From a virus: a stretch of 64,000 nucleotides of DNA. Location: the IMG/VR virus record IMGVR_UViG_3300002307_000034, positions 1-64,000 of that record; one strand, written 5' to 3'. Of the stretch, positions 1 through 64,000 are shown one piece after another; within the stretch, counting starts at the first letter, position 1; every line of letters begins with the position of its first letter. A program made the position numbers and the translations under genes. The notes below the pieces were generated by a model. The model was not told where the DNA came from and did no database searches. It saw only the letters and a list, made by a program, of their open reading frames with translations.

Positions 1-243
1 CAACTCCTTAATAATAGTTTCTTTAACTTCATTAATTGCTTGACGGCGAACAATTGCCATTTCAGATTGATCTTCCCAGTTTTTATTAAACAAATCCGAC
101 AAAATCTTTCCAATATCCTGTAGCATATCTTCTTTTACAGCTTCTGCAATCATATTGCATTCTTGTTGAAATGACATTGCATAATCTGCTTCAAGCTTTG
201 AACTCCATATGACATTTTCAATTATTTCTCTTTTACTAAACAT
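1..243 (-). CDS. hypothetical protein (partial, runs off window start)
   Basis: ATG at 243, frame MFSKREIIENVIW... open to position 1; read manually. Confidence 0.6.
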   Translation of the reverse strand, partial: MFSKREIIENVIWSSKLEADYAMSFQQECNMIAEAVKEDMLQDIGKILSDLFNKNWEDQSEMAIVRRQAINEVKETIIKEL

Positions 244-244
244 A

Positions 245-730
245 TTATTTTCCTTTTAAAGGGTGAGTAGGCCAAAAATATAAACAACCATCACAACATG
301 GCTTATTATATTCACTATTAACTGAATCTGCATATTGTTCGTAGTAGATTGGATCTTTGCGATATAGATTAGCCTGATGTGTAGCATTTACACGTTTTAA
401 TATTGTAGGCGTTTTGACCCATGCTGGGTCACTATCGCCCCATGATAGTACAGAAATTTTAGCAAGTGCTTTAAAGTTAGACATATTGTTTTCAGTTTTA
501 ATGCCACGCATATCAGCCATTGCAATAGCAGTCATGCCATAACGGTACAATTCATTCTCAGCACCCTCCCACATAAGCACTGCAGGGTGATTACGCCATG
601 CATTTGACGGGGACTGACCAGAAAGAACTTTAAGTATTTGGTATGTTTCTAAAACTTGTTTATTAAGACGTTTATTGTCTAATGCATCAAGACTATCCCG
701 TTTGGCGGGATGCGGTAGGAATGTTTGCAT
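245..730 (-). CDS. pyrimidine-dimer DNA glycosylase / endonuclease V-like (MSMEG_6728-like) protein
   Basis: MQTFLP...LDNKRLNKQVLE.YQI...WRNHPAVLMW signature. Confidence 0.75.
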   Translation of the reverse strand: MQTFLPHPAKRDSLDALDNKRLNKQVLETYQILKVLSGQSPSNAWRNHPAVLMWEGAENELYRYGMTAIAMADMRGIKTENNMSNFKALAKISVLSWGDSDPAWVKTPTILKRVNATHQANLYRKDPIYYEQYADSVNSEYNKPCCDGCLYFWPTHPLKGK

Positions 731-736
731 GACTTA

Positions 737-766
737 ATTATACCAATCTGATATTTAATACGTCAA
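737..766 (-). promoter_or_regulatory. sigma70/SigA-type promoter, leaderless
   Basis: TTGACG-18 nt-TATAAT; -10 box ends 6 nt before the ATG at 730. Confidence 0.7.
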
Positions 767-1740
767 TAAGAATTTATAAAATTTGTTGGTATATAATTTG
801 GCTCAAATGTATTATTTTTTAAATTAATTTTTGAATAATTAAAAAAACGATTTATTTTTTCTTCATTTAAAGGATTGTTAATAAAATTTAACCATTGAAT
901 ATTCATTCTTTCATCTTGTTTTTGATTAAAAGATTTTCCTTCAGGACTTCCGCCAGAAACTCTATATTCTAAATTTAAAACATCATTTTTTTCTATATCT
1001 CCAATAAAAAGATGAAACAATGGCATAGGACAATTTGGAAATACCAAAGAAAATCCTAAATCAATTAGATTTATAGTTTGAATAACTTCTTCTTCCCAAA
1101 AAACTGTTTCGGTTGGTAAACCATTATTATTAAAATAATTAATATTGCTAAATGCAAACTGAGCATTAAATTTTATAGATGGCAAAAAATTATTTTTAAT
1201 ATTTTTTTCTAATCTAGAATCAATCCACCTAGGAATTTTTGTATTGTTCCAATGTTCATTAGTTATAAAAGGATATTTAGAAAAATTATTTTTTTCTATT
1301 TCAAATATTTCATTTTTAACATTTTTATACGCAGGAAGATAACAAGTTAATATTGTTTTATTATTTTTTGTAATAAATAAAGATTCATTATACATCATTA
1401 TTAGCTTAGTATCCCAACTTTTTTCAAAAAATGTATGAGAATCTATTTGTAATATGTAATCTTGATTATCATACATTGATAAAGCTTGATTTCTTCCAAA
1501 TCCAACTGATTGTTCATATTCATTATGTTTAAATCTTTTAAATTTAATATTTGCATTATCTATAATTGGCAAAATTTTATTTTTATAAAATAAATCATAA
1601 TTCAAATATTCGTTATTAGTTTCCATAAGCACAAGACCTATAAAAATTTCCTTTGGTTTGTCAGCATTATTTATTGCACTTTTTATTGTAAAATCAATTT
1701 GATTATCATACAATGTGGGTAAGGATATATATATGGACAT
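763..1740 (-). CDS. glycosyltransferase, GlcNAc-transferase (GT60-like)
   Basis: YILQIDSHTFFEKSWD motif; N-terminal SIYISLP; very AT-rich. Confidence 0.7.
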   Translation of the reverse strand: MSIYISLPTLYDNQIDFTIKSAINNADKPKEIFIGLVLMETNNEYLNYDLFYKNKILPIIDNANIKFKRFKHNEYEQSVGFGRNQALSMYDNQDYILQIDSHTFFEKSWDTKLIMMYNESLFITKNNKTILTCYLPAYKNVKNEIFEIEKNNFSKYPFITNEHWNNTKIPRWIDSRLEKNIKNNFLPSIKFNAQFAFSNINYFNNNGLPTETVFWEEEVIQTINLIDLGFSLVFPNCPMPLFHLFIGDIEKNDVLNLEYRVSGGSPEGKSFNQKQDERMNIQWLNFINNPLNEEKINRFFNYSKINLKNNTFEPNYIPTNFINSY

Positions 1741-1763
1741 TTGTTTTCTTTCTATTTATATCA

Positions 1764-1792
1764 ATTATAGACTTTGTTTATATACTTGTCAA
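1764..1792 (-). promoter_or_regulatory. sigma70-type promoter
   Basis: TTGACA-17 nt-TATAAT consensus. Confidence 0.8.
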
Positions 1793-1796
1793 TAGA

Positions 1797-1824
1797 CCAA
1801 TATAGCCCAAATGGGCTATATTGG
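1797..1824 (-). terminator. 13-bp hairpin, probable terminator
   Basis: ccaatatagccca-aa-tgggctatattgg perfect inverted repeat downstream of the 1843 ORF. Confidence 0.55.
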
Positions 1825-1842
1825 CTTATCACTATATTGGTT

Positions 1843-2079
1843 TTATTTTAGATTTTTTTTGCGGTTACCAGTTGTAGGCTTTTTAGATCTTTGAGCTGGA
1901 GCTTTTGAAGCAACAGCTTTCTTTGTTGCCTTATTTAAACGGCACATTTGCTTATATATATCTAATATATGATCAGCCATATAACCATGTTCATGTTTTA
2001 ATTGTTCATGTTTATTCTGTAACTTCATATAGGATTGTAGTAATATAATGATGATAAACAAAAGGAAGAGATTAATCAT
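1843..2079 (-). CDS. hypothetical membrane protein
   Basis: N-terminal hydrophobic helix, basic tail. Confidence 0.6.
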   Translation of the reverse strand: MINLFLLFIIIILLQSYMKLQNKHEQLKHEHGYMADHILDIYKQMCRLNKATKKAVASKAPAQRSKKPTTGNRKKNLK

Positions 2080-2435
2080 TTTTTAATCCCTCCCTTTAGA
2101 ATGTCTCTTATTTCAGTTATTTCATCCTGCATCTCTATTAAGATTTCTTGAGTTTCCTTAGAAATCTTTAAATCACGCTTCATGATAGTTCTATCACGCT
2201 CGGATTCCCTGTCAGTTGCAGATAGAATTAAACCAGATAATAATATGGCTTCCAACGATACAATCATTGTTAAAAGACCATAAGGAAATGGCTCTATCCT
2301 AAAGACTATCCAAATTGTAAACCAGACAACGTGTGCAATTAAAAACCAAGGGCTTCCAAATGCATGAGCTGACCAGTCTGCTAGTTCTTCTACTCGTTTC
2401 TCAACGAATCTAACTATTTTTTTTATATTCATCAC
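2076..2435 (-). CDS. DUF1003-family membrane protein
   Basis: FGSPWFLIAHVVW...PFPYGLLTMIVSLEAI motif, two TM helices. Confidence 0.75.
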   Translation of the reverse strand: MMNIKKIVRFVEKRVEELADWSAHAFGSPWFLIAHVVWFTIWIVFRIEPFPYGLLTMIVSLEAILLSGLILSATDRESERDRTIMKRDLKISKETQEILIEMQDEITEIRDILKGGIKK

Positions 2436-2488
2436 CTATTTCAGTGATATTTTAACAATACCACTGATCTAATTATATCAAAAAATAG

Positions 2489-2710
2489 TTAATTAGAGAT
2501 ATTTAACTGTTGCAATCTAAGATTATCCATATATTGGTTCATATATTGCATGTATGAATCAATAATAAATACAACATCTTCAACAATTCTTGCTGCCATA
2601 TCTGGATCTAAATCTTCAATTTTTCCTTCAACTGCCTTTGATTCAATATAATCTTGTGCAACTTTATAAACAATATCATCAAGATCTTGTTGGCTAACTG
2701 GTAGTTCCAT
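2489..2710 (-). CDS. hypothetical protein
   Basis: ORF in operon context. Confidence 0.6.
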   Translation of the reverse strand: MELPVSQQDLDDIVYKVAQDYIESKAVEGKIEDLDPDMAARIVEDVVFIIDSYMQYMNQYMDNLRLQQLNISN

Positions 2711-2712
2711 TA

Positions 2713-2841
2713 TTATTTTCCTAACTGTTCTTTTATATGTTTTCTTAACAAATATAAACTATATGGTGCATCAGGTGCTTCATCAACAACATTTAAAATT
2801 TCTTTAAAAACTTCATTTCTAATTTCTTTTTCAGATTTCAA
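2713..2841 (-). CDS. small hypothetical protein (42 aa, TTG start)
   Basis: fills the gap between ORFs; read manually (MKSEKEIRNEVFKEIL...). Confidence 0.45.
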   Translation of the reverse strand: MKSEKEIRNEVFKEILNVVDEAPDAPYSLYLLRKHIKEQLGK

Positions 2842-3208
2842 TTATAAATCCATCTTCCCAGTAAGGTTTGTTAAACTCATCATAATCATCCCAATCTTTA
2901 CCAGATAAATTTATATTTAATGTAGAATTTTTTATTAACTGTCTTCTGCGTTCTTTTTTTACCATATCAAGAGTTTCAAAGTATCCCGCACCGTCTACAA
3001 TATTATCACGTTTAGGACGATTAATTTCACGACTTATTTTTAAACCTATCATGCATAAAGCAACTTGTTCTGGAGTTACATCAATTCCCAAAATTGCTGA
3101 CCAAATTTTTGCGGTACGTGAAAAATCTTCAAAAGGATGTCCATAATTTTCTCCACGATCACCATGAACGATACGCTTAGCTTCATCTAAAATGGATTCT
3201 TTATCCAT
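2831..3208 (-). CDS. DUF6378-family protein (dNTP pyrophosphohydrolase-like helical fold)
   Basis: ILDEA..IV.GDR..NYGHP.E.F...A.IWS...VALCM..LK.SR...DN..D.AGY. Confidence 0.75.
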   Translation of the reverse strand: MDKESILDEAKRIVHGDRGENYGHPFEDFSRTAKIWSAILGIDVTPEQVALCMIGLKISREINRPKRDNIVDGAGYFETLDMVKKERRRQLIKNSTLNINLSGKDWDDYDEFNKPYWEDGFIIEI

Positions 3209-3344
3209 TTAAATAATCCTTTAAGTATTTATCTCCAGCAATTGGCTTTATTGCTTTTGGATTTCTTCTTTTACGCATAGCCAAAACTTTTGCTATACGC
3301 TTATGCCCACGTTTTTGTTGTGCTCTACCTAAACCTTTATTCAT
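3201..3344 (-). CDS. small basic protein (47 aa)
   Basis: read manually: MNKGLGRAQQKRGHKRIAKVLAMRKRRNPK...; start overlaps the groES stop. Confidence 0.55.
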   Translation of the reverse strand: MNKGLGRAQQKRGHKRIAKVLAMRKRRNPKAIKPIAGDKYLKDYLNG

Positions 3345-3649
3345 TATTCCTCATATCCAAATAGCATACCGCTATTTACAAAATAGAATTTTTCTCCATA
3401 AATATCTTTAATTTCTGTTGCATTGTTTGGTGAGTATAATACTACCATTCCAACCTTTACTGTATCAACTGGATAAAGCTCTCCATTAAAACCACTGACT
3501 TCACCTGGCCCCACATCAATTACTGTTCCACGTTTAAGGTCTTGTTCTGTGGCTGTAGCAGTCAATACTAGGCCCGATGCTGTCTTTGATTCTGTTGTTT
3601 CAATTTCTTTAACAAGCAAAAGCTTGCCTAATGGTTTAATATTCGTCAT
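3344..3649 (-). CDS. groES: co-chaperonin GroES (Cpn10)
   Basis: IKPLG..LLVK...E.KTASGLVL...G.V..VGPG...VKVG..V. Confidence 0.9.
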   Translation of the reverse strand: MTNIKPLGKLLLVKEIETTESKTASGLVLTATATEQDLKRGTVIDVGPGEVSGFNGELYPVDTVKVGMVVLYSPNNATEIKDIYGEKFYFVNSGMLFGYEE

Positions 3650-3866
3650 CTTCTATTTCCTCTTCCATTTCCATTTCTATAAAATCTGGGTTGTCTATTG
3701 GAGTTGATATTGTGTATCTTGTTGCACATTCAGCACACAAACCATCTGTGCCATACATTCCAATTTCGTAATCATCTGGATCAATTACAATCCATGTCAT
3801 AAATTTTGGTGAATCGCAGTTAGGACATTTGGATGTTGGAACACCCCTATAATCTATTCCGCTCAT
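3636..3866 (-). CDS. small zinc-finger protein
   Basis: CPNC...CAEC, acidic tail. Confidence 0.6.
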   Translation of the reverse strand: MSGIDYRGVPTSKCPNCDSPKFMTWIVIDPDDYEIGMYGTDGLCAECATRYTISTPIDNPDFIEMEMEEEIEDDEY

Positions 3867-4048
3867 CCTAAAAATTTAATTCTAGTTACTGTCATACATG
3901 GGTCTCCGCCATCTTCCCATTCTTTTAATTCTTCTTCAGTTTGATGTTCGTATCCACCATCATGAGTATTACAAAATGGAGAAGTAATCCAATCATTATC
4001 TACGCCAATTTGAAACCAATCCCAAAAAGCTTTTTCTTTATCTTCCAT
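3863..4048 (-). CDS. hypothetical protein
   Basis: overlapping operon ORF; FCNTHDG...DPC. Confidence 0.6.
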   Translation of the reverse strand: MEDKEKAFWDWFQIGVDNDWITSPFCNTHDGGYEHQTEEELKEWEDGGDPCMTVTRIKFLG

Positions 4049-4059
4049 GATTTTCTTTT

Positions 4060-4608
4060 CTACTTATAGTGTTTGTTTGATTTTTGTTGTCTTACAATTT
4101 GAAATGGCCCAGCAGTATAAGGACTATTTTTTTCTGCTATTTCTAATGCTTTTTCTACTGAATATCCAGCATGCATTGCTCCAATTGCAAACTGTGCTCC
4201 AGAACCAACTCCGTAAATTCCGGTTTCATCCATAAGAACACTAAAGTCATCGCTTATGTTAAAAAGCTCTCCATCAATTGCAATTAATATTTCAAATCCA
4301 GCTTCTTTATCATTTGAATCTGGTTTGTAACCATTTTCTTCAAGAGTTTCTCTCATTGAAGGTACTACATCTGTAATCATAAATTTATACATATGCTTAC
4401 GTTGTGCAGCATTTGGCATAGGTGGAAGCCAGATATACATTAAAATATCACAGGCAGCTACATCGCCTGCCCCGCCAATTAAATATCCATTGTTATTAAT
4501 AATCTTAGGCATACTGGGATGAATATGCTTTCTAATTCCAGCAGTAACTAAGCTGTCCGCACCCATAGTTACATTGCCGTTTTTGCATACGCCTACGATT
4601 GTTGTCAT
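4060..4608 (-). CDS. HslV / proteasome beta-subunit-like Ntn threonine protease
   Basis: N-terminal MTTIVGV, GADS, GVGSGAQFAIGAM. Confidence 0.85.
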   Translation of the reverse strand: MTTIVGVCKNGNVTMGADSLVTAGIRKHIHPSMPKIINNNGYLIGGAGDVAACDILMYIWLPPMPNAAQRKHMYKFMITDVVPSMRETLEENGYKPDSNDKEAGFEILIAIDGELFNISDDFSVLMDETGIYGVGSGAQFAIGAMHAGYSVEKALEIAEKNSPYTAGPFQIVRQQKSNKHYK

Positions 4609-4919
4609 TATTTGCCCTGGTTCTCCTGATGCACTTCTTCAATTATAGCATCTGATGTTCTTGAATTAATTTTTTTAACTATTTTTCCTTTTTTCATAAC
4701 AAAAACTTGAGGAATGCTTTTTATTTCATAAAGATTTACGATTTCAGAAGGAATTTTATCAACATCAACCATAAAATAATCAATATCCGGATCAGAAACA
4801 GAAGCTTTGCCATATTGTGGTTTTAATTGCTTACAAGGTCCGCACCATTCAGCAGTAAAATAAACAACAGCATTATCAGCTTCATTAATTTCATCAAAAC
4901 TATTAGTAATTTTTAACAT
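4608..4919 (-). CDS. trxA: thioredoxin
   Basis: FTAEWCGPCK active site, SIP cis-Pro motif. Confidence 0.92.
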   Translation of the reverse strand: MLKITNSFDEINEADNAVVYFTAEWCGPCKQLKPQYGKASVSDPDIDYFMVDVDKIPSEIVNLYEIKSIPQVFVMKKGKIVKKINSRTSDAIIEEVHQENQGK

Positions 4920-4930
4920 TTACATCTCCA

Positions 4931-5161
4931 TTAATAAATTAATTCATTGGCAAGAATTTCATTACCAATATATCTTTTTTTAGTTATAAATTCTTTTACT
5001 GAATCCGGACCATTAGATCTTCCTGCCAAAACTACCACCCATCTAGGCTCGAATCTAGCATCAATACATGTCTGACACATAAACGAAACTACTCCATTTA
5101 ATAATTCAGATTTCTTTGGATGTAATTCATTCTTAGACTTAGAACATGAAAAACACTTCAT
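4931..5161 (-). CDS. hypothetical zinc-binding protein
   Basis: CFSC...CQTC. Confidence 0.6.
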   Translation of the reverse strand: MKCFSCSKSKNELHPKKSELLNGVVSFMCQTCIDARFEPRWVVVLAGRSNGPDSVKEFITKKRYIGNEILANELIY

Positions 5162-5346
5162 TATTCACCTTCTTCCCATTCACTATCAGTTTCATCATCC
5201 AACATGATGAATTCATTATTTTCTATAAAAACATCAAACAGCACTCCACCGTATGTGTACCTTATACGTGAAGCATATACACCCTCTGAAACTAAATCAG
5301 CAAATATATTTTCTTTAATTATTAGTACTTTTCTTACTGGAGACAT
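5161..5346 (-). CDS. hypothetical protein
   Basis: operon context. Confidence 0.55.
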   Translation of the reverse strand: MSPVRKVLIIKENIFADLVSEGVYASRIRYTYGGVLFDVFIENNEFIMLDDETDSEWEEGE

Positions 5347-5584
5347 ATTTTATTCCTTCTATTTCGCAGGGGACACCATAAGACATTATAAGATCACGAC
5401 ACATCATAAGATACTCCATGATGTCTGTTCTTTTATCTATCTCATATTGCATGATATTTTCTTCATATACAGTTAAAGCTAAATAATTAGGTCTTGCTCT
5501 AACATCTAACTTTAAATCCTTTACTGGCTTTTTAACTTGTCTAAGTTTTCTAGCCATTTCTACATTATAGAATATTTTTGCCAT
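5315..5584 (-). CDS. hypothetical protein
   Basis: operon context. Confidence 0.6.
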   Translation of the reverse strand: MAKIFYNVEMARKLRQVKKPVKDLKLDVRARPNYLALTVYEENIMQYEIDKRTDIMEYLMMCRDLIMSYGVPCEIEGIKYVSSKKSTNN

Positions 5585-5885
5585 GAATCTTTTTTAATTC
5601 ACTCCAAGTTTCTTTTGTCTTGTGCGAATTGTTTAGTTTATCTACACGACCAAGATCCATATAGATTCCGCCCCACACACCCTTTTCTTTATTTGCAACG
5701 CCTTCTTTATAACATTGCTGAATAACTGGGCAATTTAAACAAACTTGGTCAGAAGTTTGTGCTAAAATTTTGTCATCTTCATAATTGTCATAGAACCAAT
5801 TAATGTTCATATTTTTGCAGGCAGCAAGATGATACCATCTTAAATCTTCTGCATCAATTCCTAATTCTTCAAGTATTTTAGACAT
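5565..5885 (-). CDS. whiB: WhiB-family Fe-S transcription factor
   Basis: W...AAC...VC..CPV..QC...GVWGG: four Cys plus the G[VI]WGG turn. Confidence 0.9.
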   Translation of the reverse strand: MSKILEELGIDAEDLRWYHLAACKNMNINWFYDNYEDDKILAQTSDQVCLNCPVIQQCYKEGVANKEKGVWGGIYMDLGRVDKLNNSHKTKETWSELKKIHGKNIL

Positions 5886-6102
5886 ATTTGACTGGAATAA
5901 ACCATGTGCCCTTCTTTGTCATAGAATATTTATTAGCATATCCCCATTTATTATTACGATACATACCATTTACCTGCATAAATGCTCCATGTCCTGGAGA
6001 CCATTTAACAACGGTATATCCATCCCAAAAAAATCCATTTGATTTATTTTTTTCTACAAAACTATGAATTTGATCGTAATTATACTCTACAGAGTTCTTC
6101 AT
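5878..6102 (-). CDS. hypothetical protein
   Basis: operon context. Confidence 0.6.
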   Translation of the reverse strand: MKNSVEYNYDQIHSFVEKNKSNGFFWDGYTVVKWSPGHGAFMQVNGMYRNNKWGYANKYSMTKKGTWFIPVKYV

Positions 6103-6233
6103 TATATTTCCCTTGGTAGTTTGTTGTTTTGTTTGGTTTCTTTATTTTTTAATATGTTTTTAATCTCTTTTAATATATCAACCATTTCAGAAAGGTTGTT
6201 TTTAATTTCTATTATATCATTTTGTTTTGGCAT
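6102..6233 (-). CDS. small hypothetical protein (43 aa)
   Basis: read manually; fills the gap, stop overlaps the next start. Confidence 0.45.
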   Translation of the reverse strand: MPKQNDIIEIKNNLSEMVDILKEIKNILKNKETKQNNKLPREI

Positions 6234-6236
6234 ATG

Positions 6237-6602
6237 TCAAGCCTCTACCATAGTATATGGTATTCCATAAGCGTCCAGCAAGCTTTTGCATCCATATGTT
6301 CTTTTGTCTTTTGTATTAAAAATTATTGCGTAATCTACTCCAGATTCAATAATTGCATGATCATTAAGTTTTCCGCTATTTCTTATTAGTTCTTCTTTGA
6401 GTTTAAAATTCTTTTGTCTTAAAAATCTTTCAGTTTTGCCAACATATTCTGTAATCATATTTTCTGCACCACGTTTTCCAGTGTGAATAAATGTAATGTT
6501 GTCGTGTTCAAGTTGAAAGGCTTCCTGAATAAATAATGTTACTTGTCTAACAAGCTCACTATAGTTATCCCATTCTTGGCTGCCATATACTGCAACTCTC
6601 AT
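6237..6602 (-). CDS. SLOG / DUF2493 (YspA-like) family protein
   Basis: MRVAVYGS..W...IHTG.RGAE.M pattern. Confidence 0.65.
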   Translation of the reverse strand: MRVAVYGSQEWDNYSELVRQVTLFIQEAFQLEHDNITFIHTGKRGAENMITEYVGKTERFLRQKNFKLKEELIRNSGKLNDHAIIESGVDYAIIFNTKDKRTYGCKSLLDAYGIPYTMVEA

Positions 6603-6620
6603 ACTTACTCCTTAAAATAG

Positions 6621-6646
6621 TGCAGCGGGTCGCTTAACCCGCTGCA
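6621..6646 (-). terminator. GC-rich hairpin, probable intrinsic terminator
   Basis: tgcagcgggt-cgctta-acccgctgca, followed by CTATTTT on the minus strand. Confidence 0.6.
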
Positions 6647-6667
6647 TCAATTGTACCAACTTTTATA

Positions 6668-7375
6668 TTAAGAAAGTCTTCCGTTAATGGAAGGAGCAAA
6701 CGCTCCACCCCATACAGATTTCTTCATAGGCTTCTCTGTTCCCGCTTTTTCTTCTGCAGCTTCTTCAGCTGGAGTTTCCTTAGCTTCTTCAGCAGGAGTT
6801 TCCTTATCTTCGTCCTTAGCACCATCTGCTTTCGCCATTGGCATTGATTGACCACAATGTGGGCACTTCTCTGCTGCTGCTTTAGACATTCCGTCACACA
6901 TGCACATAGTCATAGGCTTGCCACAATCTGGGCAATCTGCTGCTTTTTCCATAGGTTCTGTTGTTTCTCCCTTTGAAGGAGCTTCTTCTGTGGTATTAGC
7001 TGTTGTACCAACATGCGTAGTAGGAATTTCTACTGACTTTGTAATTGCAATATTGCTTTGTGGATCTGGCTCTGTTGTTCCAGCTCCAGGTGTTTCGTAA
7101 GAGTTTTGTGTTGTTTCTGATGAATTAACATCTAATGTTTTTTCTGTCATTTTTGTTTCACCGCCATTCGTAAATAAATCTGCGTTAAACATTGATGCTA
7201 TATCAGAATTTTCTGATGTAATATTTTGTTTAACGTAATGCTCTAAATGATTATCACTTGTTTCAGTATGTGAACTACTGCTGGAAGAAAATGGAGAAAC
7301 AACGCCAGGATCTGACTTCCACGACTTTAAAATTTCTGCAGTTAATTTTACTACTTTATCGTAAATGCTCTCCAT
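6668..7375 (-). CDS. acidic low-complexity protein with CxxC pairs and C-terminal KKSVWGGAF; candidate internal head protein
   Basis: strong AGGAGG RBS; KETPAEEA repeat; motif shared with the scaffold. Confidence 0.6.
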   Translation of the reverse strand: MESIYDKVVKLTAEILKSWKSDPGVVSPFSSSSSSHTETSDNHLEHYVKQNITSENSDIASMFNADLFTNGGETKMTEKTLDVNSSETTQNSYETPGAGTTEPDPQSNIAITKSVEIPTTHVGTTANTTEEAPSKGETTEPMEKAADCPDCGKPMTMCMCDGMSKAAAEKCPHCGQSMPMAKADGAKDEDKETPAEEAKETPAEEAAEEKAGTEKPMKKSVWGGAFAPSINGRLS

Positions 7376-7389
7376 TTTTCCTCCTTTAA

Positions 7390-7638
7390 TTATGGGCGTG
7401 TTGCGTTTTCTACGCTGCCTTGTTCAGTTGAAACAATTGGTCCACCAAATGCTGCACCTGTAGTCATTGACTCATTTGCACCTGTTAGTGGGCTTTGTAC
7501 TGAAGCACCAACCATAGTCTTTGGCTCGTTAACGCCAAGGTTTGTAACTGAAGCTGAAGCACCGTGATCTGGTGCTGTTTGTGCTGTTACCTCTGGCTTG
7601 CCTGCTGCCTGAGATGGGGATTGTTGATTGTTATCCAT
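7390..7638 (-). CDS. hypothetical disordered protein
   Basis: AAGGAGGT RBS, upstream -10 box. Confidence 0.65.
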   Translation of the reverse strand: MDNNQQSPSQAAGKPEVTAQTAPDHGASASVTNLGVNEPKTMVGASVQSPLTGANESMTTGAAFGGPIVSTEQGSVENATRP

Positions 7639-7682
7639 AGTTTTACCTCCTTTATGGTAATTACATTATATCGCATAAATGA

Positions 7683-7994
7683 TTAATTTAAGAATGGATT
7701 TTCGGGCATATTTTTAAGAATTTTAGCACCTTTTTCCGTAACCTTAAATTTAGCATTTAATTCTTCATCATATTCTATTTCAATCATATCTTGTTCATAA
7801 AGAGCCATCAAATCACGATCAATTTCTTCTGTTATTTCTTCATATAATGGTGGAAATATGTCTTTAAGCTTTTCTAGGTTAAATCTAAACATAGGCTCAC
7901 CATCATCTCCAAGCCCAACCCAACTCAAAGCACCCTGTTCTTCAAGCCAACCAATCATTTGGTCATCATTTTCAAAATTAGGAAAATCAGACAT
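7683..7994 (-). CDS. hypothetical protein
   Basis: AAGGAGG RBS. Confidence 0.65.
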   Translation of the reverse strand: MSDFPNFENDDQMIGWLEEQGALSWVGLGDDGEPMFRFNLEKLKDIFPPLYEEITEEIDRDLMALYEQDMIEIEYDEELNAKFKVTEKGAKILKNMPENPFLN

Positions 7995-8005
7995 ATAACC
8001 TCCTT

Positions 8006-8896
8006 TTACTTCAAAGCATTTACTAAATTAATACCGATTACATTTTGTTTAACCATAATATTTGTATATAAAGAACCGGTTAATTTAATTGTATTGTAGA
8101 TTTCTTTATAAGACAAGTTTTTAGCATTTGCAATTTTTAGCCATCCCGCTCCAAATACACCTACAGATAATGATGTTCCTGAATCTATTTTTGTTTTATT
8201 ATCGTTAATTGCAACTATCATATTTCCATTTGCAGCAAAATCTACTCGAGGTGAGTAATCTGCATACAAAGCAAGTCTTCCCTTGTCATCAATTGAGCTG
8301 ATTGCAATTGAATTTGTTAAACATGCTGGGGAAGAAATATTTTTATAATTAAAATCATTACCTGTTGAAAAAATTGATGGAATTCCAATTGAATAAAGAT
8401 TATTGATAGCATTTTGTTGAGTTGCATCTGTATAGCATGATGTAGCATTAAATAATGATAGAGGAGAAACTACAGCTCCAATATTATATTTAGAAGCATT
8501 AGAATATGCCCAGTTCAAAGCTTGTCCCAAAAGATTACTGTTACAATTAATAAAACCATTTGCACCAATAAGTGATGCACAACGAATTTCAATAATTTTT
8601 ACATTTGGATCAGTTTGTATTGCTGATGAAGCAACTTCTGTTCCATGAATCCATGCTGGAAGTATTGCCATTGATGCATTAATACTTGCTGATCCCGTTC
8701 CTTCCATAAATGTTTTACCATTTGGGCAAGAATTATATCCAGCAAAACATACTTCATAAATAATATTATTTTTAATACTATTGTTAGTCATATCTACACC
8801 TGTATCAATGATAACCATTGTTTTAGGAGTTGCTGCATATGATGTGACAGGATAAAGTGATAACAAAGAAACTGCAATAACGATCAGCTTTTTCAT
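8006..8896 (-). CDS. secreted S8 (subtilisin-like) serine peptidase
   Basis: signal peptide; VIIDTG, HGT and SGTS catalytic triad motifs. Confidence 0.85.
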   Translation of the reverse strand: MKKLIVIAVSLLSLYPVTSYAATPKTMVIIDTGVDMTNNSIKNNIIYEVCFAGYNSCPNGKTFMEGTGSASINASMAILPAWIHGTEVASSAIQTDPNVKIIEIRCASLIGANGFINCNSNLLGQALNWAYSNASKYNIGAVVSPLSLFNATSCYTDATQQNAINNLYSIGIPSIFSTGNDFNYKNISSPACLTNSIAISSIDDKGRLALYADYSPRVDFAANGNMIVAINDNKTKIDSGTSLSVGVFGAGWLKIANAKNLSYKEIYNTIKLTGSLYTNIMVKQNVIGINLVNALK

Positions 8897-8927
8897 TTTA
8901 TTCTTTCTGTTAGTAGTTATTTGATTG

Positions 8928-8999
8928 TGCCCCTAGAAGGATTCGAACCTCCGACCAAACGGGTAGAAACCGTTGACTCTTCCTCTGAGTTATAGAGGC
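8928..8999 (-). tRNA. tRNA-Arg(UCU)
   Basis: cloverleaf; anticodon arm AACGG-TTTCTAC-CCGTT; GGTTCGAATCC T-arm. Confidence 0.9.
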
Positions 9000-9007
9000 A
9001 TGAGTAT

Positions 9008-9037
9008 ATTATACTGTTTTTATATTTGTGATGTCAA
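9008..9037 (-). promoter_or_regulatory. promoter for tRNA-Arg
   Basis: TTGACA-18 nt-TATAAT, 8 nt upstream of the tRNA. Confidence 0.8.
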
Positions 9038-9040
9038 GGA

Positions 9041-9484
9041 TTAAATTATAGATGATTTAATTGTTGAAGTTAATTGCCAATCCCATTTTTTATGCATGGA
9101 ATGTCTAATTTCAATATCGCTTGCAATACCAATTTCTTTTACTGCTTCTGCTGCTTCATGCACAGCTAACAAATCATTAATTACAGCTTCATTTGAAACC
9201 AAAAAGCTTTCAATCTGATCTTTTGGATTTGCTCCCGCATAAACTTGACCAATTGTTCTATTTGTTACAAAATCAGTTAATTGAAATGGAGCGGTTTGCC
9301 CAAGTTTTCTAATCATCTCAGAAATATCATCAATAGAATCATATACATCTTCATAAATTTCTAAAAATTTGGCATGCATTTCAGGAAATAGCATTCCCTC
9401 TACATTCCAATGATATCCGTGAATTTGAAAATAAGCAGTAACTACGTCTGCTTGTAAAATTTTAAGTCTTTGTACTAAATCCAT
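9041..9484 (-). CDS. dps: Dps-family ferritin-like protein
   Basis: HGYHWNVEG..F.EMH..F.E.Y......D.ISE ferroxidase motifs; H.K..W near the C-terminus. Confidence 0.9.
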   Translation of the reverse strand: MDLVQRLKILQADVVTAYFQIHGYHWNVEGMLFPEMHAKFLEIYEDVYDSIDDISEMIRKLGQTAPFQLTDFVTNRTIGQVYAGANPKDQIESFLVSNEAVINDLLAVHEAAEAVKEIGIASDIEIRHSMHKKWDWQLTSTIKSSII

Positions 9485-9527
9485 TGTAACTCCTTAGAAA
9501 GCTGATCTGCTATTTACTATTATACCA

Positions 9528-9752
9528 TTAATTGCTTGATTGGGATGGCTTTTCATTAATATAATGACGTTCATCCACAATTTCATATGCTTGACTATTT
9601 AATTTGTTTTGATTTTTATTATAATGGTGACCACAAAACATTAATTCGCCCGTCAATAATTTAACAGAAACAAAAGCCTGTGCTTGACATGAATCACAGC
9701 GATCTTGTAATGTTAAAATACGTTCTGTTGTTTTTTCTTGTTCAAGTATCAT
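9528..9752 (-). CDS. small actinobacterial-type zinc-binding protein
   Basis: LT..DRCDSC.AQA.V...GEL.FCGHH. Confidence 0.7.
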   Translation of the reverse strand: MILEQEKTTERILTLQDRCDSCQAQAFVSVKLLTGELMFCGHHYNKNQNKLNSQAYEIVDERHYINEKPSQSSN

Positions 9753-9791
9753 ACCTTAAGTATATCCCTTTATGTTAGTAGTTACAAGTTG

Positions 9792-9864
9792 TGTCCCCAG
9801 CAGGTCTCGATCCTGCGACCCGCAGATTAAAAGTCTGCTGCTCTACCAACTGAGCTATAGGGAC
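9792..9864 (-). tRNA. tRNA-Lys(UUU)
   Basis: cloverleaf; GCAGA-CTTTTAA-TCTGC. Confidence 0.92.
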
Positions 9865-9865
9865 A

Positions 9866-9996
9866 TGTCAGATCAGTTTATCTTTTACCACACTGTAAGG
9901 TCTATAACCGAGTGTTCTGACAACACCGTGTAGGTTGCTCTAGAAACCCCTACATATTAGCGTAAAGCCTAAACCATTGAAGGCCTATACTAATGT
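9866..9996 (-). ncRNA. candidate structured RNA 'C' between tRNA-Leu and tRNA-Lys
   Basis: three consecutive stem-loops (ATTAG/CTAAT, TGTAGG/CCTACA, TGTCAGA/TCTGACA) with nested helices; no credible ORF. Confidence 0.45.
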
Positions 9997-10003
9997 TACT
10001 ATG

Positions 10004-10076
10004 TGCCCCAAGTTGGATTCGAACCAACGCTGTATGGATTTTAAGTCCACTATCTCTACCACTGGATTACTGGGGC
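10004..10076 (-). tRNA. tRNA-Leu(UAA), short variable arm
   Basis: GTGGA-CTTAAAA-TCCAT; 5-nt variable loop; 73 nt. Confidence 0.9.
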
Positions 10077-10118
10077 CAGTACACGCCTGTTTTTTCTATA
10101 TGTATATATACAAAATTT

Positions 10119-10850
10119 TTAGATTTGCTTATAATCATTAGTTCCTCTATATACATTAAAAAATTCTTTTGTAAAAATTGGAATTTTATGCAACATGCCA
10201 ACTAGTTGCCAATAATTTTCATATACTTTTATTTGTGTTTCATATGCTTTTAAAGCATTAATTCTTTTATTTATTACTTCTGAAAAATCTATTTCTAAAT
10301 CTATTTTTTTATAAGCACTAACCCAAAATGGATCATTTTCCCATACAGGATTATTTTTTTGTTCAATAACCGTAAACCAAATATTGGGAATTTTATATAT
10401 AGAGTCTAAAATGTCTAACGAGGACATTGTTGCATTGTGAACAGTTATATGGTCTGGATGTCCGCTCCAACCATTTTGATCATATGTTATTAATAAATCT
10501 GGCTTAATTGATACTAAAATATCGGACAATTGTTTGGATAAAACTTCAATGCCTACAAATTTTAAAGATCCTTTAATTGGTACCCTGTTTGGAACCGTGT
10601 CATCATATGGACCAATAAATATATGTTTTGACACGCCCAAAGCTTCCATTGCTTTTGAATGTTCTTTTAATAATTTATTTTTAAATTCAATAGTACCAGC
10701 TGGGTAATCATCTAAATAACTATTTCCACTCATGCCATTAGAAAAATTTATAACAGTAACATCATGACCAAGATTTACAAATTTTGCAATAGTCCCGCCA
10801 GTTGTTATTGTTTCGTCATCTGGATGACAATGTACAAATACTACTTTCAT
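10119..10850 (-). CDS. PIG-L/LmbE-family deacetylase (MshB/Mca-like)
   Basis: VFVHCHPDDETITTGGTIA and TYD..G..GHPDH motifs. Confidence 0.85.
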   Translation of the reverse strand: MKVVFVHCHPDDETITTGGTIAKFVNLGHDVTVINFSNGMSGNSYLDDYPAGTIEFKNKLLKEHSKAMEALGVSKHIFIGPYDDTVPNRVPIKGSLKFVGIEVLSKQLSDILVSIKPDLLITYDQNGWSGHPDHITVHNATMSSLDILDSIYKIPNIWFTVIEQKNNPVWENDPFWVSAYKKIDLEIDFSEVINKRINALKAYETQIKVYENYWQLVGMLHKIPIFTKEFFNVYRGTNDYKQI

Positions 10851-10866
10851 TTTTCTCCTTAGTTTG

Positions 10867-10937
10867 CTCCCTGACCTGGATTCGAACCAAGATACCCGCC
10901 TCCAAAGGGCGGTGTCCTACCGTTAGACGATCTGGGA
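10867..10937 (-). tRNA. tRNA-Gln(UUG)
   Basis: CCGCC-CTTTGGA-GGCGG; one acceptor-stem mismatch. Confidence 0.88.
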
Positions 10938-10944
10938 ATGTAAG

Positions 10945-11018
10945 CGATCCGTATCGGACTTGAACCGACGGCCTTTGCCGTGACAGGGCAACGCTCTAAC
11001 CAACTGAGCTAACGGACC
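10945..11018 (-). tRNA. tRNA-Asp(GUC)
   Basis: TTGCC-CTGTCAC-GGCAA. Confidence 0.92.
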
Positions 11019-11019
11019 A

Positions 11020-11096
11020 TGGTGGAACAGGTAGGACTTGAACCTACGATTACCGAATTATGAGTTCGGGGCTTTGACCAACTAAGCTACTGTTCC
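11020..11096 (-). tRNA. tRNA with CAU anticodon (Ile2-like or elongator Met), CCA encoded
   Basis: CCGAA-CTCATAA-TTCGG; G1-C72 paired and no three G-C pairs in the anticodon stem, so not initiator. Confidence 0.88.
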
Positions 11097-11097
11097 G

Positions 11098-11172
11098 TAC
11101 TCCAAGAAGGACTTGAACCTTCAGCCTTCAGTATATAAGACTGATGCTCTCACCAAGTTGAGCTATTGGAGC
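11098..11172 (-). tRNA. tRNA-Ile(UAU)
   Basis: TCAGT-CTTATAT-ACTGA; full cloverleaf; A73 discriminator. Confidence 0.85.
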
Positions 11173-11174
11173 AA

Positions 11175-11338
11175 GTGCTAGCCATGGATTTAGGATTCAA
11201 ACCTTAAACCTCCCGCTAGCTGTTGTACCTAGTTCTCGCTTTATCCTATTATCCCTGGGTCTGAACACTTTCATAATAGTGCTGGAACATTGTCGGATTC
11301 GGTACAACTATCTCCATATAAGTTGTTCAGACTTATAT
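11175..11338 (-). ncRNA. candidate structured RNA 'B' (pseudoknot plus tRNA-like 3' minihelix)
   Basis: 8-bp hairpin whose loop CUGAACA is complementary to a downstream UGUUCAG; GUUGUACC/GGUACAAC helix; GCUAGC-closed arm with GG-UUUGAAU-CC loop. Confidence 0.6.
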
Positions 11339-11344
11339 TTTGAG

Positions 11345-11417
11345 CTGGGATGACAGGGATCGAACCTGTGACATTTCGATTAACAGTCGAACGCTCTGCC
11401 AGCTGAGCTACATCCCA
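11345..11417 (-). tRNA. tRNA-Asn(GUU)
   Basis: TTCGA-CTGTTAA-TCGAA. Confidence 0.92.
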
Positions 11418-11422
11418 AAAAG

Positions 11423-11540
11423 GTACGACAAGCAATTCCATCTGCACAGGCGTTGAGGTCTATTGCACCACAAACGCTTTAGCCGAGTATGTTTATATGT
11501 AACTATAACATCATCCTAAGATTAGTGTTGCTTGCCGTAC
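11423..11540 (-). ncRNA. candidate structured RNA 'A' (~118 nt, multi-way junction)
   Basis: 13-bp closing stem GUACGGCAAGCAA/UUGCUUGUCGUAC starting at the predicted TSS; two internal arms; followed by a short U run. Confidence 0.6.
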
Positions 11541-11546
11541 TGTATT

Positions 11547-11576
11547 AGTATATCAGGCGGTTATTTACAATGTCAA
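11547..11576 (-). promoter_or_regulatory. promoter of the ncRNA/tRNA array
   Basis: TTGACA-18 nt-TATACT. Confidence 0.8.
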
Positions 11577-11999
11577 TTACTTGATCTTGATTGTTTTTGG
11601 CTTTTTATCCTCTGGAACAATTCTTTCAATTGTTACAGCAAGCATACCATTTTCAAATTCAGCACCAGTAACTTCCATATATTCACCTAGTGCAAATGAA
11701 CGAGTAAAAGAACGAGTAGCGATTCCTTTATGTTTAAAATCTGCTTCTTGTTTTTCTTTTTCACCCTTTACAATTAAATTTTTATTATCTACTGATACTG
11801 TAAGGTCGGATCTATTAAATCCCGCCAAGGCAATTTCAACAAGATATGTATCTTCATCTTGTTTAATTACATTGTATGGTGGATAATTATCCTGTTGTGA
11901 TGATTGGCTCCATGTTGTAATATTAGGTTGAAAACCAATAAAAAATGGGTCATTTAGAAGTGAATTCCAAAGCCCATTGTATGTGTATGTTGTATTCAT
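11577..11999 (-). CDS. small heat-shock protein (Hsp20/IbpA family)
   Basis: YPPYNV...EIALAGF...H.GIA.RSF.RSF.L...A.FENG.L; start moved to the ATG at 11999, behind AAGGAG. Confidence 0.93.
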   Translation of the reverse strand: MNTTYTYNGLWNSLLNDPFFIGFQPNITTWSQSSQQDNYPPYNVIKQDEDTYLVEIALAGFNRSDLTVSVDNKNLIVKGEKEKQEADFKHKGIATRSFTRSFALGEYMEVTGAEFENGMLAVTIERIVPEDKKPKTIKIK

Positions 12000-12056
12000 A
12001 CTATTCTCCTTTTCTTTAAGCAAGTTAGTTTAATTTAGATCCCCGAAGGCAATCTT
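12000..12056 (-). promoter_or_regulatory. ROSE-like RNA thermometer candidate in the hsp20 5' UTR
   Basis: 5' hairpin with UUCG loop, then CUUGCUU pairing with SD AAGGAG with a bulged G. Confidence 0.55.
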
Positions 12057-12078
12057 TATATATTATATCACAAATTGG

Positions 12079-13269
12079 TTAGTCTGTCCAGCACCATACA
12101 TTAATATCTGAATAACCAGCATCAATTATTTTCTTTTTAAGATCTTCATATATATTCCATGAAAATATAACTATGTCTGTAGGATTACATTCAAGCATTT
12201 TTTCTAAACTTACAACAGGTATTTGTGCATCAGGAATGTACCTGCCCTGTTTTTCAAAAGAATCATCTGCTATATATTTTATATCATTAAAATTTAATTT
12301 TGAAAAATTAATAACAGTTGATGCTTTGCCAGAGGCTGCGTATCCACAAATAATTTTTCCTTCATTATTAAGATTTTTAATTTTGTTATAAAAATTTGTT
12401 ATTTTATGATTAATTCGATCACTAAATTCATTCCATTTAGATTCACTTAACAAGCCACCATTTATTTCTTCATTAATTGTTTTTTCTACGCTTGAAAGCC
12501 TATTCTTTGTCCTAGAAATTAAATATCTATTACTTCCTCCATGCATTTGATATTCTTTAACATCAAATACATGCATTCCAAATTTACTTACAAGTTTAGA
12601 TACTGCATTTGTTGAAAGATATGAATAATGTTCATGATAAATGTTATCAAAATGATCATCATTTAAAATATGCATTATTGTTGGATTTTCAATACTTACA
12701 ATTGTTTCATCATTAGAAAGAATTGAAATTCCATTCATAAAATCTTGAATATTTGGCACATGAGCAAAAACATTTTTTGCAACTATAAGTTTAGGATAGC
12801 CTTTAATTCTTAAAATTTCTTTAGCAAGTTCTGATCCAAAAAAATCATTTATAGTAGGAATACCATCGCATATTGCATACATTGATATATTTTTGGCGGG
12901 ATCAACTCCCAAAACATCTATATTTTCTTTTTGAAACATTTTTAAAAGATAACCATCGTTACTTGCTAATTCTAAAACCCAATCTTTTTCTCCAAAACTT
13001 ATTTTAGATAAACATTCATTTACAAATTCTTTAGAATGTTTTAAAAATGTTTCACTGTATGATGTTCTAAACCCGTAAAAACTAAATAATCTAGAGGGAT
13101 CTAGGTCCAATGAAATTTGACCTAACCCGCAATCTGAGCAAACCATCATTTTTGTTTCAAATGTTTCAGCTTTGTGATTTTTATCTTTAGATAATTCATT
13201 AACAATTGGTAAAGAACCTAAATCAATGCCAGTAAATTGCTTTTGACTGTTACACGCACGACATGCCAT
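12079..13269 (-). CDS. NDP-hexose C-methyltransferase (class I SAM-dependent, Zn-binding N-terminus)
   Basis: CRAC...CSDC, VLELASNDG, NVFAHVP, IYHEH.SY, HGGS.R, GYAASGKA; likely start MACRAC. Confidence 0.88.
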   Translation of the reverse strand: MACRACNSQKQFTGIDLGSLPIVNELSKDKNHKAETFETKMMVCSDCGLGQISLDLDPSRLFSFYGFRTSYSETFLKHSKEFVNECLSKISFGEKDWVLELASNDGYLLKMFQKENIDVLGVDPAKNISMYAICDGIPTINDFFGSELAKEILRIKGYPKLIVAKNVFAHVPNIQDFMNGISILSNDETIVSIENPTIMHILNDDHFDNIYHEHYSYLSTNAVSKLVSKFGMHVFDVKEYQMHGGSNRYLISRTKNRLSSVEKTINEEINGGLLSESKWNEFSDRINHKITNFYNKIKNLNNEGKIICGYAASGKASTVINFSKLNFNDIKYIADDSFEKQGRYIPDAQIPVVSLEKMLECNPTDIVIFSWNIYEDLKKKIIDAGYSDINVWCWTD

Positions 13270-13297
13270 AAATATCTCTTTTCTTGTATAGATATAC

Positions 13298-13321
13298 AAT
13301 TATATCATAAATGATATAATT
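13298..13321. promoter_or_regulatory. palindromic back-to-back TGATATAAT boxes (divergent promoter)
   Basis: aattatatcat-aa-atgatataatt between the divergent genes. Confidence 0.65.
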
Positions 13322-13335
13322 ATTTTAGAGGATTT

Positions 13336-14250
13336 ATGAGAGATTACGATTATAATTATGAATTTAATTCATTTAATAAAAAAACAGAGCTTTTGAGTAA
13401 TTTGCCAATTTATGAAATATTTGATTTAAAATTAAATAAACATATTACAAATAAAACTGTTGTCCTTGATGAATTATGTTTTCCTATATCCATGTCAGTA
13501 AATTTTGCACATGCTTTATTTGATGGAATAGGAGCGTATTATCAATTAAAAAAAATATATCCTGATCTTATACCTATTTTTATAGATGAAACTAGAAAAC
13601 CAGGTTTAATTGAATATTTCAGTTTGCCTTTAAAAGAATTTGCTGAACAAAATAACTTTAAAATAATAAATTTAAACAAAAACAATTATATATTTAAAAA
13701 AGTTATCATTCATAATTATTACTTTTCAACTATTCCAATTTTAAATTTTAAAGATGAATTAATCCAAAATAATGATGATTTAAGACAAGTTAAATTTTAT
13801 CAAAATTCTATAAATGAAATTTTAAATAATATTAAATTTGAAAATAAACTTTCTAATAAAAAAATATATGTATCAAGAAGATTAGCTAATAAAGATAGGA
13901 AATATCATAAAAATCAAGCTTTTGCAAAACAATATACCTATGATAAAAAATATGATATAGAATTTGAAAATTTTTTTGAATCAAAAGGTTTTGAAATTAT
14001 AGATCTTGAAGGATATAATTTGTCTGAACAAATAAATTTATTCTCACAATGCAATGCTTTTGCTACCATTGAAGGCACTGCATTAATAAATAGCATTTGG
14101 ATGCCAAATAATTCTAAAATTTTATCAATTAAAATGTATGAAACTTATTTTCCATGGGATCATATAATAAATCAAAATGATAAAAAATATATAAAAACAT
14201 GCAATATTGAAAATTTAAATTTTTATCAAGATTTAAATAATTTTTTTTAA
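13336..14250 (+). CDS. glycosyltransferase family 61 (DUF563)
   Basis: NFAHALFD, KIYVSRR, GFEIIDLE...LSEQINLF, EGTALIN motifs; AGAGG RBS. Confidence 0.8.
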   Translation: MRDYDYNYEFNSFNKKTELLSNLPIYEIFDLKLNKHITNKTVVLDELCFPISMSVNFAHALFDGIGAYYQLKKIYPDLIPIFIDETRKPGLIEYFSLPLKEFAEQNNFKIINLNKNNYIFKKVIIHNYYFSTIPILNFKDELIQNNDDLRQVKFYQNSINEILNNIKFENKLSNKKIYVSRRLANKDRKYHKNQAFAKQYTYDKKYDIEFENFFESKGFEIIDLEGYNLSEQINLFSQCNAFATIEGTALINSIWMPNNSKILSIKMYETYFPWDHIINQNDKKYIKTCNIENLNFYQDLNNFF

Positions 14251-14270
14251 TTTAATTAATTATTTTAATT

Positions 14271-15041
14271 TTATCCTTTATAAGGTTTAGTGGTTTTATC
14301 TGGAACATTATTTCCTTCAGGAATTGATTGATTAGATGATCTATTTCCATATCCTGCACTTGGATTACCATCATTTTCATATGAAGCTTTTGATGGAAAA
14401 TAATATCTTGCATCTTGATCTTGTGAATTAAACTCTGGACCCATTTGTCCTTTATTTGATGGCACAAAAACACCATCCCAAATTGATTTTTTAATTGGTA
14501 CACAGTTTGGAACTGTTTTACCATCTTTATCTTTTGTGCCTACTTGCTTATAGCCATCCCAACATGGTCCCTGCCCTTTTGTAACACAATAAGAACATTT
14601 TTCAGTATCTGAAATATAGTGGTGATCATTACCTAAATCATCACATCCACATGTCATGCATTTATTAACCACATTATTCTCCTTATATTCTTCTGGAGTT
14701 TTAGCTGTTCTAACTTCATCTCCAAGTATGTCAATCTTTTCATTATTTAAACCTTTTAAAGCATCTTCAGCTTCAGCTTTTGTTAAATAACATCCTATTG
14801 ATTGTCCTGTTCCGCTTTTTGTTATTGCATATCCATGCTGACAATCCGGAGTTCCAAATTCAATTGCCCATCCATCTCCACCTGTAAAAATCATTTTTTT
14901 TGTAGCTTCAGGAACATTAGCATATAAAGCACCTAATTGAGCTTGTGCTTGTGCTTTAGATGGGTGGGTACCAACAACTCTTCCAGTAGCATCTACAACT
15001 ACTTTAAACTTATTACCTTCACGTTCAATATGGTACGGCAT
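14271..15041 (-). CDS. modular small-domain protein; candidate internal head protein
   Basis: two G-T/C-H/Y-x-S/T-K-A-x-A modules, a CWDGY...VPNCVP module and KKSIWDGVF. Confidence 0.65.
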   Translation of the reverse strand: MPYHIEREGNKFKVVVDATGRVVGTHPSKAQAQAQLGALYANVPEATKKMIFTGGDGWAIEFGTPDCQHGYAITKSGTGQSIGCYLTKAEAEDALKGLNNEKIDILGDEVRTAKTPEEYKENNVVNKCMTCGCDDLGNDHHYISDTEKCSYCVTKGQGPCWDGYKQVGTKDKDGKTVPNCVPIKKSIWDGVFVPSNKGQMGPEFNSQDQDARYYFPSKASYENDGNPSAGYGNRSSNQSIPEGNNVPDKTTKPYKG

Positions 15042-15056
15042 AGGTCTATTTTACCA

Positions 15057-15314
15057 TTATTTTTTATATATGTCACTTAATATATCTTCATCTGATCTTG
15101 CTGGATCATTATCTGTATATAAAGCTTTTAAAGCTTTTTTATTTTCTAATTTTTGAGCTGATTCCCCCATACCAATCATTAGCATTACGGATGGAATTAT
15201 AATATCAATTGGAAGATGGGGAAAATGTTTATTTACATATAATATTAAAGCAGAAAGATACCCAGCTATTTTAGCTGGGTTCTTCCTAGTATAGATTGCT
15301 ATTCTTTCCCACAT
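15057..15314 (-). CDS. hypothetical membrane protein
   Basis: two hydrophobic segments; leaderless promoter. Confidence 0.6.
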   Translation of the reverse strand: MWERIAIYTRKNPAKIAGYLSALILYVNKHFPHLPIDIIIPSVMLMIGMGESAQKLENKKALKALYTDNDPARSDEDILSDIYKK

Positions 15315-15329
15315 AAACTAATTATATCA

Positions 15330-15632
15330 TTAAGCAGATGGGGTAGCTTTTTTGTCAACTGCATTAAATGCACCATTGATTTCATCAATAGTTAATTTAC
15401 CGTCATCAAGGAATCCACGAGCAAGCTTTTCAACTACTGTAGCAACTCCAAGGGTTCCAGCCATAATTACAGCTTTTGCTGTGCCAATTCCAACGACTGC
15501 TCCAGCTCCAATAACGCCTAAGCCAGATGCTGCAAATACTGCAACTATACGCATAAGAATATTATTAAGGCTTGCAATCGCACCAGAACCTACTTGTGTT
15601 GGTTCTTCTAGTAATTCTTGTTTTTTAGCCAT
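15330..15632 (-). CDS. small Gly/Ala-rich membrane protein
   Basis: RIVAVFAASGLGVIGAGAVVG; LARGFLDDGKLT.DEIN. Confidence 0.7.
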   Translation of the reverse strand: MAKKQELLEEPTQVGSGAIASLNNILMRIVAVFAASGLGVIGAGAVVGIGTAKAVIMAGTLGVATVVEKLARGFLDDGKLTIDEINGAFNAVDKKATPSA

Positions 15633-15633
15633 T

Positions 15634-15819
15634 TTATTCTCCTTCCTTTGGGTTTCGTAGTCTTAAAGTAATTACCCAAATAATAAATGATATTAAGGTA
15701 ACTTTTCCGATTACTGTTTTAGCAGATCCAGTAAGAACGAGCCATGCTGAAAATAATCCAACAAATGTCCAGATCTCACTGAAAAAATCTTTAGAAATAT
15801 CTTTAAAAAATTGTTTCAT
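15634..15819 (-). CDS. small two-TM membrane protein
   Basis: WTFVGLFSAWLVLTGSAK; overlaps the stop of the PA14 gene. Confidence 0.7.
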   Translation of the reverse strand: MKQFFKDISKDFFSEIWTFVGLFSAWLVLTGSAKTVIGKVTLISFIIWVITLRLRNPKEGE

Positions 15820-25824: not shown

Positions 25825-26835
25825 TTAATTTAAATAATTTTCTTTTGCCCATAAAAAGAAACGATTTAAGCCTTCGTCTAAACTTACTATAGCTTTATAA
25901 TTTAATTCTTTTTTTATTAAAGAAATATCTGGACATCTTCTAAAAGGCTCTGCGCCAGGGTAGGATTCTGGGTAAGGAATAATTTCATATTCTGCAAAAT
26001 TATTAAAAATTTTGCAACACTTATTTGCAAAATCAATCATTGATATTTCAGGTCCTTCTGCTCCTACATTAAAAACATATGGATCATTTGAATCTATTAA
26101 AACTTTTAAAAATCCCACCATTGCATCTGTAATATAACAAAATGTTCTTGTTTGTTTACCATTACCATAAATTTTTATTTTTTCATTTTTTATTAATGAA
26201 TTTGCAAAATTAGGTAATACTCTTAAATCAGATGATAAGATTCCTGGGCCATAAATATTAAATGGACGAACTATAGAAATTTTTGTGTCAAATTCTGTTT
26301 TATAAATATAACATAAAGTTTCACCTAATCTTTTAGATTCATCATAACAACTTCTTGGCCCCAAAGTTGAAACATTTCCAAAATAGCTTTCTGGAGTAGG
26401 AATAAAATTTTCTGCTGGATCTCCATAAATTTCTGAAGATGAAAAAAATAAAAATTTAGATTTATCTTTTTTTGATTTTTCTAATAATAATCTTGTTATA
26501 TCTACCGCTGAATATATAGTTTCTAAAGGTTTTAATTTATAATTTTGAGGACTTGCAATTCCAGCTAAATGAATTATATAATCAAATTTTTCATCAATAC
26601 AATCGCTTATTTTTGCATTTGCTTCAATCCATTTAATATTTTTAACATTAATATTTTCTTTTTTTAAATTATTATCTATTGCTACAACTTCAACGTTTAT
26701 TTTTTTAAATACTTCTATAAAATATTGTCCTATAAAACCAGAAGCACCAGTTATTAGTATTTTTGACCCATCTATTTTATTTAAACTATTTTTAGATCTA
26801 AATATAATTTCTTCTATGTCTTCATTAATAATCAT
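25825..26835 (-). CDS. UDP-glucuronate decarboxylase-like NAD-dependent epimerase/dehydratase
   Basis: ITGASGFIG, HLAGIASP, SSEIYGDP, GPRSCYDESKR, QTRTFCY, RRCPDI. Confidence 0.85.
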   Translation of the reverse strand: MIINEDIEEIIFRSKNSLNKIDGSKILITGASGFIGQYFIEVFKKINVEVVAIDNNLKKENINVKNIKWIEANAKISDCIDEKFDYIIHLAGIASPQNYKLKPLETIYSAVDITRLLLEKSKKDKSKFLFFSSSEIYGDPAENFIPTPESYFGNVSTLGPRSCYDESKRLGETLCYIYKTEFDTKISIVRPFNIYGPGILSSDLRVLPNFANSLIKNEKIKIYGNGKQTRTFCYITDAMVGFLKVLIDSNDPYVFNVGAEGPEISMIDFANKCCKIFNNFAEYEIIPYPESYPGAEPFRRCPDISLIKKELNYKAIVSLDEGLNRFFLWAKENYLN

Positions 26836-26836
26836 T

Positions 26837-26986
26837 TTATTTATTTTTTTTTATCCCAAATTTTTCTAAATATCTAACTATTGTCATATGGCTGCACCCA
26901 GCTTCTTTTGCAATTGTCATAACATCTTTACGCTCTACAATATATCTTTTATAAAGCCAATCTTTTGATTCATATAATTTACTCAT
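26837..26986 (-). CDS. small HTH DNA-binding protein (49 aa)
   Basis: read manually: KLYESKDWLYKRY...TIAKEAGCSHMTIVRYLEKFGI. Confidence 0.75.
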   Translation of the reverse strand: MSKLYESKDWLYKRYIVERKDVMTIAKEAGCSHMTIVRYLEKFGIKKNK

Positions 26987-27549
26987 TTTGTTTTATTATA
27001 AGCAAACCAAGCTATACCAGTTGCGTCGGATACATTGTTATTATCTGTATCAACACCCAAAGATTTAACAAAATCTATAGTTTTTTGTTTACGCATTTCT
27101 CTTATTCTGTTTTTGATCCAGGATTCAGATCTTCCTGGGTATTCTGTTTTGACTCTAATCTTCTCAGCTTTTGTAAAGTTCTTGTTGCCAATGAAGCTCT
27201 GCCATTCAATAGGATGTACTTCAAGTATCTCAAACTGTTCATCTATCAATTCCCCCAAAATTGCTCCGAAAACATAAGCCATTTTTAATCCAGTAGCAGC
27301 TGATCTTACCATTACGGCTGCTTCTAAGGCTATTAGACTTACATCAAGCTCTCCCGAGGCTTTTAATGCACGAATTTTTTTCTTAGCATCTATAATTCTA
27401 TCATATATATTGTTTCCTGTAAAGTGAATTTCACCCCATCGAACGGCTTTTCCATTATCAATTATACAAAAAGCAAAACTATTTGTACTAGCATCAATGC
27501 CTAAAATCTTCTTAGGAGCACTCTTGATAAGATCATTTAGATGAGCCAT
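26983..27549 (-). CDS. RuvC-like Holliday junction resolvase
   Basis: ILGIDAST, IALE, N.SDA.GIA. Confidence 0.8.
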   Translation of the reverse strand: MAHLNDLIKSAPKKILGIDASTNSFAFCIIDNGKAVRWGEIHFTGNNIYDRIIDAKKKIRALKASGELDVSLIALEAAVMVRSAATGLKMAYVFGAILGELIDEQFEILEVHPIEWQSFIGNKNFTKAEKIRVKTEYPGRSESWIKNRIREMRKQKTIDFVKSLGVDTDNNNVSDATGIAWFAYNKTK

Positions 27550-27847
27550 TGAGCATTCCTAGCAATTCTTGTCTTTCTTTTTCCTTAACTTTTCCATGAC
27601 ATCCATAACAAACATCATCTTCGTTATACATAGTTAGCTCTTGATTGCAACCTTTGTTTTTACAAATTCTTTTTTTTCCTGCTAATCTATCCTTTTTAGC
27701 TTGATATTTTTCTTTAATCTTTAAATTAGTTGCTATCCGACAACATTCATCAGAACAATATTTTTGATTATGAGTTTTAGGTTCAAATTTATTAATACCC
27801 TGACAATCTTCATATGCACATATCATAATTCTGTTAATGTCTCCCAC
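27533..27847 (-). CDS. Cys-rich hypothetical protein
   Basis: F.PK.HNQKYCSDECC; second Cys cluster. Confidence 0.65.
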   Translation of the reverse strand: MGDINRIMICAYEDCQGINKFEPKTHNQKYCSDECCRIATNLKIKEKYQAKKDRLAGKKRICKNKGCNQELTMYNEDDVCYGCHGKVKEKERQELLGMLNGSSK

Positions 27848-28548
27848 TGATAATCATTTTTAAAAGACTTTGTTTGAGTTTCATCAAATATATCTTCGTT
27901 ACAATGTAAACCATTTACTCCAATATGAAGTGATCTTGCTGAATGTGGGACTATTGATTTAAGTAAATTGTTTGGAATAACTCTTAAATTTAAATTCCAA
28001 TCCCAGCCAGATGGACCGCCACGTCCGCTTGAATAATTCCAATCCCATGTATCTTTAAAATAATTAACCCATACATCTTTCCATGTAGCCCAAATTAAAC
28101 CTTGAAAACCTGATATTCTAGTTACTAAAGATGGGTCAAATCCTTCTCTTTCTCCTGAAGCAGATATTGTTGCTATTGATAAATCATCTCTATATTTATT
28201 TTCTAAATAATTAAAATATTCACAAATATCTTCAGAAACCATAATGTCGTCTTCTGCTAAAATTACAAAATCATATTCTTCAAATGTTCTATCCAGTGCA
28301 AACCAAGTATTTGCAGCACAGCCCATAACTTTATTATTGATATCTACATTTATCATTATGCCAATTTTTGTAGCAAAATCATTTATAATTTCACATATCT
28401 CATTTGTTTTGTCAGAAGGTTCAATTTTAAAATAAATATCATATTCTTGAATTGATCTTACTTTTGACCAGGATTCTAAAGTTTGTTTTAAATATTCTGT
28501 ACGGTCAAATGCAGTAAATACTATTGCTTTTCTACTTAGTGTAATCAT
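27823..28548 (-). CDS. GT-A fold glycosyltransferase (GT2/GT13-like)
   Basis: TAFDR.EYLKQTLES, ILAEDDI, W.TW, S.HIG..G.H. Confidence 0.8.
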   Translation of the reverse strand: MITLSRKAIVFTAFDRTEYLKQTLESWSKVRSIQEYDIYFKIEPSDKTNEICEIINDFATKIGIMINVDINNKVMGCAANTWFALDRTFEEYDFVILAEDDIMVSEDICEYFNYLENKYRDDLSIATISASGEREGFDPSLVTRISGFQGLIWATWKDVWVNYFKDTWDWNYSSGRGGPSGWDWNLNLRVIPNNLLKSIVPHSARSLHIGVNGLHCNEDIFDETQTKSFKNDYQWETLTEL

Positions 28549-29324
28549 AACTTAGTCTCCATTGCGGGATATTGAACTTCTCCTTCTTTGTCTTTCATAT
28601 CTTTCCAGCATGCATCGAATACTGGACATCCTTTGCAGGCCCATGTAGATTTTGTAAAAGCTCTATTTGGTAAAGTATCATCAACATGTAATTGTTTTAC
28701 TCCACGAAGCCAATCAAATACATAATCAATTAGTTCTTGATTTTTTAAATCCATTTGAATTGGTATAAAGACTAGGGAATTGTCATCTTTATTTTCATAA
28801 ACAAAGCAACCTTCTTTGTATCCCCAAATTTTCATATAAGTTAATAATTGAATTCTGTGGTTATCTGATGGTTCTTTACTGATAGCTTTTATATTATACT
28901 GTGCATCTTTTGCAGATTTGATTTCAAGTGGAACAATTTGATCGTTGTCCATATCTTCAATAAGTGTATCAAGAAATCCTCTTATAGGTGGATCATCATA
29001 AGTTGTTTCAACTTCATGAGCAATAACTTTATAAGATTTATGCATTTTGCTCAATCTTTGTTGCAATCTATCATGGACAAAACTTCCATTTTCCATATTA
29101 GCTTTTGCCTGTGGTTTGGCGGTATCCCTAAAATCTGCACCATTAAAAGCTATGAACCAATAACGTGCACAATTTCCATGTCCATATCCTAATGTACTGG
29201 GGGAAAAAGTTTTCTTTTCGGTAAATCCAGCTTTACTTTCATAAGTATCTTCAAATTCTTGTGCAAATTTTACTGGATCAAATCCATTTTTCTTTTTTAA
29301 CTTAAGTGTGGATATAGATCCCAA
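28545..29324 (-). CDS. Cas4-like PD-(D/E)xK exonuclease
   Basis: C.RY, G..VH, GFLD...LEIKS, Q...Y, CKGCP....C. Confidence 0.85.
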   Translation of the reverse strand: MGSISTLKLKKKNGFDPVKFAQEFEDTYESKAGFTEKKTFSPSTLGYGHGNCARYWFIAFNGADFRDTAKPQAKANMENGSFVHDRLQQRLSKMHKSYKVIAHEVETTYDDPPIRGFLDTLIEDMDNDQIVPLEIKSAKDAQYNIKAISKEPSDNHRIQLLTYMKIWGYKEGCFVYENKDDNSLVFIPIQMDLKNQELIDYVFDWLRGVKQLHVDDTLPNRAFTKSTWACKGCPVFDACWKDMKDKEGEVQYPAMETKL

Positions 29325-29654
29325 TTATGCTCCAAATCTTGCTGAGTATTTCAGGGCATCAACAAGTTTATCTACTGTATCAGCTGCTGTGTAATATGTG
29401 TTTTTTTTCTTTGAAGCATCCCCACCTTTTTCAAAGGTGGTGTAGTACCTAGCTTGCATAGCAAACTTTGCACTAATGGCTTGAAGTTGCACAATTAAAG
29501 ATAATGCTTTGGCAGAAGGTACGTCTGGCTTAGTAATAAGTTTAATAATTAAATCAAGTGCTGCATCTAAATCTTTATCATTCATAAATTCAGACATGTC
29601 ATTAAATTCTGTTATTTGACTAATCTGTTCTATTACTGTTGATTGCTCTGTCAT
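29325..29654 (-). CDS. hypothetical helical protein
   Basis: operon context. Confidence 0.65.
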   Translation of the reverse strand: MTEQSTVIEQISQITEFNDMSEFMNDKDLDAALDLIIKLITKPDVPSAKALSLIVQLQAISAKFAMQARYYTTFEKGGDASKKKNTYYTAADTVDKLVDALKYSARFGA

Positions 29655-29806
29655 AATTTACCAATCAATACATAGCCAAGCCATAGCCCAAATATACCCA
29701 TAAGACCTGCAAAAACTGGAGGTGCTGGAACTGGAAGTTTAAATAAAGCAAAAACTGCTCCTACACCCATACCAGTTACTGTTGTTTTAATAATTTCAAC
29801 GATCAT
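29651..29806 (-). CDS. XapX / DUF1427-family small membrane protein (51 aa)
   Basis: read manually: G..VG.VF...KLPVPAPP.FAG.MGI.G.WLGY. Confidence 0.75.
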   Translation of the reverse strand: MIVEIIKTTVTGMGVGAVFALFKLPVPAPPVFAGLMGIFGLWLGYVLIGKL

Positions 29807-29948
29807 TTTTTTTAACTAACTGTTGTGTATGTTTTACAATATATGGACCAATGATTGCTTTAATTGTTCCATCTTTACGCATTTTAACGATATTCCCATT
29901 TTTGATTTGAGTATCATTAAATGGATGAGATCCTCTATGCTTTCCCAT
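29796..29948 (-). CDS. small hypothetical protein (50 aa)
   Basis: read manually: MGKHRGSHPFNDTQIKNGNIVKMRKDGTIK...; overlaps both neighbours. Confidence 0.55.
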   Translation of the reverse strand: MGKHRGSHPFNDTQIKNGNIVKMRKDGTIKAIIGPYIVKHTQQLVKKNDR

Positions 29949-30249
29949 TTTCTTTCTCCCAACATTCTATTAATTGTTCTAATAATTCCCATTCAATAAC
30001 TGCAAGACGAGTTTTTTTGCTTTCTTCTCCTAAAATTAATTTAAGAACTGGATATTTATCTCTACTGACTTTAAAAGTGTCTGTGCATATTTTTGCCCAT
30101 ATTTCCTTACTAATGGAAATTGACTTTGAGTACTCTTTATAATCAACGACAAAATCATGCCATGTAGCATCACCTTTTTGATAAGCTCCACGTCCTGAAT
30201 TTTTTTGTGCTTTTGCTCCATCACGTTTTACTTCTCCACGCTCAGTCAA
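29935..30249 (-). CDS. PD-(D/E)xK Holliday junction resolvase-like nuclease
   Basis: NSGRG..KGD....VVDYKE. Confidence 0.65.
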   Translation of the reverse strand: MTERGEVKRDGAKAQKNSGRGAYQKGDATWHDFVVDYKEYSKSISISKEIWAKICTDTFKVSRDKYPVLKLILGEESKKTRLAVIEWELLEQLIECWEKENGKA

Positions 30250-30430
30250 GTTGCATTTCCGATCTATGATTTTGAGAACATACCCACACTATTTTAGAAG
30301 CTCCTCTATCCCAATATGCAATATTAGAAGATTCTTTACAGTATTTGCATCCATAACTTCCATAAAGCTTTTCCCATTTTTCTAAATCTTTTGTTTGAGA
30401 ATTATTTACAAAATCATTAATCTTACTCAT
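30242..30430 (-). CDS. small zinc-binding protein
   Basis: CKYC...C..NH. Confidence 0.55.
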   Translation of the reverse strand: MSKINDFVNNSQTKDLEKWEKLYGSYGCKYCKESSNIAYWDRGASKIVWVCSQNHRSEMQLD

Positions 30431-31421
30431 ATAAAGAAGTTTTTAAACTTTCTACTATTTCAGGGTTAGATCGTAAATATTCAATAGCTTTATTTCTTCC
30501 CTGCAATCTTTCTTCTCCTACAGTATACCAAGCTCCGCCTTTTTGAACTTTGCCCATCATTTCAGAAGCATCTAAGACTTCACCAATTTCATCAACGCCT
30601 ACTTTTTCACCTTGGTAGTAAAAGTCATATTGACCAGATTGTCCCATTGGTCCGAGTTTGTTATAATCAACGATCCAGTTGACAGGCCTTCCAACTTTTT
30701 GTTCAAGAATCTTGTCCCCAACTTGGATTCCAGATTTAATAGCATTCGCTTCAGCTTCTGATGACCAAAGCTTGATGACGGTGCTGGAGAAAAATTTAAC
30801 TGCCATTCCCCCTGTCGGGATGTGGCTTGCATGCATAGAACCAAATTGATTTCTTTGCTGAGAAATAAGAACGAGTAGCGTATTTTTATTGGCGTAGTTA
30901 AGCATTTTAACTGCATGCGTCATGTCCTTTGCTTCTGCACCAATTTGTTTGGTGTCTTCAAGTTTCTTTAACTCATCACTATCTTTTTCAAAGTAAATTG
31001 CAGGAAGCAATGCTGAAATTGAATCTACTACTATTATATCAACTCCAGCTTCCATAAGCTGCTGTGCTACATCTACCATATCATTAATAGTTTTAGCTTG
31101 TGAGTAAATAAGAGAAGATGAATCTACTCCAAGTTTTTCTGCCCACTCAGCGGAATAAGAATGCTCAGAATCAATCCAGGCACATGTTTTTCCTTCTTTT
31201 TGAGCCATGCCAATCATTTGTAAACAAAATGATGACTTACCAGCAGACTTGTTTCCCCAAACAAGAACCTGCCTACCATAACCTAAACCGCCCTTTAAAG
31301 CTAAGTTTAAGCTGATGCTTGGAGTTTTTTGACGTTCTGCATCTACTCCAGTAGCCATTTGAACTCGTTGTCTTGTTTTTGGATCAAGTGCAGCGAGTAT
31401 CTTTTCTGCTAGCATTGTCAT
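30423..31421 (-). CDS. recA: RecA/UvsX recombinase
   Basis: LN.AL.GG...G, GNKSAGKS, WIDSE, IVVDSISAL, PTGG.A.KF, GAWY. Confidence 0.93.
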   Translation of the reverse strand: MTMLAEKILAALDPKTRQRVQMATGVDAERQKTPSISLNLALKGGLGYGRQVLVWGNKSAGKSSFCLQMIGMAQKEGKTCAWIDSEHSYSAEWAEKLGVDSSSLIYSQAKTINDMVDVAQQLMEAGVDIIVVDSISALLPAIYFEKDSDELKKLEDTKQIGAEAKDMTHAVKMLNYANKNTLLVLISQQRNQFGSMHASHIPTGGMAVKFFSSTVIKLWSSEAEANAIKSGIQVGDKILEQKVGRPVNWIVDYNKLGPMGQSGQYDFYYQGEKVGVDEIGEVLDASEMMGKVQKGGAWYTVGEERLQGRNKAIEYLRSNPEIVESLKTSLYE

Positions 31422-31424
31422 ATT

Positions 31425-31688
31425 TTATTCTGTTACCGATTCTGCAACTGGAACATCTTTCATTTCAACTAATGTAAAATTAACTGATTTATCTTCTTGT
31501 TGATTAAGTGCAATTGTAAAGTTGCTATAATCTGTAAGCAAATCTTCAATCTTAACATTAACTTCACCGACAGTTTTTACAATTGATGCAAGAATTTGTT
31601 CAATTGAAATATTTATATTATTTGATGGTTGTGTTGCTTCATCAAGAGTATTTTCTACTACTGATCCTGTATTATTTTCTTCTGTCAT
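31425..31688 (-). CDS. hypothetical protein
   Basis: operon context. Confidence 0.6.
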   Translation of the reverse strand: MTEENNTGSVVENTLDEATQPSNNINISIEQILASIVKTVGEVNVKIEDLLTDYSNFTIALNQQEDKSVNFTLVEMKDVPVAESVTE

Positions 31689-34600
31689 TGTATATCCTTT
31701 ACGTATTTAGTTCCGTCATCCAATTCTGAAACGACGGGTGAACAGAAAGACCCTACTCGCATCTTTCCTAAAGCAGCTGTGTACATCTTTGGAAAAGCAA
31801 TAACACGCTGCATTTCTTTATTTTCGTCACAATAAATTATGTGAGCCATCATTTTATTTGCTTTTGTTTTATAGTGGGTAAAATCCACAACATATTTTTT
31901 ATTTTCTGGAATACCCAAATCTTTATTATGCATATAATTAATAAATGGATCTTCTTTGCTATTAACTACATCCTCTATTGTAACATATCTATGAATTCTA
32001 TTGTCGCCTACTAAAAAGAAATACATATTTCCCGTCTCAATTTGTGTATTTTCATTATGGAAAATACCAATAGAACCTGTGTCGTCTACCAATTCTACAC
32101 GAGACCAACCTTTACCTTTTTTAATTGATCTAACCATAGCCTGAAGAATAAATGTTCCTTCTTCAAGAAACTCTTCAAGTGGAGTAATTTGAGATCTAAT
32201 ATAAGGAGTAAGACCTTTGACATCAAACTTTGGAATACCTAAATATTCATAATAATTTTTAGACTCTTCACCAGTTCTTGGATTGTCATCAAAAGCCAAT
32301 GCTCCAATTTCATTTAAAGCAGATATTGCTCTTGAATTAATGCCAGAACCTTTTGTTCCAGCAATATCTAAAACATTTTTATACGAAGTAAACGGTCTTG
32401 CATTTACAATCTTTTTTCCAATATTTTCAGATATATACTTAATATTAGCAAGCCCAAATCTAATGCTATTACCTTGAATGTTAAAATCAAGATCGGATTC
32501 ATTAATATGTGGAAGAAGTACTTTTATTCCAAGTCTCTTTGCTTCCAATAAATATTCTGTTCTGGCATCTTTGTCTTTTTCGTTTTTAAGAAGAGCAAAA
32601 ACAAACTCGAGCGGATAATAATGCTTAAGCCAAGCAGTCCAATAGCCAAGCATAGAGTAAGCAACAGCGTGAGAACGGTTAAAGGAATAGCCAGCGTGAG
32701 CCTCAAAATCATGCCACAAATGCTCAGCATCTTCTTTAGAAATATAATTTCTTGCACCCTCAATAAATTTATCTTTGAATACATCAAATTCCTTTGCATC
32801 TTTCTTCTTACCAATAATCTTTCTTACTTTATCAGCTTCAGACCATGACATCCCGCCCAAGTGTACGCAAGCTTGCATAACCTGTTCTTGATAAATAATA
32901 ACCCCGTATGTTCTCTCCGTGAAAGGCTTCATGACTGGATGGACATACGTAACCATTTTATCGCCATTTTTTCTTCCAACATATTCGGCACCTACAGTAT
33001 TCATAGCTCCTGGGCGAACAAGTGCATTGGATGCAACTAAATCTTCAAAATTGCTAACACCCATTTTAATCAAAAGATTTGTATAAGGCGTTGCTTCTGC
33101 TTGAAAGACTCCTTTAGTAAATCCATTTGAAAGATCATAAAAAATTTCTTTATCATCTAGTGGTAATGAATTAAGATCAATATCTTTTCCGTGTCTATCT
33201 TTAATCATGTTAACAGTATCTTGAATAACAGATAAAGTTTTAAGTCCAAGTACGTCAAATTTAATCAAACCAATATCTGCTGCTTGATCCATATCATACG
33301 CAACAACTGGGACACGACCTGAGACTTCTTCATCTTTATCGCTTCGTGTTTCAATTGGTGCATATTTAGAAATTGGCTCCTTAGCAACAACTACTCCAGC
33401 TGCGTGAATTCCAACGGAACGAATTCGTCCACGAAGATCGGATGCAAATTGTAAAACCTCCGGATATTTTTGTTTAAACCAATCAACATTTTTATTTGAC
33501 TCAAATTCTTCAAATGTTTCAACACCTTTAAGGGCTTTATTAATTTCACCCAAAGGTACGTCAAATACTCTACCTGCATCACGCACAACACCTTTATCTT
33601 TAAAATATTGATATGTTGAAATTGATGCTACATTTTTAAACTTTTTACGAAGATAATCTTTAACTTCACCACGACGGCGGTCCATAAAGTCTGTATCAAT
33701 ATCTGGAAAGTCATTACGTTCAGGATTAATAAAACGGAAAAACAATAAGTCAAACTTAATTGGGTCTACTTCAGTAATACCCAATAGATAACATGTTAAA
33801 GATCCTGCTGCTGATCCACGTCCTGGGCCAACCATGATTTGGTTTTCTTTTGCCCAACGTACCATGTCGCCAACAACAAGAAAATAACTACTAAATTCTT
33901 TATCTTTAATAACTTGAAGTTCTTCTTCAAGTCTTTCTTTGTATTGATCATTTTCTAATCCTTTTTCTTTTAAAGATTCTTTGCACATCTCGATAAGTTG
34001 TTTATGTGCATCTTTTTTTGGCTTTGGCAAAAGCTGAAGGTTTTCATGAAATTCATACTCTTCAACCTTGTTTGCAATTTCTTGAGTATTTAAATAAATT
34101 TCATCTGACCAGTTACTTCCAAAATCAAATCTAATTTCATCTATATTTTGAATATAAACGTTGATGTTTTGAAATGAAATTGGACGGTCAGGATATAAAT
34201 GATTAAATCTTTCAAATATATCTTTAAACTTTTTACCTGATTCGTAATTTGCACCTTCTGCAATATCAGGCTTTGTTGAAAGAATTAATAAAGCTTCTTC
34301 TAAGGCTTTTTGTTCTTTTGTTGCATAATGGCAATCGCCAGTTGCAACTAACTTAATTCCTAACTTTCTGCCTATATCAACCAATCCATCATTAATTTCT
34401 TTATCGTTATGTGATTGAACTTCTAGGTAAAAATCATCTTTAAATCTTTTTTGAAACCAATTCGCATACTCAAAAGCTTTATCCATATCATTACGCTGAA
34501 TAGCTTTTGCAATAAGACCATTCATGCATCCAGATAAAACTATTAGCCCGTCTCCGTATTCTTCAAGAACCTCCAGGTCAATGCGTGGCTTGCGATAATA

Positions 34601-34954
34601 TCCTTCTGTCCATGCAATTTCAGAAAGCTTTTGCAAATTTTTTAATCCATCATTATTTTTTGCAAGCAAGATAATATGATTGAATACCTGAGTATTGTCA
34701 TCACGCTTTTTAATGTCACGCTTATCAAAACGATCTGTAGCAGATATATATGCTTCTATACCGAGTATTGGTTTCATTCCCAGCTTTTTAGCTGCAACTT
34801 GCATTTCTCTATGTGATGCCAATGTTCCGTGATCTGTTATGGCCATTGCTGTTTGCCCTGCATTTTTTGCAGCAGTCAAAAGCTCTTCAGCAGAACACAA
34901 ACCATCCATTAAAGAATAGTGCGAGTGCACATGTAAATGTGTGAAATTCACCAA
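31685..34954 (-). CDS. dnaE: DNA polymerase III alpha subunit
   Basis: PHP domain HLHVHSHYS, GRGSAAGS, PDIDTDF, HAAG, KFD.LGL, YSFNRSHA. Confidence 0.96.
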   Translation of the reverse strand: MVNFTHLHVHSHYSLMDGLCSAEELLTAAKNAGQTAMAITDHGTLASHREMQVAAKKLGMKPILGIEAYISATDRFDKRDIKKRDDNTQVFNHIILLAKNNDGLKNLQKLSEIAWTEGYYRKPRIDLEVLEEYGDGLIVLSGCMNGLIAKAIQRNDMDKAFEYANWFQKRFKDDFYLEVQSHNDKEINDGLVDIGRKLGIKLVATGDCHYATKEQKALEEALLILSTKPDIAEGANYESGKKFKDIFERFNHLYPDRPISFQNINVYIQNIDEIRFDFGSNWSDEIYLNTQEIANKVEEYEFHENLQLLPKPKKDAHKQLIEMCKESLKEKGLENDQYKERLEEELQVIKDKEFSSYFLVVGDMVRWAKENQIMVGPGRGSAAGSLTCYLLGITEVDPIKFDLLFFRFINPERNDFPDIDTDFMDRRRGEVKDYLRKKFKNVASISTYQYFKDKGVVRDAGRVFDVPLGEINKALKGVETFEEFESNKNVDWFKQKYPEVLQFASDLRGRIRSVGIHAAGVVVAKEPISKYAPIETRSDKDEEVSGRVPVVAYDMDQAADIGLIKFDVLGLKTLSVIQDTVNMIKDRHGKDIDLNSLPLDDKEIFYDLSNGFTKGVFQAEATPYTNLLIKMGVSNFEDLVASNALVRPGAMNTVGAEYVGRKNGDKMVTYVHPVMKPFTERTYGVIIYQEQVMQACVHLGGMSWSEADKVRKIIGKKKDAKEFDVFKDKFIEGARNYISKEDAEHLWHDFEAHAGYSFNRSHAVAYSMLGYWTAWLKHYYPLEFVFALLKNEKDKDARTEYLLEAKRLGIKVLLPHINESDLDFNIQGNSIRFGLANIKYISENIGKKIVNARPFTSYKNVLDIAGTKGSGINSRAISALNEIGALAFDDNPRTGEESKNYYEYLGIPKFDVKGLTPYIRSQITPLEEFLEEGTFILQAMVRSIKKGKGWSRVELVDDTGSIGIFHNENTQIETGNMYFFLVGDNRIHRYVTIEDVVNSKEDPFINYMHNKDLGIPENKKYVVDFTHYKTKANKMMAHIIYCDENKEMQRVIAFPKMYTAALGKMRVGSFCSPVVSELDDGTKYVKDIQ

Positions 34955-34974
34955 TACTCCAGTTTTAGTTTAGA

Positions 34975-35646
34975 TTACCACTCAACAGATGCTGATGTGG
35001 ATGACTCTAAAGATGAGTCTGAGGTAACTCCCATATAGAAGTTTTCTTGTTCAACGTAAGGAACATTTCTAACTGCTGTCTTTTCAAGTTCAAAAAGCTC
35101 AAGCTTATCAAAATCAATTGGCTTTACTTCAGCTGTTGGAAGTGGAATGATGCTATAACTTGTATCAGTTTTTTCACCTGTTCTCTTTAGCTTCCATGTA
35201 AGATTTGTAATGCTATTAGTTTCTGTAGCATATTGACTAATTTCTGGTGTTGCTGACTTTGGCCCAGTTCCCTGAGAAAAGATTGCAACATATGGATCTT
35301 CTGTTCCATCATCAACTAAAACATTGATATAGAAACGTGGACGACCCTTCCAGCCATCTTTTGGATTGCGACGGTGTTGTTCACAACCAAAACATTGACC
35401 TAAATCATCAATTGTGCAAAGTGCCTTTCGACGATAATCTTTTGGATTTGTATGTTCAATTGCAATAAAGCCTAAGCCAGCTTTATTATTGTAATGTTCT
35501 GAATCTGGATCAATTTCCTGTAAAAATCTAATCTTTACTGATTGTCCATCTTTAACTTGAAGCCATCTGCCTTTTACGCCAGACTCGCTTGATGTTGGCT
35601 TGTCCATGGCCTTGTTGATTGCTGCTAGACCTGTTATTACTCCCAT
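34975..35646 (-). CDS. single-stranded DNA-binding protein (gp32-like)
   Basis: V.IRFL, Zn ligands H/C/CFGC, KRTG..T.Y, acidic tail ending in W; between primase and DnaE. Confidence 0.7.
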   Translation of the reverse strand: MGVITGLAAINKAMDKPTSSESGVKGRWLQVKDGQSVKIRFLQEIDPDSEHYNNKAGLGFIAIEHTNPKDYRRKALCTIDDLGQCFGCEQHRRNPKDGWKGRPRFYINVLVDDGTEDPYVAIFSQGTGPKSATPEISQYATETNSITNLTWKLKRTGEKTDTSYSIIPLPTAEVKPIDFDKLELFELEKTAVRNVPYVEQENFYMGVTSDSSLESSTSASVEW

Positions 35647-35699
35647 GTATATCTCCTTGTGTATGGGGCTGTATTATGCCCTGTGAACCTATTATATCA

Positions 35700-36662
35700 C
35701 TAATTTAAATACTCAAAATTGCTTACTGCATTTTTGATACATTGTTTTATTTCTTCATCTGTGAGATCGCCCACATCTTTTGCATTATGTGGGTATACGA
35801 TATCCATGTCATATGAAGCCCAAGATACTGATTTGTTCTTAAGCCTAAATGCTATTTCTTTTCCTAGTTTTCTTCCTGCCTCATCTGCATCTGTAGCAAT
35901 AATAATAGATGAGGAATATTTATTTAGATTTGCTAAATTTTCTTTTGACAAACTTCCGCCTAAAGTTGCAACAACATTTGGATAACCTGCTTGATGAATT
36001 CTAATTGCATCAAATGATGATTCACAAACTATAATAGTATCGCTTAGCTTTCTTGCTCTGTGTAAATTAAACATAGTAAGGCTGCGTGGAAGATTTGTAC
36101 TATTTTTAAAATACTTTCCTTCAATTGATCTACCTACTAGCCCTACTGGTATCCCAGTAGGGCTATGTACTGGAACAATAACCATATCTTGATTTTCAGA
36201 ATAACCTAATTTAAAATAATTAATAGACTCATGGTTTATACCCCTAGATAAAAAATATTGCTTAGCTCTTTCTGAGCTATTTAAATCTTTAAATAACTTG
36301 TCAAGTGTATCTTGAGAAAACTCTTCAAACTCTGGCTTATCTTCCATCAATGCTTCTAGGTCATCATCAAATGTTTCATATTGTTCTTTTTTAAGATTTG
36401 ACATTAAACGCATAGCTTGAAAATCATTTAAGTGCCCTATTTTTTTTACAAGATCTACAAGTTTGCCTTTTGCTCCACATGAGGGATTGTAACAAACATA
36501 TAAACCTTTTTCATAGCTTACGGCAAATGAAGGTGTTTTTTTATTATCATGAAATGGGCATAAACATAAAAAATCTGTAGATGTTTCAGATGCAATATGC
36601 ACCCCTACAGTTTTTAATACTTCTTTTATTTGTTTTTGATTATATCTTTCAGCAAGCAACAT
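35700..36662 (-). CDS. dnaG: DNA primase (CHC2 Zn finger + TOPRIM)
   Basis: CPFH...TPS, CES.FD, DADEAG, KDVGD. Confidence 0.92.
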   Translation of the reverse strand: MLLAERYNQKQIKEVLKTVGVHIASETSTDFLCLCPFHDNKKTPSFAVSYEKGLYVCYNPSCGAKGKLVDLVKKIGHLNDFQAMRLMSNLKKEQYETFDDDLEALMEDKPEFEEFSQDTLDKLFKDLNSSERAKQYFLSRGINHESINYFKLGYSENQDMVIVPVHSPTGIPVGLVGRSIEGKYFKNSTNLPRSLTMFNLHRARKLSDTIIVCESSFDAIRIHQAGYPNVVATLGGSLSKENLANLNKYSSSIIIATDADEAGRKLGKEIAFRLKNKSVSWASYDMDIVYPHNAKDVGDLTDEEIKQCIKNAVSNFEYLN

Positions 36663-36694
36663 AACTCCATAATATCAAATTTGATATTTCTTGT

Positions 36695-36973
36695 CTATCT
36701 CTTATAGAATTGTTGTCCTGAAAAACCTTCAAGTTGATATGCTTTTTTCTTTCCAACATATACACCATATATTTCTAGGTTGAACCCGTAATTATCTTTT
36801 TTTACATTATATTCAATTGAAAATTGTGGTTCAAGATCAAGTACTGGTACATAGCCTTTAGAACGCATATCTTGTATAAGAAGACGTTCATGCATTTCCC
36901 TTATTCTTTTAATTGAAGCATCATCTTTAATGACCCCACCAATTAAAAAGCTATGTATTTGTTTCTTTAGCAT
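36695..36973 (-). CDS. hypothetical protein
   Basis: ORF with its own -10 box. Confidence 0.65.
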   Translation of the reverse strand: MLKKQIHSFLIGGVIKDDASIKRIREMHERLLIQDMRSKGYVPVLDLEPQFSIEYNVKKDNYGFNLEIYGVYVGKKKAYQLEGFSGQQFYKR

Positions 36974-37011
36974 AATAAACTAATTATACTAAAAGAGTGC
37001 CAGACCTCAAA

Positions 37012-38241
37012 TTATTGTTGAATGTCCATTTCATAGACTTCTTTAACCACACCACGATTTAAGTCCCAATCCAAATAGAAATCAAAATTAGTTCCATGAC
37101 GATTTTTTCTACTTACAATTTCCATTATATTGGTATCTGGTTGTTTATGAACTGCAATTGCCATATCAGCATCATATTCAATTGCTTTTGACCATGCCAC
37201 TTGTGAAAGCATTGGTGGAGAATCTTGATCTGATACATCATCCATTGTTGCAGCAGTAATATCAATTACCGGAATAGCATTTCTTACAGCAAGCAATTTA
37301 AAATCACGAGAAATATTTCTATTTCTTTCTACTTCTGATTTAGCTCCAGATGAATCATTAAATAATTGATGATAATCAAGGATAACAAGATCTGGTTTGT
37401 ATTGGTCAATCTTTGCTTGAACTGTATTTGGAGTTACTTGTCCTTGACCTTCATTTGATATAAGTATGAAACTATTCTTATCCATAAACTTATCTGTTGC
37501 CCATGAATGGAAATCATCCGTATTTACCATTCCTTTAGAAAAATCTGAAGCTCTAAAAAGTCCTGATCCCATCATCGTGTAAATACGATCACGCATATTT
37601 TCTGGAGACATTTCAAGAGATATAATCATAGGTCTAAAACCCTGCTCCCAAGCTTTACAAGCTAGGTAGGAAGAAAACCAAGTCTTACCCCTACCTGGCC
37701 AACCAATCATCACGATAAGGTGTCCTGGAGCCATTCCTGTAGGGTATGCTAGGTCAATGGCATTGAATCCAGTTTTAATTCCTGGACTTCCTCCCATAGC
37801 TAACGAACGCTCACGAATTGATTCAAAATGTTTTTCAGCAAGTTCAAAGTCTGTAAGATCAACATCTCTTACTGCACCTGTAAGTCTAGATAATGCATTT
37901 AATTCCGTTTGCATTTCAAGTATAACTCTTGTAGCAGAATTATTTTTTAAACTTGCTCCATTACGCAAAAGAACATCTTTAACTCTTGTGGTTAAAAATT
38001 CATTCTTTAAATTATCTAAATAATATCCAGTTTCACCTTTTACAGATTCTGGTTCAAAGTCTTTAAACTTTTCTTGAATTACAGATACATCAGGAACAGC
38101 ACGAAACTTTAAATAATAAGATTTAAGGCCTTCCCAGACATCTCTATGTGATGTAAAAATATCATCAACATTATCAGATAGAACCGTTGCAATATCTTTA
38201 TTCTTGCAGATTGCAGATAGTAATGCAGCCTCAGTGTTCAT
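37012..38241 (-). CDS. dnaB: replicative DnaB-like helicase
   Basis: GWPGRGKT, SLEM, ILDY.QL, IEYDAD, KNRHG. Confidence 0.93.
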   Translation of the reverse strand: MNTEAALLSAICKNKDIATVLSDNVDDIFTSHRDVWEGLKSYYLKFRAVPDVSVIQEKFKDFEPESVKGETGYYLDNLKNEFLTTRVKDVLLRNGASLKNNSATRVILEMQTELNALSRLTGAVRDVDLTDFELAEKHFESIRERSLAMGGSPGIKTGFNAIDLAYPTGMAPGHLIVMIGWPGRGKTWFSSYLACKAWEQGFRPMIISLEMSPENMRDRIYTMMGSGLFRASDFSKGMVNTDDFHSWATDKFMDKNSFILISNEGQGQVTPNTVQAKIDQYKPDLVILDYHQLFNDSSGAKSEVERNRNISRDFKLLAVRNAIPVIDITAATMDDVSDQDSPPMLSQVAWSKAIEYDADMAIAVHKQPDTNIMEIVSRKNRHGTNFDFYLDWDLNRGVVKEVYEMDIQQ

Positions 38242-38563
38242 TTAATTCCTGTTCCACTAATAATCTTGTTTTTTTTCTTAATTCTTTTCTATATTCAATA
38301 TCTTCTTCAGATTTTATCATTATGTCATTAAGCTTGTCAAAGTTATATAAAAACCAATTTAATGGATGCCCTGGCTTTTTGCAATGAAAATAATATTCAA
38401 GAAGTTCTTTGGATCTTTCAAATCCTACTGTGTCAATAACATCTTGCATTGCCCATTTTTCACGATATCTATTTACAACAGGTTGCTTATTATATTTTGT
38501 TTTATATAATGCCAGATAAAGAGACACAAGCGAATATGCCTGCTTTGCATCATCCTTTGCCAT
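38231..38563 (-). CDS. hypothetical protein (possible helicase loader)
   Basis: overlaps the dnaB start. Confidence 0.55.
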   Translation of the reverse strand: MAKDDAKQAYSLVSLYLALYKTKYNKQPVVNRYREKWAMQDVIDTVGFERSKELLEYYFHCKKPGHPLNWFLYNFDKLNDIMIKSEEDIEYRKELRKKTRLLVEQELNEH

Positions 38564-38778
38564 TATTTATTTCCTTTAAGCTCTTTTTCGATTTCTTGTA
38601 CTTTTTCAACTAACTTATCTTCAACAAATTTATATACACGATCAGTTGCGGTGGTAGTGTTTTCACCATCTCTTACCCAATCTTCAATACCTATACCAAT
38701 TTTAACACTTTCATAATTACCTAAATTTCTGGTAAAGTGCAATTCAACTTTAACGCTAGTCTGATTCTGCGTCGTCAT
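38563..38778 (-). CDS. conserved-type phage hypothetical protein
   Basis: V.V.L.FTRNLGNYES.KI motif. Confidence 0.65.
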   Translation of the reverse strand: MTTQNQTSVKVELHFTRNLGNYESVKIGIGIEDWVRDGENTTTATDRVYKFVEDKLVEKVQEIEKELKGNK

Positions 38779-38998
38779 TAACTTCATCCTTTTTATTTAT
38801 AGGTAGGCCAAATCCTGGTTTAAATTTTTTAACACTCTTATCAGCTAAATGTTGATATAGCATCATCATTCTATCTGAGATAGCAATTATAGCATCCAAA
38901 TCTTCCTTTTGTAAAGCTAATTCCATTGCATGTTCAAGAATAACTAAAGATAAATCTAGTGCATGCTTTGCATCTTTATTTAATTTATTATCTACCAT
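38756..38998 (-). CDS. hypothetical protein
   Basis: operon context. Confidence 0.6.
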   Translation of the reverse strand: MVDNKLNKDAKHALDLSLVILEHAMELALQKEDLDAIIAISDRMMMLYQHLADKSVKKFKPGFGLPINKKDEVNDDAESD

Positions 38999-39507
38999 TC
39001 AGGTTGTTTCCAAACTGGAACAAATGTTCCATCGTTGTTTTTTGCATATAATATTGTCTCATTTCTAAGCATAGCATCTAACTCTATTCTACTAGGAATA
39101 TTACTTGCTGTCACATTCCCGTCTTTTCTTGGTCTTCCAATATGTACTGTTTTAAAAAATTCTCTAAGTTTTCTGATATCATTTTCAGAAAATAAATATT
39201 TACCAGGGCGATTAGACCCGTCTAGGGAAAAAGCCCTTTGTGGTTTTTCTATATCACCTGATCTAAGGTGTCTTTTGATTGTATCAACATGTCTATTTAT
39301 TAGCTTGCCAACTTCAGAGATGGAGTAAGCGTGTTGTTTATTTTTCTGAACATCAGAATAGTTATAAGCAACACGCTTTCCCTCTAAGAAATTCCACGCT
39401 ATTATAGTATCATCTGGTCTATTTACTTGTAAAGTTCTATGAAGAACATTATTTAAATAGAAATACAGAACTCTTTGTTGAGATCCTTTTCGATTTTTTC
39501 TAGCCAT
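38992..39507 (-). CDS. MerR-like HTH DNA-binding protein
   Basis: YSISEVGKLINRHVDTIKR...G.I..P...YLFSE.DI. Confidence 0.7.
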   Translation of the reverse strand: MARKNRKGSQQRVLYFYLNNVLHRTLQVNRPDDTIIAWNFLEGKRVAYNYSDVQKNKQHAYSISEVGKLINRHVDTIKRHLRSGDIEKPQRAFSLDGSNRPGKYLFSENDIRKLREFFKTVHIGRPRKDGNVTASNIPSRIELDAMLRNETILYAKNNDGTFVPVWKQPEW

Positions 39508-39638
39508 TGTCCTAATGCGTTTCCATCTTTTTTTACTATCCAGCGTTTACCGCAGGAAATGCAGTAGAGCTCCACTCGTGTTTTCTGAGAAAAGACACGA
39601 TCTATAAAAACTCTTCCATTGCATTTTTTACACCACAT
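39453..39638 (-). CDS. zinc-ribbon protein
   Basis: CKKC.GR...C.SCG.R. Confidence 0.65.
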   Translation of the reverse strand: MWCKKCNGRVFIDRVFSQKTRVELYCISCGKRWIVKKDGNALGQWLEKIEKDLNKEFCISI

Positions 39639-39663
39639 ATTAAGTTTTGTCTTCTAAGTAATA

Positions 39664-39927
39664 TTACTTAGTTGCCTTTAACTTTTTTGTGACTGCATCT
39701 GTTGCTTGTTCAGCAACAATACCGAATGCTGGATCATTCTTGTTAACATAACGCAAGATTACTGGAACTAATGAACCCCAGAGTGCGTTTGCTACAAGTG
39801 CGATCTGTGCACCCTTAAAATCAACAATCGAAATATGGCTTGTTTGCGAAACGATTGTTGCAGCTGCAATAACTTGACCTAACAAGTTACGAACATATGA
39901 TTGAATTAACGCTTGGTTAATTTTCAT
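39664..39927 (-). CDS. holin-like small membrane protein
   Basis: SY.R.L...LVPVILRY.N..DPAFG; two hydrophobic segments; GGAG RBS before the ATG at 39927. Confidence 0.55.
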   Translation of the reverse strand: MKINQALIQSYVRNLLGQVIAAATIVSQTSHISIVDFKGAQIALVANALWGSLVPVILRYVNKNDPAFGIVAEQATDAVTKKLKATK

Positions 39928-39943
39928 TATTTTATTGTCTCCT

Positions 39944-40747
39944 TTAGACGCTAAATAATTTCCCATCAACTACACAAGTGTAGTTGGGAGAAATTTCCAC
40001 AATCTGTACATGAGGATGTTCACCATTCTCAATGTGTGCGATTGCGAAACCTTTTTGCCAATTATGATTTTGTGTATATTTCATACCATCACTTTTTTCA
40101 TCACACATGTGTCCAATTTCATATCCACGAATTGTTCTACCGTTTGTTGCAAGTGGAAGTTCGTATGTTTGAAAATGTGAGGCAATTCTGTGTGAGTGTC
40201 CTCTAATTAAAGAAATTTGTAAATCATCAATGTCTTTTCTTACTGCACCTGTATCTGCAATTGAAAGCCCATGATGAACATGTATATCTCCAAAACGTTG
40301 CTTTGGCAATTCATTATAATAAATATATTCATATCCTAATGAATCTAAAGACCAAAGTGATTCTGGTGTGATGTCTGCCAAATATTCTGGCATTTTTTTA
40401 TCAAGATAATCAAACACCCTAATATCATGATTTCCTAGTGCTGAAAACAATTGTGCATTTGGAAGCATATCTCTTGTCTTAGCATAAAAATCTCTTGCAC
40501 CTTTTGCTTCATGTCTCATCATAGGAACAATAAGGTCTTTACTATCATTTTTGTGAAGCTGAAGAAATTCTGCTGATCTTCCCTCTGTATACTTGCTATA
40601 GCAAGCTTGATCATCTGTATCTCCAAGATAATCAACAACTTCTGGCTTAAACCATTTCATGACTTTAAACCATAATTCTATAGCTTTGTCATCTTGATAT
40701 GGAAATTGCTGATCAGACGATAACATCCATTTAAGATCGTTTGTCAT
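39944..40747 (-). CDS. calcineurin-like metallophosphoesterase
   Basis: SDQQ, GDTDD, GNHD, HG, GHSH. Confidence 0.82.
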   Translation of the reverse strand: MTNDLKWMLSSDQQFPYQDDKAIELWFKVMKWFKPEVVDYLGDTDDQACYSKYTEGRSAEFLQLHKNDSKDLIVPMMRHEAKGARDFYAKTRDMLPNAQLFSALGNHDIRVFDYLDKKMPEYLADITPESLWSLDSLGYEYIYYNELPKQRFGDIHVHHGLSIADTGAVRKDIDDLQISLIRGHSHRIASHFQTYELPLATNGRTIRGYEIGHMCDEKSDGMKYTQNHNWQKGFAIAHIENGEHPHVQIVEISPNYTCVVDGKLFSV

Positions 40748-40799
40748 TAAAACCTTTCATTTGGGTTTATTATTGTATATTATATTTTATAAGTCAATA

Positions 40800-41234
40800 T
40801 TACTCGTATGAAATTGCAGTAATATGTACAAAAGCTGGGATACCACCAGCAGGAAATGTGCTTGAAGTAATTGTATGCACATCAAAGCTCATTGCATATG
40901 AACTAGTATCAATATTAGTTAAAACTGGAATCATAGGACCTGGTGCAGCTGAGCATTCTACAACAGCACTTACCACTGGTTTATTTTTAAAAGCATTTGG
41001 TGGAACAACAAGATCTAGGGTTTCTTTTGCCCCATTAATTGTAATAGCCACTGTAGTCTGAAAAACAGACATTGCTTGTATTGTACCTGATTGTAAGTAT
41101 GGAAAAACTGAGGCTGAAGCATAATCTCTGCCTTTATAATAATATTGCCCTTTAGACAAAAATTGTTGAACTGATGCCACTTGTGAGCTTAAAGAGCTTA
41201 TTACTGTTGCATCTATAACTACATTACTTGCCAT
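40800..41234 (-). CDS. tail-associated hypothetical protein
   Basis: end of the tail module; F...PVV.A beta-rich C-terminus. Confidence 0.5.
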   Translation of the reverse strand: MASNVVIDATVISSLSSQVASVQQFLSKGQYYYKGRDYASASVFPYLQSGTIQAMSVFQTTVAITINGAKETLDLVVPPNAFKNKPVVSAVVECSAAPGPMIPVLTNIDTSSYAMSFDVHTITSSTFPAGGIPAFVHITAISYE

Positions 41235-41259
41235 ATTTTTCTCCTTGTACTATTATACC

Positions 41260-41454
41260 TTATGTTAAATTTGGAACTACAAATACATATCCTACAGACC
41301 AATCAGAAACAGCATTATTGTCTCCGCCAACTGCTTGTACTTGAACAACATATGATGTTCCAGCTTTTAATCCTGTAAGTGTTACAGATGATACTGGTAA
41401 AGGATTTCCTGCTGCATCATATATTATTTGCCCTGGAGTTGCTAATACCATCAT
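41260..41454 (-). CDS. small fibronectin type III-like tail protein
   Basis: TLTGLKAGTSYVVQVQAV...SDWS. Confidence 0.65.
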   Translation of the reverse strand: MMVLATPGQIIYDAAGNPLPVSSVTLTGLKAGTSYVVQVQAVGGDNNAVSDWSVGYVFVVPNLT

Positions 41455-43421
41455 GTCACCTGCAAATGATATTCAATATCCATTTGCTGTCCTGAATTTT
41501 TAATAATTGGTGTGGTAAATAAAGATCTACTTGTAAGCTGATATTCTGGTGGAAGAATAACAACTGTAGCTGAAACAGCTTTGGCTGGTGATCCTATTGT
41601 TGCTGTCCCCGTTGTGGCATTTGCAACCACAAATGTATTCTGTGTTGGAACAGAATAAATTGTAAATGTTCCACTATAGCCGGAAGGAGTTATACCAGAT
41701 ATAACCACCTGATTACCGATTGCAAAATTATGAGAACCAGAAGTTGTATATTTTACGTATCCAGAACTTGGTGATGATGGGGTGACTGTTGATATAGCCA
41801 ATGTTCCAGCATACGGATGTCCTGTCCAATAATCATTTGTTACAATCTTTAAAGAATCAAGATATATAACAGATGGTCCTGCTGACATAGTTATGCTTAT
41901 AGAATTTGTAGTTATTCCTGCTGATGGAAAATTTGATGGTAATGGAATTCTTGCTACATTTAATCCTACATTTGTAACAATTCCTGTTGCTGCACATACA
42001 AATGGAGATGAAGAGTTTGTATTGTCTGTAAGATTAACTGTTATTGCAGTATTATTTGCTGCTGATCCAGAATAATATAATAGTAATAAACTATCAGATG
42101 ATGAATGTCCTGTTGTATCCAAAGATATATTATTAATTGATAATGTATCATTAGAATTTAATGCAATATTAAATTGACCATATGTGCTTGGTTGTTGTAA
42201 AGTTGTAGAGTTTAATGACAATGTTCCACCGTATCCATATTGTGTTGATCCAGTTGAATTAGAAGATCCCATGGTTACTACTACTTGATAGTTACCATTA
42301 ATTTGATAAACTGTTCCTGCTCCAGATGGTGTCAATGTTGATCCAGATGCTGCAGTTGCTCCTGTTATATAAACGGAACTTCCTACATTAAGTCCCGATG
42401 CATCTCCAATATTTAAAGTTACATTTGAAGTTCCTGTTAACCATGTATACCCGGATTGTTGTGATAATGCTGAACCATTTATTGTTGTTTGTCCTAATAC
42501 TGATACTTGCGATCCGGTTGATGAACTTGACCATTTACTTAAAGAAGAATCTGTATTTGATTTTTCAGAAAAGCCCGTAAGGTTTCTTGTACTTGCATTA
42601 TTACTTTGTTTTAAATTAATTGGAATAATGCCAACTTCAGATATTCTTGCTGATAAAGCTGGATCTAGAGTAGCTTTTACAATTATTTCATTATTAAAAA
42701 TTGAATTTCCTAAATTATTAGTTAGCACTGTTAATAATGCTGTATTACTTGAAACTACAGTAGAAGATACATCTGTATTAGTTTTTAAATATTGAACTTG
42801 GTATCCATATGATTGTACTGCAGTTCCTCCGGAAACATACGATCCTGTAGCTGCATTTGTTATTGTAAATTGTGATGTAGAAGCGGAAGCAATAACTCCA
42901 GTTATATTATATGTTGCTGGATTTACTCCAGTAATGACTACTGTTTCTCCGACTGTAAATGAATTTGTTGCTGTATAGGTAATTGTTCCACCTGTTGCAG
43001 AAACATTTGTTATTGTAGCCTGCAATGGCTGAATTGATGTTATGTTATATGTTCCATTAAATACTGAATCTATACCAGTCACTTGTATTTTATATCCTGA
43101 TGTTAGCAAAGGTGATGATATTGATTTAAAGTTTAAATATGCAACATTGCTTGTTAATTGTTTATTAAGAATAGCAAATTTAGGACTCATTTTTGCATAT
43201 GACTTTAAAGTAATTGGCATTCTATCTATTTCATAATATAAAACTTTATCTGTTAATGCAGGTGATACTGGAACAGCACCTATGGTTAATCCACCCGCCC
43301 AGTCAATGCTTGACTTAGCCAGGTGTCTATTAATCATATAGAAACCATTTGTAGTAATTAAATTTTCTTGCTCGGCAATAATTTTACCGTTTGATTTTAT
43401 TATATATTTACCTTTTATCAT
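41451..43421 (-). CDS. minor tail / tail fibre protein with repeated beta-domains
   Basis: N-terminal ENLITT.G, C-terminal K...QQMDIEY.L, Ser/Thr/Gly-rich inserts. Confidence 0.7.
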   Translation of the reverse strand: MIKGKYIIKSNGKIIAEQENLITTNGFYMINRHLAKSSIDWAGGLTIGAVPVSPALTDKVLYYEIDRMPITLKSYAKMSPKFAILNKQLTSNVAYLNFKSISSPLLTSGYKIQVTGIDSVFNGTYNITSIQPLQATITNVSATGGTITYTATNSFTVGETVVITGVNPATYNITGVIASASTSQFTITNAATGSYVSGGTAVQSYGYQVQYLKTNTDVSSTVVSSNTALLTVLTNNLGNSIFNNEIIVKATLDPALSARISEVGIIPINLKQSNNASTRNLTGFSEKSNTDSSLSKWSSSSTGSQVSVLGQTTINGSALSQQSGYTWLTGTSNVTLNIGDASGLNVGSSVYITGATAASGSTLTPSGAGTVYQINGNYQVVVTMGSSNSTGSTQYGYGGTLSLNSTTLQQPSTYGQFNIALNSNDTLSINNISLDTTGHSSSDSLLLLYYSGSAANNTAITVNLTDNTNSSSPFVCAATGIVTNVGLNVARIPLPSNFPSAGITTNSISITMSAGPSVIYLDSLKIVTNDYWTGHPYAGTLAISTVTPSSPSSGYVKYTTSGSHNFAIGNQVVISGITPSGYSGTFTIYSVPTQNTFVVANATTGTATIGSPAKAVSATVVILPPEYQLTSRSLFTTPIIKNSGQQMDIEYHLQVT

Positions 43422-44302
43422 ACTGTTGCACTTATCCTAAAATTATAACTTACAGCTCCACCCACTGAATCAAACTTTACGCTTGTTGTATATACAGTAG
43501 ATGAAATTATTGTTGCAGATCCATTAATTATAACAGTTTCTGTTATAGGGACTGCAATAAAAGATGATGGATCTATATAAATATTTTCTGGAGTATCCAA
43601 AGCATAGGTTGGAGCAGGAATTGCTGAAGTAGGTTGTGGAACAGATTGCACATCAGTAGATATTGATGGAGCACTTTCTACAGATCCCGATCCGCCATTT
43701 GCTGGAGGTATAGTTATATCAAGTGTGGGGGCATCAATAATTGGAGAAGAGTTAACTGAGCTATAATCTATTACAGATCCCAAAGAGCTGGAAGAATATG
43801 TAGATGTTGAAACACTTGTATCAGTTCCAAGTGTTTGTAAAGAGCTTCCCCAGGCTCCAGGTCCGTAACCAACGTCCCAATATAATTTCCACCCAGTTTG
43901 AGGATAATATTGATAGTGTTGATTTGCACCAGCATCTGTTGGCATTGGTGGGATTAAAGATGTTCTCCATGCTGAAAAATCTGAAGCAGTTGGAACATAG
44001 CCATTTATTGCTCTAAAAGCAATTGCAAAAGCTTCTGTATTCCTAGGGTCTGTTGGATACAATGGTTGAATTGTTGTATTTGTAGGATTTGAAATTGGTT
44101 GAGTATAGCTTGATACATTTGAACTTGACGAAGTTGTTGAAGTTGTTGATGGTCCCGAAGCAGCTATGATCCCAGCAAGTGTTGTTGTATCAACTGTTGG
44201 TCCTGGATTAGTTGGTACATTTGCAGCAGGATCAATGTAAGTCCAAGTTGTTGCACTTGGACTAGGTTCATTACCTCCATCAATTAGCATTCTATCGTAC
44301 AT
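43418..44302 (-). CDS. minor tail protein, Ser/Thr/Pro-rich
   Basis: position in tail module; composition. Confidence 0.55.
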   Translation of the reverse strand: MYDRMLIDGGNEPSPSATTWTYIDPAANVPTNPGPTVDTTTLAGIIAASGPSTTSTTSSSSNVSSYTQPISNPTNTTIQPLYPTDPRNTEAFAIAFRAINGYVPTASDFSAWRTSLIPPMPTDAGANQHYQYYPQTGWKLYWDVGYGPGAWGSSLQTLGTDTSVSTSTYSSSSLGSVIDYSSVNSSPIIDAPTLDITIPPANGGSGSVESAPSISTDVQSVPQPTSAIPAPTYALDTPENIYIDPSSFIAVPITETVIINGSATIISSTVYTTSVKFDSVGGAVSYNFRISATV

Positions 44303-44330
44303 TAAATCACCACCTTCTATATTATATCAT

Positions 44331-47300
44331 TTATGCAAAAATCATTGGTTTTAATATCAATTGTGTTGTAAGACCATTGTTATATGATTGTGTAACTGAT
44401 TTTACAAAATAATATGTTGGACTTTGAGTTCCTATTCTTTTTAATGAATAAGTAAACTTACAAAAATCTCCGACTTGAATTAAAGGATTTCCAAATACTT
44501 GAATTGATATTTCTTTATGAAATCCAGTAAGCAAGCTTGCAGAATCAAGTAATATTCGATATGCATCATTTTCTCCTTGAACCCAGTCTGTTGTTAATTG
44601 AACAGATGTATTTGAATATTTTCTGTCAATTACTTTTTCGAGCACTATTTGATTAGTTAAAAATTGATAATTTGCTTGAATTTGCAAAGGAAATATTGTT
44701 AAGTTTCCTATGTTATCGCCTGGTGCCTTTAACCATAATATTTGATTATGATTATTTACAACAGCAAATCTTGATCTAAACGGGGTCATGGCAACTTTTG
44801 AATATGACCCATCCCATGAATCAACTCTACCCATAATAATGTTAGTTAAGTTATTATTAGCAGTTGCAGTGCCATAAAATACTTTTTGTAAAACTGCTGT
44901 ATTTGGCAAAACAGGAGATAATGAATGTTTAACATCATAAAATTTAAAACCACGAACTTGTGGTTTAGCTTGCCATAAATAATGATCAACTGAATTTTGT
45001 ATACCGTGAACAATATTATCCAAAAACTTTTCTGTATTAAAATGATATCTTGGAAGATATTTAAAATCAGCTTGATTATTTAATTCATCAACTACTGGAA
45101 ACTTAGATGCATATATTTCTGTTAATTTTGCAGAAGCAATTCCATTTTTAATACATGAAACAAATGCTCCAAAATTTGATGTGCCATTGGGGACTATGCT
45201 AGTTATAAAGCTATCTAATTGTATTTTAGATATTTCTCTGCCATCAACATATATATATAAATATGGACTTGACATATATACAGAAATTCTATGATTTACA
45301 CCATCAAATAAATCTAAAGACAGCACTTGGCTATATACTGCAGAATTTATTTTATTGTTAATTGCTTTTGAATATGTTGTTGCATTTCCATTTGGACTTC
45401 CGGTAAATAATTCTATTTTGGTATTAGCCTGTCCATATCTTGATACGGTAAGAAATTGTGCATTTGAAGTATCTCCAGCAACAACATTAAAAAATAATCC
45501 AAACTGAGTTTGATCAGCATGTCTATAACTTGAATTAAATGTTGCTGCAAAATAATTATAATTTTTTGAAAGTTCATTTGGAGATAATAATGTAGATTGT
45601 CCAACTATTGAATTTGACATTCTTGCAGTTCCATAAGTAAATGCTGTACCATCTCCAAGAGATCCAAATCCAACTGTAGTCGTTCCAGTCATTAATTTTG
45701 CTGAATTAAAATATGATGATGGATCAACTGTTCCTGATATGGCATTTGCTGTGTCCGCAGCACTATCATAAATATTATGATCTTTAATTGGAGTATTATA
45801 TTTTCCACGCATTACACCTACAGCTTTTCCTGTAGGGTAATATCTAATTTCTTCAAAAGTTTGACCTAAAGAATTTACATAATCTTTTATTTCTCTTATT
45901 GCATTATCTATATCTGATGGACCCGTAATTATTTTATTTATACTTAAATTAAAATTATTACTTGGAAAGAATCTATATTCCAAACCTTCATAAGATAATA
46001 TTTCAGATCCTATAAAAACATCACCCTTATTGTTTGCAATTGTTCTAGGTAAACTTAATATTATAGAAGGATCAAAATTAAAATAATTTTGATATGTAGT
46101 CATTGATTTTGAAATTTCTGTACAAGGAAGTGCATTTTCTACATCTTCTTGCCAAACAGTTTTAACAGTATCTCTTTTTTTGGATATTAATCCAATTTGA
46201 GAATTTAAATCTGAAACATAATCGCTATAATTTGTGTTGGGAATTCTATAATTTATTATTACTTTTCCAACTTTTGGTCCTATTGATTCTTGAAATGTAG
46301 AAGGAATTATATTAGCAGTATAAGAAATTCCATCTACTGTTTCTGCTTTATCTGTAACCGAAAAGTCTGCTGCAAAAGTGTTTGCATTAAATTTATTTAA
46401 AATTGATTTTAAACTTATAAATTTCATCATTCCATATTCATCAAAAAATGCAGAAATTTGATGTGCTACAAATAAACTTTGCAAAGCATCAAATAAAGTT
46501 ATTTGCTCATCAGTCCAAAAATAATGAATTTTTGCTTTTTGATCTAATGCGTTGACTAGGCTATCGTAATCGTAATCACTAAAACCAGATATGTTAAATA
46601 AATCAGTTATAATTTCTAAAAGCCCAGCATTTGTAGCAGAGTATTGTGGTGCTGCCATTGCCATCATTAAATATTTTGATTGATCAAAAGCACTTACAGT
46701 TACATTATCAATATCATTAATTTGCCAAACATCTGAATAAAATATTCCAGATGGTATGGAGCCAGCAAATGTACTCATGGGGGAAGTATAAAAACAGGAA
46801 AACTTTACGCCTTGTCTCATTAAATTATAAAATGTAGCTTCTTTAGCATCATTTTCAAATATAGTAAAAGGTTGATTATTATATGTAATTGGAATATTAC
46901 TTATGCTTAAATTTAAACTATTTGAACTGATATAACCTATTGGAAAAGATTGATCTCCTGTAGAAGATGATTCTTTTGTAATTGATTTAGACATTATTAG
47001 CGGAGATATATCTATTTCAAGTCTTGGAGAAACTTCAATAATACTAAATGATGTAGCAGAGGTGCTGCTTTGAGCATCAATATTTATATTATTAGAATTT
47101 GGTTCAATTGTATTAACTTGTATATGTAAACCTTTTATTGAAACAAATAAATCATTTCCCGCAAATGTTTGTATTTGTCCATTTTGATTTAATTGAGGTG
47201 GGACAGCCCATTTATTTTGAGACCATCCAGCACCATTATAATAAAGAACTGCAGTATCATCATTATTAAATTTAATATCAGAAGCAATAATTACATCTCC

Positions 47301-48725
47301 TGCATTTGTATTTAAAACAATATTAATTGTTTGTGCTGTAGAAAAAAAAGTATTTGCTTTAATTACAATTTTGTTTACTTTCATATAATTTTCATATTGT
47401 GCTTGAATACCAGTGTAGTTTATGCCCGGTTCAGAGACATAGAATTTAAATCTATCATATATAGAAGGTACATATTGTTTATACGGATATGTATTTTGTA
47501 TAATTATTTCTGGATTTTGTGTATAAAAAGAACAAGGTTTAGTAGCTTGATTCCATGAACCATAATTAATAAATCTGGATGGATCAGTAGAAGGCAATAA
47601 TGTATTTAATAATGTTTCTCCAGGTCTCCCCGCTTGAAATACAGATTCAGTTGGATAATAATTATTAAATAAGAAATCATATTCAGTAATTTCATATATC
47701 TCAAACTTGTCAGAATAAAAAGTATATCCTTGATAATCTGCATAAACATTTAAAGTTAACTTAATTTTATCAAAAGCTTGACTTGTAGAAGTTGGCCTTG
47801 TTCCAAACCATACCTCTACTTTCTGCCAAGAGGAAGGATCTACCATTGCAGTACCGGACGGAACATAATTTTCAGAATTATTATCATTATAAATTTTTAC
47901 AAAATAGGATCCATTTATTAATGTTGTATTGTTATAACAATCAATTTTTGGACTTACATATACTTTATTTGTAAAATTACTTGCTGGTGCATTATTATTA
48001 TTTGACCCAGCAATTATATTATCAGTAAATGTTATTATGCTTCCAGTACTTGATAAAGTTGTTATGTAAGTTGGATTATTATCATTTTCAATTTCTGAAC
48101 GATATATTTCATACCCGGAAGCATTTTTGCTTGTTGCAATATCTAAAATAACTTGGGAGCTTGATAAATTAGAAAATCCAATTTGATCTGTAAATGAAAT
48201 ATAATCTAAACCATAGGACTCTCCATCTGAGCCGATTGGTACAATTCTATAATACCAATTTGTAGTCCCGCCTGGTGAGCCTGGATGTAAACTTACTGGA
48301 GTACCAGAGTAATCTCCTATAGAAATAGGGGTCCCAAAAGTTTGTATGGTTTTAGATCTTAAATAAAAAACCATTTTGTAATATTTGCTTTGAGCTGAAG
48401 ATGAAACTGTTATGGGTACAGTTGTTATTTGATCTCCATTGCCAGATATATAAAATTGAGGACAGGAAGGATTTTGATCAACTTCTGTTATTTTTCCTAC
48501 TGTTGTGCTTATTGTTGCACCATTTAAAGAAGACCATTTTGTTGGATCTGATAAATCTAATGACGGATTATATTGATTTATTCTGTCATTTGTCCATGAT
48601 GATGCGGTAACGTAAGGCTGATAAAATGCATTATAATTCCATTCGGCATAAACATTAGGAATTAAGTTTATAGCTGATGAAGATGCAAAAGTTTGTTTAG
48701 CATTTGTATCGCTTACATTTAGCAT
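44331..48725 (-). CDS. large tail tip / baseplate hub protein
   Basis: 1464 aa, two genes after the TMP; FFDEYG, C-terminal GNPLIQVGD. Confidence 0.75.
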   Translation of the reverse strand: MLNVSDTNAKQTFASSSAINLIPNVYAEWNYNAFYQPYVTASSWTNDRINQYNPSLDLSDPTKWSSLNGATISTTVGKITEVDQNPSCPQFYISGNGDQITTVPITVSSSAQSKYYKMVFYLRSKTIQTFGTPISIGDYSGTPVSLHPGSPGGTTNWYYRIVPIGSDGESYGLDYISFTDQIGFSNLSSSQVILDIATSKNASGYEIYRSEIENDNNPTYITTLSSTGSIITFTDNIIAGSNNNNAPASNFTNKVYVSPKIDCYNNTTLINGSYFVKIYNDNNSENYVPSGTAMVDPSSWQKVEVWFGTRPTSTSQAFDKIKLTLNVYADYQGYTFYSDKFEIYEITEYDFLFNNYYPTESVFQAGRPGETLLNTLLPSTDPSRFINYGSWNQATKPCSFYTQNPEIIIQNTYPYKQYVPSIYDRFKFYVSEPGINYTGIQAQYENYMKVNKIVIKANTFFSTAQTINIVLNTNAGDVIIASDIKFNNDDTAVLYYNGAGWSQNKWAVPPQLNQNGQIQTFAGNDLFVSIKGLHIQVNTIEPNSNNINIDAQSSTSATSFSIIEVSPRLEIDISPLIMSKSITKESSSTGDQSFPIGYISSNSLNLSISNIPITYNNQPFTIFENDAKEATFYNLMRQGVKFSCFYTSPMSTFAGSIPSGIFYSDVWQINDIDNVTVSAFDQSKYLMMAMAAPQYSATNAGLLEIITDLFNISGFSDYDYDSLVNALDQKAKIHYFWTDEQITLFDALQSLFVAHQISAFFDEYGMMKFISLKSILNKFNANTFAADFSVTDKAETVDGISYTANIIPSTFQESIGPKVGKVIINYRIPNTNYSDYVSDLNSQIGLISKKRDTVKTVWQEDVENALPCTEISKSMTTYQNYFNFDPSIILSLPRTIANNKGDVFIGSEILSYEGLEYRFFPSNNFNLSINKIITGPSDIDNAIREIKDYVNSLGQTFEEIRYYPTGKAVGVMRGKYNTPIKDHNIYDSAADTANAISGTVDPSSYFNSAKLMTGTTTVGFGSLGDGTAFTYGTARMSNSIVGQSTLLSPNELSKNYNYFAATFNSSYRHADQTQFGLFFNVVAGDTSNAQFLTVSRYGQANTKIELFTGSPNGNATTYSKAINNKINSAVYSQVLSLDLFDGVNHRISVYMSSPYLYIYVDGREISKIQLDSFITSIVPNGTSNFGAFVSCIKNGIASAKLTEIYASKFPVVDELNNQADFKYLPRYHFNTEKFLDNIVHGIQNSVDHYLWQAKPQVRGFKFYDVKHSLSPVLPNTAVLQKVFYGTATANNNLTNIIMGRVDSWDGSYSKVAMTPFRSRFAVVNNHNQILWLKAPGDNIGNLTIFPLQIQANYQFLTNQIVLEKVIDRKYSNTSVQLTTDWVQGENDAYRILLDSASLLTGFHKEISIQVFGNPLIQVGDFCKFTYSLKRIGTQSPTYYFVKSVTQSYNNGLTTQLILKPMIFA

Positions 48726-49477
48726 TATATCTCCGTAAATTGCAAAGTTACATCAACATAATCTGTTAATGTAAATCTTTTTGTTATAGTATATTTAAAG
48801 TCTGTCATAAATGCTTGATATAATTCAGTTCCGCTTCTTGGGGTTACAGTTTTATATGTTCCCGATGCTGATGCTGATGATATATTAGAAACTACAAATC
48901 TTGTTGAATCAACGGCATTTACTATATAGCTGCCATTATACTCTGTTGGAAAAATACCTGCAATGTCTACAATTTGTCCAACAGATAATCCGTGTGAAGT
49001 TGTTGTAGTAAATGTAACAGATCCAGTTGAAGGTGAATTTAAAGATTGATTTGGCGTAACAGTAACAATTTGTATTGGATTTGTCAAAGTTCCTTTTTGA
49101 GAAGAATTAAAAGCTGTTCCTGATGCATTATCAGTTGAATTAATTAATCTTACATATATTGGTTGGAATACATATTTATCATAAAATGCTTTCATGAAAG
49201 CTGCTCCTTGACCGCCATCTGTTGTTGCTTTAAATCCACCTAGACTTACGCCATTTGTATATAAAGTATTACTTGCAGCTGGAATATATGACCATGAACA
49301 ATCAATAACATTTTTATTAGCAATGACAAATTTACGCATAGTTCCATTTGCCATTCTTTGTACCTGTTCAATACGAACGGGAGCAGATTGGATAGGACCT
49401 CTATTATCGTCTGTAAGTTTATACCAGGTATTATTATCTGCTGATACCCAAATTCCTGATGCTATTGACCAAGCCAT
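48725..49477 (-). CDS. distal tail-like protein with inserted beta-domain
   Basis: directly after the TMP; RMANG.MRK..IA.K, C-terminal V.LQF.E. Confidence 0.65.
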   Translation of the reverse strand: MAWSIASGIWVSADNNTWYKLTDDNRGPIQSAPVRIEQVQRMANGTMRKFVIANKNVIDCSWSYIPAASNTLYTNGVSLGGFKATTDGGQGAAFMKAFYDKYVFQPIYVRLINSTDNASGTAFNSSQKGTLTNPIQIVTVTPNQSLNSPSTGSVTFTTTTSHGLSVGQIVDIAGIFPTEYNGSYIVNAVDSTRFVVSNISSASASGTYKTVTPRSGTELYQAFMTDFKYTITKRFTLTDYVDVTLQFTEI

Positions 49478-52400
49478 TATACATTTCTCCTTGTCATCTG
49501 CTTTTGAACAGATTGATTAATTTTAGTTATAACAAGATTTGCTACTTGATTAGCATCCGCCCCTTGTGGAGGATATACATTAATTGTGTTATCTCCAAAC
49601 CTTACATTGTTTGATGATACTGCATCTGATATTGCAGATGATCTTGCAGCAGATAATGCAGATTGTGGAACGGTAAATGATTTATTGTTTACAGCGTCTA
49701 AGAAAGATTTTCCATATTTACTTACAGAATCTGCTTGAATTACATATTCTCCATTTGAAAGATTTGCAGGGATAGAATCAGACTTTGAAGTTCCTGGACC
49801 CATTACATACCCACCGCTTGCTAATCCTAACTTCTTTACCAAATTTGAAATAAGTCCTCCAAAAAGACTATTTAATAACCCTAAAGGACCACTTGCAATT
49901 GACTTTATTATTCCTGCAACTGATGTTACTGAATTTGCTATATCTTTAATAACTTGACTTATTTTATCCCAAATTCCAGTAAACCAACCTGAAACTGGTT
50001 TAGATATTGCATTAAATATATTTGAAACAAATCCCCAAGTTTCGCTTGCCCATGTTTTTATATCTTTCCACATTTGAGAAAACCATGATGCTACGGGCTT
50101 TTCAATTTTATTCCAAATTTTATCAATGAATCCCCAGATATCGGATGCAAGCTGTTTTGTGTCTTTCCACATTGTAGAAAACCATTGTCCTACAGGTTTA
50201 GTAAGTTTATCCCAAATTTTTTGAATCCATCCCCAGGCGTCGCTTACATATTGTGCAATTTGTTGCCATAAACTCTTATGTTTTTCAAGCCAATCATTAT
50301 ATTCTTTTTCAAGTTGAATATTAATATCTGATTGTACTTTTGAAGCTCCCGCACCTTTACCGCTTTGTGCTGCAGATAATGCAGCTTGTGCTGCAGCAAG
50401 TGCAGCATCTTGTGTAGCTGTGCTAATCGTCTTGCCTGGTCCTGAAGTTTTTGCTTGAAGTTCATCAATTTTTGCCTGAAGTGCATCAATTTTATTTTGT
50501 GAAGATAAATCTGCTGCAACCTTTGCAGCTGCCATAGCATCTTTGGTTTTTTGAATTTGTTGATTTTGTTGCTGAACGGCAAGAGCTATAAGATCTCCGG
50601 ATCCTCTTGCTTTTACAGCTTCTGCTTCAAGATTCATTTGTGCTTGCTGAGCATCAATATTTCTTAATTGTGAATTGTATAAGTTATCACGAGCTGTTTT
50701 TTCTTTTTCTATTAATTTAATCTTGTCTTGATAATCTTTAATTGCTGTTTTATCTCCTGCTGTAGAAGTATCTCCCGCTGCTGCTTTTGCAGCATTTGCA
50801 TGTGCAGCATCTGCTGCTGCTTGTGCTGCATCTACCGCAGCTTGTGCTGATGCAGTATCAGATTTTATAGCATTTTGATATTGTGCAAATCCTGATGTTG
50901 CAGTTTTTACTCCCGCTGCTGTTCCAGCGCCAAGTATTGCGTTTTGAGACAAGAAAAACCCTGCAGAAGCCATCTGATTAATTGCAATAATATCTTGCAT
51001 TGCAACCTTATGAGCTTTTAATGTATTATTTAAACTTTGAAGTACTGGATCAGATTTGCCCACAGTATCATTCCATGATTTAAAAGCTCCATCTGAAGAC
51101 AGTGTTGCTTTTTGAACATTTGTTAATGCTGCAAATGCAGATTGAAAACCAGTAATATATTTTGGGTTAACAAGCTCTTCATATGTTGTGGGAGCTTTAG
51201 TTAATTGTGTTAATAATTGTCCTTGAGCTTGTGCTTGATAATTTTGTTGTCCTTTTCCTGCGAGGCCTGGGAATACTTTTCCAAGTCCAGCGGTGCCTAA
51301 TAAGAACGGATCTAACATTCTCAATACTCTACCCGCACCATTATTTGAATTTAAATTTTTACCAAATATATTTGCTTCACCGCCAAACAAAACGGACTTC
51401 ATTACATTTCCCCAAGAACCGCCTGCTTTTGCGCCTTCAGCTGTACCCAAAACTTGACCAGCATTTATTTGTCCGCCCAAAGAATTTCCAGCTTTAGATA
51501 TTACACCTGAATAAGTATCAGTTAATGCTTTTGTAGATGCAATTACTTTATGTTGAGATGCAGCAAGTTTATCATTTAATAATGATTCTGTTAATTTTGC
51601 TTGAGTAATTGTAATTGCATGTGTTGCAACTCCATCTGCTGCCATTTTATATGCATTAATATTATTTGATGCATTTGCATAACTTGTTGCTATTTCGCCG
51701 TTAGCTTGTTTTGCAGCGTTTGCAGCATTTGTCATTCCATTACTAAATATTTTAAGTCCAATTACTGCAGCTGCTGCAGGTGCAGCAAATGCAGCTGTTG
51801 CTGAAGTCATAGCTAGCATGCCGTATGTCATTGCTGCTGAAGTTGCAGTTCCTTTTGCTCCAGATAGATCTGCTCCCCCAACTGAATTTGGTATAGTTTG
51901 CATTGCAAGTGGAACACCCATCATCAATCCCATATTTAATGCCATAGGGTTTGCAGCAAATCCTTTAATTCTACCCATTAGTCCAGACATTTTGTTTGCT
52001 GAAGTTGTAACTGATCCTATACCTTTATCTGGAGACCACTGACTTCCTGGAGTACCCATATTTGGCATCCCAAGGAACGTTGAGCCCCCACCCATACCAG
52101 GAAGAGACATCTGTTGAAAACCAAGCATTGTTGATGCTGCAAGCTGTTGCCCAACTAGTTCTGCTTCTGGGAGCATTGAAGCAACACCAAGGACTTCTCC
52201 TTCAACTAATTGCTCTCCTTGTGCAAAAGCTCTTTTTGAAGGAGATCTCATCTGAGCAGCAGTTGCTATTCCTTCTTCCCAACCAGCTAATGTTGCATTT
52301 GTAATATTTAAACCTAATAGTTTAGATTGCTGTATGACTGCTGCCATTAATTGTGGAGTATTTGCTCCTTGAGATATAGCACTTTCATACATTTGTTGTA

Positions 52401-55400
52401 TTCCAAGTGTTAGCTCTTCTACATTTCTTGTTGCAATTGCTGCAATTTCTTTTTCAGTTACGCCTTGTTGTCTTAATTCTTCATAATAATTTGCTCTTGC
52501 CTGTACACCAATTTTTGTGTATTCTGCATATTGCAAGAAGTTTTTTGTAATTCCTTGAAGTTTATCTTTATCTTCTAATGACCAAGTTAAAATTTCAGTA
52601 AGAACTTTGTTTTGAGTAATTAATTCTTTGCCTGTTGCTGCTAAGTCTTTTGTTACTTTTCCTTCAAGGGCTGCATATTCGGCTTGTATTTTAGCAATTT
52701 GTTGCTCTTCATTAGCCATTCCTTTTGTTGCAGCAAGTTCTTTTTCTTTTGCTGATTGTAATGCTTTTAAGTATACATCTTTATTTCCCGCACCAGTTTG
52801 TCCAACCATCATGTTTGCAAGCTGATTTGGAACTTGTGCCATACCAGCCCACAGCATTGGATTAAATGAACCTGATGGTCCACGAACAACTTTTGGAAGA
52901 TTTACAAGGTGTGCTCTTGAAGCGTTATAAAAATCTGGATTTGTTATTCCTGCATCACGAGCAGCTTCGGCAATTGCATTTTGTTCTCTACGCATAGATT
53001 CAAGCTCATATGGTCTATTTCCTAATGATCTATCAAATGGAACTCTTGCACCAAGAGAGGATGCACCTCCGCCACGACTTGAAAGACCTACTGTATAAAG
53101 TTGAGTTTTTTCAAATCCTGGTAAACCAAGTGCTGCTACCTGATCTCTTACTGATTGAAGAGATGTTTTTAATACTTTTCCTTCTTTTACAAAAGACTCA
53201 AGATATGATACAACTGCTGTTTTAATATCATCAGTCATTGCTGTATCTTCTGCAAACATTTGTTGCAATCTAGATACTTCTGTAGATCTTCTAAAACTAA
53301 ATTCTGTTAATCCAACTACTCCACCAGCGTATCCGCCTAGTGTTCCGTTATTCATTGCATTTAATACTGATCCATATTTTTTAGTTGCATTTGCAGTTAT
53401 TACAGATTCTCCTGGAGCAAGCATTGCGGGAATAGAATCTTTTGTTCCGGAGCCTGGTAATCCAACTACTCCAGATGCAAATCCTGGAAGTCTTACTTGT
53501 ACTCCTTTTCCTCCGCCAATTCCCATAGCTTCTCTTTGTGCTACGGCCAATGCTTCAAATTGCGTGGTTAATTCTGTAATTGATTTACTTAAAATATCAA
53601 ATGCTTTTGCATTACTTGTAATGGATTCTGGCATAAGATCCATTTGATTTCTTGCAGCAATAATTCCAGTATCAAGATTTTCATAGAAATTACGCATATT
53701 ATGAATGCCAGCCATAAACTTATTTTGAGTAGGAAGAGATTCATCCATCCCTTGCCTAAACATTCTAATATAATTAGCACCCTTTAATAAGTTACCTGTT
53801 AAGTTTGCAAATAAACCAATTAACATTAATATTGGTCCAATTACAATCATTCCAACTAATCCGCCACCAAATACTTTTCCTAATATACCAGCTATAGGCC
53901 CAAGCATGTGACCAATTTTTTCAAATGATTTAATTATTTTATCTAATGCTCCAGCTAATCCGCTGAATGAATTTAAAAATGTTTGTCCTATAGGAATTAA
54001 ATCTGCTTTTATTGTTTCTGTCATTCTCTTAAATCTACCACTTGCAGATTCAGTTTGAGTTTTTAATTCTTGTGCTGCTAACTTTGCAAGATCTTGTGAA
54101 GAAGCTCCCATTAATTGAAACACTGTTTGGGTTTGGCTTCCAGCTTTTCCTAAATTATCAATAAGTGCTTGAATTCTTGCTTGTTGGAACTTTCCAAATA
54201 ATTTTTCAATCAGTTGAGCTTTTACAAGTGGATCTAATTTTTGCATAGATACTTGTAATGCTTCAATCATTTTTACTGGATTTCCTCCAGTTGTTGATGC
54301 TATATTTTTTACACTAATTCCATATTGTTTAAAAGCATCTTGTGCTGCTTTAGTTGGATTGATTAATGAAGCAATAGCAGATTTAATTGCGTTTGCAGCT
54401 TGAGCTGCTGGCACACCTGCTTCTTTCATTGCAACCATCATTGCTGCTGTATCTTTAAACGATCCACCTAATTGTGCAACAATTGGTCCTACTCTTGGAA
54501 TTGCATCTACTAAATCTTGTAAGCTTGTTGATGTTTGGTTTTCAACTGCGTTTAAGAAATCAACTGCTTGAGTCAATCCTTGTGTATTTAATTTATAAAC
54601 ATTTTGCAATGAAACGGTAGCTTTCATTGCTTGTGCATGGTCTAATTCTCCGAGTGTTGCAAGCCTTAAAGCTTCTCTTGTTGCATTTATTAAACCTGTT
54701 CCTGTTTGTCCTGTTGCAGCTAAATCTGCTGCCATTGCAGCTGTTTCTTGTACAGAAATGCCAAAACTTCTTGCAAGTTCTGTTCCAAGTGCTGTTACAT
54801 CTTTTCTTACTCCAGCTAAAACTTCTTTTGTTGGTTGCTGTAAACCAGTTCCATAAACTTTAGCTAATCTTGTTAATTCTTGGTCAACTTGTAAAAATGT
54901 TTTAGAGGCTGTTATTCCAAACATAGCCATTGGCATAGTCAAACCAACAGTTAATTGGCGTCCCATCCATTGTGTATTTTTACCAAAATTGATCATCTTC
55001 ATAGCACCATCATTAAGTGCTGTGTTTAATGCTTTTTGATAAAATATAGCTTTTTCTTCAGCAGTAACTACACCATTGATATCTGTTACTAATTTTGCAT
55101 ATCCTGGTCGAAGTGGATCTGCTACTGCAATTGATCTATTTAATCTAGCTTGTGATGTAGCTAGTGCGTCTAATTCTTTAGAAGTACCTTTTGCACTATC
55201 CCGCCAAATTTTATAATAATTATTTAAACTTAATTGTCCTGACGCAAGTTGTTTTCCAAACTTAGTCACACTGTCTGTCATAGCTACATGCTGAATTGTA
55301 AATGCACGAGTAGACAAAACCGCACTATCAAAAGCAGATTGTGCTTGCTTGATAGATGCGGTTGCTTGAGGAGTAAAGGGTCCGCCAACTGACATCTTTT

Positions 55401-55494
55401 GCATAGATGCCATTGCTTCTTTTAATTTTGCAACTTCTGCATAAACTTGTTGGAACTGAGCGTTAGCAACAATGTTTAAAGAAATATTATTCAA
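49477..55494 (-). CDS. tape measure protein
   Basis: 2005 aa, Ala/Gly-rich helical, TP901-type core, TM segments, Trp-periodic repeats. Confidence 0.93.
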   Translation of the reverse strand: MNNISLNIVANAQFQQVYAEVAKLKEAMASMQKMSVGGPFTPQATASIKQAQSAFDSAVLSTRAFTIQHVAMTDSVTKFGKQLASGQLSLNNYYKIWRDSAKGTSKELDALATSQARLNRSIAVADPLRPGYAKLVTDINGVVTAEEKAIFYQKALNTALNDGAMKMINFGKNTQWMGRQLTVGLTMPMAMFGITASKTFLQVDQELTRLAKVYGTGLQQPTKEVLAGVRKDVTALGTELARSFGISVQETAAMAADLAATGQTGTGLINATREALRLATLGELDHAQAMKATVSLQNVYKLNTQGLTQAVDFLNAVENQTSTSLQDLVDAIPRVGPIVAQLGGSFKDTAAMMVAMKEAGVPAAQAANAIKSAIASLINPTKAAQDAFKQYGISVKNIASTTGGNPVKMIEALQVSMQKLDPLVKAQLIEKLFGKFQQARIQALIDNLGKAGSQTQTVFQLMGASSQDLAKLAAQELKTQTESASGRFKRMTETIKADLIPIGQTFLNSFSGLAGALDKIIKSFEKIGHMLGPIAGILGKVFGGGLVGMIVIGPILMLIGLFANLTGNLLKGANYIRMFRQGMDESLPTQNKFMAGIHNMRNFYENLDTGIIAARNQMDLMPESITSNAKAFDILSKSITELTTQFEALAVAQREAMGIGGGKGVQVRLPGFASGVVGLPGSGTKDSIPAMLAPGESVITANATKKYGSVLNAMNNGTLGGYAGGVVGLTEFSFRRSTEVSRLQQMFAEDTAMTDDIKTAVVSYLESFVKEGKVLKTSLQSVRDQVAALGLPGFEKTQLYTVGLSSRGGGASSLGARVPFDRSLGNRPYELESMRREQNAIAEAARDAGITNPDFYNASRAHLVNLPKVVRGPSGSFNPMLWAGMAQVPNQLANMMVGQTGAGNKDVYLKALQSAKEKELAATKGMANEEQQIAKIQAEYAALEGKVTKDLAATGKELITQNKVLTEILTWSLEDKDKLQGITKNFLQYAEYTKIGVQARANYYEELRQQGVTEKEIAAIATRNVEELTLGIQQMYESAISQGANTPQLMAAVIQQSKLLGLNITNATLAGWEEGIATAAQMRSPSKRAFAQGEQLVEGEVLGVASMLPEAELVGQQLAASTMLGFQQMSLPGMGGGSTFLGMPNMGTPGSQWSPDKGIGSVTTSANKMSGLMGRIKGFAANPMALNMGLMMGVPLAMQTIPNSVGGADLSGAKGTATSAAMTYGMLAMTSATAAFAAPAAAAVIGLKIFSNGMTNAANAAKQANGEIATSYANASNNINAYKMAADGVATHAITITQAKLTESLLNDKLAASQHKVIASTKALTDTYSGVISKAGNSLGGQINAGQVLGTAEGAKAGGSWGNVMKSVLFGGEANIFGKNLNSNNGAGRVLRMLDPFLLGTAGLGKVFPGLAGKGQQNYQAQAQGQLLTQLTKAPTTYEELVNPKYITGFQSAFAALTNVQKATLSSDGAFKSWNDTVGKSDPVLQSLNNTLKAHKVAMQDIIAINQMASAGFFLSQNAILGAGTAAGVKTATSGFAQYQNAIKSDTASAQAAVDAAQAAADAAHANAAKAAAGDTSTAGDKTAIKDYQDKIKLIEKEKTARDNLYNSQLRNIDAQQAQMNLEAEAVKARGSGDLIALAVQQQNQQIQKTKDAMAAAKVAADLSSQNKIDALQAKIDELQAKTSGPGKTISTATQDAALAAAQAALSAAQSGKGAGASKVQSDINIQLEKEYNDWLEKHKSLWQQIAQYVSDAWGWIQKIWDKLTKPVGQWFSTMWKDTKQLASDIWGFIDKIWNKIEKPVASWFSQMWKDIKTWASETWGFVSNIFNAISKPVSGWFTGIWDKISQVIKDIANSVTSVAGIIKSIASGPLGLLNSLFGGLISNLVKKLGLASGGYVMGPGTSKSDSIPANLSNGEYVIQADSVSKYGKSFLDAVNNKSFTVPQSALSAARSSAISDAVSSNNVRFGDNTINVYPPQGADANQVANLVITKINQSVQKQMTRRNV

Positions 55495-55497
55495 TCA

Positions 55498-55815
55498 CTA
55501 GCCCTCCACAACGTGTCCAAGTCCTAAACCAATTCCAAAGCCGTCTTGCTTTGCTCGGAAACCAGTTACCTTGGCTATATCATCATCCTCAGACGATGAA
55601 TTTTCATCTAGGTCCACGCCTTGTAAGGCTGCGAAAAATCTTTTATCTCTTGTGTCTTTTTCACTTATTGCTTTTAATGTAAGCATAAGTTCTTCAACAG
55701 ACATCGAAGATTCAAGTTCTTCGTAATTCTTCCAGTGACCTAGAAGAAAAGCTTCAGATTCTAAAGTGGCGAGATCTAGAGATTCCCAGTTAGATTCGCC
55801 CCTGGGAAGTTTGGG
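55498..55815 (-). CDS. tail assembly chaperone, -1 frameshift extension
   Basis: -1 frame open from C-CCA-AAC (55809-55815) through WESLDLATLESEAFLLGHWK into the 55498..55704 ORF. Confidence 0.75.
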   Translation of the reverse strand, partial: PKLPRGESNWESLDLATLESEAFLLGHWKNYEELESSMSVEELMLTLKAISEKDTRDKRFFAALQGVDLDENSSSEDDDIAKVTGFRAKQDGFGIGLGLGHVVEG

Positions 55816-56117
55816 TCTGTGTCATTTAACTTTAACCCGCCTGCTATTTCAAGAATCTTCATTAGCGTTGGAATTTCGATAGTTGATTCAAATAAATCTC
55901 TATCTAAAGCCAGGTCTGGGGAAAATTGTTCCATGCAGATCATTCCAGCTTCTACAAAAATTTCCATAGCATCTTCTTCAGTTTTAACTGAATCATCTTG
56001 TAACTTTTTTACTACTGCTAGGAATTTCTTTAAATGTTTAATTGTTAATGGTTTAATTGATATTGTTTTATCATTGGACAACTTAATTTCAAGTGTGTCA
56101 TATACTGTTGTTGGCAT
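55776..56117 (-). CDS. tail assembly chaperone
   Basis: between major tail and TMP; slippery heptamer near its end. Confidence 0.8.
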   Translation of the reverse strand: MPTTVYDTLEIKLSNDKTISIKPLTIKHLKKFLAVVKKLQDDSVKTEEDAMEIFVEAGMICMEQFSPDLALDRDLFESTIEIPTLMKILEIAGGLKLNDTDPNFPGANLTGNL

Positions 56118-56167
56118 TTTGCTCCTTTAGGTCTAATCAAAATTATATCAAAATTTATAATAAAAAC

Positions 56168-56200
56168 ATAAACACCCCCCATAAAATGGGGGGCATTTAT
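56168..56200 (-). terminator. intrinsic terminator after the major tail gene
   Basis: CCCCCCAU/AUGGGGGG stem plus U tract on the minus strand. Confidence 0.8.
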
Positions 56201-56216
56201 TCACTATATTAAATTA

Positions 56217-56945
56217 TTAGTATGTTGAGTAAACTCTATCAACGATAACGCCATATTCTGCACCGTCGTAATCATCCTTATCGTCTGGAAGACAACGGAA
56301 CTGAACTGGGAATACAGTTGCAGAGTCACGCTTCAAAGCATGTGATGTTACTTCAACTTGAACGATTCTACGTGCTACGTAAATACGTTCTTTCTTTGTT
56401 GTTGTAGATACATCTATTGGAGCTGCTTCTGAACCGATATTGCCTGGGGCATTACCGATTGCAACTAGTGAACGCTCTACTGGAGCATCTCCTAGAGCAC
56501 CTGCTGCTAAATTCAACTTTGCATTTGCTGCGTTTGCAGAAGCAGATGTTCCAACAGTAAGTGTTGAATTTGCTGTTCCAACAGAACCGCTGTATGTAAC
56601 ATACTGGTCTTGCTGGCCAAATACTATGTGAAGGTTTTCAAGAGTAGCTTCATTGAGTTCTGTCTTAAGAAGAACTTTAACTGTTTGCTTGAAAAGACGA
56701 GCTGCATCAAGAAGTTGATCAACCATAACTTCACCATATCCTGGTTCGTATGATACTTCAAGTCCTTGACTTGTGTAACCTAAATCTCTCCATGCATCCT
56801 TACCATTAAGGTAACCTGCTGCCTTTTGAGTTCCCCATGCTAAGTCTCCAGAACCTGGAACTGTTGATGGACGATCTGCACCGTCAGCTGTACTGATAAA
56901 AAGTTGTGCTGCACCTACGATTATATTTTTTACATTTGCTGCCAT
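56217..56945 (-). CDS. major tail (tube) protein
   Basis: NIIVGAA.LF, DLGYT..G, VDQLLD, L.EATLENL, F.V.FR; position. Confidence 0.85.
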   Translation of the reverse strand: MAANVKNIIVGAAQLFISTADGADRPSTVPGSGDLAWGTQKAAGYLNGKDAWRDLGYTSQGLEVSYEPGYGEVMVDQLLDAARLFKQTVKVLLKTELNEATLENLHIVFGQQDQYVTYSGSVGTANSTLTVGTSASANAANAKLNLAAGALGDAPVERSLVAIGNAPGNIGSEAAPIDVSTTTKKERIYVARRIVQVEVTSHALKRDSATVFPVQFRCLPDDKDDYDGAEYGVIVDRVYSTY

Positions 56946-57034
56946 TTATTTATTTCACCGCCTTATTTTTTATAAAATTGGGCTAAAATCTTTCCTCGTA
57001 TGTAAATAGTATCATAGGGAAAGAATAATGCCAA

Positions 57035-57541
57035 TTAAAATCTTCCGTTTCCGTCAGTTTTTCTGGAATAGGAATAAGAAAGGGCAATTTGCCCAGTTTG
57101 AAAATCACCTTCAGAACTATAAGGTTCTGGAGAGAAAATATTATCTATAAGTATATGATGAAATTGAAATTCTGTATCTCCTGCAAGATATGTATTAACA
57201 TCTTTTGCACTTTCATCATATCGTCTAAATAGGTCTTGAACTAAATTTGTTATTTTGTTTATTAGCTCATAATTTTGTGAAAATACTGCCAAGGTCATCA
57301 TCTCGTCTGACATCCACCATTGGACTGGAATAGTCTTTACTTCAAAATCATAAATTATATAGCTTTTACCTGGAAGCAAATTGTTAAATTCTGGTACTTG
57401 TTGAACAGGAATTATTGGCACAAGTGCTTCATCAAAACCATCTGCATAATAATCATTTATATCTAGCAAGCCTGAATCTTGAATTTTTTGCCACAAATAT
57501 GATCTAATATTTGCCGAAGCTAATTTATTATAATCTGTCAT
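57035..57541 (-). CDS. tail terminator / completion protein
   Basis: position upstream of the major tail gene; size. Confidence 0.6.
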   Translation of the reverse strand: MTDYNKLASANIRSYLWQKIQDSGLLDINDYYADGFDEALVPIIPVQQVPEFNNLLPGKSYIIYDFEVKTIPVQWWMSDEMMTLAVFSQNYELINKITNLVQDLFRRYDESAKDVNTYLAGDTEFQFHHILIDNIFSPEPYSSEGDFQTGQIALSYSYSRKTDGNGRF

Positions 57542-58263
57542 AATACGTATTCATCCTTTGAGTATTGTTTTAATAGATTGGTAACTGCACTTCTAATTTG
57601 TGCTGCTCCCGCACCTTTATTATTTAAAATTTTTGCAGTCTCTGAATCAATTGCTTGAAGTATTCCAGAAGAATTAATTATAGATTCAACTTTTGTTTGA
57701 AACCATGTATTAAAAAATTTTTCAAAAGATCCTTTAACTTGAATGCCACCTGGGTGTTGTATATTTATTAAGGTTCCAGCTGCTACAAAATTAACTTTTG
57801 ATCCATCTGGTATAGGAGTATTTTTAGAAGTTCTATAAATTATAGGGTTGCCTTTTTCCATAACAGAAGCTTTATCTTTAAAGATATTTTTTGAAGAAAC
57901 TATTTTACCATTTCTACCTGGCGTTAATAGTTGTGGAGCAATAGGAACATTTTTCTTTGATTGCATAAAACCTGGTTTTATAATTAATTTTCCATTTGAA
58001 GCTGATTCTTTGTATAAAAAGAATAATCTTTGTGAATTATTACCTGTAGCTCCCCATTCATAAATATGATGATATGCTTTAGGTTTTGCTTTTGCCTCAG
58101 TATTAATTGCTTTAATGAAAGCTTTACCACTTAATGTAAATATAGCATTTGCTAATTCCGTCAATACAGCTTTAGATTGAAGTTCTTTAATTCCGTTTAA
58201 TTTTAAATCAAGTTCTGATTCTATTTTTAAAATATCAAATTTATTTGCCGAGAGTGTTATCAT
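57538..58263 (-). CDS. neck / tail completion protein
   Basis: HHIYEW, F..KA.VME.G; position; likely start MITLS. Confidence 0.55.
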   Translation of the reverse strand: MITLSANKFDILKIESELDLKLNGIKELQSKAVLTELANAIFTLSGKAFIKAINTEAKAKPKAYHHIYEWGATGNNSQRLFFLYKESASNGKLIIKPGFMQSKKNVPIAPQLLTPGRNGKIVSSKNIFKDKASVMEKGNPIIYRTSKNTPIPDGSKVNFVAAGTLINIQHPGGIQVKGSFEKFFNTWFQTKVESIINSSGILQAIDSETAKILNNKGAGAAQIRSAVTNLLKQYSKDEYVL

Positions 58264-58690
58264 TTTGTATATGTACCCTTTGCAACGTGATTTCATAATA
58301 TGAAACTTTACCAAATGGATCTAGCACAGCATGAGATGACATTACGTCAAATATAGTATCTGGCATATCAAATTTATCAATTTCAAAATAAACTTGTTTT
58401 CCATCATTTGATTTTATACCTGAGACTCTCCATCTTTTTGAAAATGGGGTTAGGCATTTCATTTTTAACTGAAGCTTTTCATCATATTCATTATGTTTGC
58501 CAATATCAAATCTTTTATTATCTGCTCTATTTGAAGCACCACTAGATTTGATTGGTTCTATCTTACAAGGAATAGTTCTATCATAAACCCATTCTCTTAC
58601 AATAGTCCCGCTTTCAGATGATTGTTTATTTTGCTGAACTAAGACATCAGCAGACATGTTCATGATACTACCAATGAATGAGTTAGGCAT
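58241..58690 (-). CDS. head-closure (stopper) protein
   Basis: Q....G...REW....TI.C, DPFG; position. Confidence 0.65.
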   Translation of the reverse strand: MPNSFIGSIMNMSADVLVQQNKQSSESGTIVREWVYDRTIPCKIEPIKSSGASNRADNKRFDIGKHNEYDEKLQLKMKCLTPFSKRWRVSGIKSNDGKQVYFEIDKFDMPDTIFDVMSSHAVLDPFGKVSYYEITLQRVHIQNDNTLGK

Positions 58691-59631
58691 TAAATAATCA
58701 CAATCCCAACTGTGCGGTAATTATCAAGAATATTATCAACAATCAAATCACCAGTTCCGCTAAATGCTCCACCATCAAGTTCAAATGAAATTTCAGAAAG
58801 ATTAACTTTTTTAAGATATCTTTCTCTCCACTCAGCGTCTCTTGACAATAAGTTCCCAACTAGTCTTATTGCACAAAATTTAACATCGTTTGGAACATAT
58901 GTCCAACCAATTTCTCCATAAACTTTATACCTTGAATGCTCTCTAAATCTTCCACCGTAAAGTGTTGTTACATCCATTTGTCCATCATATTCAGGATTAT
59001 ATGAATCTCTTACAATTCTTAAAGCTTTATTGGTTGTAGAAAGTTCAATATCTGAACCAAATGTGTTATATACTGGATCTTGAGTATAATCAATAATTAA
59101 AACGCCATCTTCATATAATTTTTCAACGCTTATCATTCTTTGCAAAAGCTCCATTTGATTAGAACCATATCCAAATTGTTCTTGATCTCCCCAGGCTCTT
59201 CCAAATGTTTGACTTGTGTAACTTTCAATTTGATAACGTGCAAGACGTTCTGCATAAACTATTTCATCATGGCTTTTGTAATTTAAATCTTGTGGACGTG
59301 TTCCAAAGTTATAATAATCTATTATATCGCTTGCATAAGCGTATGGAGTAAATACTTCATAAAAATCTTCAGAAGATATGGCTTTACCATTTACTGTGTA
59401 ATCCCATTGAAGTCTTAATACACGGTTTAAGTTAGTATATTCTGGATCTAAATCAAATGTATATTTGCCAATAGCGGGGTCATTAAAAGCAACCCCGCCA
59501 GTGCCAACTGGGGTACCATAATTTGCATCAGTAACAGAAACTAAAACGTCTCCATCTGCGTTAGCAAGTTCTCCTCTAACGTAGATTTCAAATTCTGCAT
59601 TTTCAGTTGTTCCTCTAACTATTTGATGCAT
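58690..59631 (-). CDS. head-to-tail adaptor
   Basis: AR..IESYT.Q.F, GW..VP.DV..CA..L, TG...VD.IL..Y. Confidence 0.75.
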   Translation of the reverse strand: MHQIVRGTTENAEFEIYVRGELANADGDVLVSVTDANYGTPVGTGGVAFNDPAIGKYTFDLDPEYTNLNRVLRLQWDYTVNGKAISSEDFYEVFTPYAYASDIIDYYNFGTRPQDLNYKSHDEIVYAERLARYQIESYTSQTFGRAWGDQEQFGYGSNQMELLQRMISVEKLYEDGVLIIDYTQDPVYNTFGSDIELSTTNKALRIVRDSYNPEYDGQMDVTTLYGGRFREHSRYKVYGEIGWTYVPNDVKFCAIRLVGNLLSRDAEWRERYLKKVNLSEISFELDGGAFSGTGDLIVDNILDNYRTVGIVII

Positions 59632-59645
59632 TTATTACCCCCTAT

Positions 59646-60032
59646 TTAATTATAAAACTCTTGTGCCTCTCTTGGGGTTGCTGGGCGAAAGCCTGGCTCT
59701 GTATCAAAGATACGCTGTGCGTCATCTTCAGACATAGCCACAAATGGATGCTGTTGTGTAAACGTATATCCATAAACAGTATATGATGGATTAGCTTTAT
59801 CCATTCTTACCAAGATAGTATTTGCCTTATTAAGATTAATTTTCTTTTCAGGCTTTGGTTCATCTAGCTCAACCTTATCTGCACCGCTAAATTGTGCATA
59901 AGCATCAAATGTGATGCCTTCTTCTGCTAGGGCTGAAATTATAGCTTGCTTTGAAGGTTTTTCTGGAACATCTACTCCAAAACCTTCTGCAATTTTTTTA
60001 AGTTCTGAGATCTTCAATGTGTTAAATGACAT
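59646..60032 (-). CDS. hypothetical virion-associated protein with Rho-N/HeH-like N-terminus
   Basis: LKISELKKIA..FG.....K..II; follows the capsid gene. Confidence 0.55.
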   Translation of the reverse strand: MSFNTLKISELKKIAEGFGVDVPEKPSKQAIISALAEEGITFDAYAQFSGADKVELDEPKPEKKINLNKANTILVRMDKANPSYTVYGYTFTQQHPFVAMSEDDAQRIFDTEPGFRPATPREAQEFYN

Positions 60033-60081
60033 AGTAATCCTTTCATCTCAAGTAAATTATACCATTTGTATTAATAAAAGT

Positions 60082-60116
60082 ATAAGGGGGAAGATAATTA
60101 AATCTTCCCCGCTTAT
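60082..60116 (-). terminator. intrinsic terminator after the capsid gene
   Basis: ggggaagat-aattaa-atcttcccc plus U-rich tail. Confidence 0.8.
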
Positions 60117-60135
60117 TTGCACCTTAAAGGTTATA

Positions 60136-61299
60136 TTAGAATGTGCCTCTTGCGTGTGTCACTGGGTTTGATACCAATGAACCGTGAGTTACAGATCCGA
60201 GTGTACCGAGATCAGTACCTCCAACCTTAACATTCTTTACGATAACGTGTGCGTCATAGTTCTCGAATGCACAGCCGACACGGATGAATAGTGTATATTC
60301 AATTGTGTCTTTCTTTGGCTGGAAGAGACGATAGACAACTACGTCACGCTTAATACCAACTATGAAGTTCTGTGGGAATGTCAAGTGGACATCTCCAAAG
60401 AGACCTGAAGAGTTGTTATAACCGCTTTCTCCATATGCCTTACCCGCTGAATCACGAGTTTCGTCCATAAGAGGAACGTTGATGACTGGAATGCCGAATG
60501 CAAATGGAGTTGTAGATCCTGGTCCGCCGTCGTTTGCGACAACATCACCACGAATAACGCCAGAAGCGATATCCCATGGATTTACTGATCCTGCATTAGC
60601 TGTCAAGTTGTATAGGTAATCTTGTACGAGGTTTGATCCTACGAAGAAGCGAAGCTGATTGCGACGCTGCTTGTACTTACGTGGCAAGGTTTTAATTGCT
60701 GTATTGAATACAGCCTTGTCCAACCCTTGTGCATTACCATCAACAACGTGTGCGTTGGCAATAGCTTGTGCACGGAATCCAGGGAATGCTGACATAAGTC
60801 CGCTTCCTGTACTTCCAACACCGTTGATAAGAGTATCTTCGATATCGTTACCAGCTTGAGTTGCCATCAAACGTGCAATATGATCTTCTAGGTCTGGACC
60901 CTCAAGGTTGTCTTCTAGTGCCTCAGCTGAGAGTTCCCAGTCGAGACGAAGCTTGCGAGTTGTCAAAGAGATCTTTGAGAATGTAGCTGCTGCAGTTGGA
61001 TAACCGCCGTCTTGTGGTCCGAAATTTGTAAAATCACGAGGATTCTCTTCGGATGCTACTGTCATTAATCTTTGTCCTACAGACACACGATCAATTTCTG
61101 TGGTGTTACTACGCATACGGATTGTACGTGCAGCTTTAGCGAGGATAGTCGCATCCCACATGTAGTCAAGGAAACGGTTGGCTTGATCTGGATAGAGAAG
61201 ACCTGTACCTGAAAGGGTACGACCATCGCCTGATAGATCAGAACCTGCTGTTCCGAGATTTGTTGTATCAATTACTTTTTGTAATAGTTCGTTGCTCAT
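60136..61299 (-). CDS. major capsid protein (HK97 fold)
   Basis: GLL.P.QA.RF, L.T.KL...ELS.E.LEDN.EG, NDIE...ING; biased high-expression codons. Confidence 0.92.
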   Translation of the reverse strand: MSNELLQKVIDTTNLGTAGSDLSGDGRTLSGTGLLYPDQANRFLDYMWDATILAKAARTIRMRSNTTEIDRVSVGQRLMTVASEENPRDFTNFGPQDGGYPTAAATFSKISLTTRKLRLDWELSAEALEDNLEGPDLEDHIARLMATQAGNDIEDTLINGVGSTGSGLMSAFPGFRAQAIANAHVVDGNAQGLDKAVFNTAIKTLPRKYKQRRNQLRFFVGSNLVQDYLYNLTANAGSVNPWDIASGVIRGDVVANDGGPGSTTPFAFGIPVINVPLMDETRDSAGKAYGESGYNNSSGLFGDVHLTFPQNFIVGIKRDVVVYRLFQPKKDTIEYTLFIRVGCAFENYDAHVIVKNVKVGGTDLGTLGSVTHGSLVSNPVTHARGTF

Positions 61300-61334
61300 T
61301 TATTTATTTCACCGCCTTTGTTTTTGTTGATTTT

Positions 61335-62783
61335 TTATAGGTCTTTGGTTCCGAGGAAGGATCCTTGCCAATCAAACTCCATATTTTTACGAAGTTTATT
61401 TTCCCTTGAGCTTTCTACTGCATCAAAGGACTTTTGTACCGCAGTATCACTTTCATAAGCTCCGAGTCTCTTTTCTAGGGACTCAAAACGCTTAAAGAAA
61501 TCAGCAATGTTATTTGTGATGTCTGTGAGTTCTTTCTTCATGCCTTCTACGGCACTCATGTATTCGGCTTTTGCTGCCTCTACTGACTCTACTGACTTTT
61601 TAATTGCTTCTGATGATTCTGCAGAATTCTTATTTAGTGCTTCACTAAAGAGGTCACGCATATCAGTCAACATCTTTGCAAAAGGTTCTGTTGCCCCTGC
61701 GTTGGTGACGGACTTCTCTACGCTTTCTTCTGCTGGAGCATCTGCTGCTGGAGCATCTGCTGGAGTTGCATCTGTTGGTGCGTCTTCTGCTGAAGTATCT
61801 GTTGAAACTGCTTCTGCTGCTTCTACAACCTCTTCGGCTGTTTCTGTTACCGCATCATTATTTGTTTCGTCTGCCATTTTATTACCTCCTTTACTGAGTG
61901 AAGCATCTGCATCACTCTTATTTATTTTTGTTCCATCATTGAACAAAACTTTTTTAGGATTTTGATCAGGGTATAAATTAATTGTAGAATTAGAATTTAC
62001 AACTCCTGCATCTCCATCTTGTGTTGTTGCTGCATGATCTGGACCTGGAGCATCATCTTTTTTAAAATAATTGTCTACAATTTTTTGTATTGCAACACCT
62101 TTTTCAATAGATGAACTTTCAATCCAACCTATGTTTTCCATAGTTGCATTGCATATAACACAATCTTTATTTTCTGATTTTGTAGTTGATGCAATTTGAT
62201 CATGCTTGCACCAAAATACATTTTCTATTTTTGTATCTGCAGCTAGACCTTTTACTATTGTACTTCCATCAATATTCTTTTGAATAGAGAAAATACTTGC
62301 TAGAGGGTTTGCTGGTGAGTCAACTAGTGACAATTCTTGTAAATCATATTCTTTAATTACTCTGCGATCTTCTTTGTCATCGCCAGGTTCCATAGATGCA
62401 TGAACAATATTTCCACCAATTGAAAATCCAGTCATTGTTCCATCTAAAACTTTTTCCCATGTATCTTGTGCACCTTTTGAAACATATGCTTGTACATAAA
62501 TTCCTTTATAGGTTTTACCTGATTCTTTATCAAAATAATCTTCTGGGTGAAATGAAAGAACTTTGCCAACAGCAATTGGAGCATGCATTTCACGGAGGTT
62601 ACCTCTAAAACGTGCAAATGCTCTTTCGCTTGCATCTGATGTTACAATGTCGCCATGACGATCAATGTTGTCTAATGTAGCGAATCCAGAAACAGTTCTT
62701 TTTTCCTTATCAACTTTTGAGATTGGAAAGGACATATTTAGATGCGAACTGCTATTGTTCCAGTGTACTTTTTGAATGTTCAT
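61335..62783 (-). CDS. prohead protease (HK97-type) fused to scaffold domain
   Basis: V.GFAT...DR.GD, REMH, GFSIGG, ELSLVD.PAN; acidic linker and coiled-coil C-terminal half. Confidence 0.9.
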   Translation of the reverse strand: MNIQKVHWNNSSSHLNMSFPISKVDKEKRTVSGFATLDNIDRHGDIVTSDASERAFARFRGNLREMHAPIAVGKVLSFHPEDYFDKESGKTYKGIYVQAYVSKGAQDTWEKVLDGTMTGFSIGGNIVHASMEPGDDKEDRRVIKEYDLQELSLVDSPANPLASIFSIQKNIDGSTIVKGLAADTKIENVFWCKHDQIASTTKSENKDCVICNATMENIGWIESSSIEKGVAIQKIVDNYFKKDDAPGPDHAATTQDGDAGVVNSNSTINLYPDQNPKKVLFNDGTKINKSDADASLSKGGNKMADETNNDAVTETAEEVVEAAEAVSTDTSAEDAPTDATPADAPAADAPAEESVEKSVTNAGATEPFAKMLTDMRDLFSEALNKNSAESSEAIKKSVESVEAAKAEYMSAVEGMKKELTDITNNIADFFKRFESLEKRLGAYESDTAVQKSFDAVESSRENKLRKNMEFDWQGSFLGTKDL

Positions 62784-62835
62784 TCTATGTTAAATAATAT
62801 CAACGTTTGCTATAAAGGCAAAATATTATGATATA

Positions 62836-64000
62836 CTATTTTACTTTTCTACCTTCCCCTTTTCGGGCTCTGCCACTAACTGCTTCTTCTGGGGCAGCAT
62901 TTCTTGTTTTATCTCTACTTCTAGATTGCATAGTTTGAGCTTTTATTTCTGCTGCGTCCCCTGCTGGATCAAAAACTTCATCTCCAGAATCTATAGGGTT
63001 AAGGCCCATTCTCATTCTTATTTCATTAGGTTTTACGACCTGAGTGGTTAGATAAATTTGATCAATTTGTGCTTGTGACAATTCATCAGTAAGAGTAAGT
63101 TCTTCAAATTTGAATGAAAACATGTCTGTAAATTCTTTGATAATTTTATTAATTTGAATTTCAAGAGAATCTTGAGCTGGACGAGTAACCTGCTCTTTAA
63201 AGATTTTATCATCTAATGGGCTAGGTGTTCCATGGCCTATTTTAGATAATGGAGTTCTATGTGCAATTAAAATACGATCTCTATTTTCTATTGCATAATT
63301 TTGGAAAGAAGATTCTTGTTGTCCCGCCTCAACTGGCTTCATATCAAATTCTACACGAGAATTTTCTCCATCTGCTGGAAGTGGAATATAAAGAGTTCTG
63401 TGATTCTTGCCTTTTAAGCCGATCTGGAAAAATTCAAGAAGTTTACGTTCTGCATCAGCATTTAAACGAGCACCTTTAACTGTAATAATATATCTAGGCA
63501 CTGCTTTATTCTCAAAATAATCCAAGTTATATCGTGAAGCAAATTCATCACCAGCAACTGCATTCTTTGCGGATAAAATATCTGGAACTCCATAATATGT
63601 ATTTGTTGGAGTATATTTTTTAAAATGAATAACTTCATTTGGACGAGGATCTGTGCCTATTTGGTCCTGTGTGGTCTTATCGCCAAAGTTTCTAAAATAT
63701 GTATATCGGTTGTATACAACCTGTACAAAACCGTCTCTATGGCGTCTTATACGCATTGTAATGGCAGGTATATGACCTATGTATCCAATTTCGCCAGAAG
63801 ATGTTCTTCCAATTTCAAGATATCCATTTCCAGTTACCTCTAAATCTTTATAAATTTTTTTTATAATTTCTTCAAAAGAATCATCTGAATTAAGACTTTC
63901 TATCTTATCAGTCATTAATACTTTTGCACGTGAAATCTTTCTACGTAATCTTTCTAATGATACGTTATCTTCAGATGCATCTTCTAATTTATCTAAAACT
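62836..64000 (-). CDS. portal protein (5' part outside the window)
   Basis: TGNGY.E, EVIHFK, YYGVP, YFEN.AVP, NEIR..MGL.P; frame open to the window end. Confidence 0.92.
   Translation of the reverse strand, partial: VLDKLEDASEDNVSLERLRRKISRAKVLMTDKIESLNSDDSFEEIIKKIYKDLEVTGNGYLEIGRTSSGEIGYIGHIPAITMRIRRHRDGFVQVVYNRYTYFRNFGDKTTQDQIGTDPRPNEVIHFKKYTPTNTYYGVPDILSAKNAVAGDEFASRYNLDYFENKAVPRYIITVKGARLNADAERKLLEFFQIGLKGKNHRTLYIPLPADGENSRVEFDMKPVEAGQQESSFQNYAIENRDRILIAHRTPLSKIGHGTPSPLDDKIFKEQVTRPAQDSLEIQINKIIKEFTDMFSFKFEELTLTDELSQAQIDQIYLTTQVVKPNEIRMRMGLNPIDSGDEVFDPAGDAAEIKAQTMQSRSRDKTRNAAPEEAVSGRARKGEGRKVK

What the first reader, a model, noticed from the sequence alone, without database searches (positions are those of the whole stretch)
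6698..61376. Shared W-x-G-x-F tag links the scaffold C-terminus to two distant unknown proteins: candidate capsid-targeting/cargo system
Seen: the protease-scaffold ends ...FDWQGSFLGTKDL (61356-61376). The 235-aa protein ends ...MKKSVWGGAFAPS (6698-6724). The 256-aa protein contains ...IKKSIWDGVFVPS (14466-14492); the latter two share KKS[VI]WxGxFxPS. All three are punctuated by hydrophobic-x-K-[S/A/G] sites (ITKS, MEKA, MSKA, MAKA, MKKS; ITKS, VTKG, IKKS; INKS, LSKG, VEKS, VQKS), and the capsid protein begins ...LLQK-V. Established: scaffold C-termini bind the capsid shell, and T4 internal proteins use a capsid-targeting sequence plus prohead-protease cleavage. Inference: accessory genes about 47-55 kb from the head operon carry a scaffold-like coat-binding tag, are packaged and are cut after Lys into small peptides. 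This would be a portable encapsidation signal.
Basis: partly seen in the sequence, partly recalled or inferred. Interest (0 to 1): 0.82.

Follow-up and report, generated by a model that had tools for sequence, protein, structure and literature searches.

The report
Scaffold-tail address tag on phage cargo proteins
A short peptide that ends this phage's capsid protease-scaffold is also carried by two unrelated modular proteins encoded about 50 kb away, so it is probably a portable address label that loads extra proteins into the virus head, though no experiment has tested this.

Summary

**The genome.** The window is the first 64 kb of a 105-kb, 33% GC actinophage genome. It encodes WhiB, and its head genes are related to Streptomyces and Rhodococcus phages.

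**The shared motif.**
- Of the 120 best protease-scaffold homologues, 116 end with W-x-G-x-F.
- Most of the more distant ones read K-S-I-W-x-G-x-F, exactly the motif of the two accessory proteins. This phage's own scaffold tail has drifted.
- Built from scaffolds alone, that motif is expected 0.003 times in this proteome. It occurs twice, only in the 235-aa and 256-aa proteins.

**Relatives.**
- All three relatives with enough sequence hold a tagged scaffold plus two or three tagged mosaic proteins.
- The tag sits on shuffled small modules.
- One such module, a Tudor-like domain, is inserted in the scaffold polyprotein itself in other phages, flanked by Lys sites.
- Hydrophobic-x-Lys-(Ser/Ala/Gly) sites are enriched and conserved.

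**Reading.** Most likely (about 0.55) this is a short linear motif that recruits cargo into proheads, followed by cleavage after Lys. Packaging, cleavage and the docking site are all inferred, not shown. Cleavage of the capsid protein's N-terminus is not supported.

**Earlier work.** The scan flagged the same tag on at least five other genomes. I found no paper describing it. It is a new variant of a known kind (T4 capsid-targeting sequence, HK97 protease tail, encapsulin cargo peptides).

The parts
61335..62783 (-). Prohead protease fused to scaffold (482 aa). The AlphaFold2 model shows the protease at residues 20-165, a Cys-rich beta domain at 186-244, a disordered linker at 245-364, one long helix at 365-446 and a disordered tail at 447-482.
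   Evidence: Pfam Peptidase_S78 (2.8e-8) and S78_2/XkdF (2e-7), and phrog_9427 head maturation protease (3e-116). AlphaFold2 model. The gene lies between portal and capsid genes.
61338..61376 (-). Scaffold C-terminal tail carrying W-Q-G-S-F-L-G (W472, G474, F476).
   Evidence: W-x-G-x-F is present in the last 30 residues of 116 of the 120 best homologues. More distant ones read K-S-I-W-Q-G-H/S-F-L-G. It is kept in Streptomyces phages Circinus and Tomas, and as F-x-G-x-F in Rhodococcus phage Trina.
61428..61442 (-). A-V-Q-K-S (residues 448-452), the best-conserved candidate protease site in the scaffold tail.
   Evidence: K451 and S452 are invariant and position -2 is hydrophobic in 100% of 120 aligned homologues.
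60136..61299 (-). Major capsid protein (387 aa), the presumed receptor of the tag.
   Evidence: Pfam Phage_capsid (7e-6) and phrog_1623 (2.9e-77). The N-terminus M-S-N-E-L-L-x-K-V-I is conserved in Streptomyces phage capsid proteins.
62836..63999 (-). Portal protein, C-terminal part (the ORF runs off the window end).
   Evidence: phrog_12 portal protein, 1.4e-48.
6668..7375 (-). 235-aa acidic (pI 4.65), mostly low-complexity protein with two small Cys knuckles and the C-terminal tag.
   Evidence: ORF. Five orthologues have the sites and tag conserved, and one has an in-frame extra knuckle unit. Pfam gives only weak zinc-ribbon hits and a weak Lar-like phrog hit. pI.
6689..6727 (-). Tag of the 235-aa protein: M-K-K-S-V-W-G-G-A-F-A-P-S, residues 217-229.
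   Evidence: The identical core is found in 5 IMG/VR orthologues.
6621..6646 (-). Terminator-like hairpin (11-bp stem, 7 G-C pairs, then a T-rich run) just after the 235-aa gene.
14271..15041 (-). 256-aa bead-on-string protein. It has two beta-beta-beta-alpha modules (3-49, 58-98), a Cys/His-rich stretch, a C-W-x-G-Y...V-P-N-C-V-P hairpin (164-182), the tag, and a conserved disordered tail.
   Evidence: ORF. AlphaFold2 model with pLDDT about 90 for the two modules and under 50 for the tag and tail. Module shuffling is seen in homologues.
14457..14495 (-). Tag of the 256-aa protein: I-K-K-S-I-W-D-G-V-F-V-P-S, residues 183-195.
   Evidence: Conserved in 27 protein clusters that have different upstream modules.
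14274..14456 (-). Conserved tail of about 60 residues that travels with the tag (the 'long tag' module).
   Evidence: A search with residues 181-256 alone finds 27 clusters (E from 1e-38 to 5e-6). The tail is always about 43-65 residues from the C-terminus, behind varying modules.

Best explanation
The peptide K-S-(I/V/F)-W-x-G-x-F is a short linear motif in a disordered segment. It is the conserved end of the XkdF/S78 protease-scaffold of a large actinophage lineage. By analogy with other scaffolds and with the HK97 protease tail, it should hold the scaffold against the inner face of the assembling capsid shell.

In the low-GC aquatic branch of this lineage, the same motif has been copied onto 2-3 accessory proteins per genome. 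Here these are the 235-aa and 256-aa proteins. They are strings of tiny modules: beta-beta-beta-alpha units, Cys knuckles, a C-W-x-G-Y hairpin, a phrog_2859 domain and Tudor-like domains.

Proposed mechanism:
1. The tag docks these proteins in the prohead alongside the scaffold.
2. The co-packaged protease cuts scaffold and cargo after Lys at hydrophobic-x-Lys-(Ser/Ala/Gly and sometimes other) junctions.
3. The freed mini-domains and acidic peptides either stay in the head and enter the host with the DNA, or leave like scaffold fragments.

Shown here: the motif identity, its conservation and portability, the site enrichment, and the fusion of a cargo-type module inside the scaffold in other phages.
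Inferred: the binding partner, encapsidation, cleavage, and what the cargo does.
For: 1. Same motif. 116 of the 120 best scaffold homologues end with W-x-G-x-F. The 45-70% identical ones read K-(I/L)-x-K-S-I-W-Q-G-(H/S)-F-L-G. About 60 distinct accessory tags read K-x-K-S-(I/F)-W-(D)-G-(V/I)-F-x-P. Cultured Streptomyces phages keep the tail at 39-48% identity.
2. Not chance. The motif is expected 0.003 times and seen twice, with 0 of 2000 shuffles reaching that. Ten of 11 IMG/VR DNA-pattern hits are in frame in ORFs, and 8 of the 10 lie near a C-terminus.
3. Co-occurrence. All three relatives with enough sequence hold a tagged scaffold plus two or three tagged accessory ORFs.
4. Portability. 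The tag, or the tag plus its tail, follows different module sets in different orders. Some proteins have two tags, and some end one residue after the Phe.
5. No wider homology. The 235-aa protein and the scaffold share nothing but the motif.
6. Fusion evidence. Protease-scaffold variants (P0074, P0077, P0078, P0112, P0118) carry a Tudor-like domain in the linker. Pfam PF11160 is on record for P0077, P0078 and P0112, and the same segment is visible by eye in P0074 and P0118. It is flanked by I-K-K then S/A/G/D upstream and x-x-K then S/G downstream. The same domain sits in the tagged mosaic proteins of L003 and L004.
7. Lys sites. These are conserved in the otherwise variable scaffold linker, at own residues 289, 298, 357, 451 and 466. 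They are enriched in the tagged proteins. This includes an independent test on the 463-aa protein of L003 (P = 0.0004).
8. Architecture. The tag lies in predicted disorder after an 80-residue helix, as in classical scaffolds, and in disorder in the 256-aa protein.
Against: - No virion proteome, no cleavage map and no complex model exist. The receptor for the tag is unknown.
- The lineage of the accessory proteins has no cultured member in the phage collection.
- Streptomyces phage Circinus has the scaffold tail but no tagged accessory ORF. The tail therefore works without cargo, and the cargo use is clade-specific.
- In many proteins the tag is internal, with 40-130 residues after it.
- After the Phe, scaffolds read L-G but accessory tags read x-P, so the two classes might bind differently.
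- The Lys-site pattern was defined post hoc on these proteins. Several tagged proteins show no enrichment, and some sites lie inside folded modules.
Confidence: 0.55

Rival explanations
1. The motif is a docking or recognition element for another prohead component, not the capsid protein. Candidates are the protease domain (substrate recruitment), the scaffold's own Cys-rich domain, or the portal. The accessory proteins would still be prohead-associated substrates, but the tag would not be a coat-binding peptide.
For: A Lys-Ser junction sits directly before the Trp in most scaffolds and accessory tags, as expected of a substrate. The protease is fused in cis to the scaffold. The tag can be internal and repeated, which suits a substrate motif.
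Against: The AlphaFold2 monomer model, built with 66 homologues, leaves the tail undocked and at low confidence. This phage's own scaffold has lost the Lys-Ser before the Trp but keeps W, G and F. In known systems the scaffold C-terminus is the coat-binding end (established knowledge for P22 gp8, phi29 gp7 and 80alpha scaffold).
Confidence: 0.2
2. The motif serves a capsid-independent purpose common to the scaffold and to these disordered proteins. Examples are recognition by a host or phage chaperone or protease that controls their stability, or self-association. The accessory proteins would act in the cytoplasm.
For: The accessory genes lie 46-54 kb from the head genes, among metabolic and stress genes: WhiB, Hsp20, Dps-like and a subtilase. 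Nothing shows they are in virions. Their modules have no known fold or function.
Against: The only shared partner that explains a scaffold's extreme C-terminus being conserved from aquatic phages to Streptomyces phages is the head itself. A cargo-type module is fused inside the scaffold polyprotein in other phages. Lys-site enrichment is shared with the scaffold linker.
Confidence: 0.15
3. The resemblance has no function. It would be a relic of recombination that moved a scaffold 3' end onto other genes, or convergence in low-complexity sequence.
For: These genomes shuffle modules freely.
Against: W, G and F are near-invariant while the flanks vary, across about 60 distinct accessory tags and 66 distinct scaffold tails. 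The motif is kept in every orthologue seen. W-x-G-x-F occurs 46 times, against 7 for the reversed control, in 50 related loci.
Confidence: 0.05

Closest known systems
T4 capsid targeting sequence (CTS) of internal proteins IPI-III and Alt, cut by prohead protease gp21 (Mullaney and Black 1996, cited in PMC12991175; reviews PMC9026906, PMC9958956)
   Same: A short peptide shared by unrelated accessory proteins is thought to direct them into the prohead. The genes lie away from the head operon, and the prohead protease processes them at a simple hydrophobic-x-charged site.
   Different: The CTS is N-terminal, is not the scaffold's own coat-binding end, and targets the scaffolding core. The T4 sites are Leu/Ile-x-Glu, not x-Lys. 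The protease is of another family, and there is no sequence similarity.
C-terminal targeting tail of the HK97 maturation protease gp4 (Duda, Oh and Hendrix 2013, J Mol Biol 425:2765; title seen in the reference list of PMC12749128, content from my own knowledge)
   Same: It belongs to the same broad protease class. A C-terminal tail carries the protein into the prohead and can, by my recollection, carry foreign proteins.
   Different: In HK97 the scaffold is the capsid protein's own delta domain, and no natural accessory cargo shares the tail. Here the tail ends a fused scaffold and is naturally reused by other genes.
Encapsulin cargo-loading peptides
   Same: Short peptides, usually C-terminal and in disordered linkers, are shared by diverse cargo and bind the inner face of an HK97-fold shell. 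They allow cargo to be predicted from sequence.
   Different: The consensus is different (Gly/Ser/Leu-rich, no Trp-x-Gly-x-Phe). Encapsulins are bacterial compartments without scaffold, protease or DNA. No homology is shown.
Scaffolding proteins with C-terminal coat-binding ends (P22 gp8, phi29 gp7, 80alpha scaffold)
   Same: They combine a long helix with a flexible C-terminal element that contacts the coat protein. The P22 element is used to load engineered cargo.
   Different: Those elements are helix-turn-helix or helical hooks, not a conserved 8-residue linear motif. Natural reuse by other phage genes is not known to me.
Ejection/inner-body proteins of phiKZ-like and SPN3US phages (PMC7411985, PMC10052503)
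   Same: Many head-internal proteins are cut by the prohead protease at a simple motif and enter the host.
   Different: Targeting relies on propeptides with no single shared tag, and the cleavage motif ends in Glu. These are jumbo myoviruses of Gram-negative hosts.

Membership tests
Caudovirus prohead serine protease (Pfam S78 / XkdF type) fused to scaffold | Sequence match to the protease family above the curated cut-off | tested here: met
   PF04586 scored 34.5 bits (cut-off 21), PF14550 scored 31.5 bits (cut-off 24), and phrog_9427 gave 3e-116.
Caudovirus prohead serine protease (Pfam S78 / XkdF type) fused to scaffold | Gene placed between portal and major capsid protein genes | tested here: met
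   Portal 62836-63999, protease-scaffold 61335-62783 and capsid 60136-61299, all on the minus strand.
Caudovirus prohead serine protease (Pfam S78 / XkdF type) fused to scaffold | Scaffold-like C-terminal half (long helix, acidic, disordered ends) | tested here: met
   The AlphaFold2 model has a helix at 365-446, a disordered 245-364 and a disordered 447-482. The pI of residues 245-482 is 4.37.
Caudovirus prohead serine protease (Pfam S78 / XkdF type) fused to scaffold | Catalytic His/Ser residues and proteolytic activity | not tested
   Invariant His and Ser residues exist in the alignment, but I did not map them to a solved active site.
T4-type capsid targeting sequence system | N-terminal targeting peptide removed at Leu/Ile-x-Glu | tested here: not met
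   The tag is C-terminal or internal, and the candidate sites end in Lys.
T4-type capsid targeting sequence system | Tagged proteins found inside proheads and virions | not testable with these tools
   No proteome of any member phage is available. No cultured phage carries the accessory proteins.
Encapsulin cargo-loading peptide | Short peptide in a disordered end, shared by unrelated cargo proteins | tested here: met
Encapsulin cargo-loading peptide | Binding to a pocket on the inner face of the HK97-fold shell | not testable with these tools
   Only single-chain folding was on hand. No solved relative of the capsid protein or scaffold was found by sequence.
Encapsulin cargo-loading peptide | Encapsulin-type consensus and an encapsulin shell gene | tested here: not met
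   The shell is a phage capsid protein in a portal-protease-capsid operon. The motif is Trp-x-Gly-x-Phe.
Lar-like restriction alleviation protein (phrog_6422) | Significant full-length match | tested here: inconclusive
   The 235-aa protein matches only over residues 144-206, the Cys knuckles, at E = 5.7e-5. The Pfam zinc-ribbon hits are all below cut-off.

The most novel reading that the evidence does not exclude
Tailed phages of a very abundant actinophage lineage use a natural cargo-loading peptide that can be read from sequence: their scaffold's own coat-binding tail. This is the phage counterpart of encapsulin cargo peptides. It loads sets of shuffled mini-domains into the head, where a Lys-directed prohead protease releases them for delivery into the host. 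If so, the injected protein repertoire of thousands of uncultured phages could be listed from sequence alone, and the 8-residue tag would be a ready-made tool for loading capsids.
Probability: 0.45. Interest if true: 0.8.

Novelty: new variant of a known kind. Interest (0 to 1): 0.66.

Why it matters
How accessory proteins are chosen for packaging into phage heads is known in only a few model phages, and each uses a different signal. Here the signal would be an 8-residue motif identical to the scaffold's tail.

That makes three things directly testable:
- what the scaffold tail binds;
- whether natural cargo competes with the scaffold for the same site;
- what these tiny shuffled domains do after entering the host (anti-defence or takeover functions are the obvious guess).

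The protease-scaffold family is very large: more than 7,900 database clusters at E below 1e-10. It includes cultivable Streptomyces phages, so the scaffold part of the idea can be tested at the bench now.

Tried and rejected
- **Cultured-phage search.** tblastn of the 235-aa protein found nothing. The 256-aa protein hit only through its C-W-x-G-Y...V-P-N-C-V-P hairpin, in Synechococcus phages B3/B23 and actinophage DSL-LC01. Those proteins lack the tag, so they say nothing about it.
- **Streptomyces phage Circinus, whole genome.** Only the scaffold carries the motif in a credible place.
- **Solved structures by sequence.** No relatives of the capsid protein or the protease-scaffold.
- **Fold searches of the 256-aa model.** Foldseek gave no match with E at or below 0.001. 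The best VIA Z was 5.8 on a generic small beta-beta-beta-alpha unit. Weak resemblances to HVO_2922 and to anti-CRISPR proteins are within noise.
- **Long proteins carrying the hairpin module.** Pfam gave nothing and PHROGs gave unknown-function families, except for one fusion to a 'virion structural protein' family.
- **AlphaFold2 monomer of the protease-scaffold.** The tail is not docked on the protease. This is no decisive evidence either way.
- **BLASTP of the 235-aa protein against the scaffold.** No similarity beyond the motif.
- **Promoter scan.** Extended -10 boxes precede both head and accessory genes and give no timing information.
- **Literature.** Searches found no description of this motif. 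The HK97 protease paper (PMC3709472) is not held.
- **Capsid N-terminus.** The whole N-terminus is conserved as far as Streptomyces phages, which fits a structural role as well.

Full report
**What the window is**

The window is the first 64 kb of a single 104,950-bp contig with 33% G+C. It encodes a WhiB-like factor. Its head genes are most like those of Streptomyces phages of the Stanwilliamsviridae and Rhodococcus phage Trina, at 39-55% identity over the protease. It is therefore a large actinophage of a low-GC, mostly metagenomic aquatic clade. At the right end lie portal (62836-63999), protease-scaffold (61335-62783) and major capsid protein (60136-61299), all on the minus strand.

**Checking the observation**

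- The 235-aa protein (6668-7375) has the tag eight residues before its stop.
- The 256-aa protein (14271-15041) has the tag at residues 183-195, with 61 residues after it.
- The protease-scaffold ends with the tag six residues before its stop.

Across the whole genome, W-x-G-x-F occurs four times in real ORFs against 1.1 expected. The fourth is an unrelated W-C-G-S-F in a 183-aa ORF at 19976-20527.

**The key result**

I fetched homologues of the protease-scaffold. There are more than 7,900 clusters below E = 1e-10. Of the 120 best, 116 carry W-x-G-x-F in their last 30 residues. In most of those that are 45-70% identical, the tail reads K-(I/L)-x-K-S-I-W-Q-G-(H/S)-F-L-G-x-x-x-(L/I). That is the full motif of the two accessory proteins, K-K-S-(V/I)-W-x-G-x-F.

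- Circinus and Tomas end with K-W-G-G-(R/H)-F-L.
- Rhodococcus phage Trina ends with K-F-Q-G-L-F.

Taking the motif from scaffolds alone (K-[ST]-[IVLF]-W-x-G-x-F), it is expected 0.003 times in this proteome. It occurs twice, only in the two accessory proteins. None of 2000 shuffles gave two or more.

**Conservation and portability**

A degenerate DNA pattern for the accessory motif found 11 places in IMG/VR. Ten are in frame in ORFs, and 8 of those 10 lie near a C-terminus. They comprise:
- five orthologues of the 235-aa protein;
- two orthologues of the 256-aa protein;
- two other mosaic proteins (a 463-aa ORF in L003 and a 274-aa ORF in L004/L008).

Scanning the whole records of five relatives showed that each one with enough sequence has a tagged scaffold plus two or three tagged accessory ORFs.

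A search with residues 181-256 of the 256-aa protein alone found 27 clusters. In these, the tag plus a conserved tail follows different combinations and orders of four small modules. An exhaustive HMMER search and 50 further loci added more variants:
- proteins with two tags;
- tags ending one residue after the Phe;
- tags followed by long acidic tails.

In those 50 loci, W-x-G-x-F occurs 46 times against 7 for the reversed control. The 235-aa protein shares nothing with the scaffold except the motif.

**Evidence linking the accessory proteins to the head**

1. In several protease-scaffold homologues (P0074, P0077, P0078, P0112, P0118), a Tudor-like domain is inserted in the disordered linker between protease and scaffold helix. 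Pfam PF11160 is on record for three of them, and the same segment is visible in the other two. It is flanked by I-K-K then S/A/G/D upstream and by x-x-K then S/G downstream. The same domain occurs in the tagged mosaic proteins of L003 and L004. So a cargo-type module rides either inside the scaffold polyprotein or on a separately tagged protein.
2. Hydrophobic-x-Lys-(Ser/Ala/Gly) sites are conserved in the otherwise variable scaffold linker and tail, at own residues 289, 298, 357, 451 and 466. A-V-x-K-S at 448-452 is invariant.
3. The three tagged proteins rank first, second and third of 160 ORFs for such sites. They exceed their own shuffles, as does the independent 463-aa protein of L003 (P = 0.0004). 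The protease domain, the capsid protein and several other tagged proteins do not.
4. AlphaFold2 places the scaffold tag in a disordered tail behind an 80-residue helix. It places the tag of the 256-aa protein in disorder after folded mini-modules. This is the setting of a short linear motif.

**What this does not show**

- No tool here could fold a complex, and no proteome exists. Binding to the capsid protein, presence in virions and cleavage after Lys are therefore inferences.
- The monomer model does not dock the tail on the protease, which is only weak evidence against a protease-docking role.
- Circinus has the scaffold tail but no tagged accessory gene. Cargo use is thus a speciality of the aquatic clade.
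- Scaffold tails continue L-G after the Phe, whereas accessory tags continue x-P.
- Two of the four Lys sites in the 256-aa protein lie inside a confidently folded module.
- The capsid protein's N-terminal L-L-Q-K-V does not fit the site rule. It is conserved as far as Streptomyces phages, which fits a structural role equally well.

**The cargo itself**

- The 235-aa protein is acidic (pI 4.65) and low in complexity. It has two Cys knuckles, and one orthologue has an extra in-frame knuckle unit bounded by M-x-K-A.
- The 256-aa protein has two beta-beta-beta-alpha modules, a Cys/His stretch and a small hairpin.
- No fold or family search gave a function.
- A weak Lar-like hit covers only the knuckles.

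What the modules do is open. Anti-defence or takeover roles after injection are a guess by analogy with T4 IPI and the P1 Dar proteins.

**Comparison with known systems**

The system works like the T4 capsid targeting sequence, like the C-terminal tail of the HK97 protease and like encapsulin cargo peptides, but it is a member of none.
- The T4 signal is N-terminal and its sites end in Glu.
- HK97 has no natural cargo sharing the tail.
- Encapsulin peptides have another consensus and no phage context.

I found no paper describing this motif.

Earlier notes of this scan flagged the same tag and bead-on-string proteins on at least five other genomes. One follow-up reached the same reading. Those are unverified AI notes on related DNA, not independent evidence.

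**Verdict**

- It is a new variant of a known kind, of real interest to phage assembly research.
- It can be tested with multimer modelling, heterologous procapsids and the cultivable Streptomyces relatives.

Noticed in passing
window 5565-13299 and 13336-14250: The accessory region between the two tagged genes holds an unusual set for a phage: a WhiB-like factor (5565-5885), a secreted subtilase (8006-8896), a Dps/ferritin-like protein (9041-9484), a PIG-L deacetylase (10119-10850), Hsp20 (11577-12023), a sugar C-methyltransferase (12079-13299) and a GT61 glycosyltransferase on the plus strand (13336-14250).
   Followed up: partly
window 61335-62783, residues 186-244: The protease-scaffold has a small beta domain with invariant Cys192, Cys208 and Cys211 between the protease and the linker. 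It looks like a zinc ribbon and its role is unknown.
   Followed up: no
window 15048, 15320 and 62795 regions (upstream of the ATGs at 15041, 15314 and 62783): Extended -10 boxes of the form T-G-n-T-A-n-A-A-T end only 6-10 nt before the start codons of the 256-aa gene, the 85-aa gene upstream of it and the protease-scaffold gene. This suggests leaderless or near-leaderless transcripts, as is common in Actinobacteria.
   Followed up: partly
L002 (Actinomycetia phage DSL-LC01) 2980-4023: A protein with the C-W-x-G-Y...V-P-N-C-V-P hairpin but no tag lies directly after the portal and a 466-aa gene, and before a gene of more than 3000 codons. This is a head-internal or ejection-protein type of neighbourhood for the same module.
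   Followed up: no
L001 (Synechococcus phage B23) 958-2088: The same hairpin module occurs in a 376-aa protein encoded between two genes annotated as terminase, downstream of a T4-like gp15 tail completion gene, in a cyanophage. The module therefore reaches well beyond actinophages.
   Followed up: no
L004 9107-10301: Two tagged genes sit side by side and overlap by 8 nt. The second (125 aa) carries a variant tag, K-K-L-W-K-G-S-A-F, with one extra residue between Gly and Phe.
   Followed up: no
window 7390-7638: An 82-aa Ser/Thr/Ala/Gly-rich ORF with a good ribosome-binding site lies directly upstream of the 235-aa gene and is probably co-transcribed with it. It has no family match and no tag.
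   Followed up: no

Follow-up and report, generated by a model that had tools for sequence, protein, structure and literature searches.

What do the 171 nt between two neighbouring tRNA genes of a phage tRNA array encode? Since the work on T4, it has been clear that phage tRNA clusters contain extra small stable RNAs whose purpose is still a puzzle, and manA, GOLLD and ROOL are further structured RNAs of this kind. In the window (the whole stretch of 64,000 nt that was analysed, part of a viral record of 104,950 bases that is ~97% complete), an initial annotation made from the letters alone had placed a non-coding RNA candidate in such a position, with a loop pseudoknot, a tRNA-mimic 3' end and a tRNA on either side. 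The element belongs to a conserved family of structured RNAs, absent from Rfam 15, and our survey of the literature found no paper describing this kissing-loop family.

The locus and its neighbours

The element takes up the entire gap from tRNA-Asn to tRNA-Ile(UAU) on the minus strand (11173-11343), with zero spare bases, and both of the flanking tRNAs noted in the initial annotation are in place:

11344-11417, minus strand: tRNA-Asn(GTT), the upstream neighbour, whose 3' end abuts the element (ARAGORN; Rfam tRNA, 70.8 bits)
11097-11172, minus strand: tRNA-Ile(TAT), the downstream neighbour (ARAGORN; Rfam tRNA, 71.2 bits)
11547-11576, minus strand: promoter-like site TTGACA-18-TATACT with TG before the -10 (consensus scan, 11/12 matches)

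The strong promoter-like site of the array precedes tRNA-Asn by 130 bases, and nothing resembling a terminator was detected from this site (11547-11576) down to 8700, hence none inside the array; from this arrangement, we infer that the element is co-transcribed with the array. The large terminase (24044-24892, minus strand) is 73% identical to those of Stanwilliamsviridae, which are Streptomyces phages, and the host-like accessory genes around the array (8006-14250) encode Hsp20, a PIG-L/MshB-type deacetylase, Dps/ferritin, a subtilase, a C-methyltransferase and a GT61 glycosyltransferase. Given the Stanwilliamsviridae-like terminase and the neighbouring genes for the PIG-L/MshB-type deacetylase, Dps and Hsp20, the source is probably a freshwater actinobacterial phage.

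The array holds further non-tRNA stretches. The ~130 nt between the array promoter and tRNA-Asn (11418-11546, minus strand), listed earlier as candidate 'A', form a second conserved non-tRNA array unit, with 86% identity over 164 nt in the closest relative (L002:4444-4603) and partial conservation in L003. The spacer between tRNA-Leu and tRNA-Lys (9866-9967, minus strand; candidate 'C') is conserved at the nucleotide level in L084:4293-4394 and L087:3792-3893 (tblastx), where the counterpart sits in a 163-nt gap between tRNA-Met and tRNA-Gln. This spacer constitutes a third family of tRNA-slot RNA.

The RNA family and its conserved fold

The search for homologues combined three distinct DNA patterns with a covariance model. 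The pattern of both complementary loops retrieved 7 true homologues from viral contigs and, from metagenome contigs, two near-identical copies and one divergent copy. The covariance model R1, built from the first 7 sequences, yielded 3 more copies over 50 related viral records, and the element was present in only 3 of these 50. A pattern that fixed only the region of the downstream loop (L4) recovered 48 members, and one that fixed neither loop recovered 19 further members. Once duplicates were removed, the alignment A6, fitted to the model, comprised 58 distinct sequences, all from uncultured phage contigs. The E-values of our own covariance models are rough; in bit scores, the window copy reaches 171.8 against R1, across the full model, and the 149-nt copies located between tRNA-Glu and tRNA-Thr (L203, L212, L214, L215 and L236) reach 101.8 with the window-clade model and have every helix and the loop-loop kiss in common with it. 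Across the family, the copies measure from 149 to 182 nt.

A scan of one genome per prokaryotic species produced 7 chance matches and a single true copy, whose contig, part of a MAG, is phage-like. This sole copy among the species-representative prokaryote genomes (L266:1590-1738, minus strand) lies between tRNA-Met and tRNA-Gly on a 10.7-kb contig from a MAG labelled Methylococcus; most likely, it is a phage contig that was binned with the MAG. The pattern matches L088, L091-L094, L098 and L259-L265, which had no support from BLAST, from flanking sequence or the tRNA scan, or from the covariance model, were discarded as chance. No match was obtained by blastn of a type-B copy against 50,697 GenBank phage records or with model R2 in three Stanwilliamsviridae Streptomyces phages, and no copy of the element was found in 80 loci around Hsp20 homologues.

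The fold of the family, in window coordinates, consists of the following parts:

11173-11343, minus strand: whole element, 171 nt (R1, 171.8 bits; MFE -43.5 kcal/mol, z = -3.15)
11311-11343, minus strand: 5' domain (P0/P1)
11343-11342 with 11312-11311, minus strand: P0, U-C paired with the G-A of the conserved AGAU linker (RNAalifold, independent prediction)
11338-11331 with 11323-11316, minus strand: P1, 8 bp (6/8 pairs compensated, 99.3% of cells paired)
11330-11324, minus strand: L1, 7-nt loop CUGAACA, invariant except for C to U at one position
11222-11308, minus strand: central domain, closed by P2
11308-11301 with 11229-11222, minus strand: P2, 8 bp (8/8 pairs compensated)
11300-11289, minus strand: J2/3, conserved 12-nt strand of the form GAA..UAC..U
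11288-11285 with 11235-11232, minus strand: P3, 4-5 bp in the family (4/4 pairs compensated)
11278-11273 with 11252-11247, minus strand: P4, lineage-specific stem that covaries among 'type A' members
11258-11269, minus strand: P4c mini-hairpin, with a 3-bp stem 11269-11267 with 11260-11258 (3/3 pairs compensated)
11266-11261, minus strand: L4, 6-nt loop GUUCAG of P4c
11177-11220, minus strand: P5, 3' hairpin, with a 6-bp base 11220-11215 with 11182-11177 (5/6 pairs compensated, 100% paired)
11214-11183, minus strand: distal part of P5, variable, with the loop UUUGAAU in the window copy
11173-11176, minus strand: tail A-CUU, 4 nt, from P5 to the first base of tRNA-Ile

The helices that had been read from the single sequence are present, namely the 8-bp hairpin AUAUAAGU-CUGAACA-ACUUAUAU (11338-11316), the closing helix GUUGUACC/GGUACAAC of the central domain (11308-11301 with 11229-11222) and the final arm GCUAGC...GCUAGC-A-C (11220-11215 with 11182-11177), which is preceded by a single linker base A. 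The proposed inner pairing GCACU/AGUGU has to be abandoned: it is not conserved and clashes with the covarying P4c.

The signals in the single sequence are modest. The fold of the window copy beats shuffles at z = -3.15, with 1 of 200 shuffles equally good, and a 9-nt complement within 171 nt, for which ~0.06 occurrences are expected by chance (our own estimate), is weakly unusual by itself. The decisive evidence is the comparative alignment. On A6, the six helices P0, P1, P2, P3, P4c and P5 have 98.9% of their cells paired, and 27/35 pairs show compensatory changes; none of 500 shuffles reaches any of five pairing measures, and when partners are slid by 1-3 columns, pairing drops to 26-38%. 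The alignment was fitted by the model and is thus biased toward its structure, a bias that is mitigated by the slid controls and by an independent RNAalifold run on A6 which, with no structure supplied, recovered the same helices and added P0. This last helix is compensated in three sequences (L084, L193 and L097), its pair U1:A33 being UA in 54 members, AU in 2, GC in 1 and an unpaired U/C in one. A 2-bp 'P4b' and P3b were rejected as general helices, at 32-42% paired, and P4c was put instead; the closing pair of P4c is U:A in 19 sequences, C:G in 22 and G:C in 13. The strong covariation over 58 sequences bears out the central claim of the initial annotation, that this is a genuine non-coding RNA.

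This covariation also bears on the reading that the gap is a spacer without function, left for example by the decay of two tRNA genes, or else a short ORF that encodes a protein. The length of the element, about that of two tRNAs, and the ORFs of 36 and 58 aa that overlap it in a mechanical ORF list would suit such an origin, but compensatory changes in six helices over 58 copies from divergent phages are incompatible with neutral decay and thus exclude a neutral spacer or decayed tRNAs, and no residual tRNA signal is present at E<=10. Moreover, the copies differ in length within stems and loops by numbers that are not multiples of three, contrary to expectation for a coding ORF. We regard this reading as hardly credible.

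Within the conserved frame, members vary in two places. Members that lack P4 carry in that place a different, almost invariant 40-nt insert, and the distal part of P5, for which there are several unrelated modules, can be as short as a 12-nt loop or as long as ~45 nt. The window copy combines a long P5 with a 'type A' core and covarying P4; the 149-nt copies between tRNA-Glu and tRNA-Thr combine a minimal P5 (6 bp and a 12-nt loop) with a 'type B' core. The signature of the family, all of which the window copy carries, is P0/P1 with the loop CUGAAYA, a domain closed by P2, P4c with a GRUUCAG-type complement, and P5 followed by A and 3 nt. In type-B members (e.g. L082), the linker motif GGAGAUU that follows P1 (11310-11315 in the window) is repeated right after the P4c hairpin (GGAGAUUGCUCU).

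The 9-nt complement on which the proposed loop pseudoknot was based is present (11332-11324 versus 11267-11259), and the pairing is conserved and compensated; its form is nevertheless different, with only 6 Watson-Crick bp, between CUGAAC of L1 (11330-11325) and GUUCAG of L4 (11266-11261), the seventh base, A, unpaired and the extension into the stem not kept. All 58 sequences (100%) have this kiss paired. One of its pairs, next to the unpaired A, is C:G in 54 sequences, U:A in 3 from two clades and U:G in 1; the change from C:G to U:A is seen in L251 and, in the other clade, in L238 and L243, with sister sequences retaining C:G and L224 representing the U:G intermediate. The complementarity of L1 and L4 is partly independent of the search, one pattern having fixed only L4 and another neither loop. 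Furthermore, the bases that flank GUUCAG covary (U:A, C:G, G:C), so that the partner of L1 is itself a hairpin loop, which makes this a kissing interaction and not a pseudoknot of the H type. Run on just the first 7 sequences, RNAalifold had merged the kiss and P1 into one long helix; we rejected this helix, since pairing beyond the loop into P1 is not maintained (L179/L217, L203) and P1 itself covaries. On the strength of these substitutions, we consider the L1-L4 interaction to be a compensated kissing loop, and the covariation fits intramolecular and intermolecular pairing alike.

Pairing between molecules would make the element a self-assembling RNA that forms a symmetric dimer or a larger RNA-only assembly, as a miniature counterpart of ROOL and GOLLD. 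L1 and L4 are mutually complementary and not self-complementary, which suits head-to-tail or two-fold symmetric pairing, and tertiary or quaternary contacts would be expected to keep many unpaired bases invariant, as is seen here. There is also a precedent in ROOL, which is phage-encoded and 'often near tRNA islands', and in which a conserved kissing loop, taken on the evidence of covariation to be intramolecular, proved to be quaternary (PMC12286853). However, at ~165 nt the element is far below the size of known assembling RNAs, it has no Rfam match to ROOL, GOLLD, OLE or manA, and the spacing from L1 to L4 is 47-51 nt in five hand-counted members (the insert of L097 is longer) despite three architectures of the intervening domain. 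This near-constant spacing indicates that closure within one molecule fits at least as well, and we consider self-assembly through the kiss unlikely.

Known RNA families and tRNA likeness

The initial annotation had recognised no family in the element, and the database searches agree. With Rfam 15 (4227 models), only 8 tRNAs in the 64-kb window pass the gathering score; a search at E<=10 over 11100-11620 returned nothing inside 11173-11343, and at E<=1 there was nothing in five other members. The surroundings of the stand-alone copy in L193 gave no Rfam match either. Models of the known self-cleaving ribozymes (hammerhead, HDV-like, twister, hatchet and pistol) match neither the element nor the five members. 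A resemblance to the R element of group I introns (GAAGGUGU...GAC) was dropped, with no RF00028 match and no exon context.

The identities that had been suggested for the element, namely tRNA, tmRNA or Y-RNA-like, are not supported. For a tRNA or tRNA pseudogene, ARAGORN finds no gene in the gap, RF00005 gives nothing at E<=10, and the conserved fold is not a cloverleaf. ARAGORN reports no tmRNA, the 5' and 3' ends of the element are not mutually paired, and there is no G3:U70, pair 3 of P5 being C:G or U:A. The YrlA model (RF02553) has only sub-threshold matches, all of which fall on genuine tRNAs of the arrays and not on the element, and PF05731 (Ro60/TROVE) is absent from the 105-kb phage record, in a search in which positive controls were detected. 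According to PMC4201824, some phages encode YrlA, a small structured RNA with features of tRNA, near their tRNAs; the element differs in having no Ro-binding terminal stem and no T arm, and in the lack of a TROVE/Ro60 gene in the phage.

There is, nevertheless, some likeness to tRNA that could make the element a mimic or decoy, either with P5 and its unpaired A acting as a CCA-tailed or charged acceptor arm, or with the P1 loop (C-U-GAA-C-A), which resembles the anticodon loop of tRNA-Phe, baiting a tRNA-targeting host nuclease or enzyme. The element is located among tRNAs, and the base of P5 has an invariant first pair, G:C, with an unpaired A after it in almost every copy; in L1, a U occupies the place of U33 and GAA takes 34-36, and UUC is available in L4, although these are resemblances only. 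Part of the tRNA-mimic 3' end proposed initially thus holds across the family, namely the 6-bp P5 base with the unpaired A next to it; in our reading of A6, the tail starts with A, with two exceptions among the 58 members, and its remaining three bases vary. The T-loop-like UUUGAAU and the C, in contrast, are specific to the window copy. A search of viral contigs with a pattern of the 3' arm (AAGGTTTGAATCCTAAATCC) had no match, which first pointed to a lack of conservation in the T-loop-like arm. The fold contains no cloverleaf and no T arm, the top of P5 shrinks to a 12-nt loop, the tRNA model and ARAGORN are silent, and G3:U70 is missing. Moreover, the kiss engages the whole of the anticodon-like loop, a pyrimidine covarying with L4 stands at its 'position 37', and neither a CCA-adding enzyme nor RtcB is encoded by the phage, the lack of the former counting against a CCA-tailed mimic. 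A mimic or decoy is therefore very unlikely. Ribozyme, decoy and anti-defence roles, all raised in the initial annotation, have the standing of conjecture.

Placement among tRNAs and possible role

Across the family, 50 of 54 copies lie flush between two same-strand tRNAs. The identity of these tRNAs varies (Asp|Thr, Asn|Ile, Gly|Trp, Met|Leu, Glu|Thr and others), and the linkers at the element borders are fixed at 5 and 4 nt: the structured part begins at the first base after the upstream tRNA and stops 4 bases short of the next tRNA. In the closest relative, whose neighbouring Hsp20 is 79% identical, tRNA-Asn is followed after 3 nt by tRNA-Ile(TAT) and the element is absent, which identifies the element as an insertion or deletion cassette.

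Several copies depart from the common arrangement. In L201, the element is the first unit and is flush against tRNA-Asn; L235 has no upstream tRNA, with tRNA-Asn downstream after a 210-nt gap (L235:1761-1970); in L195, a gap of 159 nt (L195:1778-1936) separates the upstream tRNA-Asn from the element. The divergent L097 copy is followed by a sub-threshold tRNA (L097:1445-1527; RF00005, 26.1 bits versus a cut-off of 29), which has normal D and T arms and an over-long anticodon region and was missed by ARAGORN. A stand-alone copy, L193:10220-10383 (minus strand), lies in a ~380-nt noncoding gap between protein genes; no tRNA was found in this 12-kb locus, and no consensus promoter or terminator near the copy. 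P1 of this copy contains two mismatches but is lengthened by UAAC/GUUA. Given the stand-alone copy, tRNA-linked processing cannot be the sole route of production.

The element-bearing arrays also contain more inter-tRNA gaps of 150-215 nt that match neither R1/R2 nor the tRNA detectors (L082:1452-1639, 978-1132 and 691-904; L083:10696-10887; and the gaps in L195 and L235 mentioned above). These gaps are probably other RNA cassettes.

Taking the comparative evidence together, we favour, as the probable explanation, that the element is a cassette encoding a stable, ~165-nt non-coding RNA that resides in phage 'tRNA slots', is derived from the tRNA transcript and acts in trans. Counting against this explanation are the absence of genes for Ro60, a CCA-adding enzyme and RtcB from the phage, and the copy in L193 that stands apart from any tRNA. 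Under this model, the element would be transcribed with the tRNAs from the promoter at 11576-11547, cleavage by RNase P at the 5' end of tRNA-Ile would create its 3' end, and an RNase Z- or RNase E-type endonuclease, in releasing tRNA-Asn at the 3' side, would create the 5' end of the element. An endonuclease is invoked because, were that tRNA trimmed by exonucleases alone, the element would be destroyed at every round, an outcome difficult to reconcile with its conservation. A course of this kind is known or presumed for T4 rnaC and rnaD, and RNase P releases other phage RNAs, among them the C4 RNA of P1/P7 (PMC11143913). The kiss would lock the RNA in a compact, nuclease-resistant shape, and together with the paired termini would protect it. 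The released RNA would then act through its near-invariant unpaired core, comprising the GAARG and GGA flanks of P4c, J2/3 and AGAU, as a putative binding surface for a host or phage factor that most plausibly is part of the tRNA-handling or translation machinery.

The same borders could instead be those of a cis-acting processing module or self-cleaving ribozyme that punctuates the polycistronic transcript and has no role after release. Consistent with this, the element is flush with tRNAs on both sides, its linkers are fixed, its first two bases are drawn into P0 straight after the tRNA end, and the number of unpaired bases that are conserved would allow for a catalytic core. Yet most arrays of related phages, including that of the closest relative, mature the same tRNA pairs without the element, the identity of the neighbours is not conserved, and the L193 copy stands without any tRNA. 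A ribozyme is further disfavoured in that no known ribozyme family matches, and a small self-cleaving ribozyme would leave on the tRNA a 2',3'-cyclic phosphate, which blocks CCA addition. Together, these observations make a role confined to processing decidedly unlikely. Somewhat unlikely, too, is that the element is a small RNA-only machine, be it a self-assembling particle held by intermolecular L1-L4 pairing or a new ribozyme or ligand-binding fold with the unpaired core as its active site. If it does assemble, the particle would resemble, on a smaller scale, the cages of ROOL and GOLLD, which phages also keep near tRNAs.

A stable trans-acting RNA from a tRNA slot, as we favour here, has its closest counterparts in T4, where rnaC (species 1, 139 nt) and rnaD (species 2, 119 nt) both lie inside the tRNA cluster; these RNAs are expressed and 'of yet unknown functions' (PMC9697503). 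Like them, the element is a non-tRNA structured RNA in the 120-170 nt range on the tRNA strand of a phage tRNA cluster, the T4 pair lying a few bases from a tRNA. There is, however, no sequence or model similarity, and R2 finds nothing in the T4 genome (E<=1). In rnaC, the 5' and 3' ends are paired and a canonical T arm (GGGUUCGAAUCCC) is present, whereas the element family has neither, its hallmark being the L1-L4 kiss. With different folds and no R2 match, homology to rnaC/rnaD was rejected, only location and kind being in common; by analogy, the element is most likely a counterpart in kind of the T4 species 1 and 2 RNAs.

ROOL and GOLLD are, similarly, phage-encoded structured RNAs near tRNA islands with conserved kissing loops, and the element resembles these RNAs and manA in being phage-borne, within or next to tRNA arrays, with kissing loops and without a known protein partner (PMC12286853). 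According to work cited in PMC12286853, GOLLD occurs in tRNA arrays of Mycobacterium, which belongs to the same phylum as the probable hosts of the phages studied here. The differences are that ROOL, GOLLD and manA are three to five times larger and that the element has no Rfam match to them. RNAs of the ROOL/GOLLD type form homo-oligomers through intermolecular kissing loops, a property that is hypothetical for the element.

The family turns the old T4 puzzle into a defined comparative model, with 58 copies, a structure resolved nearly to the base pair, a compensated kiss and exact borders. Combined with natural presence/absence variants among close relatives, this model makes the processing, oligomer state, partners and fitness effects of such an RNA addressable. 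It also follows that gaps in phage tRNA arrays deserve annotation as RNA genes, not as spacers.

Follow-up and report, generated by a model that had tools for sequence, protein, structure and literature searches.

A widespread family of predicted structured small RNAs at the tRNA arrays of uncultured freshwater phages

Between a small heat-shock protein gene and the first tRNA gene of a phage tRNA array lies a 118-nt stretch that has a promoter at one end and a tRNA at the other. The question raised by this locus is whether the stretch, here called RNA A, encodes a small RNA in its own right and, if so, what that RNA might do. The locus comes from IMG/VR record IMGVR_UViG_3300002307_000034 (105 kb, 97% complete, 33% G+C). 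Positions 1-64,000 of this record were analyzed and are referred to as the window; all coordinates refer to this 64,000-nt stretch. Sequence comparisons place RNA A in a widespread family of structured small RNAs, so far undescribed, that occur at or inside the tRNA arrays of uncultured freshwater phages. The family RNAs are approximately 75-130 nt long, and their existence as discrete stable molecules is inferred in the absence of transcript data.

Promoter, neighborhood and predicted fold of RNA A

RNA A occupies positions 11423-11540 on the minus strand, as do all of the features described in this section unless stated otherwise. The hsp20 gene (11577-11999) is immediately upstream of the promoter and is a recurrent neighbor of the family. 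The -35 hexamer TTGACA (11576-11571) abuts the hsp20 stop codon and is followed by an 18-nt spacer ending in TGA and by TATACT (11552-11547); the extended -10 element TGATATACT spans 11547-11555. The -35 hexamer has equal spacing in 12 distinct family members, and in relatives TATAAT lies 6-7 nt ahead of the first stem base. With its TG, the promoter scored 11 of 12 and was among the top three promoter-like sites in the scanned region (8500-12500). The predicted +1 is the G at 11540, 7 nt past the -10 hexamer, which is also the first base of the closing helix, P1. A preliminary description of the window had proposed this TTGACA-18-TATACT promoter, with a start site at about 11540 where the stem begins, and both re-inspection of the sequence and the promoter scan bore the proposal out.

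Downstream of P1, a CUUUU tail (11418-11422) separates RNA A from tRNA-Asn(GUU) (11344-11417), the first tRNA of the array, which was identified by ARAGORN and the tRNA model. This tRNA has no separate promoter and must therefore be reached by read-through from the RNA A promoter. It is followed by a spacer, termed B, and by four further tRNAs; eight flanking tRNAs were recovered by both ARAGORN and RF00005. P1 and the tail together could form a leaky terminator. Of the marks of an intrinsic terminator, a U run is present, P1 being followed by CUUUU(U), but the helix encloses 92 nt instead of a 3-8-nt loop, and a simple terminator scan made no call at P1 plus CUUUU. In line with the preliminary description, which saw no ORF in it, RNA A contained no ORF of at least 30 aa; the ORFs listed for the region only span the tRNA or the promoter. 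A search with covariance model R1 (described below) found one copy of RNA A in the whole 105-kb phage record.

Several accessory-type genes are interleaved with tRNAs on the minus strand at 8006-10850 of the window: a PIG-L/LmbE-like deacetylase, DUF7455, a Dps/ferritin-like protein and a secreted subtilase. We take the PIG-L and DUF7455 neighbors as a weak suggestion of an actinobacterial host; with the Dps-like neighbor included, they amount to only a hint that the host belongs to the freshwater Actinobacteria. On the plus strand, the Plastid-ycf2 model (RF04354) gave matches of 20-50 bits antisense to several tRNA genes of the window, and of up to 59 bits in related loci, every score being below the gathering score of 65.7. 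These matches were dismissed as an artefact of a model that resembles antisense tRNA and correspond to no real element.

The predicted fold of RNA A is closed by P1, in which the 5' strand GUACGGCAAGCAA (11528-11540) pairs with the 3' strand UUGCUUGUCGUAC (11423-11435) over 13 bp, including one G-U. Among 33 aligned sequences 98% of P1 cells were paired, with covariation at 11 of 12 pairs. The minimum free energy was -35.7 kcal/mol, compared with -25.5 +/- 3.1 kcal/mol for 200 shuffles, none of which folded as well (z = -3.3), and RNA A scored 31.8 bits (E = 2e-6) with R1. The arrangement originally described, a 13-bp stem with one G-U closing a 118-nt RNA ahead of CUUUU and tRNA-Asn, was thus recovered in full, and the layout recurs in many contigs.

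Besides the closing stem, the minimum free energy fold includes a AUGUUAUA/UAUA(A)ACAU arm and a GCGUU/AACGC arm. The inner arms of the preliminary description coincide only in part with those conserved in the family: its UUAG/CUAA pairing is subtype-specific, and most relatives have other hairpins where its 3' arm stands. This 3' hairpin, GCGUU...AACGC (RNA nt 64-91; 11450-11477), was common only to RNA A and three relatives (L002, L102 and L105). The adjoining stretch GUGCAG..GGAA beside the P1 3' strand (11436-11447) is semi-conserved, and its GUGC and GAAU recur in all subtypes.

Two short segments of the 5' half stand out. Box 1, CUUAGGA (RNA nt 21-27; 11514-11520), is family-invariant and is the reverse complement of 23S rRNA 1923-1929. 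Box 2, GUUAUAGUUAC (RNA nt 32-42; 11499-11509), forms the apical part of hairpin P2 and is the exact reverse complement of E. coli 23S rRNA 1910-1920, the helix 69 loop; the UAGUUAC within it is invariant in all family members. In the predicted ensemble Box 2 was mostly unpaired (mean P of about 0.7 vs 0.33 over the whole RNA), and Box 1 was partly base-paired inside RNA A.

Family membership, covariation and gene organization

The two relatives found initially, L002 and L003, were reached through the neighboring hsp20 protein, and both have the order hsp20, promoter, RNA, tRNA-Asn. In L002, which is 88% identical over the RNA, a C-G pair of the stem is replaced by U-A, a compensatory change; L003 has retained the stem and the 5' half and differs in the 3' half. 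Other relatives were retrieved from IMG/VR and metagenome contigs by DNA patterns drawn from the shared 5' half; the totals are lower bounds, the family being larger. More than 70 distinct members were found: 39 distinct sequences when the closing stem was required, plus at least 34 distinct short-type sequences.

Across members P1 is 11-17 bp long and joins the 5' and 3' ends. Its sequence varies by lineage with complementarity kept (e.g., GUACGGUAAGCAA, GGCUAUAAACGA, GGGUUACACAC and GUCCCCCACAGG). The interior of the RNA holds 17 invariant nucleotides. The fixed motifs are CUUAGGAU, on the joining strand and the 5' side of P2, and UAGUUAC in the P2 hairpin loop; in long types the P2 apex is AUAGUUACA, which contains UAGUUAC. 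In P2 the 5' strand is constant, and variation falls on the strand opposite. The subtypes are distinguished by their remaining hairpins. The commonest long type has two extra hairpins, P3 (loop GUAAGA) and P4, in place of which the window type, the long subtype to which RNA A belongs, has the GCGUU/AACGC hairpin; the short types (75-90 nt) have a single small extra hairpin.

A plain MAFFT alignment analyzed with RNAalifold recovered P1, with changes on both sides in 11 of 12 pairs. Covariance model R1, built from nine type-2 sequences, aligned 33 distinct members. In that alignment 90% of cells were paired, as against 72% for shuffles and 25-43% for slid-partner controls, and changes on both sides were seen in 23 of 35 pairs (P1 11/12, P3 5/5, P4 3/4). 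The R1 alignment is fitted to its model and so is biased towards the proposed structure. Frequent G-U pairs and the absence of A.C mismatches indicate that the transcribed strand is the tRNA strand. The preliminary description had named a lack of structural conservation as one of two grounds for rejecting the RNA; conservation is clearly present, P1 covarying at 11 of 12 pairs.

No Rfam 15 model (4227 models) overlapped 11423-11540 at E values up to 10, and the uncharacterised status initially given to RNA A stands. The Rfam matches on nine loci carrying other subtypes were to tRNAs only. Blastn of two family members against 50,697 GenBank phage records returned no match. Among 120 pattern matches listed in bacterial genomes only one was a true member, on a contig of a metagenome-assembled genome (L234), where it sits in a phage-like tRNA array. 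As far as found, neither the family RNA nor any phage RNA pairing with rRNA has been described in the literature.

The gene organization was tabulated for the 39 distinct members. Twelve were headed by a sigma-70-type promoter of the form TTGAC(A/T)-16..19-TATAAT-like that ended 5-8 nt before P1; a tRNA lay within 5-34 nt downstream in ten of these twelve, and tRNA-Asn was the neighbor in nine. Nineteen members were internal to tRNA arrays, beginning 0-2 nt past one tRNA and ending 3-10 nt ahead of the next, and three came after tRNA-Met and ended in a U-rich tail. All neighboring tRNAs were on the same strand as the RNA. Every promoter-headed member had a C and a U-rich tail at the 3' end of P1; the internal members had no U tail. 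Short types had TGnTATAAT -10 boxes, U-rich tails and often a fresh promoter directly behind, and in L002 a second TTGACA promoter lies between the RNA and its tRNAs. A U-rich tail followed by a fresh promoter, as in L002 and the short types, marks these copies as self-contained units. As far as can be read from the DNA, some phages carry the RNA as a self-contained gene and others as a cassette within a tRNA polycistron. In two IMG/VR contigs (L104 and L113), CUUUAAUUAAAGG and a protein gene come after the promoter-driven A-type RNA, with the tRNA array about 600 nt beyond, showing that the link to tRNAs is frequent and not obligatory. An hsp20 homologue lay at most 150 nt upstream in 20 of the 62 members picked by the RNA pattern alone.

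The release of the RNA as a discrete stable molecule is inferred, as are the routes to its ends. The 5' end would arise by initiation or by RNase P-type cleavage at the base of a 12-bp helix resembling an acceptor/T stack, and the 3' end by leaky termination at P1 and the U tail or by 5' processing of the next tRNA. In its dimensions the 12-13-bp terminal helix with its unpaired C matches a tRNA acceptor/T stack, and RNase P acts on non-tRNA helices such as pre-4.5S RNA and phage C4 RNA (PMC11143913). The size of the helix and these precedents suggest, by inference only, that internal copies are excised by the tRNA-processing machinery. The earlier proposal of a stand-alone small RNA gains support from the covarying P1, from the promoters of its own and from the members with their own U tail and a fresh promoter behind, although the transcript itself remains inferred.

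The preliminary description had further proposed that the array is a cassette in which tRNAs punctuate uncharacterised RNAs. The 19 members between same-strand tRNAs support this proposal, as do relatives of the two other window spacers in other A-type arrays. Spacer C (9865-10002, minus strand) separates tRNA-Leu from tRNA-Lys. An 84%-identical relative of 135 nt occurs in another phage tRNA array (L140:5115-5248), about 150 nt downstream of the A-type RNA of that contig; the relative identifies C as a conserved element and not a junk spacer. Spacer B (11173-11343, minus strand), between tRNA-Asn and tRNA-Ile, has a 76%-identical partial relative of 87 nt (L132:443-528) just downstream of the A-type RNA in L132. 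It folds with z = -3.2 and has a T-arm-like GGUUUGAAUCC hairpin at its end. L002 and L003, the closest relatives, lack spacer B, and in them tRNA-Asn directly precedes the next tRNA.

A related element containing both boxes was found past hsp20 in six contigs (L016, L017, L028, L038, L044 and L061), in which the order of the boxes is swapped relative to the A family. Here a GGGC-(U/CG)AAUAGUUAC-GCCU hairpin with a UAGUUAC loop is followed by UUAGGAUA, the boxes being 2 nt apart, and the element sits in the 5' leader of a small Zn-ribbon gene. The swapped boxes cannot pair collinearly with 23S rRNA, and the swapped order suggests that the boxes are recognised as separate modules. The first ~130 nt after hsp20 in these contigs comprise a TATAAT box, a covarying hairpin (GUCCAUG..AUGGAC), the GGGC hairpin and UU(A/G)GGAUA; then come a ACCUGAGCA...AAACUGCUCA motif and the Shine-Dalgarno sequence of the small gene, which starts MPxY(D/E)YKC. 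A separate motif, GACCU(A/G)G(G/A)CAUGUC..AAACUG(C/U)CC, recurs within 110 nt after hsp20 (e.g., in L010, L012, L031-L033 and L045-L050), with a TATAAT box before it and an AGGAG Shine-Dalgarno sequence just after it. It resembles a conserved hairpin in the 5' leader of the gene behind hsp20.

Complementarity to 23S rRNA helix 69 and competing explanations

The invariant 19-mer of the long types, CUUAGGAUGUUAUAGUUAC, is complementary to 23S rRNA 1910-1929 (checked against E. coli rrlH). The pairing consists of 11 Watson-Crick pairs from G1910 to C1920, which take in the whole helix 69 loop and its closing pair, a bulged G1921, and eight pairs (one G-U) to G1929. From 1900 to 1962 the 23S sequence does not differ between E. 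coli, Psychromonas, Clostridium and Formosa; over 1900-1973 there is one difference among the four, a C in place of U at position 1963 of Clostridium. Motifs that are invariant across lineages with different P1, P3 and P4 thus face a universally invariant target, which was counted in favor of helix 69.

Using RNAduplex with the 19-nt core against all three E. coli rRNAs, the best site was 23S 1909-1930 at -24.1 kcal/mol, with all 19 nt paired and one bulged target base. None of 300 composition-matched shuffles reached this energy (mean -15.3, sd 1.7). The 22-nt core of the window's own RNA found the same site, again with 0 of 300 shuffles. A two-arm score counting Watson-Crick pairs only was 17-18, compared with a maximum of 16 among 541 random 118-nt phage windows, and by net gain on cofolding the helix 69 window ranked first of 108 rRNA windows in seven of eight long-type members. 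Under laxer scoring that admitted G-U pairs, 3% of random 118-nt windows matched the consensus score, and an ungapped position-weight-matrix scan of the rRNA match gave p = 0.06.

The short types keep only UAGUUAC and either CUUAGG or CUUGGG (7 + 6 complementary nt). Helix 69 was the best rRNA site for two of three short-type cores, and the duplex energies of the three cores were not beyond those of shuffles (p = 0.13, 0.27 and 0.02). Cofolding of short-type members with rRNA windows gave no net gain; kissing complexes are outside what cofolding can model. An nhmmer profile test was flawed, its decoy loci having been chosen with the same motif, and its Y profile missed the expected site.

Other targets and readings of the conserved segments were rejected. 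The 3' domain (GCCAUUCGUGCAG..GGAAU) appeared by eye to be strikingly antisense to both strands of 23S helix 70 (1937-1976). This candidate was dropped: weighted position-weight-matrix scans with two independent alignments gave p = 0.2-0.4 with top matches elsewhere, and a chain-of-5-mers score was no better than that of shuffles. As regards tRNAs, 362 distinct ones from phages were without GUAACUA, and complements to the core reached 8 nt at most. Pairing of CUUAGGAUG with the 16S anti-Shine-Dalgarno sequence, a mini-ORF (AUG UUA UAG) and an anticodon-loop mimic were not kept across members.

The complementarity leads to a tentative proposal, one that could well be wrong, in which the RNA docks in trans on free 50S subunits at helix 69; binding is inferred and there are no binding data. 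Helix 69 forms intersubunit bridge B2a. In the proposed sequence of events, the RNA would act in trans on the large ribosomal subunit, its exposed P2 loop kissing the helix 69 loop (G1910-U1917). In the long subtype the pairing could extend over 19 nt to C1924-G1929. The docked RNA would occupy the bridge-forming element on free 50S subunits and in this way may affect subunit joining or translation in the infected cell, with inhibition the probable effect. A more specific version, in which a phage small RNA pairs with helix 69 and the linker to helix 70 at bridge B2a of free or nascent 50S subunits, and thereby controls subunit joining or shields or exposes a nuclease-sensitive interface, is doubtful and likewise rests on inferred binding. 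Helix/loop 70 is cut by MazF-mt3 and MazF-mt6 in free 50S subunits and not in 70S ribosomes (PMC5408214), from which it follows that the helix 69/70 interface is accessible and vulnerable in the free subunit. Kulik 2017, as cited in two articles (PMC12828698, PMC7038079), reported that translation and the growth of E. coli are blocked by a synthetic PNA directed against helix 69. Further points count against the helix 69 proposal. The full 19-bp pairing needs both P2 and the closing pair of helix 69 to be opened; Box 1 is in part already base-paired inside the RNA; bacterial and phage RNAs are not known to pair with rRNA; and a phage would be blocking ribosomes that it needs, for which the motive is unexplained.

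The main rival is that the RNA binds or sequesters a protein, the UAGUUAC loop and the CUUAGGAU strand forming a two-module site for a phage or host protein and the 23S match being fortuitous. Such a partner could be the small heat-shock protein encoded alongside, or else a translation factor, a nuclease or an RNA chaperone. This explanation is itself open to considerable doubt. The occurrence of the boxes in either order around a hairpin, on two scaffolds, fits modular recognition better than collinear pairing; hsp20 is directly upstream in the 20 members noted above, and the rRNA complementarity of the short types is weak. However, no candidate protein is common to all contexts, many members lying within pure tRNA arrays, and motifs that stay invariant while the other helices differ would need an equally invariant protein surface. 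The complementarity of the long-type core to helix 69, which exceeded all 300 of 300 shuffles, also counts against it. The RNA might instead act only in cis, as a leader, punctuation or leaky terminator that ends hsp20 transcripts, meters transcription of the array and offers a processing helix, with no function after release. The placement between hsp20 and tRNAs, the C and U-rich tail after P1 in all promoter-driven members and the lack of a promoter for the window tRNAs are what such an element would show. It is nevertheless unlikely, since the internal copies have no U tail and sit between tRNAs, a place at which termination would do harm, and behind stand-alone copies there is a new promoter or no tRNA. 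A terminator also needs neither 17 invariant internal nucleotides nor covarying inner hairpins, and the scan made no terminator call at RNA A.

A third explanation takes its cue from the tRNA context: the RNA would be a tRNA-like or Y-RNA-like decoy, processed like a tRNA, that soaks up an anti-phage factor (anticodon nucleases, tRNA-targeting toxins) or partners Ro. Its location in tRNA arrays, the terminal helix of acceptor/T-stack length with the unpaired C behind it, and the other stable RNAs known in phage tRNA clusters (T4 rnaC and rnaD) can be cited for a decoy. It was judged quite improbable, given that ARAGORN and the Rfam tRNA and YrlA models had no match at A, that a T-arm and an anticodon-like 7-nt loop are missing, and that a TROVE/Ro gene and a CCA-adding enzyme are absent from this 97%-complete phage. 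Among partner genes sought in the phage record, RNA ligase (PF09414) and ribosomal protein S21 were absent as well. The suggestion in the preliminary description that Ro60 might be a partner accordingly found no support. A host-encoded Ro is not excluded by the absence of Ro/Rsr (TROVE, PF05731) from the phage record, for which control genomes were positive; the sequence of the closing stem is not conserved, and so RNA A has no Ro-type binding site. The least credible of the explanations, and a highly improbable one, is a small ribozyme or ligand-binding RNA built from conserved junction and loop nucleotides on covarying helices. Invariant unpaired nucleotides among covarying stems do resemble catalytic or aptamer cores, but there was no Rfam ribozyme or riboswitch match at E values up to 10, the 3' half is swapped wholesale between subtypes, and the short types are reduced to a three-way junction.

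Relation to known RNAs and significance

In context, the nearest analogues are T4 species 1 and 2 (rnaC, 139 nt, and rnaD, 119 nt), which, like RNA A, are small RNAs on the tRNA strand beside phage tRNA genes. RNA A has the position typical of the T4 RNAs, being encoded on the tRNA strand where a phage tRNA cluster starts; its accumulation as a stable RNA is inferred. There is no shared sequence or structure. An R1 search of the T4 locus with filters off gave no match on rnaC or rnaD, and the folds differ: rnaC carries a tRNA-like T-arm (CCGGGUUCGAAUCCCGG), which RNA A lacks, and rnaC and rnaD have neither the invariant loop nor the long end-to-end closing helix of the RNA A family. Small stable RNAs of phage tRNA clusters have been known since T4, and to our knowledge none has an assigned function.

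YrlA (RF02553) resembles RNA A in its size (~100-120 nt) and in having its ends paired in a long stem around a modular interior, and some YrlA RNAs are phage-encoded. In contrast to YrlA, RNA A has no tRNA-like module; RF02553 had no match at RNA A, and its weak matches lay on tRNA genes. GOLLD and ROOL are likewise phage-borne structured non-coding RNAs of unknown function, often near tRNA genes. At roughly 600 to over 800 nt they are ~5-8 times larger than RNA A, and their existing Rfam models did not match it. CopA/CopT and RNAI/RNAII share with RNA A a short hairpin recognition loop complementary to the loop of a target hairpin. They target mRNAs or primers of their own replicon, whereas the putative target of RNA A is a universal host rRNA, to which binding is inferred. 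The anti-helix 69 PNA, which inhibits translation and growth, is an artificial antisense oligomer against that same target.

The family is thus an addition to the stable small RNAs of phage tRNA clusters, and no described family includes it. It provides a large, diverse and well-structured case with several subtypes, clean covariation and defined promoters and ends, the ends being inferred. Its members are plentiful in lake viromes, and neither Rfam nor the genomes of cultured phages contain them. For RNA A itself, expression, ends, stability and function are all inferred without transcript data. Should the ribosome idea not hold, the family would still have a specific recognition element in its invariant UAGUUAC hairpin. 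Should the helix 69 mechanism prove correct, it would be new in kind, and no earlier natural antisense RNA directed against rRNA would be known from bacteria or phages. Binding to helix 69, if true, would represent a new viral way to manipulate ribosomes and a natural counterpart of antibacterial anti-helix 69 oligomers.
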